From NCBI RefSeq assembly GCF_963676685.1, contig NC_092353.1:26683690-26747689 (forward strand): a DNA stretch of 64,000 nt, read 5' to 3'. The notes under the pieces are model-generated. The model ran no database searches and was not told the origin of the DNA. It saw only the letters and a list, made by a program, of their open reading frames with translations. The DNA is from Mytilus edulis (Eukaryota). How positions within the stretch are numbered: the stretch's first letter is position 1; every line of letters starts with the position of its first letter. This document shows, piece after piece, positions 1 through 64,000 of the stretch. A program made the position numbers and the translations under genes.

Positions 1-59
1 TAAGGGTGTAACAATAACAATAAGAGCCTATAAAAGATTAATGTAAGCTAATAACATTA

Positions 60-2700
60 AACGACAATTACAATGTTTGCATGGCATTGAACAATTACAA
101 TGTATGTAAAACAGTTAACAATTACAATGTATGTATGGATGTAAACAATTACAATATATGTATGGCAGTAAACAATTACAATGTATGTATGACAGTAAAT
201 AATTACAATATATATATATGGCAGTAAACAATAACAATGTATGTATGTATGGTAGCAAACAATTATAATGTATGTAGGGCAGTAAACAATTACAATATAT
301 GTATGGCAGTAAACAATTATAATGTATGAAGGGCAGTAAACAATTACAATGTATGTAGGGCAGTAAACAATTACAATGTATGTATGTATGGCAGTAAACA
401 CTTATATTGTATGTAGGGTAGTAAACAATTACAATGTATGTATGGCAGCAAACAATTTTAAGGTATGAAGGGCAGTAAACAATTGCAATGTATGTATGGC
501 AGTAAACAATAATTACAATATATATACGGCAGTAAACACTTACAATATATGTATGGCAGTAAACAATTACAATATATGTAGGGCAGTAAACAATTACAAT
601 ATATGTAGGGCAGTAAACAATTACAATGTATGTAGGACAGTAAACAATTACAATGTATATATGTAGGGCAGTAAACAATTACAATATATGAATGGCAGTA
701 AACAATTACAATATATGTATGGCAGTAAACAATTATAATGTATGAAAGGCAGTAAACAATTACAATGTATGTAGGGCAGTAAACAATTACAATGTATGTA
801 TGTATGGCAGTAAACACTTATAATGTATGTATGGCATTAAACAATTACAATGTATGTAAAACAGTTAACAATTACAATGTATGTATGGCAGTAAACAATT
901 ACAATATATATATGGCAGTAAACAATAACAATGTATGTATGTATGGCAGTAAACAATTATAATGTATGTAGAGCAGTAAACAATTATAATATATGTATGG
1001 CAGTAAACAATTATAATGTATGAAAGGCAGTAAACAATTACAATGTATGTAGGGCAGTAAACAATTACAATGTATGTATGTATGGCAGTAAACACTTATA
1101 ATGTATGTATGGCATTAAACAATTACAATGTATGTAAAACAGTTAACAATTACAATGTATGTATGGATGTAAACAATTACAATATATGTATGGCAGTAAA
1201 CAATTACAATGTATGTATGGCAGTAAACAATTACAATATATATATGGCAGTAAACAATAACAATGTATGTATGTATGGCAGTAAACAATTATAATGTATG
1301 TAGAGCAGTAAACAATTACAATATATGTATGGCAGTAAACAATTATAATGTATGAAAGGCAGTAAACAATTACAATGTATGTAGGGCAGTAAACAATTAC
1401 AATGTATGTATGGCAGTAAACAATTATAATGTATGAAGGGCAGTAAACAATTGCAATGTATGTATGGCAGTAAACAATTACAATATATATACGGCAGTAA
1501 ACAATTATAATATATGTAGGGCAGTAAACAATTACAATATATGTAGGGCAGTAAACAATTACAATGTATGTAGGGCAGTAAACAATTACAATGTATGTAT
1601 GTAGGGCAGTAAACAATTACAATATATGAATGGCAGTAAACAATTACAATATATGTATGGTAGTAAACAATTACAATATATGAATGGCAGTAAACAATTA
1701 CAACATATGTATGGCAGTAAACAATTACAATATATGTAGGGCAGTAAACAATTACAATATATGTATGGTAGTAAACAATTACAATATATGAATGGCAGTA
1801 AACAATTACAATATATGTATGGCAGTAAACAATTACAATATATGAATGGCAGTAAACAATTACAATATATGTATGGTAATAAACAATTACAATATATGAA
1901 TGACAGTAAACAATTACAATATATGTAGGGCAGTTAACAATTACAATATATGTAGGGCAGTAAACAATAACAATATATGTATGGCAGTAAACAATTACAA
2001 TATATGAATGGCAGTAAACAATTGCAATATATATATGGCAGTAAACAATTACAATATATGTATGGCAGTAAACAATTACAATATATGTAGGGCAGTAAAC
2101 ATTTACAATATATGTATGGCAGTAAAAAATTACAATATATAAATGGCAGTAAACAATTACAATGTATGTAATGCAGCAAACAACTACAATATATGAATGG
2201 CAGTAAACAATACAATGTATGTATGGCAGTAAACAATTACAATGTATGTAGGGCAGTAATCAATTATAATGTATGTAGGACAGTAAGCAATTACAATATA
2301 TGTATGGCAGTAAAAAATTACAATATATGTATGGTAGTAAACAATTATAATGTATGTAGGACAGTAAACAATTACAATATATATACGGCAGTAAACAATT
2401 ACAATATATGTATGGCAGTAAATAATTACAATGTATGTAGGGCAGTAAACAATTACAATATATGTATGGCAGTAAACAATTACAATATATGTATGGCAGT
2501 AAACAATTACAATATATGTATGGCAGTAAAAAATTACAATTCATGGTATGGCAGTAAACAATTACAATGTATGTATGGCAGTAAACAATTACATTGTATG
2601 TAAGGCAGTAAACAATTACAATATATGTATGGTAGTAAACAATTATAATGTATGTAGGACAGTAAACAATTACAATGTATGTAGGGCAATAAACAATGTT
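60..2700. repeat. Satellite DNA array with a ~27-bp monomer (approx. GGCAGTAAACAATTACAATRTATGTAT) in ~95 head-to-tail copies. It has 4-bp length variants (extra GTAT/ATAT) and a higher-order periodicity.
   Basis: Direct reading: the GCAGTAAACAATTACAAT core recurs every 27-31 bp across 2.6 kb. Marker monomers (GGCATTAAACAATTACAATGTATGTAAAACAGTTAACAATTACAAT) recur at ~85, ~830 and ~1107. The artefactual minus-strand ORFs all begin with the same MFTA(I/L)H(T/I)YIVIVYC... peptide at 401, 678, 817, 1095 and 1616, which reflects HOR blocks. Confidence 0.95.
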
Positions 2701-2714
2701 AGTAAACAGTCAAG

Positions 2715-3285
2715 AAGCCACATTCCAGTAGCACCTGCATATGGTGTATATATCTCCCAATTGGTACTATATTCCCGTTCTTTCTATTTCCTAACATGAT
2801 TTTCTTGATAGAGGGTTGTTGCTCACAAGGAAGCTATTAAATCAAGAGTTTCAAATGGTGTAGTTATAATCATCTCTTCGTAAATTTTACGGACGCCATC
2901 ACGAGTTGGTTGACCGTTATGAATAACCGTTTCACAAATGATATCTAATATGTTCTTAACGTCGTTACTACAATCCCCTTCCCTTTCATAAATGTGACCT
3001 ACCGGATTAGACTATTTGCCGGATTTGTTATCTCATAAGCAACACAACGGGTGCCACATGTGGAGCAGGATCTGCTTACCCTTCCAGATCACCTGAGATC
3101 ACCCCTTGTTTATGGTGGGGTTCGTCTTGTTTATTCTTTAGTTTTCTATGTTGTGTCATGTGTACTATGTTTGTCTGTTTGTCCTTTTCATTTTTAGCCA
3201 TAGGGTTGTCAGGTTTTTTTTTTCGATTTATGAGTTTGACTGTCCCTCTGGTATCTTTCGTCCCTCTTTTACAATATATGTCACT
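2715..3285 (+). mobile_element. 5'-truncated copy of a reverse-transcriptase retroelement (Penelope-like/unclassified), consisting of a C-terminal coding remnant plus a ~230-bp 3' tail. It is inserted into the satellite array.
   Basis: Plus strand 2718-3050 reads ...IPVAPAYGVYISQL... then a frameshifted ...RKLLNQEFQ..SSLRKFYGRHHELVDRY... This is near-identical to the reverse complement of 45084-45360, the C-terminus of the RT-bearing element at 44862-46420. The 3' tail (CACATGTGGAGCAGGATCTGC ... GCCATGGCGTTGTC.GTTTATTTTCGATTTATGAGTTTGACTGTCCCTCTGGTATC..CCCTCTTTT) ends at ~3285. Satellite monomers follow immediately. Confidence 0.6.
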
Positions 3286-3352
3286 TACAATGTATGTATG
3301 GCAGTAAACAATTACAATATATGTATGGCAGTAAACACTTACAATCACTGGA
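3286..3352. repeat. Continuation of the 27-bp satellite on the distal side of the retroelement insertion
   Basis: TTACAATGTATGTATGGCAGTAAACAATTACAATATATGTATGGCAGTAAACACTTACAAT at 3287-3350. Confidence 0.8.
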
Positions 3353-3658
3353 GCAAAGCCTGGTACAGTTCTTAATTAAAGTCAGGGGTTGAGGACGGTT
3401 GGTGTATTTACTTTTGTAGGTATGTTAGTACATGTATCTGTCTAGTATGGTTCGTACATTATGCCTTTACATTCATGATATAGATATAGGAAGATGTTGT
3501 ATGAGTGCCAATGAGACAACTCTCCATCCAAGTATGATATGTGCCTCTATTCATGTTTTTGCGAAGTGTTCACCCAAACAAAGAGCACTATTTTTTGTGT
3601 AAATTAAATGGCAAAATCCACAAAAATAGCAAATATTAACAATTTATTTTATTTTTAG

Positions 3659-3984
3659 ATGAACGAATCCGAAAAGACAACTTTAAAAGCATCGGAACTG
3701 AAATCTATAGCATTTCGAGCAACAAGGGTGATATTCTGGACATTTTTCATTGAATTCATTCTTCACTTCTTATATGTCAATGCATTTCAAAATAATGTGT
3801 CTACTCTAGAAAACATTGACCAGTGGACTTTATGGGGAATTGGATATTGTCAAGGCCATTTCTTTATGATAAAATACTGGGTGTTATTTGGTCTGCCGTC
3901 TGTAGTGGCCAGGATTTGTGGCATTGTTCCACCAGAAGGACCTAATTACGTAGGACATATTTACAAATACTCTGATATGTGGAA
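3659..3984 (+). CDS. MBOAT-family acyltransferase, HHAT-like (hedgehog acyltransferase-like): internal exon; donor GTAAGA at 3985
   Basis: Acceptor TTATTTTTAG at 3649-3658. Peptide ...FILHFLYVNAFQNNVSTLENIDQWTLWGIGYCQGHFFMIKYWVLFGLPSVVARICGIVPPEGPNYVGHIYKYSDMWK. This aligns with the HHAT region ...GLTPP..PRCVSHMFSFTGMWRYFD. Frame continuity with the downstream exons is verified (phase 2 end). Confidence 0.7.
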
Positions 3985-4642
3985 GTAAGAAATTAGGTTT
4001 TTATATTTTTGGGGGATGAGATTAATTCAACACTTGAATGTAAGCCGTTTGTGTATCAATCGGTATGTTGTTTATATTTTGTACCTACTTTTCAACAAAT
4101 TGATTGATTAATTAAAAGAAAGTGAAAGAGTATATTAGAAGCTTCATCGTTTGTTTTATGCAAGATTTAAGACAACTATTTTCTACATTCTGTTGATTAG
4201 ACTTGTAAAAACTGGTTATACAAAATTGTAAAATAATCATCCCTTATTACTTTTTCATTCCATTTTCATAAAAAGCTATGAGTTTACCCTTATTCGTATT
4301 GTTCACTCTACATATCTAGATCCGCTAACGGGTGTCAAAAAGAACATGTTGCAATTCATTGAAACAGAGGAATAATAATTTGAATAAAGTAATTCCAGGA
4401 TATTTTATGAGGTAGTGATGATTGACACACACATTAAGGAATTAAACCTTAGAAAACAGCATAGAAATAAAAGGACATATATATTTGTATATCAAAGTTA
4501 AAAAAAAAAGAAACCATCATTTTTATAAAGTGAATAATAATAGCTTAGATAAAATTCGGTTCTCGCAGCATCTTTTATCTATTGATTTTGATTTTACCAG
4601 AATTTTTGACTTTATTTTAGGCAATACATTTTGTATTTGTAG

Positions 4643-4678
4643 GTGCTTTGACAGAGGGATGTACAATTTTATCAAAAG
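4643..4678 (+). CDS. HHAT-like acyltransferase: 36-nt micro-exon encoding (K)CFDRGMYNFIK(R)
   Basis: Acceptor TTGTATTTGTAG|GTGC and donor AAAAG|GTTGGT. The peptide CFDRGMYNFIKR matches the conserved MBOAT/HHAT segment YFDVGLHNFLIRY, which would otherwise be missing between MWK and YIYVPLGGS. Phases are 2 in and 2 out, consistent with the neighbouring exons. Confidence 0.6.
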
Positions 4679-5445
4679 GTTGGTAGGGTAATTCATATAT
4701 ATTTTTTTCTTCATTGAATTATATTTTGGGTATGCGCATTTTAAAACTGGAAAACTAGAAAATGCATTAAACAATAAACGAATGTGACAAAGCAAAATCA
4801 ATGAGACAGATGCACGGACCAACAAAAACAGACGGACTCAAAGCTATATATATCAAAAACAGCACACACGATCTTAAAGCAATGCATAATACTGTCAACA
4901 TAAGCTTCAACTGCTTTCAAATATAAGCGTATCAATCTCAGCATTAGAACTCCACATTTTGGTAGTTGGTCATATCCGATAATATTTCAAATAAGGTAAA
5001 TGAATGTTTAAAATGATAAGAAGCACTGAAGATAAATCTACCATTACTTTGGATACACTGAAATAATCATCGACCGACCTATAACGTCACGTCAATGGTG
5101 TCTACCGTTTTGTAGCAACACTGTTAGTTTAGGATGGATAGAACTCTGATTGGTATACAATAAGAAGATGTGGTACGATCATGACGATTGTCATTGAGAA
5201 AACTAACCAACAGAGTTAAAATGACGTTGAAAGTAACTATATATCACCGTAAGTGGCCTCCAACTCTGAGAACACCCATATTATGTAATTATCTGTAAAA
5301 GGCGACTGAGTACAGTTTTAATATCAAGGGTGTTGGGTTTTGTCTAAAATAAAGTGTCATTATAACAGATATATATTTGTGCTTCTGAGTTCCACTGATA
5401 TATATAACAGTATACACTTAACTATTATTTAACTCATTATTACAG

Positions 5446-5644
5446 GTATATATATGTACCTCTTGGAGGCTCTAAAGGAAATACTTTACAGAGACTAGTG
5501 TGTTCAGCATCCTGTTTTATATTTGTGTTCATTTGGCACGGCACAGAATACTACATATTTATTTGGACATTACTTAACTTTATTGGTATCTCACTAGAAG
5601 TGTTCGGTAACTGGGTAGATAAACAAACTGCTGTGTTTCACTTT
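5446..5644 (+). CDS. HHAT-like acyltransferase: exon carrying the MBOAT catalytic-region motifs YVPLGGS and FIWHG
   Basis: Acceptor CATTATTACAG|G and donor CACTTT|GTAAGT. Peptide (R)YIYVPLGGSKGNTLQRLVCSASCFIFVFIWHGTEYYIFIWTLLNFIGISLEVFGNWVDKQTAVFHF. The YxPLGGS and WHG (invariant His) motifs are the MBOAT hallmarks. Overlaps six-frame ORF 5498-5704. Confidence 0.75.
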
Positions 5645-6016
5645 GTAAGTTCTCAATTTCGTCCTAATACTTCAACACTACCATTTTTGTTTTTAACAAA
5701 TTGAGATTGAAATTGAAAATTGAAGGTAGATTTATTTTTTCTTTTCTAACTAGACTATCATTATTAAAGTTTCTTAAAGAAGTTTAAGAGAAGGTTTTTG
5801 ACACGTTTAAGATATAAGCATCTGGAAATCACCACACGAAATGTACTCGAAAGGTTGTAGACCATTAAATTGAAAAGTTTGTAAACGAGAATATGCTATG
5901 ACTCTGATATATAAGATGTTATATGTAATTTAAATTACTCCTTGACTTGATTATTTTAAGTACACTAATTACCTCGATACAAACACGCAACAATGCAAAT
6001 TTTTATCAATTTTTAG

Positions 6017-6158
6017 AAAACGTCAATGCCCGCTGCCTACAGAAGAATACAGTGCTTTGTTGCAGCACCGATAGCTATTATGTCAATCTTATCTGCTTTC
6101 TGTTTTATTGGAGGGAGCAGTATAGGAAACATTTATTATCAGACTATTATTGTAAAAG
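6017..6158 (+). CDS. HHAT-like acyltransferase: following exon
   Basis: Acceptor TTTTTAG|AAAACG and donor AAAAG|GTAAGC. Peptide KTSMPAAYRRIQCFVAAPIAIMSILSAFCFIGGSSIGNIYYQTIIVK. It matches the HHAT segment ...ARRRFHAALASCSTSMLILSNLVFLGGNEVGKTYWNRIFIQG. Phase 0 in, phase 1 out. Confidence 0.65.
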
Positions 6159-6481
6159 GTAAGCTTCTAATACTTTTTTACTTACCAAATACGAACGAAT
6201 ATGAAAAATTCACAAAGACGCGCTAAATAACTAGAGAAAGACAGTTTTCTGCAATTCATAAATTTTATAACAACACTACGTGACAGGAATATAGTACAAG
6301 CAAACACAATTCTGAACACTCACTACAGAGAAATGCACAAATAAACAATATAATAGTACAAATTAGTAACATGTAAACCGAAGAATAACAACGAACATCA
6401 TTAGTTAACGACAGCAAAACTTTTTTTACTTTCAAATTTAAAACTTATAAGTTATGAAATGAACATTAGAATGCAGTCAAT

Positions 6482-6720
6482 GAAAATGAGACGAAAGATA
6501 CCATAGGGACAGTCACTCAAACTTATAGATCGAAAATAAACTGACAACGACATGGCTAAAAAAGAAAAAGACAAAAAGACAAATAATAGTACACAAGACA
6601 CAACCTAGAAAACTAAAGACTAAGAAACACGAACCCCATCAAAAACTTAGGGTGATCACAGGTGCTCCGGAAGGGTGAGCAGATCCTGTTCCACATGTGG
6701 AACCCGTCGTTTGTTTATCT
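6482..6720 (-). mobile_element. Solo copy of the retroelement 3' tail (same family as 2715-3285 and 44862-46420), SINE-like, minus orientation
   Basis: The reverse complement matches the tail consensus: ...GATAAACAAACGACGGGTTCCACATGTGGAACAGGATCTGCTCACCC...GCCATGTCGTTGTCAGTTTATTTTCGATCTATAAGTTTGAGTGACTGTCCCTATGGTATCTTTCGTC. Confidence 0.55.
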
Positions 6721-7090
6721 TTAATGCCTTTAAACAAATTCAACTTTGTTTTTGTATTTTCGTTCTTTCTTTTCAATCGTTTTCCTGTACTTGATTAAAC
6801 GCTATTTATTTTACTTGTGTTGTGTTTTTTTTATGTAAATTATCTTGTTTTTGTCCCTTCTGTGTAAGGCAACCGTAAAACTGACTGTATCGAATACTAT
6901 TATGACGTATTTGCCATCATAAAACTCTCTTTCTCTTTGATATGATACTGTCTTTGAATTGAATTGAATTTTGAAATCAAATTCAAGGTCTGGGAATAAG
7001 TTTCAATTTAAAACCAAAGTATATTATATATTTTAAATACGTTATGGTCCTCAGATCCGACATTCGTTTTCATTGTGAGGATAATGCTAG

Positions 7091-7296
7091 TAATTCTTAC
7101 TTTCATATCTTTTTTGGGGGGATATCGTTTATTTTTTGAAGGTTTGAGACAGCGACATCTTTGTTTAAAAAAGCTTGTCTTCATTACAGGTTCGATGAAG
7201 TCGTGGTTAACAAACTTGTTTGTCATGTACTGTTGTGTTCATTCAAGTATAGAAATCGACAAATGGTTAGATAGGAAACCGAAAAAAGACTAGGAA
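7091..7296 (+). CDS. Candidate terminal exon of the HHAT-like gene (weak)
   Basis: Acceptor GCTAG|TAATTC gives (V)ILTFISFLGGYRLFFEGLRQRHLCLKK...KKD*, with the stop at 7294-7296. The first ~20 aa resemble the HHAT C-terminus [22 protein letters not shown]. The polypyrimidine tract is poor and the tail is longer than in vertebrate HHAT. Confidence 0.3.
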
Positions 7297-9814
7297 TAGT
7301 TTTATTAACTATAGTATACAAACGCAGAAACTCTGTAAGAACAGGTTCAATCCAAGCGTGTATTACTCGCTAGGTGCTTACATTTAAAGTACATTTCGAT
7401 AAAATACTGTTCATCAATTTTGTACATCCTCTCTTGCATTTATAAATGATATCCAAATTATTGTCTATTTTGTATGATATTTCATAATTATTTGTTAAAA
7501 CCATGATATTATTTGAAGTTAGCATAAATGCACGCAATGAGAGAACAAGGATCCAGTGATACGTATATTCTTGACGACAGATAAAACATAGATTTGCAAA
7601 GTATGCCATCAAAATCATGCAGTGTGTTCCAACTCTAGAAGACAACGGAGATAGCCTTTTTTTTAACGTACGAACGCTATATTTCGTATCGTCTAGTAGA
7701 TTACGTGGACTTGGGCACTGGAAACAGTGCAGGTGGTTTTGCGTCGATGTCAAAAAATCATGGGTTTACAGCTGAGACCATGACACTAGATTTTTAAAAC
7801 CACAAATTTGCCAATCTAGAAAAGTTGAACTAAAATTCAAACAAAGTTTATATATAAACTCATCATAGATACCAGGATTAATTTTATATTTACCCCAGAC
7901 GCGCGTTTCGTCTACAAAAGACTCATCAGTGACGCTCGAATCAAAAAATGTAAAAAGGCCAAACAAAGTACGAAGTTGAAGAGCATTAAGGATAAAAAAT
8001 TCCTAAAAGTTTTGCCAAATACAGCTAAGGTAATCTATTCCTATATATTATAACTACCGCAGTGTAGTTATGATATATAACTTATAATGCTTCCTCTGCC
8101 TCATTTTTAGACTGATATATAACTCAAATTTGACACTAGCGGGAATCAGAATCTATGACAACGAGACAATATTTATTTTAAAACTATTAATTCCCCCCAC
8201 CTTACTATTCCAATTCCATCTGTATATGGGATATACATTTAGTCGTTTATTTGGTATTTGAGAGCTTGCAGCTACTAAAATGCCATCAGTGTCCAAGCAG
8301 AGATTTGATGATCTAGAGTTGTGTCAAAGAACGTATCGTCCTTTTTTTTAAACAATATCATCAGAAGATACTTAACCTTTTTTTCATAAATATTCCGTAT
8401 TAACTTAACAAATATTACATGATAATCTTGAAGTCAAGTACTGATATTCTTTATCGTCCTTATTACGTTTTATAGTGTTTTAAATTGTCTTTGTATATTT
8501 TTTTAAAACTTTTACTGTTTTGTCCAGTTTTGGTAATATGCTTTTTGTCTGGCTCAGTTTTTATACATCCCGACATTTTGTTATTGTGCTATAGTCATTT
8601 TTTTTTGTATTCTTGTCTTTCAAGTTTGCTTATCACGGTACTTATTTATAGAATGAATATGCCATTTTATTTTTCTCCCTTGAAATATAGTTATTTGTTT
8701 TTATAGTGATAAATATTATAACGCACTGTTGACTGGTGTACCCCAAATTTTGACAATTTTACCAATTATGTCTGTTTATTTTGCTCACACATTGCTGTTA
8801 AAATAATGCAGATTTTGCGACTGTCATACAAGTTAGAGGTTTAGCTAGCTAAGCCATAATAATCTACATGAGGAAAAGCCTGTACCAAGTAAAAATATGA
8901 CAGTTGTTTTCCATTCATTTGATGTGTTTGAGCTTTTGACTTTACCATTCGAAGAAGAACTTTCCGTTTTGAATTTTCCTTGGAGTTCGGTAAATATGAA
9001 TATATGAGGGATGACATTACTTTTTTTTTTTTACAACTATTTCTAATCTATTTATCTACTATCATTAAATCCTATCTCTAACATTTATCTCATGATTTTA
9101 TCAGAACCTGATTTACAATATGCATTAGCAAATTTTAATGGACAAGTTTTTTTAATAAGTAATTTTCTTTGACATATCTATGTCTATAAAATGTTTAATA
9201 TCAATGCTTAACATATTTCTTTCTGTCATCTTTTTAACCGTTTAAACTCATTTGTTGTTTTTCAAATCCATTCCATCTTTAATAGTTTTTTTTAATTAAT
9301 TTTCACCAAAGATTAAAAAGCTTTTATTACACACTCAGTCACACTTGGTGTGCTACATTTACTGGATCAAATTATTAACCTATCATGTCTGTTGGAGTTG
9401 CTGACTTAATATGGTTTATATAAATGAAATTTAAACAAATGATGTATAAGCCAGAGTTTCAGTTAGCCATAAAACCAAGTACCTTTAACTTTTTTCTCTG
9501 GCAATACCTGTACAAAAACAGTGATTTCCAATAAAATATCGACTTGTTCAGAATGGTGCAGAAAGAACAAGTACAGTAAGTTTTATCCCTTTTAGAAGTA
9601 AACACGTTTATAGTGGATTGTTATATTTTGACTGAGTGTGCCTTCTTATTGCAGCGGTTACATGTCCAAAGACTGTTTACTCTGTTGACAATATTTTTGT
9701 TCCCTAAATCCCTTCGTTTTTGTTAGTTTTAAATTTGAATTTTCATCTTCTAACTTGATTTATCGGATTTGAACATCAGTAAACTGCGGTTACATTATAC
9801 ATTCAATATAATTT

Positions 9815-10205
9815 TTGATTGAGTTAAGTCGTTCCAATTGATATTTTATAGTGTGTCTTTCTATGTTGTGATGTTATACTACTGTTCTAGAAAAGGTAGA
9901 CGGTTTGGTACCATTAAAACGTTTAATACCGCTGCAATTGTTTGCACCTGTCCTAAGTCAGTTATCTGATGCTCAGTGGTTGTCGTTTGTTTATGTGGTT
10001 CATAAGTGTTACTCGTTTCTCTTTTTTTTTTTTATATATATATATAGATTATATCGTTGGTTTTCCCGTTTAACTTGCTGTTCGGTGTGAGCGTAGACTC
10101 CGTGTTAAAGACCGTACCTAGAACTATAATGGTTTAATTTTATAAATTGTGACTTGGATGGAGAGTTGTTTCATTGTCACTCATACCACATCTTCCTATA
10201 TCTTG
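9815..10205 (+). mobile_element. Interspersed repeat family B (SINE/MITE-like, ~390 bp). Its 3' end is the inverted head of family A.
   Basis: Shares >85% identity over ~390 bp with 37530-37965 and with 56285-56530 (5'-truncated). Landmarks: GGTTTGGTACCATTAAAACGTTTAATACCGCTGCA ... TTGGATGGAGAGTTGTTTCATTGTCACTCATACCACATCTTCC. Confidence 0.6.
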
Positions 10206-13200
10206 TACCTTACATGTTTTTGAAACATATATAATTTTTTGATTGTGAAAGGAAAAATGTCTATCATATAGCTAAGAAGAAAAAAGAAACTGAAGAAAGC
10301 CAGTGGCCGAAACGTCTTGAATAATGGTTAATTACTACAATAATGTAAAATATATTCCCTATTGAAATTTTTAAAACAAGGATATATAATTTATTTTTGT
10401 AAAGGAAATTATTTAACCTGTGATGATGAGATAATTATATACAAATAATATCCTACTTATGTATATCGGTGTTAATGAGATCTAACTTTGGACGTACATT
10501 ACAGGCGTTTTAATAAATTATGCTATTTTCCTTTTGTATTCCACAATTTTGGACCTTGATGTGGCTCAATTCCTCAAAATTGTTAACATATAGTGTTTTA
10601 CTTCACTACGGAATGAGGATGAAATATATCTTTATGAAAAAAGGAAGGATGAGTTTGTGATGAAATGGTAGGCTATTCAAGGTAAAATAAATCTGACAGT
10701 GTACTCAAAACAATATGAGAGAAAATACAAAAAAAATATATATATAACATGGATACAAATAGATCATTGCATTGAGGTATTATGAATGTAAGCAGAAACA
10801 CTAAATACTTAAAAACAAAAAGAAAGAAAGTATGAGAACAGATTGTGGTAAGCTTTTATATTTAATCAAAACTTTCAAGGATTGCAAAGTAAATATTAAT
10901 CAAGACATAACGAAAATTGTCAAATGGATACAAATAAAAGGTGTCCCAACAAACATTTAAATTGTTATTAACTTAAGTAGGTCTATTTTCCCCTAAAACC
11001 TCCATCAAATAAAGTACGCATATCTTTTATCTGAGCAATCAAAACAGAGCTTAAGATTAAGCGTGAAAATGTCTACTCTATCACTAGGAGTGTGTGTCCT
11101 ATTTTGGAATATAAAGAACGCATATATAAGAGTACACTCAATTACACATCGACATTTTGTAACATTTACACAAATAATCCTAGTTTAAGACAGATTAGAA
11201 GAATTTTGTTTATAAAAAAAAATTGACCAAAATATGTAAAAAATATATTGTTTAAGGGAGAAATAAGGTATACTTTGCGATAAATAGTTTGAATTTATCA
11301 AAAATTATTAAAACATCTCGTCAAAGATACCAGGCTTATAATTTAGTTTACGTAAAGACGGGAAAATGTCGCTTGAATTAAAAACAAAGTTCGAGTGTAT
11401 TTATAACCGTAAATTCAAAAAAAGGTGTGCCAAATATAGCTTAGAAAACTTATTTCTGGGTATAGAAAAACATCAGTGTTTTGAATATTTCAACAGTTTA
11501 TAATCAGTTAATTTTCATAACATGAAACGATTGATGTCATTTCATGTCAACGAAAACAGTGCCGACTACTAGGCTGCCGATACTCTCGGAAACGGGACGT
11601 CATAAAGCAAAGACATCGAAACAGAGATTGTTAAAACTCATATATACCAGGTATATACTTTGGTTTGTCTTATATTACGCGCGAGTCTTTTAAACCTGAT
11701 ATCATCAAGGTATATGATTATTTAATATACAACATACATTACCCCAAACGACTATACATTTTACAATCAAAATAAAATTCCACCTGTGACTGATAGAAGT
11801 CTGTCCATATTGTTACTTAGTAAAGTAAATTTAGGATGAGAGGGAAATAATTTTCTTTTCGTGAAAGCTATCTCCTGCAAGGGGATATATCTCTTTTTTA
11901 CATATAATAACTCATCAATGATACCAGCATTAAGATTTAGTACGTACGTACTGTGATTGCTATAAGATTGCGGTGCTTCAACAATGAATTAAAGCCAAAA
12001 TTGTGAAAACAGTAATGCACATATAGAAAATAACCATACAACTAAAGATTTTTTTAAATAAAAAAATAATACAAAACAAAAAACAATTGTTCAGATATCT
12101 ATCGCTCACATGCTGATAAATATTGGGAAAAAACTGTTCTGCAGACACTAATTTTTCGAGACCACAAATGAACTTATATTTAAACAATTCGTGTCAGAAG
12201 ACCACTTATCCAGCTCCAATCCCAAAAAAATATGCTGTTTGTAAATCATTCGTTAAAGCAAGAAAGATGATCCGCTACTTTCTGTATCAAAAGCCATTCC
12301 AGTGTAAACTTAATTTTGACTGATTTGAAAAGAATATATATGGTTTCATTGAAATAAGGGAAATTATTTACGGCGAACAATTTTCCAAATCAGATGACAA
12401 ATGAAAAAGGAGTTTTTCACCATTGCGAAAAACATATTGTTTGTGTTTTCTTTTACATGCCATTGGGCAAAACTGTCTATCAAACTTAAACACAGTTACT
12501 TCGTGTTAGCCATTTTCATTCTAATACTGGTAGTAAAGACAAAATGGCTTCATCAGCTACGAGTATTAAATTCTACCAAAAGTCAAAATATGACCTTGCC
12601 CTAAGTTTCAGGGTAAAAAATCGAGGATCTCAAATCAGAAAACATTAAGTCTCTATATACGGTTAGGAACTCTCTTACTAAATAGTCTGTTTTTTTAATA
12701 TTTAAAGGGGATACAACTCCATTAAAAAGTCCAAAGAACACTTTCAAACAAATACATTGGCGTTCGGAAAAGGTGTTTTTCATTGACCTTTAACATTGTT
12801 CCTAATGCCAAAGGAACTCATTTGAAAAGACAGCCCAATATGGAACAGTGTTCTGTTAAAAGAGCAAGAGTTTCAAAAGCATAATAACTATTCGATACCA
12901 GCAAACAGCACAATATAGGTTTTATTTTGAGTATTTTACATAAACAAACTTGGTGATTGTGGACTGTGCAGCAGCATTAATAGCTCGCTCATGAGGCAAT
13001 AAATTATGTTAGTTAAGATCTATGAGGACAGACGTTTATTTATTTGATTGTCTTAGTGCAACACTGCATAGAAGTACACCAGGATTGTCATTTAAAATAC
13101 CTTTCAAATAATTCAAGAAAATTACATTTTTTTTTATTTACGCTGTATAAAGATAACCGTTTTTGATTGTAAATAGGAGTAACAGCTGGAAATATTTTTC

Positions 13201-14939
13201 TCTTTTAAATTTAAATTCTCATTTTATTTCTGTTTAAATTGGTCAAATTTTCAGTTTTCCGTTCAAGTGTGATAACAAATTTGCTATGCGTCAGTAATTT
13301 TGTTTACTAATTATGCGAGATGAAGATACGAACATTCACAATCATGTTTAGACCAAATTGAAAAATATTGGACTTGCGCGTCTTTAGTTTAATATTCATG
13401 AGAGTTATTTTTTTCTTTTGTCATTTAGGTGGTACCTAAAACTACAGGGAGATAACTCTGTAAAATCAGCTAAACGTTTTAATTACGTTGTGTTGTTAAG
13501 GAAATATTAAGCTTCTCAATGATCAAAATTGGTGTTTGTCAAATTGCTATGTAACCAGTGTAATTTTTCTGATAAAACGGTTGGTTCAAATTGTTTGAAA
13601 TTTTTATATTTTTGTAAATACTTTGACAAAATTTTATGAAAATTAAACAAGCCAAATTAATTTTAGTTAAAGTGTTGGGTACCACCTTAAATGAACTTTC
13701 TCATATTTTTTCTAAAATGTTCTCGTTTTATAAAATTATCGTAACAAGCTATGATTTCAGTTTGAGGTTTATATGTACATACCTTTAAATTTCAATTGAC
13801 TGATATATGATTCGGTGAAAGAGTAAAATGATGTAATATTCGAAGAAAAATATCCCTTACAAACCTGTTTTAAGAGAGAAATAATGTTAGTCAATGAATA
13901 GATAAAGAGTTATTTTTCAATTATTGAGAATTTTAAAGTAGGCTGAGCTGTCTTGTTTGTAAATAAAAACGAAAAGAAACTTAAAATTGAAGAAAATGTG
14001 CGATTGGTGGAAACATTTCTTATCATCATTCGAATTTATCTTGATGATGCATGTACATGATGAATCTAGTTTATCTTCAGAAATATTGCGTGAATCTATA
14101 AATCAATACAACTAATTTAATAACAGTCATAAGTGTGTTAAAGTTACATTCTCGAAACGTCAAATACTAATAGATAAAAGTTGGTTCGTAGTGAGATTCA
14201 ATGACTCGGAGGATAAATGATATCGACATTTGATCATTGTAAAATTTTTATGGAATTAACGGTTGTTTTGTAGACGAAACGTGTGTCTAGCGCAATTACT
14301 TAATTTTAATCCTGGTACGTATAATGAGTTTAATTAATGTAGAAGAAAAAGTATCACAAAAATACCAAACTCCAATGTAAATTCCTAATTCAGTATATAT
14401 GGGGTCAGTAAATTCCATATAGGGATTCGAGCTTCGCTCTCATCCCATACGAAATTATTTGATCCCATATATACCGCATCAGAAGTATAACCGGAAAATA
14501 ATTTGCATTGACGTTATCGGAAACATGTGTAATGAAACATGATGAAAGGTTACTAGTGTACCCTTATTTTTGACATTTTAAACTATTATGTCTCTTTGTT
14601 TTGTTAAAAAAAACCAATGATATTTTATGCGACTGTAAAACAAGTAGTAGCCCTAGCTCTATATAAAACCAGGTTTTAACAACCAGGTTAAATTCAACAG
14701 TTTTTACATAAGAACATGCCTGTACCAAGTCAGAAATATGACCTGTAAGAACATACCTCTATGCCCTGTTTATTTTCAAACCCATTGGGTAGATAAGAAT
14801 TGAAGAAATAAGTGAATTAAAGAATTTTAATATCCAACGCGTGTCCATAAATTTTCCTTTTTGTAAACATATGAAAATAAAAGAATCTATGAGAAATTTT
14901 AATATGTTATAATTCAATACGTTATTTATATCTTACAGA

Positions 14940-17900
14940 ATAAAGACAGGATGAGGTTTGCATTACTTAAATTACCAGTGTTACGGTTGTAGTTCTTACT
15001 CATCTGTGTCTGTAATAAAAATTGAAAAGGTATTTATCGGACATTTATCGGGCATTGATTCATTTCGAAAGACAATTTAAGGTAAGGTAAGATTTTTGTT
15101 GTTGAACAGATCGTATGCATCTATTTATTTTGAAGACGAAGAAATTATCAAACCGCTCTCATCTTTAAATTGGCATTAGCTACGAGATATATAAAAAGCC
15201 TAATATATTTTTTGTATTGTTTTTTGGGCTCAATTAGTAATGAAATGCAAATAGTGAAATTATAATTCCTTTTTGTAGCCAATAAGGTTCAATATTGTCA
15301 AATTAAGCAAAACAATATTGATAATGAATTATGCAAGTGAATAATTCGACCTCATTGAATCCGTATTCATGTGAACCCCGTAGCTTGAGATGAATAATAC
15401 GTGAATTGTATGTGTAGAGTTATTTAAAGGAAGAGAATGTAAAAATTGACACGAAACAAAGATAAATCATTTGATTGACTGATTCGATCCGCAAATAAAC
15501 ATTCTAATGCAGGTATAAACGATGATAAACATTTTTTTTTATCTGTAATAAAAAAATTAATAGATCTAGAATAATTCAACAGCACGTGTCTGCTTAATCT
15601 ATTTATATCTATATTTATGTTTACATTGCTTATATGGTCATAGGAAGACTATAGTGGTCAACTCGATAAATTACTAGATGGCGTCTAGACTCAAATATTA
15701 GTACACACGAAACGAAGCTACGTATTTTCATGTCTGTGCCTTGAATATTGTTTCATTTAGACTTTTAATAGTTTGGATAAATGTTTTACATTGTTATAAA
15801 TCAAATATGAGAATTTGATTAGAATCGGTTAACATGAATTTGACAGCTAGTACCCCTTTAACAAATTCATGATTAAATGTGTAACAGAAGTGAAATATGT
15901 TGTTAAGAACTTCTTCTTTGCAGATGATGAAAGGAGCATTAGCTACGAAGTTGTAAAAAAAACCCACCAAAATATGATTATTTGTTTCAAGCCCATATAA
16001 AAGCAGAGTCGTGAAATAATATTTCGCTATAATTGAGAATGGTTATTCATGGTGAAAGCATGTTTAGTTATCAATAAAAAAAGAATGTCAATATTGAAAG
16101 TGAAAAAAGCAGCCACCCGGTAATTGTCTGTCGTTCACTGATTTTGCCATGCTCACAAATCACAATGATTAACACGTTTTTAATATAAGACATGAAATCA
16201 AACTGACCTAGAAAAATGACAATTAAACTATTGCACGTGTTTCGTGTGTATTTATGTTTATATAAGGTTATGTGACCTACAGAATCTGTCAGAAATAATC
16301 GCGACGGCCAAAAATTGCTTAACCTAAGTCATGTGGTCTCAGGTTGATAGTTGTCATATTGGTAGTTATACCATATTATTCGTATGTTGTATACGCTTAA
16401 CACTAGTTCTCAATAACACTTATTCTGCAATGATAGCATGTTTTGTTGCAAATATTGGCGAAATAAACGGATTATAATGCATTTTAAGCCGAATTAAAAT
16501 ATAGACCGTGCATTCATAATGGCTTACTAGTTTAGATGCATGCGAATTAGATTTACATAAATGTATTATGATATAAAAAAAAGTATATGCGGTTTGATTG
16601 CCAACTATCCACTAGAGACCAAATGCAATCTCTTTACCTGTGGTAATAAACCGTATCCAATAACCTGATATTAAAGATATGTGTATGTTCAGAATGTTCG
16701 TATCATGGTAATGGCGAAAGCACGTTACTTTTAGTTACATTTTGTACATACATTTCGAACTTTATCATATTTCTTCCATGATTAAGGCATTAGTAATAGA
16801 AAGTAAAATCACAAAAATACTAAACTCCCATGAAAATTTATGTTAATTGTAAAGGCAGTTTTGAAGGATTAGATTTGAACAGGTGACGGCTTGAACCAAG
16901 TGACAAAAACATCAACAACCGTTGAATTGAAATAGTAATAGATTTCAGTGCTCTAGCTAGAAATCAAAAGGGGCAGGGTACCAGTGGAGGGCAGGGCACT
17001 TTTAATGATAAGAAAAGGCACTGCTCATTTTTTTGTCTACGTTTCTGTGTGTATCATGAGTTAACGAATCTCTTTTTTTTTTACTGTACAGTATATGTTG
17101 GTTTTTTTTTTAAATAAAGATGCTTTTCTGACAACTATAGTCTTTATTTCATTGTTTGTGTAGTTATGAATGATATAGTACATCTTCATCAACATATTAT
17201 GTTTTTGCAGTTTAACTTCACTCTACCCCTTATCAAAGATTATGTTTTGGTTTTTTTTGGTTATCTATATAGGAATTATAGCTTTAACGTTTATCCAAAC
17301 TATTGAACAATAAACAGTTTACAGGTCGTGAGTTTGATAATATGTAGCTTCGTTTCGTGTGTATTTAAGTCTAGATGTCATCTAGTCGAGTTCAACCCCG
17401 AACACTTCAGATGACCATACAAGCAATATCAACAAAGATATAGATTTAAATAGATTAAGCAAATCGTGCAATTAGATTTTTTATGGTCTGTTTAATTTCA
17501 TATTATAGATTAAAAATATATGTTTATCGTCGTTTTTATCTGTATAAGATTGCATAACAAGATTAATAATTTATTAATGTGTTTAAAATTCACCTTAACC
17601 GGTTCCATCGAGTTTTCATAGTTAAAATCATTAAATTGCATAATATTTATAAATGCGTCTTATCAAATGCATATTTGGAATGTCATTTTGCTTGCTTTGC
17701 ATCATAACACTTAAAAAAACAAACCCAACAACAAGCTGTCATTTAGACAAATTTTAAAAACGTTTCATTGCAAATTTTAGTTACTAACTTAGTTATTTAA
17801 AAACTGTGTTAAAAAACTAAGAAAATGTGCAAACACAGTAAGAAAAATTGTATTTTTGAAAAAAAGGTTTTTGCAACGTTAACTTTTCAGAAGTAAAAAG

Positions 17901-20520
17901 GGAAACTATATGTTTAATTGAATAATTCCATCAGATTATAACACAATTCAAATAATTTTCTTTTCATATAAACTAGACAGTCGTCACTAATGATTATTTT
18001 AGCCGACGAAGGTGATAACAGACCTTGAAATATATCTTTTTTTTAGAAGTTATGAAGATTTAATACGAGAACACATTTTCAAACATGTGTAAAAGTAGTT
18101 AATTTACCATAAATATTTTTTTTCGAAAATAAAAGATGTAAATTTAAGTGACGGAAGAATGGTTCTGAAGTCGCTTAGTGTATATTTGTTATATATTCTG
18201 AAGTTCAACGAAACCAGTTTAAACTGGTATCAAATATCAGTCATTCGAAACTGCAAAAAAGTCAAATATTTTAAACTTGTACAATGTACCTGGAATTAAA
18301 ATCGATTTCAAGTGCGTTGTATAGTGCGTTGCAAGTTAAAGTCAGATGAAACTTCAAATGAAAAAAAAGTTGAATGTTTTATTTACTTGTATGGCTAAGT
18401 TTTACTTTTAAACAGGTTTACGTGGACTATTTTGTAAGGTAAAATCCTTTATATGATCAAAATCTTTTTATATGATTTACTTTTTTTTTTATTTGCGCCA
18501 GACGCGAGTTTAGTGTACAAATGACATCAAATAAAGTTTAAAAAAATGTCCAATTAAAGTAAGATGTTGAAGAGCATTGAGGAATACTGAGATTTAATCC
18601 ACTTTTTCCGAACCTCAATTCAGTGACTGCTAGCCAGGTAGAAAGTGACCCAATTCCCTTTCTAAAAACTTGGATACATACATCGTGAACGGTTGGAAAA
18701 ATTATGAAATAATATTATACGAGGGGTAGGATTGTTTAACTACTCTATGTCTTGGTGCTAGTAGAGTTGGTCGCGAAACGTCAAAGCTAGTGCAGAGGCA
18801 CAACCTCTAAAAATAAATTTTGAAAAATAGGACCCATTCATGAAAGCAATTTAATCTTTTGAATCCTAAGGAATATCACGAATTCATCACTAACTAAAAG
18901 ATTCAAATTGGATTACTTTGTTTGTTTAACATGACAATTATTTTCACGAACTGCAAGTGTATCTTTCTATACGCTGTTTATTCTAAGATTCTCTTGAGAA
19001 AACATTAGAAAAATTAAAATTAAATTCCTAACAGGTATACATAACAATCTCAATTTGTAAACATATATAATGAAATACAAAAGGAGAAAGTTTATGTTTG
19101 TGACAATCATGATGTAATATGTTATTCATATTTTACGGCATTTCGACAGGGTGAAATAGATACCACTTAAATTTCCATCGTAATAGTTGTTATTCTTACT
19201 GATCTGTGTGAGTGTTATAGAACTAGAATACCTCTCTAGATAGTAATTATAAAAAATATTCATTTTGAAAGAAAATTTTATGACATAGATTAAAAGATCA
19301 TTTAAAGGTAAGAACCTTACGTTGTTGAAAAGATCGCATGTATTTCTTTGTTTTGAAGAGTACGAATTTAAGTTTTACGAACTTGATAATAAAAATTTCT
19401 TACAGAAGTAGAAAATGCTGTTACAAAATACTTCTAAATATATTTTATTTTCTGATGAGTATAAAGGGCATTAGCTATGAAGTTGACAAAAAAAAAATAC
19501 TTTTAAAATTTTGTTCCAATTATAATATAAAAAGTTTCTATCGATTTATGAGTTTTGAACAGTGGTATACTACTGTTGCTTTTATTAATGTTGTACAATT
19601 GCTAACCATCCATCAGAGGCTAAACAATGTGGTGGTAAAAAAACAATGTTGAACATAGGTTCGCAAAAAAAATAATTCTTTTAATCTCTTTACTTGTGGT
19701 ATTACTGTATCCAAACATTTGATATCATAAATAGGTTTATTTATAAAAAAAAATAATCGTAACACATGCCACCATAAGAAAAACGCATGGGCATTTATTG
19801 TTATAGTATGTTATTGTCTATTTTTAAAGGGGCACTAACTGACAAATTCATGATCACCGATTTTACTCAAATTCTCATATTTTATTTATAACAATGTAAA
19901 ACATTTTTCCAAACTATCAAAAATATCAAATAAACTATTTACAGGACATGGTCTCAATACAATGTTGCTTCGTTTTGTGTGAAATTTAGCCAAGACGCCA
20001 TCTAATTAACTATCGAGTTGACCTTCTATGACCATATAAGCGATGTAAACATAAACACAGATATAAATAGATTAAGCAACTCGTGCAATTGGATTTTTAT
20101 AGGTCTGTTAAATTTTTTATAATAGATTAAAAAGTTATGTTTATTGTCGTTTACCTTTATAAAAATGATTTTGTGTGGATCGAATCAGTTAATCAAATTA
20201 TTTACCTTTGTTTCACTTTCAATGTTGACATATTTGTCCTTTAAATACCCGTACACGGACAATGCATGCGTTATTTTATCACTTTCTACGCGGTTAAATT
20301 GAAGTTCACATGAATATGGATTTTATGAGGTCGGGTTATTCACTTGCTAGTGAATAATACATTATCAATATTTATAAGCTTAATTTGACAAAATTGAACC
20401 ATTTTAGCTAATAAAAGCAAATGATTATTTCACTTTTTCACTTTCATTAATAATTGAACACAAAAAAAGGTCATACTTTTGACTTATTATATATCTCGTA
20501 GCTAGTGCCCGGTTGTTTTC
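14940..20520. repeat. Cluster of nested and inverted copies of an unclassified multi-part repeat. It may be the remnant of a large DNA transposon or Helitron-like element.
   Basis: 15150-15740 is the reverse complement of 19940-20520 (~80% identity over ~580 bp). A partial third copy sits at 17340-17560. A second module (TTACTGATCTGTG...AAAGGTAAGAAC...ATTAGCTACGAAGTTGACAAAAAAAA) occurs at 14940-15250, 19130-19520 and again at 39290-39640. The module-junction motif ATTAGCTACGARRT recurs at 15186, 15938, 19472 and 39598. Confidence 0.5.
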
Positions 20521-21394
20521 TAACTACCTTTGATATGTTTGACTGGATCAGTCAACCAATCTGAAAGGTGAATAATTATATAGGCAATATAAAAAGAAGG
20601 TTTTATTTTCACAAATATCATGACCTTTCTTTTTAAACGTTAGATAAAAAAAATAACAGTTTATAAGAAAGACCAAGTATTGGTTAGGAAGTTTTAAAAT
20701 TATGTTATTTTAGTATTGTAGTTGATGACTTCAAACAATCTCTAAACCAAGAAAATGTGCATATACAAAACATAATCAGGGTTAAACAAAGTATATGTTC
20801 AATTGAATAGTTCTATCGGATTGTAAAACAATTCAAGTGATTTTTTTAGTGATACAGACAGTCTTCCCTCAAGGTTATGAAGACGACGCAGGTTTGTAAA
20901 CACAAACCTTGAGATTTTAATTTTTCAAGGTCTGATAAATTTACAAGAACACGGTTTATAGATATACATAAAAGCGGTCATTTAAGCATGCATATTTGTT
21001 TCGAACAAAATAAGTTGTATAGTTATAATATCAAAGTGGTGGAAGAAGGGTTCTGAATGTCTATAAGTGTATATGAATAGTATGTTCTGATGTTTGTCCG
21101 CAAAACAGTTCAACCTTTTCAAACCGGTAATGAATTTCGGTCATTCGACACAGTAAAAAGTTCAATTTTTTGTAACTTGTAGCTGGAATTAATATTCGAC
21201 CTCGATTTAAAAATGGTGTGTTGAACTTTAAAGTGATATGAAACTTCATATTAAAAAAATAAAGATTGAATGTAAATTCACATTGCGATAAGACGTGTCA
21301 CGGTACTTGTCTGTCCCAGGTTCATGTATTTGGTTTTGATGTTATATTTGTTGTTCTCGTGGGATTTTGTCTGTTGCTTGGTCCGTTTCTGTGT

Positions 21395-21540
21395 GTGTTA
21401 CATTGTGGTGTTGTGTCGTTATTCTCCTCTTGTGTTTGATGCGTTTCCCTCAGTTTCAGTTTGTTGCCCCGATTTTGTTTTTTGTCCATGGATTTATGAG
21501 TTTGAACAGCGGTATACTAATATTGCCTTTATTCAAATAA
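21395..21540 (-). repeat. Interspersed repeat family C (retroelement-tail-like)
   Basis: Reverse complement of AAAGGCAACAGTAGTATACCGCTGTTCAAACTCATAAATCAATGGACAAAAAAACAAAATCGGGGTAACAAACTAAAACGGAGGGAAACGCATTAAATATAAGAGGAGAACAACGACACAAC. Near-identical copies at 36772-36905 and 48072-48200. Partial copies at 19540-19600 and 57655-57760. Confidence 0.6.
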
Positions 21541-22084
21541 TTGAATAGTTTCATTCAAGTGTGGTAAATAACTTTTTTGACAAACAAAATCCTTTACGTA
21601 TTTTATGTACTGCTATTGAAATATTGTCTTCCCATGCATTAATTCGTCTATACTTCTTCGTATGCAGTGACCTTAACTCCAATACTTTATGTAGGAACTT
21701 AAACAATCGCAAAGCGCATATGCGAGTGAAAAATTGTAATGATAATAATTAAATTACCTTGCACCTGAAGCTTTATAGTGTCAATCGATTCGAAAAAAAA
21801 ACATTTTACAACACTAAATCATAAAGCAACTGTTTAAGCTTATGGAACGCAAAACAAAACTATCAAAAAAAATCTTCGCTTGATCTGAAAAACGAAAATC
21901 AAAGAAATTAGAAGTTGTCTAAAGTCAACAGAATAAACAGCAATAGAATATAAACGAATCTTATCCTTGATTTCCAAAATGATATATTTATATATTTGCA
22001 CTACAAAGAGTAATTTGTAAGTAATGTTATTACAAAGATGGCAATGTGTACATGACAGCTAGTCACAGCACATATTGTCTACCA

Positions 22085-22135
22085 GTCTATCAGTTTGAAT
22101 GTCCCTCTAGTATTTTTCGCCCCTCTTTTGTCCTA
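22085..22135 (+). repeat. Short fragment of the retroelement 3' tail (same family as 2715-3285)
   Basis: CAGTTTGAATGTCCCTCTAGTATTTTTCGCCCCTCTTTTG matches the tail terminus ...GAGTTTGACTGTCCCTCTGGTATCTTTCGTCCCTCTTTT. Confidence 0.45.
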
Positions 22136-23937
22136 AAACAAAAAGGTATCAGAACGCGAAGTCTTGTTTTCAATTTCATTTATTCTTAATGTTCATTTAT
22201 TATTTACTGTTTTCTGTGGTTCATGTTGCGTTTTAAATAGAACTTAAAGTAAATAATTCGATATAGCAAATCGCAGAAGAAGAAAAAGAAATATGAAAGC
22301 CAAATATTGATGCCTCATAGTGTAGTTATATTACATTACTTTATACTAGTATACTGGAATACGCTCTAAATATCTCAAACCAATGATATAATAATAAAGC
22401 ATATAAAATATAACAAGAGAGTTAATTGGTGCACGCACCAAATTATTGGGCCGGAAATATGGAGGTTTTTGGTGTAAAAAAAAGTGCAAAGTATTATATA
22501 AACAATTTGTTGACTTATATATCCTCAATAGCCAGAACTTGTCCAATCCAATTAGTTATGATAATGCTATAAAATATAACTTAACTGTGCAGTTGATTAA
22601 ACGGAATATCATCTACTTCATTTTGAAGACTTGATTTGGAACTTGTGACTAACAAAGTTGCATCTACTGACACAATATTTGTATTCCTCATCTCATATTT
22701 AAGAATTGAATGCTTCTTTGTGTAACTTCATTGGGGTGTAAAAGCATTGACCTGAAACGCCATGCTATCATCATCAATTTCACGGTTCAGTGAAGCTTTG
22801 ATAAATCAATCAAATACAGTTTAGATTAAGAAAAATATCGTATTCCGGTATGAAATTGTACTCTGTAGAACTGCTCTAATGTATGCAATAAATATAACTA
22901 ACTTTATAGATATACTTTATTGAATATTTTTTCCTAAATATTAAATAACTAATTTAAGGGATACTTATATCGGCACATATATCACTGTGTTGAACGCCTC
23001 GTTTGAGATTTTAACTATGTTTGACATGGTTGGCGCCTTCGAAGCTTAGCAAAACGACAAAGGTAAGAAAAAGTATAAAACTTCTTTTTTGAGAAAAGTA
23101 AACACCAAATTCTATTTTTCACGGAAAAGAATGATCCATAATTTATTTACAGATAGGAGAAGCAGACGTAACCATTGCATAGTTTTCTAAAGGCTCCTGA
23201 GTTTTTTGTGTCTCAAATTTTGAGGCTGAAGACAAAAAATCTTTTCGGCGACCTATTTCGGAATTTCGTATACAGAATTGACTCAATATCAGAATCGAAT
23301 TAAAAATTTCTTGGTTCAAATGTTAATCTTTAGTCTAAATGTAATGTTTCGTACGGGATTGCATATTTTGCAGCACACAGGGGAGGGTGAAAAGGGGGGT
23401 GTGTGGACATTCATTAGTATTTGATTGCATTTAGAAAGAATGAATCTACAAGGAACCGGATATAGTTCGAATGAGAAATAATAGAAAACCGCTAAATAAA
23501 TATTACATTTATTAGAAATAAGCAGATTAATGTCCATTCATGTCTTCTTATACTTAAACATCAAATTTACAAATAAGCCAGATGTTGCTACTGTTGTGTT
23601 TCCTTTTTTGCTGCAAAAGTTATGCAGTTGAGCCTCTTGTTGTATCTTGTTCATTTTAAAATTTTATTCTCCATTCCATTTAACCTGTGAAAAATCACAA
23701 AAAGTACTGAACAAAATTATTTCATTCCAGTCAGTATTCAAAATATATAACAGCTCCAATGCAGTAGCTGAATGGTCTATTTTGTAGTAAGAAGGAATTA
23801 GAAACAAACAGTAGACAGCGCCCCTAAAAACCCCAACTTAACTAAACAAAACATATACAAAAACCGCACCTAAAAAAGACAAAGAGCAAGAGTTCAGAAA
23901 GTGTAAATAGAGTCACTCTAAATATCGAAAATAGGGA

Positions 23938-24603
23938 AAGTATTACATACATGTAAAAGAAGGATTAGATACGTGAAAAGAAGGATTCGATACATGTAAA
24001 AGAAGGATGATTAGATACATGTAAAAGAAGGATTCGATACATGTAAAAGAAGGATTAGATACATGTAAAAGAAGGATGATTAGATACATGTAAAAAAAGG
24101 ATTCGATACATGTAAAAGAAGGATTAGATACATGTAAAAGAAGGATTAGATACATGCAATAGAAGGATCAGATACATGTAAAAGAAGGATTAGATACATG
24201 TAAAAGAAGGATTAGATACATGCAATAGAAGGATTAGATACATGCAATAGAAGGATCAGATACATGTAAAAGAAGGATTAGATACATGTAAAAGAAAGAT
24301 TCGATACATGTAAAAGAAGGATTAGATACATGCAATAGAAGGATTAGATACATGTAAAAGAAGGATTCGATACATGTAAAAGAAGGATTAGATACATGCA
24401 ATAGAAGGATCAGATACATGTAAAAGAAGGATTAGATACATGTAAAAGAAGGATTAGATACATGCAATAGAAGGATTAGATACATGCAATAGAAGGATCA
24501 GATACATGTAAAAGAAGGATTAGATACATGTAAAAGAAGGATCAGATACATGTAAAAGAAGGATTAGATACATGTAAAAGAAGGATCAGATACATGTAAA
24601 AGA
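23938..24603. repeat. Minisatellite, ~24-bp unit (GATACATGTAAAAGAAGGATTA with variants ..GGATTCGATACA.. / ..GGATGATTAGATACA.. / CATGCAATAGAAGGAT..), ~27 copies
   Basis: Direct reading. It generates the artefactual minus-strand ORFs 23943-24155 and 24234-24419, which have repetitive peptide sequence. Confidence 0.9.
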
Positions 24604-25605
24604 ATGGTGTATTATTTTTGATAACGATGAAAGTATTATTATACACATTGGTAAAAAGAATGAAATAATAATACATAGTATACAAAATAAATTGTGCACA
24701 TGATATGACAAGATAGGAATGTTACAATTACTATTATATAAATATATTATATATAATAGAAATCAAATAGACAAAGGCTTACCAGGAAGACCTGCTACTG
24801 AATTTATAACCTTTATAAATTTGCATATATTTTTTAGCTTATTTCTTTGTGTTGTTTGTAATAATTTAATTTTTTTATATTTACTCTGTTACAATAACAA
24901 TTATCCAAAAACAGTCTTCTTAAACGTCCAGGGATCTACAATTCAAAAGAACCTTTTTTTTTTACATTGACATAAATTACAATATCCCCTTTCTCTATCT
25001 AAACCTATCCATTTTCAAGTTTCAATTGGTAATCTATGATTACCAATTCTAAATCTACAAAATATAACCCTATCTCTATCTGGTAATATATCTAAATATT
25101 TTTCGAATGCAAACTTATCTTTATACAATCTATATGGTAAACCTTTTGACGAATTGAATATATCTGAACGCCAGGTTTGTTGAAATTTGGTCAAATAACT
25201 TCTGTTTTAAACTATCATTCAGCCATTTTGTGCTAACCAGATATTACTATAACCACATGTATCAAGAATATTTTTTATAAACATAATCCCTTCAGTCTTA
25301 CAATTATTCTATGAATATTTTAAAAACATAAAGTTATACAAAATGTGTGACAACTTACTTTCTTTGCCGTGGATAATTCTACACCAATGATTTACGATAC
25401 GCAGTTTAACAGTACACATAATAAACTGTTGATGTCCAGATTAAAAGTATATTCAGATAGATGTCCCGTTCAAACGGATTTATTTGAAAGAATAGGCTCA
25501 AATCAGTACTGCAAATACATATGTAGAAAGTATAACAACGGATAAAAAACGTCCCAACCATGTCTTACTACTCTTGCAAAGGGGCAGGACATTGGGTTCT
25601 TATAA

Positions 25606-26075
25606 AAAAGAAGATGTGGTATGATTGCCAACTATCCACAAAAGACCAAAATGACACAAACATTAACAACTATAGGTCACCGTACGGCCTTCCACAATAA
25701 GCAAAGCCCATACCGCATAGTCAGCTATAATAGGCCCCGATAAGACAATGTAAAACAATTCAAACGAGAAAACTAACGGCCTTATTTATGTAAAAAAATG
25801 AACGAAAAACAAATATGTAACACATAAAAAAACAACAACCACTGAATTACAGGCTCCTGACTTGGGACAGGCACATACATAAATAATGTGGCGGGTTTAA
25901 ACATGTTAGCGGGATCCCAACCCTCCCCTTCACCTGGGACAGTGGTATGACAGTACAACGTAAGAACGAACTATAAAAATCAGTTGAAAAAGGCTTAACT
26001 CATCAGATGGACAAAAATACAAGTGGACGTGGCCGGGTACATCCCGACACAAAAAGACACAACGAACAGAATAGA
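25606..26075 (+). mobile_element. Interspersed repeat family A (SINE-like, ~470 bp), ~250 bp upstream of SLC22 copy 1
   Basis: Head AAGATGTGGTATGATTGCCAACTATCCACAAAAGACCAAAATGACACAAACATTAACAACTATAGGTCACCGTACGGCCTTC... It is >90% identical to 57183-57440. Other members lie at 28020-28200, 29190-29690, 37140-37330, 41690-41960, 42720-43215, 43650-43990 and 52020-52280. Confidence 0.6.
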
Positions 26076-26324
26076 CAGATAATCATATTCTATTTACGAT
26101 ATTAAAGTAAAACTTGCAACTCTTTACCGTCAGATCGGATGGAACTTTTCACATCTCAAAGTCCATTGGCAAAACTCTTCTCTGGTGCCTTCTTATTTTA
26201 AACTTATTGTAATACCCGCAAAAGGCCGCCGATGGAATTGATGGAAATTTATTTTATTGCAAATTGAATAGTTTGCCAATTTTTTGTCCATTTAATGAAA
26301 TATGACTTTTTTGTCAGGACCAAG

Positions 26325-26467
26325 ATGAATTACGACAAACTACTAATGAAAATCGGAGGGTTTGGCCGTTTTCAGAAACGTATGCTGGCTTTGTTAATGA
26401 TACCTCCATTTTTGGATCCCATGACGTCATACATGCTGACATTTATACTTGGAGATCATAAGCACAG
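26325..26467 (+). CDS. SLC22 copy 1 exon 1 (start codon, TM1)
   Basis: ATG at 26325. Peptide MNYDKLLMKIGGFGRFQKRMLALLMIPPFLDPMTSYMLTFILGDHKH. Donor CAG|GTTAGT at 26468. An in-frame upstream ATG at 26295 is not conserved in copy 2. The conserved TTTTTTGTCAG|GACCAA 10 bp upstream suggests a possible 5'UTR exon junction. Confidence 0.75.
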
Positions 26468-29400
26468 GTTAGTTTTTTTCAAATTGCAATCTGAATGACA
26501 GACAACAATACGCGATAATACACAGAAAAATAATTTCTGATAATAACAATACGAGATACAATGGAGAAAGAAAGAATTGCTATCAATTTCAAACGTATTA
26601 ATGGTAGTGACAGCCGGTAATCCGGTGTATGTAATGCTTATTTTAAAAGTAGGTAGCCGTGTTACATGTAAACGTTTTTAATTAATAAGCTATTTTTTTT
26701 TGTTCGTTTATAAATCGACATTGACGATCTGATCTTCAAGTTATTACATTTCAAGACTTTTTAAACAGCTTATTGTATGACAAATTGATCTTTCATGGTG
26801 AACATCTGACACTTCCCTTCCAAAAATACGATATATGACGTTACGGAAAAACATACAAAGCTACAAAAAGTAATTTTTGTTGAGCGGTCGATAAAAGCTG
26901 CAATCGCTATTTTTCAGACTATTCAAAGAAAAAAGAGGGAGAAAAAACAATTGCAATCAAAATGTCGAATAGAAAAAAAAAAACCAAAAAACAGACATTA
27001 AGTCAACACAATTGAAATAATTTGTTTTATTATCTCAATATTGAGTTAATATGTAAAAGGGTAGCATTTAAATAATATGTCTGCTGTGACCTAAAGCTAA
27101 ACGAAGAATTTAATTTTATATAATAAATATGAATTTAATATTGATAATTTGAAAACCTTTCCTGTAAAAGTTAATGCATTTTCACTATATATTGCAGATG
27201 CCAAATGCCAAACACCATGGGTGATCCATTTAACAGTACTCTAAATATGGCTGCAAACATTTCTGAATGTTTTGTATATCAAAATGGAAGTACAACCGCC
27301 TGTAATGAGTGGGTCTACGATCAAAGTCAGTACAAATCTACACTTATTTCAACAGTAAGTTTTGCGTTCAATTACGTTTTTTGGTATGCTAGAAAACCAA
27401 CTGCAGTCTGAATGATCCTTAATGTACATATATCAAATAATTTGGAATTCATGAGCCTCACATCTAAACAACGACGATTACACAGATTAAATCCATGGAA
27501 CTACAAAGTATGAATCATATGATGGGTATAGTTTCAAACAAACAGTTAATATAATCTGTTAAAAGCTGGCATACGAACGCACTATTTTAAAAAAATTGAA
27601 AACTGATTTGGTTTTTACAGGCTTAAGAAATATTTAACATTTTGTAACTATTTCATTTGATACCATCATATTTTAATTCGTTTTGTTGCAGTCATTCTAT
27701 TTCATGTTTGTTCGTGTCTTATGTGTGTGAATGTGTTTTTTGGGGGGTTTTCTGGGGGGTGGGGGTGGGTACATCTATAAGATAATTCTAAAATGCTACT
27801 TTTCTAAATTTCGTTTTCACTGATCGTTAATGTAAACACATTTTATTAAAGAAAATCTTAAGGTATAACTACAAAAGTAAAGACATAAATACGAAATATA
27901 CAAGTAATGCAATAATTGGGGTTAGGAAAAAAGAACAGTGATCCTCTATAAATCCGTCACCCTAAACTCAAAAATAAAATTAAGAAACTATATAAATAAA
28001 ACGATGTGACGTAAGTGCCAATGTGGCATCTCCTCATCCTGGTCACAATGTATAAAACTAAAACAGTTATAGGTCAAAGTATGGCCTTCAACAAGGAATA
28101 TTGGCTTACATCGAACAGCAAGCTATTAAGGCCCCAATCTGACGGGTGTAAAGCAATTCAAAACAACTGAATAGCAAACGAATATGTTACACGTTGAAAA
28201 TACAGTCAATGAAAACAATAACATAAAGATTGTAAACCAAGCAGTATGCTTACAACGCAAAAACATTATTTGTACATTAGTATTTTACATTCAAGTTATT
28301 AGTTACAGTTAGTGCTTGCATTAAAAATTATTCAGGCATTACCATTTTTCAGTTTGATATGGTATGCGACAACAAATTTGTAAGAAGTCACACGATGCTT
28401 TGTCATTATATTGGAATTTTTTGTGGTGCCTTCACATATGGAATGTTTTCTGACACGTATGTATGCTCACACGCGATCTGCAGTCGTATAGAGTTGAATT
28501 GAAAAGAATAACAAACAACATGGCAACAAAAGTAAACACAGACAAAAAGAAAGCAAAGGTCTTTTAAACAATAAAAAAGTCATTAACAGCACAAAACCTT
28601 CCGAACTTAAGCGCTGCAAATATTATGAAGGTTTGCATCTATAGTTACATGCTATCTGATGACAAACCTAGTTTTTTCTTCATCAGCTGCGCACATGAGA
28701 ATATAGTTATAAAGGTAGACTTGTAAAATGTACATGTAAATACAAGAGCGTCATATTCAAAATCGTGAAATTTAGTTGAAAATCTGGGTACTTGACTTCA
28801 CAGGTCGATGCGCCCTTAAAATTAAAAATCGTTTTAAATGAGAAAATGTGGCCCGTATGGTTTGCAATGAAACAACTCTCCACTAGCCCAATCATAAGTT
28901 CATCATTAAGAGGATTTTTGAGATGTCAAATAATACTACTGAAATCCGGTTTTTTTTTTCTTATCTTATTTGAAATGTACGCCATTATCATATTTGAAGA
29001 CTTGGAAACACAATGCTAATTGCTGTATTGTCTGAAGAGTGTTATTATATTTTAGCCACACTAAAAGAGGGACGACGGATACCAGAGGGAGAGTCAAACT
29101 CATGGATAGAGCATAAACTGACAACGCCATGGCTAAAAATAAAAAGACATTAATTATCGCATATATTATAAGAATAAGTTAATTTGTTAAAATTGCCAAT
29201 GAGACGACGATTCACCAAAGACTAAATGAAACAGAAGTTAACAACTATAAGTCACCCTATGTCCTTTTGCAATGAACTAAAGCACATTCCATAGGTTTCT
29301 ATAAAAGGCATCTAAATGACAAATGAAAACCATTAAAACGAGAAATCTAACGGCCTTGTTCATGTACAAAACAATGAACGAAACCAAAATATGATATACA

Positions 29401-32400
29401 GTAACAAACGAACACCTTTGAATAACAGGTCCTGACTAATGGTACATACACATACAGAATGTGGCGGCAAACATGTTTTAAACCGCAAACCCTTCCCTAA
29501 CCTTGGTCAGAGGTGTAACGGAAAACATAAGAACAAACTATAAAAAAACACACCTGAAAAGTGTTTAACTCATCAACTCGATCAGAAGTAGTAACAAAAG
29601 TTAGAAAGGCATAGACCGGCCTTGGCAGGGTATTTTTACATCCCGCAATAAAAAAAATATACAAAGTACACATCTGAGAATACTCTCAGTCACTGATAGT
29701 TAATTGAAAGCCAATAACACATTATAAAACATTTTGTATCTAAGACTAAAATATCAAACAGAACACATCCAACGAATTTAGTGCAAAGACGTCATTAGCA
29801 GTTCGAGACAAATGACCTTGTGAAATGCCAAATAACAGGTATCGTTAATATTCATATGTATATAACCATACTTTTTTTTATTTGGTTTGAATTTACTGAT
29901 AACAAAATCAATATTTTTACAAATAAAATCAACATTTAAAGACACAATTACATTGTTGATTTTGATTGTGAGAGATAATATGTTTCTGAAATAATAACAC
30001 TAGAAGAACCACGCTGTTTAAACTGATTTTTTTAATTTAGTAACCAAATCACACAGAATTATATATATATTTTTTTAATTCAGATTAGGTAGACGACCCG
30101 TATTGACAACATCACTCATAGGAATGATGTTACCAAATTTGATTAGGTCTTTTGTTTCCTCTCTTCCACTTGTTGGTTTCCTGATATTTGCGAACGGATA
30201 TTTCAGTATGCTCGTGTATCAGTCAGGTTATGTTCTAGGTATGCTGTTTACATTATATATCGCAGTTTTTATATGTGATTTTTTTTTTGGGGGGGGGGGG
30301 GGGTATGTTTAAATGTTAATCTAACAAAAATATGACAACGAATTTGAGGACTAATTGAATAAGAAGTAAAATTCAACAAAAAACATTCATTTTATTTTTA
30401 ATGACGCATTGCTATTACAGTTAACGAAAATTAAATTTTGCGATTCTCATTTACAATTATTCAACCTAACGTCCATTATTAAATAGTAGTAACCAATCTC
30501 ATAAGTACTGCTGGTAATTTGTTTATCTTATTTGTATATATTTATATAATTGTATATGCTCGGAAACGGGCCCTTTAATTGGATTCAATGAATAATCTTA
30601 TTCTTATTCTTATTCTATGCGCAAGATTTCGTGTGCCTTTATAACAGATGGACATTTCATTTCGAAAAAGGAACAATATATCAGTTCACAATATGTAAGA
30701 TATAAATATGTTTTGTGCATATAAATGATATTCATCTGTTTAGATGTTTTTCGTTCTAGCTACAGAATTGGTGGATCCATCTAAAAGAGTGTTCGCAAAC
30801 TTTGCCTATTATTTCTCCTTCTGTATTGGAGAATACGTGCTGGTAATTGTTGCCTACTTTATCAGGGATTGGCGTATTCTAGGCTGGTCAACATCAATAG
30901 TTGTAGGAATATTTCTCACCTCATTACTGTATGTAGATATATATCAAGTAAAATCATAGCAACTTAATAGTTTTATTTTAAATACAATCAAATAAAAAAA
31001 GTACTTTGGACAATTTATTGAAAAGAAGGGATATGGCAAAACATTTCAAGAAACAAAATCACTACGCGTACATGGAAACACAAAGATAAAAGGAACAGTA
31101 CTATTATTGCCGTTCTTCATTTGTCAGAAATGTCAAATTAATAGACTCGATAAAGCATTTAATTGTGTGTTAATTATGATTAAATATAGGCAGAATTGAC
31201 AATATAGATCTATTTTAACTCGAATTTTTTTTAACAAAAATATTGTTAAAGAAACAAGACGAAAGTGCGTTTCGTCTAAAAATTCTAATCAACAGAGCAC
31301 ATAATTTTTAGCCCCTCACACGATTTTCTCTTCGAAATGCAAATCATTATATTTAGAAATACTATATTTCAGATTCCAGAAAGAGTCGCCACGATGGCTG
31401 ATAGCTAAGAGAAAGTTATCGAGAGCTGAAATGATTCTAAAGGATATTGCAAAAGAAAATAATGTTAATTTTGACATTGACATTCAGAAAATTAAGGTTG
31501 ATGAAACACAAGAAAGGGTTGCATTTTGTACAGCAGTCGGAGAGCTTTTCAAGTCAAAAGTTCTAACTGTTCGATTGGCTATATTTATGTTTAATTGGTA
31601 AGTACTTTGAAACAATAACATAAACACGTTTGTAAATCAGCATGTACATCAATCAATTTATTAGCTGTTTAATGTCGTGATATAGCAGCATGGGTGAAAG
31701 AATTGTTTTTGAACGTCCGATGACAAACATTGTCTACATATAAGGACAAGAACGTCTTAATGTGACATGACTTTGAACCAAGTTTTATATTTGACCGACA
31801 TACTAAGCCGTATATGCAACGTGAAAGTTCACAAGCTAAAATATAGCAGCTGGACATGTTACCATACCCAGACACATATTTATGACTTTGAACTGATCAG
31901 TCTGTTCTTACTACTTAAGGACGCACATTTATATATTATATATACATAATATGTTTTACAGGTTTTCAATAAGTATGACTTATTTTGGGATCACAATGAA
32001 AGTTGGTAACTTAGGTGGGGATGTCTATGTTAATTATTTAATATCCACGTCAGCTGAAGTAATTGCCTTATTCATATGTCTTTATGTGGTGGAAAGACTT
32101 GGAAGAAAGAAAATATTCAGTGCTTCTATGTTAATCTGTGGCATTGGTTGTCTGTGTACAATATTTTCATCTTTGTACGGTGGCCCATGTAAGTAGAATT
32201 ATGGACACTTTTAAAAGCTTTAATTGCAATTAAAGTAAAATAAAGACTTCTGAAAAAGCACCGTAATTACATAACTTTAGTATATATGAGCTTTTTTAAC
32301 ATGCCGATAACGTACGTATTTGTAAAGGAGTTAAACCAATGTGAACATTTTCCGTCGATGATTGCAAATGTATTATAGTATGTGCAATTCATTTCGCTTT

Positions 32401-34217
32401 TCCGTTTGTTTAATAGATGTGAAATAAATAGTATAGTTTTCACTGTCCATAAGTGGAGGTGAACTTTATATACGCAAACGATTATCATTTTTATAATCAG
32501 GTACACTTCAAAGCGACCAAACATATACTTGCTTCGAGACTCTGTATCATAACATAATTCGTTGGTGTTTTATTTTATTTTTTGGAGTCAATGACTTTTT
32601 TTCATATTTGCTGTCTATCTTTTTTTAAACGAACGGTTTAAAATGCACAAGCTGCATGAAAAAAATATAGCAAAACAAATGAAACATTTCCACAGTTTCA
32701 ATCTATTTAAACTTTTATTTGCGAAGAAATTTAAAGGTACCGGTGAATAGACTACACACAGAACAATAGCTATTGTATTCACTCAATAAAACAACAGAAC
32801 TGAAAAAAAAGTTGAAATAGATTGAACAATAGCAGATGAAAATGTAGAAAAATTTAGTTTGGTTCGCACTAATATCACCAATTGTAAGATACTTGAAATT
32901 GCTTGTTCCACATTGAGATAACATACTTTTTCGTCGTTTTCCATTCCCACTATTAGCTATTTAAATTCATCATATATTTCTCTGTTAGTTATCAATGATA
33001 ACAGGTGATATGATCATAGATATATATACGATTTTTTTTCGCTATCGTCCCATTGGAATTAATACCTGGTTTTGCATTGATCCAAATCATTTACATAAAC
33101 TATGATAAATACATAACTATTCAGACTGATAATTTTTAAACTGAATTTTACAAGCTTAATTTATAATCAATTCGGCTTTGTAAAATATGACTTATATCTA
33201 TTCATTATGGAACTCGAATGTTAATCCACGAATGTATTAGCATATAGCAATGTAGTTTCATGTAGATACGACAAACCATGTAGAAGGAGTAACAATGACA
33301 CGGTTCGTTCAATTAACATTTCTAAGTTAAAATGAATATAGATAGTAATACCTAAATGCACTTGGAAGTTACACTTCTTTCTTTGCATCTATTTTGTATT
33401 TGAATGCATTTAAACCACATCGGACAAAAATTTGTATGCAAGGTATAATAACATAGTTTTTATCGTATTTTCATTTGTCTACTACAGCCCTTCACTGGTT
33501 GACGATAACCTTAGCTATGATAGGAAAGCTCACAATAACGGTGGCATACTTTAATATTTATCTTATGGTAGCGGAAAATTTCCCAACTAACCTCAGATCA
33601 TTTGCGCTTGGAATTTGCAGCTCATCTGGGTATGCTGGGTCAATGGTGTCTGCATATGTTGGTGATTTGGTAAATATGTGTTTTTTGAGATTATTTCCAA
33701 TTTTTTTTTATGGTGACCCTTTTTCGAAACGAGGAAAGAAATTTTGACAAGATGTTTATATATATATATTTTTAATTTTACCAAATCAAAACCAATTTTG
33801 CTTTCAAAACTCATTTAATTTCCTGCTTTTATGAAATATGAAAAATCCATAAACATGAGAAACATGCTAAAATGAAGGTTAGATTTAACAGTCAGAATTA
33901 TAATAGGAACACGAATAACCCTAGAATAAAATAAGATAAATAATGACAGCTTTTAGGTGACATTTCACAGGTTCTTCATGTATCAATTATAATTAGTTAA
34001 TTTCCAGTAAATTCATTTCATATATTTGTAGGGTGTATTGGTTGATACAAAGTTTGGTGTTGCCTTACCGCTGGTAATATTTGGTGCTTTTGGTATTTGT
34101 GCTGGTTTACTATCGTTCGCCCTACCAGAGACTAAAAATATGCCATTGCCTCAAAGTATACAAGAAGCTGAAAATATTTCAAGGTCTGTATTTACGTCTA
34201 AGCAACAAAAACCTTAA
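26325..34217 (+). CDS. SLC22-family (organic cation/anion transporter-like, major facilitator superfamily) gene, copy 1. The gene-level span covers 9 coding exons, and the frame is intact throughout.
   Basis: Exons at 26325-26467, 27198-27354, 28353-28456, 30084-30238, 30760-30932, 31380-31597, 31962-32188, 33488-33669 and 34032-34183(/34217). All junctions are GT-AG and the phases are consistent: 2,0,2,1,0,2,1,0. Hallmarks are the N-terminal M..D.LL...G.FGRFQ box, a glycosylated loop after TM1 (NST, NIS, NGS), the MFS motif G.FSDTLGRRPVL between TM2 and TM3, PESPRWL after TM6, and LPETKN..LPQSIQEAE after TM12. It is collinear with human OCT1 over the whole length. Confidence 0.85.
27198..27354 (+). 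CDS. SLC22 copy 1 exon 2 (extracellular loop)
   Basis: Acceptor ATATTGCAG|A. Peptide (R)CQMPNTMGDPFNSTLNMAANISECFVYQNGSTTACNEWVYDQSQYKSTLIST. Donor ACA|GTAAGT. Overlaps ORF 27205-27411. Confidence 0.7.
27742..27769 (+). other. G-quadruplex-type motif (G6 N6 G6 N1 G5 N1 G3) in intron 2 of SLC22 copy 1
   Basis: TGGGGGGTTTTCTGGGGGGTGGGGGTGGGT. The homologous position in copy 2 intron 2 is a G18 run at 41600-41617. Confidence 0.6.
28020..28200 (+). mobile_element. Family A SINE-like copy in intron 2 of SLC22 copy 1
   Basis: AGTGCCAATGTGGCATCTCCTCATCCTGGTCACAATGTATAAAACTAAAACAGTTATAGGTCAAAGTATGGCCTTCAACAAGG... The paralogous copy in copy 2 intron 2 is at 41690-41960, so the insertion predates the gene duplication. 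Confidence 0.5.
28353..28456 (+). CDS. SLC22 copy 1 exon 3 (TM2)
   Basis: Acceptor CATTTTTCAG|TTTGAT. Peptide FDMVCDNKFVRSHTMLCHYIGIFCGAFTYGMFSD(T), which corresponds to OCT1 TEWDLVC...GYLAD. Donor AC|GTATGT. Confidence 0.7.
29040..29135 (-). repeat. Fragment of the retroelement 3' tail, minus orientation
   Basis: CTAAAAGAGGGACGACGGATACCAGAGGGAGAGTCAAACTCATGGATAGAGCATAAACTGACAACGCCATGGCTAAAAAT is the reverse complement of the tail terminus consensus. Confidence 0.5.
29190..29690 (+). mobile_element. Family A SINE-like copy (~500 bp) in intron 3 of SLC22 copy 1
   Basis: TTGCCAATGAGACGACGATTCACCAAAGACTAAATGAAACAGAAGTTAACAACTATAAGTCACC ... TCTGAGAATACTCTCAGTCACTGATAG. The paralogue in copy 2 intron 3 is at 42720-43215. 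Confidence 0.55.
30084..30238 (+). CDS. SLC22 copy 1 exon 4 (MFS GRR motif, TM3-TM4)
   Basis: Acceptor TTAATTCAG|A. Peptide (T)LGRRPVLTTSLIGMMLPNLIRSFVSSLPLVGFLIFANGYFSMLVYQSGYVL. Donor TAG|GTATGC. Overlaps ORF 30103-30312. Confidence 0.75.
30289..30303 (+). other. G15 homopolymer 50 nt downstream of the exon 4 donor of SLC22 copy 1. It is absent from the same position in copy 2.
   Basis: TTTTTTTTTTGGGGGGGGGGGGGGGTATG. Confidence 0.7.
30760..30932 (+). CDS. SLC22 copy 1 exon 5 (TM5-TM6)
   Basis: Acceptor TTCGTTCTAG|CT. Peptide (A)TELVDPSKRVFANFAYYFSFCIGEYVLVIVAYFIRDWRILGWSTSIVVGIFLTSLLY. The weak donor TAT|GTAGAT (end 30932) is preferred because LLY|KESPRW aligns 1:1 with OCT1 SWFF|IESARW. 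The alternative donor CAA|GTAAAA would end at 30947. Confidence 0.6.
31380..31597 (+). CDS. SLC22 copy 1 exon 6 (cytoplasmic loop)
   Basis: Acceptor ATTCCAG|AAAGAG; a second AG 7 nt upstream is out of frame. Peptide KESPRWLIAKRKLSRAEMILKDIAKENNVNFDIDIQKIKVDETQERVAFCTAVGELFKSKVLTVRLAIFMFN(W). Donor TTG|GTAAGT. Confidence 0.7.
31962..32188 (+). CDS. SLC22 copy 1 exon 7 (TM7-TM8)
   Basis: Acceptor TTTTACAG|G. Peptide (W)FSISMTYFGITMKVGNLGGDVYVNYLISTSAEVIALFICLYVVERLGRKKIFSASMLICGIGCLCTIFSSLYGGP. Donor CCAT|GTAAGT. Overlaps ORF 31951-32196. Confidence 0.75.
33488..33669 (+). CDS. SLC22 copy 1 exon 8 (TM9-TM11)
   Basis: Acceptor CTACTACAG|CC. Peptide (S)LHWLTITLAMIGKLTITVAYFNIYLMVAENFPTNLRSFALGICSSSGYAGSMVSAYVGDL. 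Donor TTG|GTAAAT. Overlaps ORF 33475-33747. Confidence 0.75.
34032..34217 (+). CDS. SLC22 copy 1 exon 9 (TM12 and start of the C-terminal tail). It is either the terminal exon by read-through to TAA at 34215-34217, or it ends at a donor at 34183.
   Basis: Acceptor TATTTGTAG|GG. Peptide GVLVDTKFGVALPLVIFGAFGICAGLLSFALPETKNMPLPQSIQEAENIS then RSVFTSKQQKP*. A donor-like AG|GTCTGTA sits at 34183/34184. The ISRSVF read-through is also present in copy 2. The tail is short for SLC22, so a further 3' exon cannot be excluded. Confidence 0.55.
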   Translation, partial: GVLVDTKFGVALPLVIFGAFGICAGLLSFALPETKNMPLPQSIQEAENISRSVFTSKQQKP

Positions 34218-34267
34218 ATCAAAGGAATGGATTTCTCAAATGATTCTATACTTTAAACCATTTGCTT

Positions 34268-36500
34268 ATGCCCGCGTCACACTGTCCCGATTTTTATATA
34301 CGATGGACACCCGAATGCTAAAATTGTAAGTTCGTACGAAGTTGGTCCCGATCTCGTTAAAATATCAAAAAGTGACCGAAGCAAGTACGATGAATAACGA
34401 AGTCTATACGATGGTGCCGAAATTGTATACGATAGCAAAAGATGGACATACGAAGATTAACCGAAGACGGGTATTTAAGCTTCATATCTCAGCCGTAGCC
34501 TACACGATGGATCAAGAAGGCTACACGGTGGATTACGAAGGCTACACGATGGATTACTATGATGGCGCGATGGCCATACGATGTCTAAAAAATACGAACA
34601 GAATTTCGACAACATATCGTTTCTGTACAAGTCTGCCATGCATGGCGGGTAATCGATCTTTTTGTCTAATTCTTATAAAACTTAGTTTATTATCCCCTCG
34701 CCTACTACATGTAAGTTGCATGTAGATAAAATTGTTATGGACACTCTAGAACCAAAATGCTCAAAACTTGGTATGGTGTTACTCGTTAAGAATATCTAAA
34801 GCGCTATTGACTTTAAAGTTCAAAGGTCAAGGTCACAGTGGCAGTTGTAATACAAGGCAATATCACCCTTGTGGACACTCTAAAACCAATATGCTTCAAA
34901 AGATTTTAACTACATTTGGTATATTGTTCCTCCTTGTAATGATCTGACATTTTTTACGTTCAAGGCGAAAGGTCAAGGTCATGCAGATGGACTTGTTTTT
35001 TCTCCTTGAAATAGCATAATACACAGGAAATTGATTGCTCATTTTTTTACCTGCTGGTTCTAAAGACAATATTAAAGGTATTTCCAGTTACTAAATGTTT
35101 TGGTTGATTTCTAAAAAAATAGTTTATGTATCAAATATGGATATTCAATTTACCATTTTCTGCATGTGTCATATACAAATATAGTGTCCATATTTGTCCC
35201 CAATATGTTACATACGAGGGGATGCCACGCTCGGCACTGCCTTGTTTGAACTGTAAAATGTGTGCACTAGTCTGAATAATTACCCATAATTATGCCCATG
35301 TTTACTGATCTATCTTAAAGGTAAGGTAATGGGTTCGTTGATCCCTTTTATTCAAAAAGAGCTCTTTCCAGGAGAATATCACAATAATATAGACAAAAGG
35401 AAGGATGTGGGGAAAGCAACAAAGGCGGCAAAATATGACATATAGAAAACAAAATGGTTATGGAGTAAACATTCGTGTGACAACAACTCAGACGATACAT
35501 AAAAAATCAGAATAATGAATAAAAAGTTGGTTTCCCTATATAAGTGTACCTGCAGTGTTGGTGTACGAGGCGCGTTTATTTAAAGGAACCCCAGCATGTA
35601 ATGATATGAAACAATCCAGATGGAAAAGGCCTGAACATATCGCTCTTATCATAACTAACGTTTTTGTCTTTTCGTGTTGTTGTTGTGAATAGAAGAAATT
35701 GAATATGTTCCGACATTGTCTAATATAAATTAAACTCTAAATTCTTTGTCACCTTTAATTATGTTACTTGATATAAAAAATTGACAAAAAATAATATTTT
35801 ACTTGGAAAAGTAAATCCTGAGCCTGTAATAGCTGCTCTTCTTGTTCCATTTGAATTAATAGAAACAACGCTGTCGCCTTTCTTGTTCTCATAGAATCAT
35901 ATGATATGAGCTCCATGTTTTGTGAACGTCTTTCTTAACTGTCGTATTGGACTGACCAGTGCATATCGCGCATGGCACTTTAAATGTATTTTAGCGCGAA
36001 AATTAACTTACATTTAGCTGGATTTATTGCCGTCGTAGTTCCATCTTGTCGCCTTCGTACTTTAATACGATGGCAACACGACGGGATTACGAGGTCTTCA
36101 CGAAGTCGTGTTGCCATCGTAAGACCTTCGGGTACCTTCGTGATTCATTCGTGTAGACATCGTAATGTCAAAACTGCCCGATGGAAACGATTGAAACACG
36201 AATGCAATACGATGTGAAAAGATGCATTCCCGGTGACATTACGATATTGAGGATGGTGATACGAACTCAATACGAACCCTCAACATCGGGCGCACCTTCG
36301 GGGATTTTTTAACATGTTAAAAAATTTAGAACCCTTCCCGAAGTTGTCCCCGAAGGCTAGAAAAAGTGGCCGATGGTTAAAGATGGTTAAAGATGGCACT
36401 ACGAATAGCCCGATCTGGATACGACCAGCCCCGATTTTGAAAATTTCCATTATCGTGTTGCCATCGGCGTAAAAATCGGGACAGTGTGACGCGGGCATTA
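34268..36500. mobile_element. Non-autonomous DNA transposon (~2.2 kb) with 29-bp perfect terminal inverted repeats and subterminal short repeats. It has no transposase ORF.
   Basis: The left end ATGCCCGCGTCACACTGTCCCGATTTTTA (34270-34298) is exactly the reverse complement of the right end TAAAAATCGGGACAGTGTGACGCGGGCAT (36470-36498). Both subterminal regions (34300-34600 and 36040-36470) are packed with the 8-mer TACGATGG / CCATCGTA and with ACGAAGG variants in inverted arrangement. The interior carries a ~120-bp tandem duplication (34745-34985). The element sits ~50 bp downstream of the SLC22 copy 1 stop. Confidence 0.65.
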
Positions 36501-36771
36501 TAAAAATGTCGTTCATAAGATGCATTTAAAAAAGAAAATAGCTGTTTCAGATGAAACATACGTAAATAAATGAGCAATATCTCAAGGGATTTCATTAAAT
36601 TATATCTTTTCACTTTAGCATTCAACCTATCAAAATAACTTTACAGTAAACACATAAAATTCTCACTAGAATAGTTAACATGATGCATAGTATTGAAAGT
36701 ATCCTTAGAGTTTTTTTTTCTTTACACTACTTACATTGATGACTGGGCTTCGACTGTATTTTAACAGCCAT

Positions 36772-36905
36772 TTTGTAAATAAAGGCAACAGTAGTATACC
36801 GCTGTTCAAACTCATAAATCAATGGACAAAAAAACAAAATCGGGGTAACAAACTAAAACGGAGGGAAACGCATTAAATATAAGAGGAGAACAACGACACA
36901 ACACT
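36772..36905 (+). repeat. Interspersed repeat family C copy, lying ~270 bp beyond the right end (36500) of the transposon above
   Basis: AAAGGCAACAGTAGTATACCGCTGTTCAAACTCATAAATCAATGGACAAAAAAACAAAATCGGGGTAACAAACTAAAACGGAGGGAAACGCATTAAATATAAGAGGAGAACAACGACACAACAC. Confidence 0.6.
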
Positions 36906-37139
36906 ACAATGTAACACAATGTAACATAATCTAAAATATGTGATCAGTTTAAAATTCAGTCAAAGAAAGCAAATTTCTATTTGTCATTATCATAATTGTA
37001 AAGAGCTGAGAAAAACACTAAACAACAAAAAAAATTCATAATATTTTATAATTACAACAAATGGCATCTCTTTTAATTGATGGGAAATGTGTTAAGGAAC
37101 TGAGAATGAGTATTAATAGTTGAATATAATACGTGGAAA

Positions 37140-37330
37140 AAAATATATAAAGAAGATGATGTGGTGTAATTGCCAATCTCACAGCTCTTTCAAGAGACCA
37201 AAAATGACACAGAAATTAAAAGTCATCGTATGGCCTTCAACAATGAGTAAAGCCCATACAACATAGTCATCTATCAAAGACCCCAAAATCACTGATATAA
37301 AACAATTCAAAAGAAAACTAAGTAGCTTGA
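37140..37330 (+). mobile_element. Diverged family A SINE-like copy
   Basis: GATGTGGTGTAATTGCCAATCTCACAGCTCTTTCAAGAGACCAAAAATGACACAGAAATTAAAAGTCATCGTATGGCCTTCAACAATGAGTAAAGCCCATAC. Confidence 0.45.
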
Positions 37331-37529
37331 AGTCGTTCATCGACATACTATTTTAATTTTTTAGATACGACACACACGCTGGACAGATTTAAACACCAAA
37401 ATATAAGTTTCAGTGGCAAAACAGTTTTTTTCTTATACGAAAAAAATATTTAACTTTACATTATCGGTAGTATAGACAACAACAAAATAGACGGCAAATC
37501 AATGTTAAACAGTACCAAATAATGTTAAT

Positions 37530-37965
37530 TTACGTTTTCTGATTAAGTTAAGCCTTCCAATTGTTATTTTATCGTGTGTTTTTCTGTGTTGTGATGTTAT
37601 ACTATTGTTTCAGAAAAAGGGGGAGAAGGTTTGGTACCATTAAAACGTTTAATCCCGCTGCAAATGTTTGCACCTATCCTAAGTTAAGAGTCTGATGTAC
37701 AGTAGTTGTCGTTTGTTTATGTAATATTTATACGTGTTTCTCGTTTTTTGTTTTTTTACATAGATTAGACCGTTGGTTTTCCCGTTTGAATGGTTTTACA
37801 CTAGTAATTTTGGGGCCCTTTATAGCTTATTGTTCGGTGTGAGCCAAGGCTCCGTTTTGAAGGCCGTACATTGACCTATAATGGTATACTTTTATAAGTT
37901 GTTATTTGGATGGAGAGTTGTCTCATTGGCACTCACACCACATCTTCCGATGTCTATATAGCAAA
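37530..37965 (+). mobile_element. Family B SINE/MITE-like copy (full length)
   Basis: Collinear with 9815-10205 and 56285-56530. Ends in ...TTGGATGGAGAGTTGTCTCATTGGCACTCACACCACATCTTCC. Confidence 0.6.
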
Positions 37966-38004
37966 GAATCATCACAGTTTTGTCAGTTTTTATGGACCTC
38001 ACAT

Positions 38005-38092
38005 TTATTTATTTACCTCGGAGTTCAGAATATTTATTTACCTCGGAGTTCAGAATATTTATTTACCTCGGAGTTCAGAATATTTGTTATAC
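38005..38092. repeat. Three tandem copies of a 28-bp unit (TTTATTTACCTCGGAGTTCAGAATATTT)
   Basis: Direct reading at 38005-38092. Confidence 0.85.
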
Positions 38093-39021
38093 TTTTTCAA
38101 GTCCCATTTATAGCTTACAGAAATTACAATTACAGTAATAAGTGTATAGATAAATTTTGACAACAGTTCGTACCCTAGGATATTGGCGAATCAGTTCTGT
38201 TGTAGTTTCTTTTTAAACATAGTACATTTTATAATCCTGGTACCTTTGATAACTATTTATTTGTATATTTATAAACAATCATGTTCGACTTTCGTTGCAG
38301 GAAACAATACAAAGATGGTGGATCTGTCCTGTATAGGAATGGTGCTGAAATTTGTTTGTTAGTCACAAAGGACTGAAATACTTAAACGAATATTTTTTGT
38401 GTTATTAAAATTTGCTATTACAAAATGATAGAAATTATTATGAATTACGGAATGTATCTCCCTAATGCAAAGCTCTGATTCCTTTCACGGATTCGGCTAT
38501 ACTTTTAGGACCTTTTGGATTATAACTCCTAATCCTTTATATAAGCTTTGGATTTTAAATATTTTGGCCACGAGCATCACTGAAGAGACATGTATTGTCA
38601 AAATGCGCATCTGGTGCAGGAAAATTGGTACCGTTGATGTTATTAGATAATATAACGAGAGGTAACAAGAGAGCATACTAACATTTTGCATGCTTCTTCC
38701 GTAATAAATGGACGAATTCGTCCAATGTTTCTGATCTAATTAAAACATGATTTTGAAACAGCACTAATTTTTTTATACAAATATGTAAACCAAATCCGGA
38801 ATGTAAGAATATTAGTTCATGTTAGATGACAGGTTATTTACACAGTTACAATTGTTTTAACTTTACGGGTTTTATTAATCGTAACTTCATTTAAGATGAT
38901 TGATGGAATGACATCACTAACAGGACTTGCTAAAATGTGAAATAATGTTTACATATTTGAAAAGGTGTAATTCTATTGTTTAAGGTGATTTCCCTTCAGG
39001 AATTCTTCTGGCCAGTGAGCA

Positions 39022-39098
39022 AATGGCGTTGTCTGTTTATTTTCGATTGATGAATTTGACTGTTCCTGTTGTATCTTTCTCCCCTCTTTTATATTAGA
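39022..39098 (+). repeat. Fragment of the retroelement 3' tail
   Basis: GGCGTTGTCTGTTTATTTTCGATTGATGAATTTGACTGTTCCTGTTGTATCTTTCTCCCCTCTTTTAT. Confidence 0.5.
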
Positions 39099-39939
39099 TT
39101 TGTTTTAAAAGCTGTAAATCGGTAACGCTATCAACTTCAGTTTTCTTACAACCCCACTGAATTTATGTATGAGTATACTGTAGGCCATTTTGGACAAATT
39201 GTTTAAAAGTCATGAATCTATTTAAACAAATCCGGGTCACAAACCAAAAACAAAAAACAAAACAAAATTCTCTTGTTAATAAATAACATACCAGTTAAAT
39301 TTCCATCTTTACAGTTGTAATTGTTACTGATCTGTGACAATGTTATAGAATTAGAATTTCTCTCTAGATAGTAATTATAATAACGATTCATTTTGAAAGA
39401 AAACTTGAGTATGTAGATTTAAAGGTAAGAACTATGTGTTGTTGAACAGATCTTATGAACCTATTTGTTTGAAAAGTAAGAATTTAGCAAACTATACTAA
39501 GTTCTACCAACTTGATAATATAAATTTCTTACAAAAGTGAAATATGTTGTTTAAAAGTACTTCTAAATTTGATTATTTGAAGATGGGTAAAAGGGAATTA
39601 GCTACGAAGTTGACAAAAAAAATCATACTATTATAATGTTGTTCCAAACATGTATAAAAGCGAATCGTGAAATAAGATTTCGCTATAAGATAACAGTTTT
39701 AGTGTATGACAATCAAGAAAATTGCTTATTATACGATTGCACATGTTTATGTCTATGGCCTACAAAATTCTTCAGAGACCATCTCGATGGTAAATCATAT
39801 GACTTATATTCTAAAATATACACGAATTTATGATATATTGAAACAACTCGATAATGTTCAGAAAAGACATTTTTCTATCCTTATCAATGTTAAAATATTA
39901 TAAAAGCTTGTTATGCGGTATTGGTTTTGCTCATTTTTG

Positions 39940-40128
39940 TCAATAATTGTTTACTCTACGTCGTTAAGTCTCTGGTGGAGAGATGTCTTATCGGCAATCA
40001 TACCACATCTTCTTTTTTCTATATACTATAATTACTCAATAATTGCTTACTCTACGTCGTTAAGTCTCTGGTGGAGAGATATCTTATCAGCAATCATACC
40101 ATATCTTCTTTTTTTCTATATTCTATAA
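39940..40128. repeat. Tandem duplication (2 x ~93 bp) of an inverted family A head fragment
   Basis: The duplicated unit ...TTACTCTACGTCGTTAAGTCTCTGGTGGAGAGATGTCTTATCGGCAATCATACCACATCTTC... is the reverse complement of GAAGATGTGGTATGATTGCCGATAAGACATCTCTCCACC (the family A head). It explains the duplicated peptide in ORF 39913-40128. Confidence 0.7.
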
Positions 40129-40468
40129 TTACTCAATAAAACCAAGTACTAAAACTGCAATGGTGGCCTGTTTCTTGCATATTTTGGCGATAAACGGGAA
40201 ATAATGCATTTTAAACATAATTCAAATATAGAACGTTCATTCATAATGCCTTTTTTAGATGCATCCGATTTAGGTTGATTATAACATAAAAAGTATATGC
40301 TGTACGATTGCTTACCATCCACTAGAGACCCAATGAGGTGGATGTAAAAAAACAATGTTGGACATTTTTTCGCAAAATAAAATTCGTTTACAAGTAATCT
40401 CTTTACTTGTGGTAATAAATGATCCAAACAAAATAGTTTGCCGATTTGACTTTTTTGTCAGGACCAAC

Positions 40469-40611
40469 ATGAATTACGACAAGCTTCTAATGAAGATTGG
40501 CGAGTTTGGCCGTTTTCAGAAACGCATGCTGGCTCTGTTATTGATTCCTCCGTTTTTGGATCCAATGACGTCATACATGCTGACATTTATACTTGGAGAT
40601 CATAAGCACAG
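40469..40611 (+). CDS. SLC22 copy 2 exon 1 (donor dinucleotide is AT, not GT)
   Basis: ATG at 40469. Peptide MNYDKLLMKIGEFGRFQKRMLALLLIPPFLDPMTSYMLTFILGDHKH. It is followed by GATAAGT. Confidence 0.55.
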
Positions 40612-41365
40612 ATAAGTTGTTTTTCAATCGGAATGCTAGACAACAATACGCAATAAAACAATAAGGCTTATTGACCCAACAATAAATTACTGATAATTAC
40701 AATACGCGATACACTACAGAAAAAGAATTGCTATTAATTAAAAACGTAATAATTGTATATGCCGTAGTGATATCCGGTAATCTGGTGTAGGTAATGTTTG
40801 TTAAGTAAGTTGTCCTGTTACATTTAAAACGTTTCTAATTAATTCGCCATTATCTTTGTTCCTTTATAAATCGACATTGAAGACTATTTTTAACAGCTGA
40901 TTCTATGACAAAGAAAATGCTGATTGATCTTTCATTGTAAACATCTGAATATGAGGTCATGACACTTCCCTTCCAAAAAACGGTTCGATAACGCGTTACG
41001 AAAATACGTAAAAAGCCACCAAAAATAGGGGAAATTGTACAGAGGTACATCTTGTTGAGCGGTTGAGAAACGATCCAATTGTTATTTTTCTGACTTTTAA
41101 AGAAGAAGAAAAGAGAGAGAAAATACCAAGAGGCAATCAAAAACTAAAATGTCGAATAGAGAGAAAACAGGCAACAACATAGAAATGGCTTGTTTTTATT
41201 GTCTCAATTTTGAGAAAATATTTAAAATAATAGCATTTTAAAAATATGTCTGCTGAGACCTTAGGCTAAACGAAGATTTTAATTTTATATGATAATGCGA
41301 ATTGCATATGGATTTATTTGAAAATCTTTCCTGCAAAAATTGATTCATTTGTCAATATAATGCAG

Positions 41366-41522
41366 ATGCCAAATGACAAACACCATGGTGGATCCATTTA
41401 ACAGCACTGTTAATATGGCTGCTAACATTTCTGAATCTTTTGTATATCAAAACGGTAGTACAACAGCCTGTAATGAGTGGGTCTACGATCAAAGTCAGTA
41501 CAAATCTACACTTATTTCAACA
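41366..41522 (+). CDS. SLC22 copy 2 exon 2
   Basis: Acceptor TAATGCAG|A. Peptide (R)CQMTNTMVDPFNSTVNMAANISESFVYQNGSTTACNEWVYDQSQYKSTLIST. Donor ACA|GTAAGT. Confidence 0.6.
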
Positions 41523-41599
41523 GTAAGTATAGCGTACAACTAACTTAAGATTTTCTTCTTTTCGGCTGCCGTCATTCTAATTCAGTGTGTGTGTGGGGT

Positions 41600-41617
41600 G
41601 GGGGGGGGGGGGGGGGG
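41600..41617 (+). other. G18 homopolymer inside a G-rich block (41588-41635) in intron 2 of SLC22 copy 2. It is homologous to the G4 motif at 27742-27769.
   Basis: GTGTGTGTGGGGTGGGGGGGGGGGGGGGGGGTGTGGGGTAGAGGGGGAAAC. The flanking GTCATTCTA(T/A)TTCA sequence aligns between the two introns. Confidence 0.7.
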
Positions 41618-41689
41618 TGTGGGGTAGAGGGGGAAACTTCTTTTGCCCAGTTTGTCTTGCAATTAAAAAAAATATTTAATGTGGCATGA

Positions 41690-41960
41690 TTGCCAATGAG
41701 GTAACTCTCCTTCCATGCCACAATGTATAAAAAGTTAAAAATTATAGATCAAAGTATGGCCTTTAACTAGTAATCTTGGCTTACACCGAACAGCAAGCTA
41801 ATATGGACCCAAAAATGATCAGTCTAAAGCCATTCAAAAGATCTATCTGGTCTTTATATAAAAAAATCGAAAGACAAGAATAACTATATATATATCCACA
41901 CCAGCAAACGACAACCACTGAACAACAGGATCCCGACTTAGGAAAGTTACATACAAATGC
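41690..41960 (+). mobile_element. Family A SINE-like copy in intron 2 of copy 2
   Basis: GATTGCCAATGAGGTAACTCTCCTTCCATGCCACAATGTATAAAAAGTTAAAAATTATAGATCAAAGTATGGCCTTTAAC... Confidence 0.5.
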
Positions 41961-42153
41961 AGCGGGTTTAAATGCTGAATAACAAACGATAATGTACGCT
42001 AAAAAATGCAGTCAATGAAAACAATAACACAAAGCGTGTTAACCAAGTAATATGCTAACAACACAACAGGCTTATTTGTACATAAGTATTTCACATTCAA
42101 GTTGTTGGTTACAGTTTGTGCCGGAAAATTATTCACGCATTACCATTTTTCAG

Positions 42154-42256
42154 TTTATATGGTATGCGACAACAAATTTGTAAGAAGTCACACGATGCTT
42201 TTTCATTATATTGGACTTTTTTGTGGTGCTATGACATATGGAATGTTTTCCGACAC
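42154..42256 (+). CDS. SLC22 copy 2 exon 3 (1-nt deletion relative to copy 1, so frameshifted if spliced as in copy 1)
   Basis: The conserved frame reads (Y)MVCDNKFVRSHTMLFHYIGLFCGAMTYGMFSD, but it is 1 nt out of phase with the acceptor CAG|TTTATATGG. Confidence 0.5.
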
Positions 42257-42719
42257 GTACGTATGCATACACGTCAATCGACAATCGTATAGAGTACACA
42301 AAAATTGAAAAATAGCCGACAGCATGGCAAAAAAAGAAAACAAAGACACAAAAGGAAACAAAACAAAGGTCCTTTAAAAACAAATCATTAACAACACAAA
42401 ACCTTCCGAACTTCCAAGAAGGTTTGCACCTATAGTGACATACGTCGTAGGGCTATCTGATGACAAGCCTCATTTGTTCTTCATCAGCCACATACAGCGA
42501 AGAAAAAAATATAACAGGATAACATTTTTAATAATTATGTATCTAAGAGTAGTTTTGAGATTTCAAATAATAGTACTGAAATATGAATTTTTGTCTGTCT
42601 AATTTGAAATAATAACGACATAATCATATTTGAAGATTTAGAATCAAAATGCTAATGGTGTATTGTCTCTAGAGTGAAATCTTTGAGCCACACTAATTAT
42701 CGCAGATATTATAAGAATA

Positions 42720-43215
42720 AGATGATATATTATAATTGGCAATGATACAACAATCCACCAGAGACTAAATAACATAGAAGTTTACAACTATAGGTCACAC
42801 TACGTTTTTCAACAATAAACAAAACACATACTCCATAGGTATTTATACATTCCCCTAAATGACAAATGTAAACAACTGAGAAAACTAACGGCCTGGTTTA
42901 TGTTCAAAACAATGAAGATAACATAAATAGGATATACAGTAAACAAACAAAAAACCCTGAATTACAGGTTCTGACTTGGTACATACACATACAGAATATA
43001 GCGAGGTTAAACATGTTTGGAGGCCCCACACTCTCCCCTAACCTTGGACAGTGGAGGAACAGAAAACATAAGAACAAACTTATAAAAAAAAAGCAGTTGA
43101 AAAGAGTTTAAAATCGATCAAAAGCAGAAACATGATTTAGAAAAGCATAGATCGGACGTGGCAGGGTTTTTATACATCCCACTATACAAAATTTACAGGT
43201 TACAAATCTGAGAAT
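42720..43215 (+). mobile_element. Family A SINE-like copy in intron 3 of copy 2
   Basis: TTGGCAATGATACAACAATCCACCAGAGACTAAATAACATAGAAGTTTACAACTATAGGTCACAC ... TCTGAGAATACTCTCAGTTACTGAC. Confidence 0.55.
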
Positions 43216-43649
43216 ACTCTCAGTTACTGACAATGAATTTGAAGCCAATAACATCTACTGAAAAATTATATATCTACGACTTAAATATCAATCAGTGCAC
43301 ATCCAACATCCAATGAATTTAGTGCAAAGACGTCTTTAGCAGTTCGAGAAAAACATGACCTTATGCAATATCAAATTACAGGTGTCGACAGATTGTAGAG
43401 CTGTGAATATGCATATTCATATAACCATACTTTTTTTCTTTGGTTTTAATTTACAGGATAGCAAAATCAAAATTTTTACCAATAAAAACAACATTTAAAG
43501 ACCTAATAACATTGTTGAATTAATAACATTTTCGCATGAATTAATTTAAAGGATCGGTACGTTTACCGGGATAGGTATACAACATTTCCGTAAGAATTAG
43601 AGTGTATGTCCTATCCTGTATGAACTTACTGTATATAAAAATAAAAGGA

Positions 43650-43990
43650 AGATGGGGTATGATTCCCAATGGAACAACTCTCCACAATGACACAGAAATT
43701 AACAATTTAAGGTTAGCATACGGCCTTCGACAAGAGCAAAGCCAATAACGCATTATCCGCATTAAAAGTCCCAATCCTGAAAACTGTAAATCAAGTCAAA
43801 TGAGAAAAGTTACGGCCTAATTAGTGATCCAAAAACTGAACAAAAAACAAATATGTAACATAGCAACAATTGATAACCACTGAATTACAGGAATTTGGCT
43901 TGGGACAGGCACATACATATAGAATGTAAATAGGCTAAACGTGTAAGGTGGATCCCAATCCTCCCCTTATCTAGAACAGTGGTGTTACAA
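43650..43990 (+). mobile_element. Additional family A SINE-like copy in intron 3 of copy 2, with no counterpart in copy 1
   Basis: GATGGGGTATGATTCCCAATGGAACAACTCTCCACAATGACACAGAAATTAACAATTTAAGGTTAGCATACGGCCTTCGACAAGAGCAAAGCC... Confidence 0.5.
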
Positions 43991-44488
43991 TACATTATAA
44001 GTATTAAAAACCAATTGAACAAACAGCCAATAACAAATAATAAAAAAAAAATCATGCGTCTAAGACTAAGTTATCATACAATAGACATCCAACATCCAAT
44101 GGATTAAGTGTAAAGACGTCATAATGATATTTGGCAGGAAGTTCAATTGGCATAGGTACATTTATTTCCATTGAGACCAATTGGCGCTGCAATCTACTCG
44201 ATTGTCTATTGTCTTTGAAACGTTTGCATAGTTAACAGATTTGAGTGCTTTTTAATTTTTGTATTACGTTGCCGAAATGACACTCAGGCGAAACAAATCA
44301 CTGCGTTAACACTTTTAAAAATATGACTGATTACATCAAGATTATATCCCGTCTCTATCAACTTAATAAGCGATTTTCTTTGGATTATAAGTTTCTTAAA
44401 TAAATCCACTAGAAGAAACATACTGTTCAAGATGGTTTTTTTTATTTGATAACAAACTCACACACAATATATTATTTTTCTAATTCAG

Positions 44489-44643
44489 ATTAGGTAGGCA
44501 ACCTGTTTTGACAACAGCGCTTATAGGAATGATGTTACCAAATTTAATAAGGTCTTTTGTTTCGTCTCTTCCACTTGTTGGTTTCCTGATTTTTGCAAAC
44601 GGTTATTTCAGCATGCTTGTGTATGATACAGGTTATATTCTAG
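44489..44643 (+). CDS. SLC22 copy 2 exon 4
   Basis: Acceptor TAATTCAG|A. Peptide (T)LGRQPVLTTALIGMMLPNLIRSFVSSLPLVGFLIFANGYFSMLVYDTGYIL. Donor TAG|GTATGC. Confidence 0.6.
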
Positions 44644-44861
44644 GTATGCTGTTTATATCTTATACCATAATTATATGTGATTAGTGGGGATATGTTTTAA
44701 TGTTAACTAAACGGAAACATGACAACGAATTTGAAGACTAAAAAAAATTGACAGTCAAAATTGATTCTATTTTTAATGAAGCATTGCAATTACAGTTAGC
44801 GAAAATAATAAATTTGCTATTCTCATTTGGAATAATTCAGCTTTACGTCAATTGTTAACAA

Positions 44862-46420
44862 AAAGAGTGAAAAAAGATACCAGAGGAACAGTCAAACTCA
44901 TAAATCGAAAATAAACAGACAACGCCATGGCTAAAATGAAAAAGACTAATAATAGTAAACATGACGGAAGGGAAAGCAGATCCTGCTCCACATGTGGCAT
45001 CCGTAGTGTTGATCATGCTATAACAAATCCGGTAAATAGTCTAAATTGGTAGGTCACATTCATGATAGGGAAGGGGCTTGTAGTTACGACGTAAGGAACA
45101 TATCCGATATCATCTGTGAAACGATTATTCCATAACGGTCAACCAACTCGTGATGGCGTCCGTAAAATTTACGAAGGGATGATTTCAACTTCACTATTTG
45201 GAACTCTTGGTTTAATAGCTTCCTTGTAAATAACAACCTTCTTTCAAGAAAATCATGATAGGAAATACAAGCACGGGAATATCGTATCAATTGGGAGATA
45301 TATACCCCGTATGCAGGTGCTGCTGGAATGTTGCTACTGAGAAATGAAAAGTTCACAATTAGAAAACTGAAATCATATCTTTTGTCGTAAAGTTTATTTT
45401 CAACCGACCCTCATTGTCAATTTAAAGATGTATGTCAAGTTATGAGGCCGACTTAGTTGTATCTATTGTATCATTTATCTCTAGTTCGATGGTATACATG
45501 CGTTTAACATAGTCACCAATTTTTAATTATTTAGTGAGAGAACATCATCTATATATCGGAAAGTAAAGTAAAAGGATATTGCTAACTTCTTATCTTTCTT
45601 CCTAAGAAGTTCCTGTATAAAGTCAGCCTTATAATAATAAAGAACTAAATCGACAAGAAGAGAGGCACAATTGGTTCCCTTTGGAATGCCGGCAATCTGT
45701 TGAAAAAAACGCCATCCGAACGTAACAAATATGTTTTCAATCAAAAAATGAAGCATCTTGATAATGTCAGTTTCAGAGAATTTTTTGTTTGAAATCAGAG
45801 TGATCCTTTACAAAGTAGGATTTATCCCCCCCTAAGACAAGATACTTGTATCTACGTTGGCCATTCTTTTTAAGGAAGCAAAGCAATACCAACGCTTTCA
45901 ATTTGTCTTTAAGTTTGGAATGCGGAATACTTGTGTAAAGTGTAGAAAAGTCAAATGTTTTAATACTATTGCAAGATGAAAGAGAGTTAGATCGCATGTA
46001 CTCTAAAAGATCTTTAGAAGTTTTTAGTATTCACATCTGATTTACACCACCTCTAGAATAGGCAGTTTCTCAATAACTTTGAAGCCCGGCTTAGATTATT
46101 GATAAAATTGATGTTAATAATTTAGAAAGAGGTTTGATGGAGCACTTGGAACACCTAGCAATATACCGTTGTTTGTAAGGACACTTATTTAGTTTAGGTA
46201 TCAAGTACACTGATGGAATATCCAGTTCTTCGTCTTTGGTTGAAATTCCAAAGGAAGATAGAACAGACCCTTGCTTATCCAGGATTTCCTCTTTGGTTAG
46301 ATGTTGTTTGGGGCTTTATCTGCGGGGACAACAACATATTTGTCGTGGAGATAGAATAACTGTGTTTGCAACATTTAGGTCTTAAAGATAGACCCATTCA
46401 GTTTCTTAATTCTAATTTGT
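44862..46420 (-). mobile_element. 5'-truncated reverse-transcriptase retroelement (Penelope-like/unclassified). The RT domain is degraded by frameshifts. It is inserted in intron 4 of SLC22 copy 2 and absent from copy 1.
   Basis: Minus-strand ORFs in 5'-to-3' order: 45997-45773 (...SIKTFDFSTLYTSIPHSKL..., resembling the Penelope RT motif D..SL(F/Y)T.IP), 45756-45523 (...FQQIAGIPKGTNCASLLVDLVLYYY...FRYIDDVL with the YxDD catalytic motif), and 45356-45084 (IPAAPAYGVYISQLIRYSR...LRKFYGRHHELVDRYGIIVSQMISDMF). A 3' tail at 45080-44862 ends in ...GAGTTTGACTGTTCCTCTGGTATCTTTTTTCACTC. The homology between copy 1 intron 4 and copy 2 intron 4 is interrupted exactly at 44860 and 46422. Confidence 0.65.
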
Positions 46421-46517
46421 ATCAACAACCTCACAGTAACAGTTCAAAATATGTAGGATATAAATATGTTTTGTACATATAAATGATATGCATCTGTTTA
46501 AATGTTTTTCGTTCTAG

Positions 46518-46690
46518 CTACTGAATTGGTCGATTCATCTAAAAGAGTGTTCGCAAACTTTGCCTATTATTTCTCCTTCTGTATTGGAGAATACGTGCTG
46601 GTAATACTTGCCTACTTTATCAGGGATTGGCGTATTCTGGGCTGGTCAACATCAATAGTTGTTGGCATATTTCTCACCTCATTACTGTAT
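46518..46690 (+). CDS. SLC22 copy 2 exon 5
   Basis: Peptide (A)TELVDSSKRVFANFAYYFSFCIGEYVLVILAYFIRDWRILGWSTSIVVGIFLTSLLY. Overlaps ORF 46502-46711. Confidence 0.6.
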
Positions 46691-47038
46691 GTAGATAGTT
46701 ATCAAGTATAATCATAGCAACTCAATAGATTTATTTTAAATGCAATAAAATAATAAAAATACTTTGGACAATTTATGGAAACGACAGGATATGGCAAAAC
46801 ATTTCAAGAATTTACATGTGTTTTAATTATGATTAAATATAGGCAGAATTGACATTAAAGATCTATTTTAACCGAAAAAAGTTTTAACAAAAATATTGTT
46901 AAAGAAACCAGACGAAAGTGCGTTTCGTCTAAAAATTCTAATCAACAGCGAACATAATTCTTAGCCCCTCACACGATTTTCTCTAAGAAATGTAACTCAT
47001 TATATTTAGAAATACATGTACTATATTTCAGATTCCAG

Positions 47039-47256
47039 AAAGAGTCGGCACGATGGCTGATAGCGAAGGGGAAATTATCGAGAGCTGAAATGATTCTAAA
47101 GGATATTGCAAAAGAAAATAATGCTAATTTTGACATTGACATTCAGAAAATTAAGTTTGATGAAAAACATGAAAAGGTTGCATTTTGTACAGTCGTCGGA
47201 GAGCTTTTCAAGTCAAAAATTCTAACCTTTCGATTAGCTATTTTTATGTTTAATTG
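47039..47256 (+). CDS. SLC22 copy 2 exon 6
   Basis: Peptide KESARWLIAKGKLSRAEMILKDIAKENNANFDIDIQKIKFDEKHEKVAFCTVVGELFKSKILTFRLAIFMFN(W). Donor TTG|GTAAGT. Confidence 0.6.
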
Positions 47257-48071
47257 GTAAGTATTTTGAAACAATAACCTATACACGTTTATAAATTAGT
47301 AAGTACATCATTATTGGCAGCTATATTTCGGAGTATTTTATAAAACAATGCCTTATGATGACAGCATAGAAGTTTGAATTATTGTTGAACGTCTGGTGAC
47401 ATTTTTATATTTGACCGGCATCCGTAGACGGATATTCAATGTGCTATTTAACAAGCTAAAAGCTAGCAGATGGACATGTTACCATACCCAGGCACATATT
47501 TATAACTTCGAACCAATCAGTCTGTTCTCACTAATTGCGGACGCATATTTGGCAGGGAGGTAGCTAAAAGGTCAAGGCTTTCATTTGAAACTACCAGAAA
47601 TCGAGCACACTATATCAAACACTTAAGGCAATCATTCTACCACGATACCAAGTGGTGTATTCATTTTATGACGTGCCCAAGCAAAGCAATTTCTACTCAA
47701 TAATGGTATTAATCATATATTATACTATTATTTAATGCATTTGAACGATTGATGGATAGTTATAGGCAATCATATCACATCTTGTTTTTATATAAAAAGT
47801 TACAAAATATGCACAGATTGAACAATGGTATTTACATGCCAGTTTCCAGCAGTTTCCATTAATGCTGTTCAGACAAAAGGCACAATGTAGATGTAGCTGT
47901 AAAAACAATTATAATTGACGGAGTTGGCATTTCTCCTCACACCAGCAACACGTATTTGATAACTTAATTTTTAGTATATTGATTTACCTTTAACAGGGGA
48001 AACCGAACAAAAAGTTATTTAACAAATGAAAATATGATATATAAAACATATCTGAAAGGAATAGCTAAATA

Positions 48072-48200
48072 AAGGCAACAGTAGTATACCGCTGTTCAAA
48101 ACTCATAAATCCATGGACAAAAAACAAAATCGGGGTAACAAACTAAAACCGAGGGAAACGCATTAAATATAAGAGGAGAACAACGTACACATTCTCAAGT
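48072..48200 (+). repeat. Interspersed repeat family C copy in intron 6 of copy 2
   Basis: AAAGGCAACAGTAGTATACCGCTGTTCAAAACTCATAAATCCATGGACAAAAAACAAAATCGGGGTAACAAACTAAAACCGAGGGAAACGCATTAAATATAAGAGGAGAACAACG. Confidence 0.6.
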
Positions 48201-48458
48201 TAACAGGGAATCACTGACGTATTCGAGATCGCTTTAAAGTTGAACAATGCATGTGTTATAAAATTTAACGTGTACGTTTAATAATATTATGCTTCAAATT
48301 TTCTAAAAAAATGATTGTGAGAGAAAGTATGATGAAATAATAAACTGTATTTTATATACTGTTTTTGACATTGGTAATTGTTTGTTTGGTACAAAATTTA
48401 TTAGTACACTTTCTTCTGTTATGGTGAAAATGTAGCTTAATATCAAATTGTTTTACAG

Positions 48459-48685
48459 GTTTTCAATAAGTATAACTTATTTAGGGATCACAATGACAGT
48501 TGGTAACTTAGGTGGGGATGTCTATGTGAGTTATTTAAGATCCACGTCAGCTGAAGTAATAGCCTTATTCATATGTCTTTATGTGGTGGAAAGACTTGGA
48601 AGAAAGAAAATATTCAGTTCTTCTATGTTAATTTGTGGCACTGGTTGTCTGTGTACAATATTTTCATCTTTGTACGGTGTTCCAT
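48459..48685 (+). CDS. SLC22 copy 2 exon 7
   Basis: Peptide (W)FSISITYLGITMTVGNLGGDVYVSYLRSTSAEVIALFICLYVVERLGRKKIFSSSMLICGTGCLCTIFSSLYGVP. Overlaps ORF 48448-48693. Confidence 0.65.
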
Positions 48686-49059
48686 GTAAGTAGTATGTAA
48701 AACACTTTTAACAAGCTTGTATATGATGGTGGTATTTACCAATACCCGGCCGATTCCACTGCTGGTCGAGTTTTATTCCTCTAGGGAATCACCAGTCCAG
48801 TAGTCAGCACTTCTGTATTGACACGAATTATCATTGATACTCGTATGATCATAAATCTAAATTAACTGTTTACAAAACTTTCAATTCTTGATTAAACATT
48901 TGGTCCGAATTTGTATTATAAAGTTTATAGATTCGCCGTATATCAGTCACGAGCATATGCACACGTTAATCAACGATGTGGTGGAAGTGGTAAATAAACT
49001 CATCATAGATACCAGGATTATAATTTTGTATATGCTTTTGGCAAACAATTGAGTTTACA

Positions 49060-50200
49060 TGCAATGAAAACATTTTGTAATATGAATTGATATCAGCATG
49101 TAGAATGAGTTGCGATGACAAAGGCAGTTCTGCCAAAATTCAAAAACTAAAAGGGGGCGTATTAAAAACAAAATGACAGGAACATCTAATGCTCATGCAC
49201 ACCTTTAAATTAGGATCTAACAATGGAGTCGTATAATGAAGATACGTTTAACTATGTTTGATGAGTTGTGATAAAAAGGTCGGCTCTATCAAAACTTTCC
49301 TATTTCAAAACGGCATAACAAAAAACCAACATCATTGAACGGGAACATCCCTCCCACATCCAAATATGATGATACGAGAACTCATGTAAGATGAGTTGAA
49401 ATGAGAAGGTCAGTTCTGTTTAAACTTTCCCAAAGTTCAAAGGGCATAATAAAAAAAAATATAAAAATACCGGAACATCGTACCCAAATGCACATCTGCA
49501 TTTTAGCATCTACCAATGTATAAATTTCAACGCTAATACATTAGATAAACGATATATGAGAAGTTGCGACGGCAAAAAGGTCGGTTTTGCCAATATTTTT
49601 TAATATTCAAGGGGCATAGTTACGAAAAGACTCAAAGGACATGACGTCATTCCAACATGCACATTTGCATATGATGGGTATGACAATGTGGTAGTTATCA
49701 TGAAGTAGTTATCATGATGATACGATAAACCATATATAAGCAGTTGCGATGACAAGGTTGTACCTATCAAACTGTTTCTAGCTCAAAATGGCATAACCAA
49801 AAGGAAACTTTTCAACCGGAACATTCACCCTACATCCACATATGTTGATAGTATTAATTATGTAAGAGGAATTGCGATGAGAGGTCGGTTCTGTTTGAAT
49901 TTCCATGTTCAACGGGCATAATAAGAAAAAAATAGTGTAGGAACTTTTATGCTTATATGATAAACCATGTATAACGAGGTCGGTTATGTCAACATGTTTT
50001 TTGTTCAAAGGGGATAACAATAAAAACGCATTGAACCCGAAACATTCCACCCATATCCATATATGCAGTAGCATCTATCAATGTAGTAAGTTTCATGTAG
50101 ATACGACAAACCATGTAGAAGGAGTTACAATGAAAAGGTTAGTTATATCAACATTTCTTAGTTGAAAGAGGCGTATCTAGCAAAACCTCGAGGGATTTAT
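49060..50200. repeat. Diverged minisatellite (~125-bp unit, ~9 copies) in intron 7 of SLC22 copy 2. Copy 1 intron 7 has a single unit at ~33225-33330.
   Basis: Recurring unit ...GATACGATAAACCATATATAAG.AGTTGCGATGA.AAGGTCGGTTCTG..AAACTTTCC...GGCATAA.AAAAA...CCGGAACATC..CCACATCCA.ATATG... The lone homologous unit in copy 1 reads GCAATGTAGTTTCATGTAGATACGACAAACCATGTAGAAGGAGTAACAATGACACGGTTCG. The units explain ORF 49778-50074(-). Confidence 0.75.
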
Positions 50201-50413
50201 AATCCTTCCAGCACATCTTTAATTCTTTCTTCGCATCTGATTTGTATTTAAATACAATAAAAACACGTCGTTTGAATTATGATAACAAGTTTGTTTTTGA
50301 AAAGGGACAAAAAATCTGCACGCAATATCATAACACGTTTTTTTCATTTTTTATAACCACATATATTCATTTAATCAGTTTTAATTCATCCTATTTTCTT
50401 TTGTCTACTACAG

Positions 50414-50595
50414 CCCTACACTGGTTGACGATAACCTTGTCTTTGATAGGAAACCTCACAATAACAGTGGCATACTTTAATTTTTATCTTATGGTGGCGG
50501 AAAATGTCCCAACTAACCTTCGATCATTTGGGTTTGGAATTGGCAGCTCAGCCGGGTATGCTAGATCAATGGTATCCGCTTATGTTGGTGATTTG
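50414..50595 (+). CDS. SLC22 copy 2 exon 8
   Basis: Peptide (S)LHWLTITLSLIGNLTITVAYFNFYLMVAENVPTNLRSFGFGIGSSAGYARSMVSAYVGDL. Overlaps ORF 50242-50613. Confidence 0.65.
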
Positions 50596-50962
50596 GTAAA
50601 TATTTGTTATTGAGATTATTTCATATTTATTTCCGAATGATGATAAATTTTCATACGAATCACGAAATGTTACCAATATGTATATATAGTTTTTTTTATC
50701 AGAAAATAATTTAGCTTGCGGGGTTCTGTTAATTTTCTGTGAATAACAAAAAAACATAAACACTAGAAGCACGCTATGATAAAGGTAAAATAAGAACATA
50801 CACAATTGTAATAGGAATAGGAATAGGAATAACCTTAGAAAGCAAAAAATAAAATCAGTTAAATAATGATAACATAAGTGAAAGTTGACAAATCTTCATG
50901 TTTCCATTGTAATAATTCAAATGTTAAAATGTTTCAAGTATATTCACTTCATTTATTTGTAG

Positions 50963-51157
50963 GGTGTATTGGTTGTTTGGTGTTGCCTTACCGCTGGTAA
51001 TTTTTGGTGCTTTTGGTATTTGTGCTCGTTTGCACTTCCTGAAACTAAAAATATGCTATTGCCTCAAAGTATACAAGAACCGGAAAAAATTTCGAGGTCG
51101 GTATTTTGTTTAACCTTTGGGGAAATATATATAATTGTTTTATGTTATTTAATGTAA
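50963..51157 (+). CDS. SLC22 copy 2 exon 9, 18 nt shorter than in copy 1, with TM12 recoded between two deletions
   Basis: Peptide GVLVVWCCLTAGNFWCFWYLCSFALPETKNMLLPQSIQEPEKIS then RSVFCLTFGEIYIIVLCYLM*. A donor-like AG|GTCGGTA sits at 51096/51097. Overlaps ORF 50969-51157. Confidence 0.5.
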   Translation, partial: GVLVVWCCLTAGNFWCFWYLCSFALPETKNMLLPQSIQEPEKISRSVFCLTFGEIYIIVLCYLM

Positions 51158-52019
51158 TGTAATTTGATATTTATTTGCGGCTTTGATTATCAAATTATCA
51201 AATTATTTGAAATAGGATGCATTAAAAAAAAAATCTATCAAGAGGATCAAACTCTTATACGGACACCACCACAGGTTGAAATAGGGCATACAAATAAAGT
51301 CAAACATGCACTTCTCTTGATTGATTGTTTATGGTTTGCTTACCGTTCGAACTAAATTGACAAATTGCCTTTGTGTTAATCTTAAATCATCCAATACGAC
51401 AAATAATGACACATTTGTAATTTATTCGATGTTATTTAAGATTGTACTTCCAAATTACAAATTGTAATGATTAAATTTACGTTTCTTTTTGGTGTAAACT
51501 TGAACCGGAAATAAAGGACTGAGACTCTAACAATCTCGACAGTACTTTGTAAGTTTACGCCACCCGAACCTCTGATTGTTTACTGGGATAAGTGTTTATA
51601 GCTAAAGAAATTGATGTATAACGTGATAAATATATTACAATAAAACGTAATGATATGGTTTGATGTAAATAAGAAAACATGTTATCCTAAAATCGTTGAA
51701 GAGATAAACACCTGTCCTCAATGTAATAAACAATGTACATGTACAAGTATTTTACCATATGTCAAGTTTTTAGAAAAAAAACACCAGTTCACACCATGTT
51801 ATAGTAGTAGAGCATTAAATATCTAATAGCTGCACCAAAGGCATTAGACACATTAAATGTTAAAATTTCTTTTTAACGAAAATATCCAATTCATATTCCT
51901 TCGAGGTCACATTTCATTCATCTTTCATAAAACTACAATTTCCTGCTATTTTGTAGAAAACAAATGTACTGTATCATATACCTTTATTTTTTTTTGCAAA
52001 ATTCATTATATAAATGAGA

Positions 52020-52280
52020 AAATGTGTCATGAGTGTCAATGACACAACTCTCCATCCAAGTCACAATGCATAAACCGTTAACAAGTATAGGTCAAAGTAA
52101 GGTCTTCAACACGGAGCCTTGTCTCACACAGAACAGTAAGCTATAAAAGGCCCCGATGATTGGTGAAAAATAATTTATAAAAGAGGGAAACCGACTGTCT
52201 AATGTATATAAAAAGCGAGAAAGGAGAAACATATATGAACCTCACCAACAAACGACCAGCACTGAATAACAAACTCCTGA
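52020..52280 (+). mobile_element. Family A SINE-like copy
   Basis: TGTGTCATGAGTGTCAATGACACAACTCTCCATCCAAGTCACAATGCATAAACCGTTAACAAGTATAGGTCAAAGTAAGGTCTTCAACACGGAGCC...CTGAATAACAAACTCCTGACT. Confidence 0.5.
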
Positions 52281-53889
52281 CTACTTTCACATCATCAAAA
52301 CACCATTTCAAACTAGTGAATCACATTAGAGTTTACTTCTCTGTTAAATAATATGGTAAATTGCTTTTCAAAATTGCGTATCCACTTTTCATGTATCATT
52401 TATAAAACAAGCAAATACGACTTTTTAGCAGATAGTACGAACACGCTATTGTGAAAGCAGCACACTGACATTAATAAACAATAAGATATCTAAACGTTAA
52501 TCTATTTTTTTCAACAAAAGGTGTCTGAACGATGGATTAGCTAACTGACGGGGATAAAAAAAAAATGTATAGACTGACTTTATCGATGACTTTTAGTATC
52601 AATGAACGGTTATTAAGACACAATCATGTAAAGGCAGCAGTTATGTATATTTCTCCCTTTATAGTGAAGCAACCGCACTGAAAAAACTTCAGGTCACATA
52701 TTTTCATGCAATATCAATATCTTTAAGGCGCATCAACAAAAATAAACAGCAAAGAACGACACAAGTTTCAAATGGGATGACTTGGTACAGGAACAAACCA
52801 TAGGGTTTTAACTTTTTGAAATGATTCATCGAGAAACCAATCGAAATGAAGACATATTATACACCATTTACACACCTTTCATGCATTTTAGGAAGTACAC
52901 AAAGAGAAAGAGTCTTGCTCTTAAATTCTAACTGAAATAGAAACCGCTTGATGTTACTTGTGTTGCAGGTTCCTTTTTCATATTATAGAATCAACTAAAT
53001 ATAGTAAACGAAGGTCAAGTTTGAGTTCTCTCTTCCTCTCTCTCTTTCTTTCTTTAAATTGTATGCAAACTTCCGCATACAGATAAATATATAAACTGGC
53101 AAGAATATTAGCATACTTGACTCCTAAAATTAAGAACTGATGGTCAATGAACGACAAATAGTGACCTTATTTCTAGTTCCCGAGTGATATTAGGTAATTC
53201 TGATTCTAAATAGCTTTTACATGCTTACACTAAGAAGTCAAGGTGAGCCAATTTTTTTTACAATTTCTCAAAAAAGACCAACATGCACATTTAAAAGAGA
53301 TTTTTGTATAAACACAACCTACTATACACTGCAAAAAAAAATCAGTATTTCACCCTTCAATTTGAGGTCAATCTTTAAACACTCTTCCCTTAAGATATCT
53401 TTTGTATCCTAAAGAAATGAGTAGGGTCATTAAGAGCAAAAATTAAAACTTCGAAGATAATAAAATTTGTCGCAAATCAAATAAAAGTCCATAAAGTGTC
53501 AATTTCCAAAAATCATATTACTGTTTCCCGAAAATTGGTTTTAGGCGGTCATTGAGTGCAAAACAACTATTAGTTTAAGAAGGTTTGTTTTTGCATAGCA
53601 AATGAAAGTGCATACAAAGTGCAGGACAAATATTCTTTTGATTGTATACCCCTTTCAGCTGATTTACAAATAAATGAAAAACTAATTTTAACTGTTTTTT
53701 TTGTTGTTTGCAGATAAAAAAAAATTAAATAACAAAACGATGAGTTTCGATGAGTTCCTTGATATTAGGTAAAATCAAAACTCAAACACATCAAACAAAC
53801 TGTCATATTCCTGAATTGGTACAGGCATTTGCTTGTTTAGTAAATGGTGGAATAAACCTGATTTGATAACTATTGAATTAAATATGACT

Positions 53890-54345
53890 TGCCTGTTAGT
53901 GTTGCTCTCAACCAATTGCAACTTATTCAAAATTCTGACCAAATTGCAATTTGTTTTATAAAACCAAACTGTTCAACTGGTCAGAAATTTTAACAAGTGC
54001 CACTTTAATGTTGTTGTGACAAATTCAGTCTATCAGTTTGTATTAGTATATTATAGTCATTACCATACTAAAGGTGAAATGTTGTTATTTTGAATTGCTA
54101 TGAAAAATGTCCAAACTAAACTTTCATATAGTGTTTCTTTCGAAAAATCTTCTACATTGTATAGACAAAAATCATTTAGAATTGTAAGTATGTTTTATTT
54201 TATCACCTTGCACTTTCACATTTTGTGTAAACAATTTGTTCAAAATTCTGACCAGTTAAACATTCGTTTAATAAAACAAAATGCAATTTGGTCAGAATTT
54301 TTAATCAGTTGCAAAAGTTGGAGAACAACACTAACAATCAAGTCA
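53890..54345. mobile_element. Foldback/MITE-like element with ~75-bp terminal inverted repeats flanking a ~270-bp core
   Basis: 53893-53960 (TGTTGCTCTCAACCAATTGCAACTTATTCAAAATTCTGACCAAATTGCAATTTGTTTTAT) is the reverse complement of 54275-54345 (...ATAAAACAAAATGCAATTTGGTCAGAATTTTTAATCAGTTGCAAAAGTTGGAGAACAACACTAACAATC). Each arm also contains an internal palindrome around GACCA.TTG...CAA.TGGTC. Confidence 0.6.
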
Positions 54346-54782
54346 CTGTAATAGCTAGCTAACATTCAATTTTATTAACAAGGATGTTTGATAAACAAAC
54401 AGACATAATAGGTTAAAATGTCAAAAGTAGGATTACAGCAGACAGCAGTGTGTTATAATCTTAATCACGGTAAAACATGTTAACAAATATTAAACAAAAG
54501 AGCATTTAGACAAAGCACATTAGCAAACACAATAGAGGATGTAAGCATTCAAATTATAAACCTTGCAAGATGAACAATCATATCGAAAGTATAATTGCCA
54601 TTGTAAATAAACACCTTTATGTTTTGCGTATAAGAAATTCCGACTGTCTCGAAATCATTGAGAAAAACTTTACTAAGTTTGCAATGATGACTGGTAATCC
54701 TGAAATGAAAGGAGAAGTAAATGATCTGATGTTTTATCATACGAATAAAAAAAATCATCTGAGTACCTTATATGTTATCTTG

Positions 54783-54794
54783 CCCCCCCCCCCC
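54783..54794 (+). other. C12 homopolymer
   Basis: TTGCCCCCCCCCCCCAACC. Confidence 0.8.
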
Positions 54795-56284
54795 AACCAT
54801 ATGTACAAAGTGCAACCAACTATTCTCGGAGAAATGAACATGTATCATTGTTCCACTGCGAAGGCTTTCCCTAACTACGGAATCTTTTTATTCCATTCAC
54901 ACTTTGATATGAAATTAGATTGATAAAAATATTCGCAACATCAACTAAATTAAAAAAAACTGTTGGAAAAGAGTAAAGTTGCAACTTATTATCAAGACGG
55001 TACGAAGATATTAAATATTAAATTTAACTCAGTGGCGATGTTTTGCTATATTCTATGAAATTTTCAAAGATGACATTATAATGGCTTTTCCTGACAGTGT
55101 TGGCCAGCTATTGAGGGTGTTCTTTTCATTTTCATTTGTCAAAAATACTCTTCATGAACCATAAACTCTTAATTGACTATCTTATCGATACTACTTGGCT
55201 TTCAAGAAACCATGCTTTTAGTTTTAGCTTCTCATAAATTCATCTTAGTTATCAGAATTAATATTTTGACTCTCGTTTCAGTTCAAAAGACTCATCAGTG
55301 ACAATTGAATCAAATAAGTTGATAGGTGCAAAAAATATACGAACATGAACCTGAATAGTTTTGTGGAGCAATATAACTTTTAAACGAACTAAATGTATTT
55401 CCAAACATGTTCATGATTATAGTAAAAGGTCAAATAGATTTCTTGTACTTTCAAAAAGTGTTATTGATACGGTTATGGTCCAACTTCATCGTCATAAATC
55501 ATTAAAACCTGAGTCATCATCACAGAATATAATTTCTCAATCTTTGATTCTCTCTTTTTTTCTTCTCTTTATTTAGAGTTTGAAGATATCCACTATATTT
55601 GGTCGATTGACATGCATGCTCGTGATAATATCACCACTGGGACACACCCGCGACATCGCGTTTCCGGGACTGAATTAGAGTATCTAATTCTATATCAGCC
55701 TTATTTTTAGCTTAGATTTTTAGAACTAGCACTCGTATTGATATCTGAGAATGTCATGCTAATTGTAAGATGCACGGTTTTCTCTGCTTTCAACATCTTT
55801 CCGTTTGAATCTGTTGATCTGTAAATCATTACTTATTGGTAATATCGATTCTTTGGAATGTTTATTTTCAACTAACAGCATTGTCCTACATTAGTCCGAT
55901 ATAAAGTTGAATTCTTTTATTCACAGTTTTTACGTCATGCCGGTTATAAATTTTATCTACACCTTCAAGTTTGGATTTGTAGTATTCGCAATGTTATCTT
56001 ATAAAGTCATGCTGATTTTGATGAGCTATACGAAATATAATCACATGTGGAGCAAGGAGTTGCTAACCTTTCATGAGGGATTCGATTTGCTCATCCTTTT
56101 TTGCCTATGTCTTGTATTGAGGACTTTAAAAGACAATCGTGATCAGCTGTTGTTTTTAAAAGGACTGATAAACATTTGCAATTATAACTGTCGGACTCGA
56201 AACCGCGTACAAGTCAGACCACCTGTCATACGAGTACACTATGGGGCGATTTCAAAACAACATAAACGTTTATTTTTATAACCA

Positions 56285-56530
56285 TGCTAACCATCCTAAG
56301 TCAGGAATCTGATGTACAGTAGTTGTCGTTTGTTTATGTAATTTATACGTGTTTCTCGTTTTTTATATAGATTAGACCGTTGGTTTTCCCGTATGAATGG
56401 TTTTACACTAGCCAAGGCTCCGTGTTGAAGGCCGTACATTGACCTAAAATGGCTTACTTTTTTAAAATTGTTATTTGGATGGAGAGTTGTCTCATTGGCA
56501 CTCACACCACATCTTCCTATATCTATAAAC
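56285..56530 (+). mobile_element. Family B SINE/MITE-like copy (5'-truncated)
   Basis: AGGAATCTGATGTACAGTAGTTGTCGTTTGTTTATGTAATTTATACGTGTTTCTCG...TTGGATGGAGAGTTGTCTCATTGGCACTCACACCACATCTTCC is ~90% identical to 37690-37965. Confidence 0.6.
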
Positions 56531-57182
56531 GTATCTACCGGAACGAGATCGTTTCTGAGTGTTTGCTTTAAATTAAAACGGAGATTTGATAAAAGTTGGA
56601 GGTGCACGTGGTACTAGTTATCAAATATATTGATAGTACTAATAACTCAAAATAAAGATTCTACCACTGCATCGAGTGTGATACGATATTTATCCACTCG
56701 AGACATTTAAATTTTCAAAGTCAAAACGAGAGGCTCGCCGAGCGTTTTAAATATTTAAAATTTAACTGTCGAGAGTGGATTAATATTGTATTACACGATA
56801 TTTGGTGGTGGAATCTGTTTCTCTAATGAATTTTAAACAATATACAGACAAATTCAATACTTCTTTTCAAATGATGTACAAAAAGATGTGTTCTTTCTAT
56901 GTGACGTCATCAGGCATGGTCGCCTCTTTTCGTGCAGTCACAATAGGAAAATGAGAGAAAAGCAAGAAAATTCGACGTCATAATCGAATTTTGACCAATG
57001 AAGAGCTGAGATCAAACGATCCACACGTTGATTAAACAAACATAATCAACATGTCAGGAAAGGGATAAAAGCTAATGTTATAAGGATATATTTTCACTCG
57101 ATACATTTTAACAAACAAAGGCTGAAGTTTAATTTTTGAATAAGTATTGTTATTCAGTCAATCAAACGAGATATAAAAAAGA

Positions 57183-57440
57183 AGATGTGGTATGATTGCC
57201 AATGAGACAATTATCCACAAAAGACCAAAATGACACAGACATTAACAACTATAGGTCACCGTACGGCCTTCAACAATGAGCAAAGCCCATACCGCATAGT
57301 CAGCTATAATAGACCCCGATAAGACAATGTAAAACAATTCAAACGAGAAAACTAACGGCCTTATTTATGTAAACAAATGAACGAAAAACAAATATGTAAC
57401 ACATAAACAAACGACAACCACTGAATTACAGGCTCCTGAA
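57183..57440 (+). mobile_element. Family A SINE-like copy (3'-truncated), >90% identical to 25606-25865
   Basis: AAGATGTGGTATGATTGCCAATGAGACAATTATCCACAAAAGACCAAAATGACACAGACATTAACAACTATAGGTCACCGTACGGCCTTCAACAATGAGCAAAGCCCATACCGCATAGTCAGCTATAATAGACCCCGATAAGACAATG... Confidence 0.65.
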
Positions 57441-59666
57441 GCCTAACTCTAACTAAATGAGTAGTTCTTTACGCATCTAAAAATCAGCCATATAATGACA
57501 AGATGTTAAACAATTCAAAAAAGTTAAACAATCCAAAAAGAAATGCTGAGCGTGGACGATAAACAGATGGGACCTTTTACCTTCACAACACAAGGAATAT
57601 CATAAGCTTAAGAAAGAAAATATTATATTAAAAATATCTTATTCCAAAAACTTCAGCCCAATTTAGACAAGATTAATAAAGGTAACAGAAGTATACCACT
57701 GTTTTTAAAATAGTCATAAATCGATGTAGCGAAAGCGAATCCGGGTCACAAACCAAAACCGAAACACATTAACTATTAAAGGAAAACAGATGAATAATTG
57801 AAACACTGAACTGCAACAAAATCAAACGCAAACATACATAGTTGTAAACGCCTGCGTAACACTTTAATAGGTTTCTTTTACAAATGAGACTTGGATGGAG
57901 AGTTTTCTCATTGACACTCATACAAAATCATCTAGTTCTACTGAAACGGTAACCTATTCCTGTGGAGGAAAATCAAGAATCAAATTCTCTGAGGAGATCG
58001 AATGAAGAGCTAGACTGAGTTCGTAGACTTGGTAAATGATCCAGCAAAATTCCAAATTTAAAAACTTCTATCTTGACCTGTTTACTATTAAGTGTTTTAT
58101 CTAGAACTGCCGTTCTAAAATATGTATCATAGTATTCATTTTTATCAGCTGTCATTGGTGATGTGATGAACCGACATTCGTGCCTGGTGCTTGTTAGTTG
58201 AATTGATGACGTAACACCAGTTAATGAAGACGTTGTGCAATGAATGAAAGAACATTAGACCATATCTATATAAATCTATGAAAGTTGAAGAACTTTTGAG
58301 GTCTGGAGCTTGCATTCCAGTAACTGCTAGTAAATCCTTTGTTAATTTATTGTGATCATTGTCATTTTGATTCGTTTCTGCTGTTACCTATTTAAATATC
58401 GGACAATTACGTCTTTAAAACTGAGTTCAACTGTGCGTATTGCTGTGTGTTTTTTTTTAAATTTTATATCCATTGACTAGAGGTATTGGGGAGGGTTTTG
58501 ATCTCACAAAACATGTTTAAACCCTCTGCCCTTGTTTGTCTGTCCGAAGTTAGGAACCTATAGTTTTTATGTTTCGGACTTTAGTGGGATTTTCATTTTC
58601 TGGACTAGTAAACATTGTTTGTAAGTGTGACAGTTGAATCCTGCCTCCAGATGTCGGAGTTTTTGCTATGTTGAAGACACATTCCCCTTTTTCATTTACA
58701 CTATTTGTTTGTTTGTACAGTTAGAACAGTTTGTGTTTTTCGAGTAGAGTGTCAAGTATTTGAAGGACGATAAGAATGAGCTAGGAGTGTGCCATGCTAG
58801 AAATTAAAAGAATAAAAAATGATTATATGATGCTTGAAGTTTTATTTCATTTTGTTTTCAACTGGATGTTATCTTCTGCTCTTGCTTTAACTTCTCCTTA
58901 CAAGCCTACAAAATAAAGTTAAAGTGTTTATCTAAAATAGATACAAGAATTTGTATTCATTAATTAAAAATATTAAACCGTAGGATCATATGCCTATTTT
59001 CCATTTTGTTGTTGATTGTTTTACTGTTGGTGATAGATAAATGAAATGAATAACCAATTTTAAATTTGCCTAAAAGAATAAATAGGACCAAGAATTGTTC
59101 AATTTGATTTAGGTTAACCTTGGAAGAATTTGGCTCTGCTCTTTAGATCTTTGTAGATTCTATATCACCTGTACGCGTTTAATCATACCTTGCTTTCAAA
59201 TAGGTTTGATTGTTCTTGATGAAGGTATATTAGGAAAACTTTTAAAAGCATGAACTTTATAAACTGTTATATTCATTTCAGAAATATAAACAAGACAATA
59301 ACAATCAAAACAAAGGACTAAACAAAGACTAAATAAAGACTCACAAAACCAAAGGACATTTACATAAACAGTTATAAATAATAATTAAGAAACAACACGA
59401 ACTCAACTAAAACCCGGGAGTGAAATCAGGTGCTCCTTTGCTATAAAACACTACTGTAAGTTATCGATGTTTGAATTTCGTAAATCAAAAACAAAGGACA
59501 ATACGCGTCAGAAGCCATTCGAGAATTGGTTGAGATCATCATCCTAAACAATACGTTTTACTGTTTGACATGACAAAATAAATAAAAATATATATCGGAT
59601 GTTCCATCATAGATAAACATTAATGGCGCCTTATGAAGACTAATTAACAGCATAATGTTACAATCC

Positions 59667-59785
59667 TTACTTGTTATACTTACATTTATTAGTTTCACAG
59701 ACATAGTTCCTGGAATACGAGCATGAGTAATTTCTCCAGTATCCATAATCATTGTAATACAAGATAACACATCTAGGAGAAGACG
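59667..59785 (-). CDS. CTLD gene terminal exon (C..L...W.D..C....YVCE, with stop)
   Basis: Minus-strand acceptor TTTTTTTCAG|CGTCTTC. Peptide (T)SSPRCVILYYNDYGYWRNYSCSYSRNYVCETNKCKYNK*, with TAA at 59669-59667. Part of it falls in ORF 59558-59770(-). Confidence 0.7.
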
Positions 59786-62700
59786 CTGAAAAAAATATTT
59801 ACTTCATGATTAATTACTATTTGTACCATATTGAGGATTAGAAACTTAATGTTCATATTACCTTGTATAAACTGACCAGCATAATTTAAGGAAACTTTAG
59901 CATAATCACTTCTGATTCAGATATGTTTTTTAAAATGCAAAATGTATGGATGTAATACCACCAAATTCTTTTACGTCACATCCGGTTGCTATGAAAACAA
60001 TAACAATCAAAACCAAGGAGTTAACAAAGACTCACAAAACCAAAGAAAAAGGGTAAAAAAAATGTCCCTTGAATTTGACAGTTGCAGGAAGTTGATCCTA
60101 CATTTCATTGCAGTTAAAACATTCTGGGTCAGAAAGATATATCTTGGGTGTTTTGAAAACCTATATGGATTACATTGTAACTCGTTACAAGGATAACTTA
60201 GTTTAAACAATATATATTCAGATTAATCAACACATACAAATATAATTCAGATTCAGGAACAAGCAAACTTGTTTATACAAATCGCTCTCTAACCTTTATG
60301 ACTCTGCATCTTGTTATTTGTTATCGTGAACATAAAATGAGAATTGAAACGAATGAATATTGTAACTTGTGTTTGCATATGATTGGTTTTCAGTTATTAT
60401 GAATATTCAATTATTGTTTATACTTTCATATGTGTTATCACTGTTAATAGTCTCACACAAATTTTATTATAGCGGATTAGATTATAAAATACATTTCATT
60501 TCTTCTTCGAAAAAAGTGTCTTACTGTTTTTGTTGGGATATCCTTTTTTGAATTTCAGGAACTCTGGCTTCTTGTCCTCATTTGCCCATTTCCAATTATA
60601 TTCTGTTTCGGACAATAAGCCTATCCAGAAAGTTATACCTGGAAAAAGATAAGTACAACTATAAAATGCAGTTTTATTTTAATGCATGTTATTTCAACAC
60701 AGTTATTTGAGCTGCATTCCCATTTTACAATATCAGAACTTTTTTTTCTATAAGCATTTTGAATATTTTTTAAGTTTAAGCTATAGTCATACAAACCTTA
60801 AGGGTACTGATTTATGTTAATGAAGAAAACTGCCGTTAATGTACACTTGTTTATAGCGTGTTGGTTATAAGTTTTCACTACGTCATGAGCGATGTTAAGT
60901 GATTATCGCCTCATTATATCTTAGTCACCACGAATATGTATCAGATGTGAATAATATTTGCAGATCTTTGATTGGTCATTAACCGTATCGTGTAGAAACT
61001 AAGTTTACAACACTAAACAGAAAAAACAACACAAAATCAAGGAGGATACACTGACAACCACTACAAAGATTTCTGTGTTCCTCTCGTTTAATTTTTCTTA
61101 TATTTACATCATTGAAAAGGTATGGGTCCATGCATCATCTGTCAAAGTTTTGAAGAAATTCACCGTTTCATTTTATGTTTAGGGTATAATGAATATGACC
61201 AGTTTTGGGGAACCCTAAAAAAACGGTAAAAACACTAGAAGGTAACAATCATTGTTTGTTTTTGCACATGTTATCATTAGAAATATTAATGAATGTTAAA
61301 TTGCATAGAAGAAACATATTTTAAAGTAAATCAGTAAAATTATCATAATGAAACAAACAACCTGAATGTAAAAAAAATGGTTATTAAATATTGATAAGGC
61401 AAAAAGACATTTCAGCTCAGATATTTTTTTCCAGCTTAGCCAGAACAAAAATATTGTCGTTTAATTCCTCCCAAAAATTGCTTAAACATTTATTGGTAAT
61501 AAATCTTGAAAATCACAAATTTTTATCGAATTTGACAATAATCTTTAATCATATTGGCTAACAAGATTTATGACTTTTGAACATCAGTAAACTAAGGTTT
61601 CCTTTGTTTATTTACTTACTTTTCTTGCGTGCACGCTCGGCAAGCCATCGGTTTTCTTTTTCATTGTCAACTTTCACTAAATAACCACCGATTTCCTCAC
61701 ATCGTTTCTGAAATATTAAGATACACCAAATTTGTATAATTGGGTTTATTCAAGATGCATAATAAAAGTTGAATTATTAGGTCTATTTAAAGATGAATAA
61801 AAAAAGTTTTTTTTTTCTTTTCATTTATTTATACTGTATTTAAAATGATGAAGTGTTTCATCACTTATTGAAACTTTTATTAACTTTATATGAGGACAAC
61901 TTTTTTTATCAATAAAGGACGATATGCGATAAATGTGGGTTTTTTTTTGCAAATGATATATTTTTAAAATAATGCATCAATGTTCAATTCTACAAGCGAA
62001 GTTTTTTTATTTTTTTGAAGAAAAAAAAAGAACTGCATAAGACATTGCATTCTGTGCTTTGGAAGGACATTTGTAAATGAAATCTTTATGGTACGTTACT
62101 TTGAAGTTTTTTCATTGTTTTTATAGCATTATTTGCACTCGATTTTGTAGTCTTTTTGCTAGATACATGTATTATTTATCCATTAAAAAGTAATACGTTA
62201 AGATTGTCATATGTTTTATATAAGATTACTAATCAATATTAAGGTCAACAAAACATCGTTGACAAACGATGAGAATATTAGCTTTTTAGTATTTAAAACA
62301 TCTCAAAGACTTTTATATGAAAATTTTGTTCAAACACTGGATCACAGTGTTGTAAAAATTTGTTAACAGCATTGATAAAAAACAATATAGTTGCAACTGA
62401 TCCGTTTGCACAAGGTACACGAATACTTCATTATTCTTGCAATGTTTTGATTTCAAATTTTCTGATTTAAGGTTTTTGATTGTCATTTTTATCCTAGCTT
62501 AAGGTAGATCATAAGTAAATGCTTTTTTAGATAGAATTTCTTATAATTTGCCAAAATGAAGATTTTCAAGATTTCAAAAACATAATAAAAAGTATGGGTC
62601 ACTGTGCTATTTTTCAAGCTATGAGTCCTTGAAAATTGCCTAAATTTGGTTAGTTTGTTCATGAAAAAACACATAATGCATAAAAAAAGTTCTATGAGAT

Positions 62701-63236
62701 AGAATTTTGAAATAAATTGTGAGAAGATAGGTTTCATAATATGTTTTAAGAAAATAAAAAGAAAACATGGTGTCACTGAACTTGTTTTCTAGCCACAAGT
62801 AAAAATAAAAAAATTCCCTATTAGACCAGTCTAAATTTTGTACTAAAAGAGTTATCTCCCCTTAAATGGCTCATTTGAAAAAAATGATTTTAAAAACCAA
62901 AATGTTTGATATTTATTAAAATATTTTGAATAATACAATAAATTAACAAGTTTTCTTTATATAGATAAACAGTCTAACCATTAATTTGCAAATCTGTTTC
63001 CAAATTTGCTGATTTGGGCAAATAACTAGACTGATTTTGTACTCTGATTGGACAATCCAAGATGGCGGTATACCATGAATCTACCTTAAACATATTTTGA
63101 TTGCCTTCAAATCTAAAAATGATGAAATAAACCACAAGACTTATCAAACAAACCTTAGCTTTTTCCCATGTCAATCTGTCTTTTGAAAATATATAACAGT
63201 GTCCATTGTGTTTTTGTTCGTTAGACCACTTTCTCG
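59667..63236 (-). CDS. C-type lectin domain (CTLD) protein gene on the minus strand. The gene-level span covers at least 4 coding exons. The 5' exons (signal peptide and first Cys) were not located and may lie beyond 63236.
   Basis: Exons on the minus strand at 63236-63154, 61707-61620, 60638-60525 and 59785-59667 (with the stop). Phases are consistent: 0/1/1 between exons. Conceptual product: ARKWSNEQKHNGHCYIFSKDRLTWEKAK|KRCEEIGGYLVKVDNEKENRWLAERARKK|SITFWIGLLSETEYNWKWANEDKKPEFLKFKKGYPNKN|TSSPRCVILYYNDYGYWRNYSCSYSRNYVCETNKCKYNK*. It has the full CTLD signature: CY.FS...W..A...C...GG.L..V.N..E...L, then WIGL.D, W.W..., then C..L....W.D..C.....YVCE. Confidence 0.75.
60525..60638 (-). CDS. CTLD gene exon (WIGL / WxW segment)
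   Basis: Minus-strand acceptor CTTTTTCCAG|GTATAAC and donor AAAAACA|GTAAGA. Peptide (S)ITFWIGLLSETEYNWKWANEDKKPEFLKFKKGYPNKN. Confidence 0.7.
61620..61707 (-). CDS. CTLD gene exon (C..GG.LV.V.N..E segment)
   Basis: Minus-strand acceptor AATATTTCAG|AAACGATG and donor AAGAAAA|GTAAGT. Peptide KRCEEIGGYLVKVDNEKENRWLAERARKK. Confidence 0.7.
63154..63236 (-). CDS. CTLD gene exon (W..CYxFS segment)
   Basis: Minus-strand acceptor TTTTTTATAG|CGAGAAAG and donor GCTAAG|GTTTGT. Lies within ORF 62974-63279(-). Confidence 0.6.
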
Positions 63237-64000
63237 CTATAAAAAAGTAAAACATATTGTGAAATAAAAATAAATCCAAGTATACGTTCTTTTATCTGCA
63301 AAAATTAATATATGTATATGGCGGAAATATGTTTCGGAAACTTCAAAACAGAGAAAAACACTTTCAAGTCGACCATTTCTACCTCCAACGTTGAATGTTT
63401 GAAATTTGAAGGCTTTTCTACCTCAGAAATAGATTACCTTAGCTGTTTTTGGCAAGACTATTTAGGCATTTGTTGTCCTCAATGCTCTTCAACTTCACTG
63501 TTGAGTCTTTTGTAGACGAAACGCCCTTATGACGCAAATACAACATTTCAATCCTGATAATTATGATGAGTTTATATTCAGTAATTATTTTATATATTTC
63601 GTTAAATGTTTTCTTACTTTTCTTTTAAATTTAGCAGTTTTTTCAAAAAGCTTTCGAATATATGGCACTGGACTTATGAACCATTTTATTGAAGAAAAAA
63701 AAAGAAAATATAGCTGATTACGATAACATTTCTTTTTTCCACAATTGAGGGATATGAATGAATGATAATATAGTTTCAGTTAATCAACAGTTATTGTGTT
63801 TTCTTCTAATGGAATAGCCAGAAGCTCTGCTTTTGTTTTCTTATGCGAAGGGGAAAGACTTTTCTAACAGGTTTTGTGCCGCATTTAACTCTTGCTACCA
63901 ATTCGAACTCTGTTTCACTTATGATACCTTTCTTTTTGTTAGAAAAGTTACATTATAACATTTGCCTTCAGGTTAAAATATCTAGTCTCAACATATAGCT

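Follow-up and report, generated by a model that had tools for sequence, protein, structure and literature searches.

The stretch of Mytilus edulis DNA analysed here, a window of 64,000 nucleotides, holds two collinear SLC22-type genes in the same orientation, with start codons at 26325 and 40469; the offset of 14,144 nt agrees with the 14 kb given in an earlier sequence-only reading of this DNA. The upstream gene, copy 1 (26325-38376, plus strand), is intact. Its translation, exon 10 included, equals RefSeq XP_071133848 ('organic cation transporter protein-like [Mytilus edulis]') with zero discrepancies, its frame is open, and GT-AG borders are canonical at all nine exons that it shares with the downstream gene, copy 2, as the earlier reading had found for splice sites and phase alike. 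That reading had, however, given the genes nine exons, missing a terminal one: copy 1 has ten coding exons (Table 1), and exon 10 is also where the RefSeq models from M. edulis, M. galloprovincialis and M. trossulus stop, each with 529 aa.

Family profiles assign copy 1 to the major-facilitator fold (Pfam MFS_1, E = 2.9e-28; Sugar_tr, E = 8e-24; both above the curated cut-offs), its matches among solved structures are SLC22 proteins in 26 cases out of 26, and its database homologues carry OCT or SLC22 names. Ranking highest among the solved relatives are SLC22A3 (E = 3e-65 over residues 72-504), SLC22A1, SLC22A2 and OCTN2 (SLC22A5), spanning E = 3e-65 to 8e-55. Like the vertebrate SLC22 proteins (OCT1-3, OCTN1-2), copy 1 aligns with these relatives over TM2-TM12 and carries the ESPRWL and LPETK motifs, and its internal exons of 104, 155 and 169 nt have sizes typical of vertebrate SLC22 genes. 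It departs from them in its putative TM1-TM2 extracellular loop, which at about 55 residues is roughly half the vertebrate length (residues ~49-100, with three Cys and four N-X-S/T sites, as read from the sequence), and in an identity of only about 25-28% to the vertebrate SLC22-named proteins among the database matches. We take copy 1 to be functional, an SLC22 gene of the organic cation transporter-like kind, with a predicted role in transport. The SLC22 family grows mostly by tandem duplication, and tandem clusters are found in vertebrates.

Copy 2 (40469-51096, plus strand) keeps all eight introns, and its nine exons are collinear with those of copy 1, with conserved boundaries and coordinates that agree to the base with those first read. 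Between the copies these exons are 82-95% identical (including 20 nt of flank on each side), and the introns can be aligned at 57-91% identity. The homologous block opens about 58 nt ahead of the ATG (26267 / 40432) and runs to 34193 / 51106, 10 nt beyond the exon-9 donor, much where the sequence-only reading had set the limits of the duplicated unit (about 50 bp before the ATG, a few bp past exon 9); the 3' limit is instead a secondary truncation, as a second M. edulis haplotype (L002, below) continues beyond it. Exon 10 of copy 1 falls outside the homology block. Only 2 kb separate the copy 1 stop codon from copy 2. The spacer ahead of copy 2 (39288-40430) resembles two other stretches of the window, 19160-19717 and 14967-16625, at 68-77% identity; we considered it as a 5' extension of the duplicated unit, but it is probably a repeated element.

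Within the window copy 2 carries four lesions. At the exon-1 donor a +1 G>A change abolishes the canonical splice site, and read-through into the intron meets a TAA at once. An AT-AC intron, whether of U12 or U2 type, was rejected, the donor being ATAAGT and not ATATCC and the acceptor ...aatgcAG and not AC; the orthologous M. trossulus intron starts GTAAGT. In exon 3, the loss of one nucleotide leads to a premature TAA (42181-42183) at codon 110. The 8-nt and 10-nt deletions of exon 9 leave the 17 codons between them recoded, with no stop and with the frame restored, so that the core of transmembrane helix 12 is replaced. The fourth lesion, also structural, is the absence of the terminal coding exon (exon 10) from copy 2 in the window, which deprives the copy of its normal 3' end. 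Besides those that the frameshifts create, copy 2 has no nonsense codons. The first three lesions had been described in the sequence-only reading as a GT-to-AT donor, a 1-nt loss with an early TAA and a pair of deletions recoding TM12 in frame, and all three descriptions hold.

Table 1. Positions of exons, lesions and repeat features of the two SLC22-type genes in the window
Feature	Position	Strand	Details
Copy 1 exon 1	26325..26467	+	ATG at 26325; donor GTTAGT; identical to XP_071133848
Copy 1 exon 2	27198..27354	+	
Copy 1 exon 3	28353..28456	+	104 nt
Copy 1 exon 4	30084..30238	+	155 nt
Copy 1 segment, end of intron 4 to intron 6	30679..31930	+	blastn 81-93% identical to copy 2 46437-47550
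Copy 1 exon 5	30760..30928	+	169 nt
Copy 1 exon 6	31373..31597	+	
Copy 1 exon 7	31962..32188	+	
Copy 1 exon 8	33488..33669	+	
Copy 1 exon 9	34032..34183	+	encodes TM12 and LPETK motif; donor AAG/GTCTGT (34183/34184)
Copy 1 exon 10, terminal coding	38301..38376	+	ends …RKQYKDGGSVLYRNGAEICLLVTKD, then stop; TGA 38374-38376
Copy 2 exon 1	40469..40611	+	reading frame intact
Lesion 1, exon-1 donor AT for GT	40612..40613	+	CACAG/ATAAGT; copy 1 has GTTAGT
Copy 2 exon 2	41366..41522	+	
Copy 2 exon 3, lesion 2	42154..42256	+	103 nt; G after TTT missing between 42156 and 42157
Copy 2 exon 4	44489..44643	+	
Intron-4 insert of copy 2	44858..46437	-	1.58 kb; degenerate reverse-transcriptase ORF fragments 45523-45997
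Copy 2 exon 5	46518..46686	+	
Copy 2 exon 6	47032..47256	+	
Copy 2 exon 7	48459..48685	+	5 private nonsynonymous changes: M>I, F>L, K>T, N>S, I>R
Degenerate tandem array, copy 2 intron 7	49097..50170	+	period roughly 130 nt, 7-8 units, 66-75% identical
Copy 2 exon 8	50414..50595	+	7 private nonsynonymous changes
Copy 2 exon 9, lesion 3	50963..51096	+	134 nt; 8-nt deletion after 50974, 10-nt deletion after 51025
Last 10 nt of copy homology, lesion 4	51097..51106	+	intron 9 and exon 10 beyond missing

We compared the locus with five further loci from four other assemblies. Two of these, L001 and L002, are M. edulis haplotigs of assembly GCA_905397895.1, assumed to represent one locus and not paralogous loci, and the M. 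edulis sample is thus three haplotypes (window, L001, L002). GCA_905397895.1 has 1-nt homopolymer insertions even in copy 1, so its single-base indels are unreliable. The sequence-only reading had proposed looking in other assemblies for two of the lesions: the AT donor recurs in L001 and L002, and hence in all three M. edulis haplotypes, with CACAG/GTAAGT at this site in M. trossulus copy 2, whereas the 1-nt deletion at 42157 is, like the 8-nt deletion, private to the window haplotype and seen in this assembly alone. Only the window and L001 have the 10-nt deletion and are truncated after exon 9; L002 retains homology in intron 9 along with a copy of exon 10, and with it all 10 exons, and once unreliable indels are discounted it shows no robust lesion except the AT donor. 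Because their distributions over haplotypes and species differ, the lesions arose independently.

In M. trossulus, where only about 540 nt of copy 2 are readable, a 21-nt gap upstream of the ATG and diagnostic substitutions held in common mark the copy as orthologous. Copy 2 in the M. galloprovincialis assembly GCA_900618805.1 has different lesions: a TA insertion yields a TAA at codon 5, the donor is lost through a 37-nt deletion, and exon 3 carries a further deletion of 1 nt. In GCA_965363235.1, also from M. galloprovincialis, homology breaks off some 40 nt short of the copy-2 ATG and copy 2 was not at its expected place, in a locus that ends 3.5 kb past the breakpoint in a stretch full of interspersed repeats; one M. 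galloprovincialis haplotype may lack copy 2 altogether. The M. coruscus locus has a single SLC22 copy. A 1553-aa M. coruscus protein, 'SLC22A4_5', was considered as a three-copy tandem fusion and rejected, being one SLC22 gene fused to transposon-derived sequence.

Two introns of copy 2 contain extra sequence. The 1.5-kb retroelement of the sequence-only reading corresponds to the intron-4 insert, whose minus-strand ORF fragments contain the reverse-transcriptase motifs FDFSTLYTSIPH, GIPKGTNCASLL and FRYIDDVL; its individual ORFs gave no Pfam match and the joined fragments matched RVT_1 at E = 1e-3, below the curated cut-off, and we retain the label because of this sub-threshold match together with the YIDD-type motifs. 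The insert falls within stretches aligned over their full length with L001 and L002. The expanded minisatellite of the same reading is an array in intron 7 recovered by a seed-based repeat search and permissive blastn: the expansion is real, copy 1 holding one unit (33224-33332), but the array is degenerate, and TRF scored no minisatellite in the copy 2 introns.

The divergence of the copies at synonymous sites (dS = 0.24) may be set beside that of copy 1 between M. edulis and M. trossulus (0.158) and the distances from M. coruscus to copy 1 (0.28-0.30) and to copy 2 (0.26-0.28). The dS of 0.24, with the presence of copy 2 in M. trossulus and in one M. galloprovincialis assembly, points to a duplication that is old, not recent. 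A comparison of dN and dS between the copies, recommended in the sequence-only reading, gave an omega of 0.13-0.18, which indicates past constraint on copy 2. Fixed changes on the copy-2 stem (14 nonsynonymous to 15 synonymous, 14N:15S) depart from neutrality (P = 5e-4); purifying selection acted on copy 2 through most of its history. By contrast, the changes private to the window haplotype (14N:2S, exons 6-9) look neutral: they fit neutrality, differ from omega = 0.27 (P = 0.0015) and from the copy-2 stem (Fisher P = 0.012), and place arginine in membrane segments through I>R and G>R, against only 1N:4S over exons 6-9 in the sister lineage (L001 + L002). Polymorphic changes (27N:14S) likewise differ from fixed ones (18N:32S; Fisher P = 0.006).

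We conclude that copy 2 is very probably a non-processed (duplicated) pseudogene of copy 1, caught in polymorphic decay. Its intron-containing homology, disabling lesions and relaxed constraint are those of a non-processed pseudogene; a processed (retrotransposed) one is ruled out by the eight retained introns and the tandem position. The sequence-only proposal, a downstream tandem copy pseudogenised through several independent lesions, gains strength from the haplotype and species distributions and from the private 14N:2S pattern. On this reconstruction, the duplication would have taken place at about, or soon after, the M. coruscus split and before that of M. trossulus, and copy 2 then spent most of the time under purifying selection, presumably as a paralogue that worked. 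Loss of function would have followed in the M. edulis / M. galloprovincialis lineage, where the copy is now decaying and different chromosomes bear different, partly nested sets of lesions, among which the AT donor is probably the earliest in M. edulis. To judge from the sequence, the lesions would abolish function, and copy 2 transcripts, if any, would be absent or degraded.

Non-processed pseudogenes adjoining their parent gene are familiar from the globins. Like these, copy 2 is a tandem neighbour of its parent in the same orientation, has kept the parent's intron-exon structure, is disabled by a splice-site mutation, frameshifts and truncation, and has gained a transposon insertion and a repeat expansion in its introns; it differs in that its lesions are polymorphic and partly nested among haplotypes, and in its long prior purifying selection, so that the transition itself is visible. 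Mytilus is said, by Gerdol and colleagues in 2020, to have an open pan-genome with presence-absence 'dispensable genes'. Copy 2 resembles these and segregating pseudogenes in being, for that comparison, recently duplicated, in being lineage-restricted, and in varying in state between chromosomes of one mussel species. Unlike dispensable genes, it is present in 3/3 M. edulis haplotypes, which argues for decay in place and not for hemizygous deletion.

As L002 has the AT donor as its sole robust lesion, copy 2 might be less dead on some chromosomes. We think it unlikely that the locus, rather than being uniformly dead, has long been polymorphic for functional and null alleles; were it so, and should some M. 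edulis or M. trossulus chromosomes still have GT at the donor in an otherwise L002-like copy, an additional working SLC22 transporter would be segregating within the species, a dispensable gene caught while being lost. Assembly error behind part or all of the lesions, with an intact copy 2 in the animal, is far less probable. Single-base indel errors are demonstrable at this locus in another M. edulis assembly, and the exon-3 1-nt and 8-nt deletions are present in the window assembly alone; yet neither of these private deletions alters the length of a single-base run, and copy 1 in the same window translates to its RefSeq protein without error. The AT donor, a substitution, recurs across three haplotypes assembled independently, and the lesions shared with the GCA_905397895.1 haplotigs, including the 10-nt deletion and 3' truncation common to the window and L001, are not assembly error because they occur there too; the neutral substitution pattern is independent of indels.

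We give equally little credence to the idea that copy 2 exons serve as alternative 3' exons of read-through transcripts from copy 1, or that the locus is a regulatory RNA. The short distance from the copy 1 stop codon would suit read-through, and in two chimeric models of the older M. edulis annotation exon 10 of copy 1 is joined to exon 4 or exon 6 of copy 2. These models skip exactly the exons with assembly indels in that assembly, however, and for this reason look like prediction artefacts; a chimeric product would duplicate half an MFS fold, and the RefSeq models in three Mytilus species finish at exon 10. Least plausible of all is continued function through non-canonical or alternative splicing, the alternative raised in the sequence-only reading: the GTAA/GTATAG donor four bases into intron 2 (41526) does restore the frame of exon 3 and leaves copy 2 open through exon 9, an in-frame GT within exon 1 at 40570 (GAC/gtcata) could stand in for the AT donor at a cost of 14 codons, and nonsense substitutions are absent throughout, but the canonical exon-2 donor ACA/GTAAGT is intact and a far better consensus match than TAA/GTATAG, intron 1 is of neither AT-AC type, the +4 donor repairs neither the exon-1 donor nor the recoded TM12 nor the missing exon 10, arginines have entered membrane segments among the private changes, and no copy-2-type protein is on record.

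Pseudogenisation in progress, which we favour, also accords with the protein records, in which 5.8 billion database proteins include none of copy-2 type save the two chimeric copy 1-copy 2 models. At the M. trossulus locus no gene is called over the start of copy 2, and at the M. galloprovincialis GCA_900618805.1 locus none covers its exons. In the older annotation of M. edulis, gene and pseudogene are merged into chimeric proteins (CAG... / A0A8S3PTY5, A0A8S3QQV4), and copy 2 should be left out of counts of mussel SLC22 xenobiotic transporters. The locus offers a clean, datable case of the death of a tandem duplicate, apparently from long constraint through splice-donor loss to haplotype-specific frameshifts, 3' truncation and neutral drift, with all stages open to comparison across assemblies already available; as an instance of gene death after duplication it is well documented but ordinary, and leaves knowledge of pseudogene formation and of SLC22 biology unchanged.

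Over exon 5, intron 5 and exon 6, the identity of copy 1 to copy 2 (91-95%) equals that of copy 1 to its M. trossulus orthologue, and the segment of copy 1 from the end of intron 4 to intron 6 (Table 1) is a probable gene-conversion tract.

Comparison of the window with itself yields a series of collinear, same-strand blocks (26300-34193 against 40444-51106), confirming the tandem, same-orientation SLC22 pair described by the sequence-only reading; G+C content of the window is ~31%. Modelled from splice sites and reading frame, the upstream gene (copy 1) has nine exons in an open frame, every one flanked by AG...GT, and its translation is identical to RefSeq XP_071133848-51, 'organic cation transporter protein-like [Mytilus edulis]' (P0003, 529 aa), which makes the window nuclear DNA of the blue mussel. 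Beyond ...ENISR the RefSeq protein continues as KQYKDGGSVLYRNGAEICLLVTKD, which the window encodes at 100% identity at 38301-38376, behind a ttgcag acceptor; copy 1 therefore has ten coding exons, so that the nine proposed earlier stand as exons but not as a total, and the stop placed a few base pairs after exon 9 is read-through into the intron, not the end of the gene. Both Pfam MFS_1 and Sugar_tr match the protein, SLC22 members make up 26 of 26 solved-structure matches (OCT3 first, E = 3e-65, then OCT1, OCT2 and OCTN2), and exon 9 aligns in these structures with the last transmembrane helix and the LPETK motif. Judged by its sequence, copy 1 encodes a genuine member of the SLC22 family.

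Intron 9 of copy 1 carries a 2.2-kb insertion (~34268-36497) ending in 36-nt terminal inverted repeats (TIRs) that are 92% complementary. It is missing at the same site in two other M. edulis contigs (L001 and L002, GCA_905397895.1), in M. trossulus and in both M. galloprovincialis loci, and has the look of a non-autonomous TIR DNA transposon, specific to this haplotype, within the presumably functional gene.

Copy 1 coding exons 1-9 and repeats, in window positions
Feature	Position	Remarks
Copy 1 exon 1	26325-26467	
Copy 1 exon 2	27198-27354	
Copy 1 exon 3	28353-28456	
Copy 1 exon 4	30084-30238	
Copy 1 exon 5	30760-30928	
Copy 1 exon 6	31373-31597	
Copy 1 exon 7	31962-32188	
Copy 1 exon 8	33488-33669	
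Copy 1 exon 9	34032-34183	
27-bp satellite	64-2697	ACAATTACAATGTATGTATGGCAGTAA; ~96 copies, 86% match
22-bp minisatellite	23938-24604	30 copies; 1.7 kb upstream of copy 1
25-bp repeat	38006-38085	perfect, x 3.2; directly upstream of copy 1 exon 10
96-bp repeat	39940-40139	x 2.1, 94% match; 330 nt upstream of copy 2 ATG
Interspersed repeat	9805-10203	
Interspersed repeat	25600-26011	
Interspersed repeat	29192-29575	
Interspersed repeat	37531-37960	
Interspersed repeat	41679-41972	
Interspersed repeat	42690-43111	
Interspersed repeat	43643-44001	
Interspersed repeat	52007-52282	
Interspersed repeat	56294-56530	
Interspersed repeat	57171-57439	

Exon-by-exon alignment of the downstream duplicate (copy 2) reproduced the coordinates of all the lesions previously reported. 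Its exon-1 donor has changed from GT to AT (CACAG/ATAAGT, A at 40612); one G is absent after 42156 in exon 3, bringing in a TAA at 42181-42183 (codon 110); and exon 9 has lost 8 nt after 50974 and 10 nt after 51025, the paired deletions recoding TM12 by putting 17 different residues in place of 23 without a stop. The rest of its splice sites are canonical, and the window contains no exon-10 copy downstream of copy 2. The supposed 1.5-kb retroelement is indeed an insertion (1.58 kb, intron 4, 44858-46437), its identity resting on minus-strand ORF fragments with reverse-transcriptase motifs and a sub-threshold RVT_1 match (E = 1e-3). The supposed minisatellite is likewise expanded (intron 7, 49097-50170), its form being a degenerate array of 7-8 units with a ~130-nt period, where copy 1 and every orthologue but that of M. 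coruscus have one unit; a TRF scan missed the array because the units are only ~70% alike.

As its sequence stands, copy 2 is very probably a non-processed pseudogene, and the window chromosome's version would be unable to make a transporter: were intron 1 left unspliced, a TAA would be met at once; were it spliced correctly, the exon-3 frameshift would be met; and the product would also have TM12 recoded and the terminal exon lost. Rescue by alternative or non-canonical splicing, the other option raised from sequence, has its arithmetic right, in that splicing from a donor 4 nt inside intron 2 restores the frame, but is unlikely because the canonical exon-2 donor with which it would compete is undamaged and the better of the two, an intron running from AT to AG belongs neither to the U12 type nor to the U2-type AT-AC class, and the remaining lesions stay regardless.

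L001 and L002 each carry the entire tandem pair behind the same upstream flank, and are most simply explained as two haplotigs from a different animal. The AT donor, which it had been proposed to look for in other assemblies, recurs in both L001 and L002. Of the two, only L001 shares with the window the 10-nt deletion and a homology that breaks off 10 nt beyond the exon-9 donor. The 8-nt and exon-3 deletions, the latter also looked for elsewhere, are confined to the window. Assembly error, unlikely but conceivable for the two window-private deletions, is excluded for the AT donor, 10-nt deletion and truncation, shared as they are with other haplotigs. In L002, homology runs on into copy 1 intron 9 as far as an exon-10 copy (L002:38965-39036) with an intact acceptor; the tight 3' boundary, earlier taken as the end of the duplicated unit a few base pairs after exon 9, is thus a secondary truncation. 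From this nested distribution over three haplotypes we infer that the AT donor would have come first, followed by the 10-nt deletion and truncation, and then by the 8-nt and exon-3 deletions.

Within copy 1 exons 3, 5 and 6, GCA_905397895.1 has 1-nt homopolymer insertions, which make single-base indels of that assembly untrustworthy; with these discounted, the donor is the sole robust lesion of L002 copy 2. The insertions probably forced the older M. edulis gene models P0001 and P0002 on the L001 and L002 contigs, which are chimeras of exons from the two copies (716 aa and 670 aa, named 'OCTN / SLC22A4_5'); besides these chimeras, no copy-2-type protein occurs in the protein collection.

Fixed differences polarised with M. 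coruscus give 14 nonsynonymous (N) and 15 synonymous (S) changes on the copy 2 stem (omega ~0.27; below neutrality, P = 5e-4) and 2N:12S on that of copy 1, so that copy 2 spent most of its history under constraint, though of a looser kind than that on copy 1. Private changes of the window copy 2 haplotype number 14N:2S, all within exons 6-9 and including I>R and G>R; they fit neutrality (P = 0.55) and are incompatible with omega = 0.27 (P = 0.0015). Across copy 2, polymorphic changes (27N:14S) differ from fixed ones (18N:32S; Fisher P = 0.006). Lesions, haplotype distribution and neutral private changes together bear out the principal earlier reading, pseudogenisation of the downstream copy. 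The 1N:4S of the L001-L002 shared branch and L001 private change, against 14N:2S in the window, is the basis for a less likely reading of copy 2, as a functional/null polymorphism in which some chromosomes would still carry a working, GT-donor copy on an L002-like background.

By Nei-Gojobori analysis of 1,512 aligned coding positions, the dN/dS comparison of the two copies proposed earlier gives omega 0.13-0.18 (dS 0.24, dN 0.031-0.044). Copy 1 of M. edulis and M. trossulus differ by dS 0.158 and dN 0.018-0.020 (omega 0.11-0.13), while the M. coruscus gene differs from copy 1 by dS 0.28-0.30 and dN 0.037-0.039 (omega 0.12-0.14) and from copy 2 by dS 0.26-0.28 and dN 0.048-0.060 (omega 0.17-0.22). 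These dS values place the duplication roughly at the M. coruscus split and clearly before that of M. trossulus, in agreement with intron identities of 57-82% between the copies in most introns and 87-94% among copy 1 orthologues. Against that background, exon 5, intron 5 and exon 6 are 91-95% identical between copies, a level matched by that of each copy against M. trossulus copy 1, and blastn aligns the stretch from late intron 4 into intron 6 (30679-31930 with 46437-47550) at 81-93%, which suggests an old gene-conversion tract.

Orthologous loci were compared in M. trossulus (L003), M. galloprovincialis (L004, L005) and M. coruscus (L006). The M. trossulus copy 2, an orthologue, begins 9.5 kb downstream of copy 1 and shares both the diagnostic substitutions and the 21-nt gap that precedes the ATG; within the ~540 nt of it inside the locus, exon 1 reads open throughout and ends at a perfect donor (CACAG/GTAAGT). 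L005 (GCA_900618805.1) has a TA insertion creating a TAA at codon 5, a 37-nt deletion removing the exon-1 donor and a 1-nt deletion at another place in exon 3, lesions independent of those in M. edulis. No gene calls cover the copy 2 start in L003 or the copy 2 exons in L005. In L004, from the newer M. galloprovincialis assembly (GCA_965363235.1), homology to the copy 2 upstream spacer ends ~40 nt before the ATG, and the 3.5 kb left (34250-37831) contains no copy 2 exons; the pseudogene may be subject to presence-absence variation, or a large insertion may lie here. Mytilus is reportedly a genus with extensive gene presence-absence variation. L006 has a single gene, with no second copy within 10 kb downstream.

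The SLC22 family has grown by tandem duplication, and copy 2 has met the classic fate of tandem duplicates. A literature search found no paper on this locus, which is a new instance of a familiar process and would not surprise a specialist, yet it makes an attractive illustration, since the period of constraint, the first hit and the decay specific to each haplotype can all be seen together.

The spacer upstream of copy 2 (39288-40430) resembles 19160-19717 and 14967-16625, upstream of copy 1, at 68-77% and in the same order, and represents either a repeated element or what is left of an originally larger duplication. The 22-bp minisatellite forms two longer blocks in L001 (about 2827-4129 and 6830-7565) and is thus length-polymorphic. 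The ~300-430-nt interspersed repeat has at least 10 copies in the window, on both strands, several of them within introns of both transporter copies, and is present in every Mytilus locus compared. The 27-bp satellite yields spurious long ORFs on both strands. At ~59500-63300, minus-strand ORF fragments resemble, by eye, C-type lectin exons; their L001 counterpart (39214 onward, minus strand) is a gene of 512 aa with a Pfam Lectin_C match.
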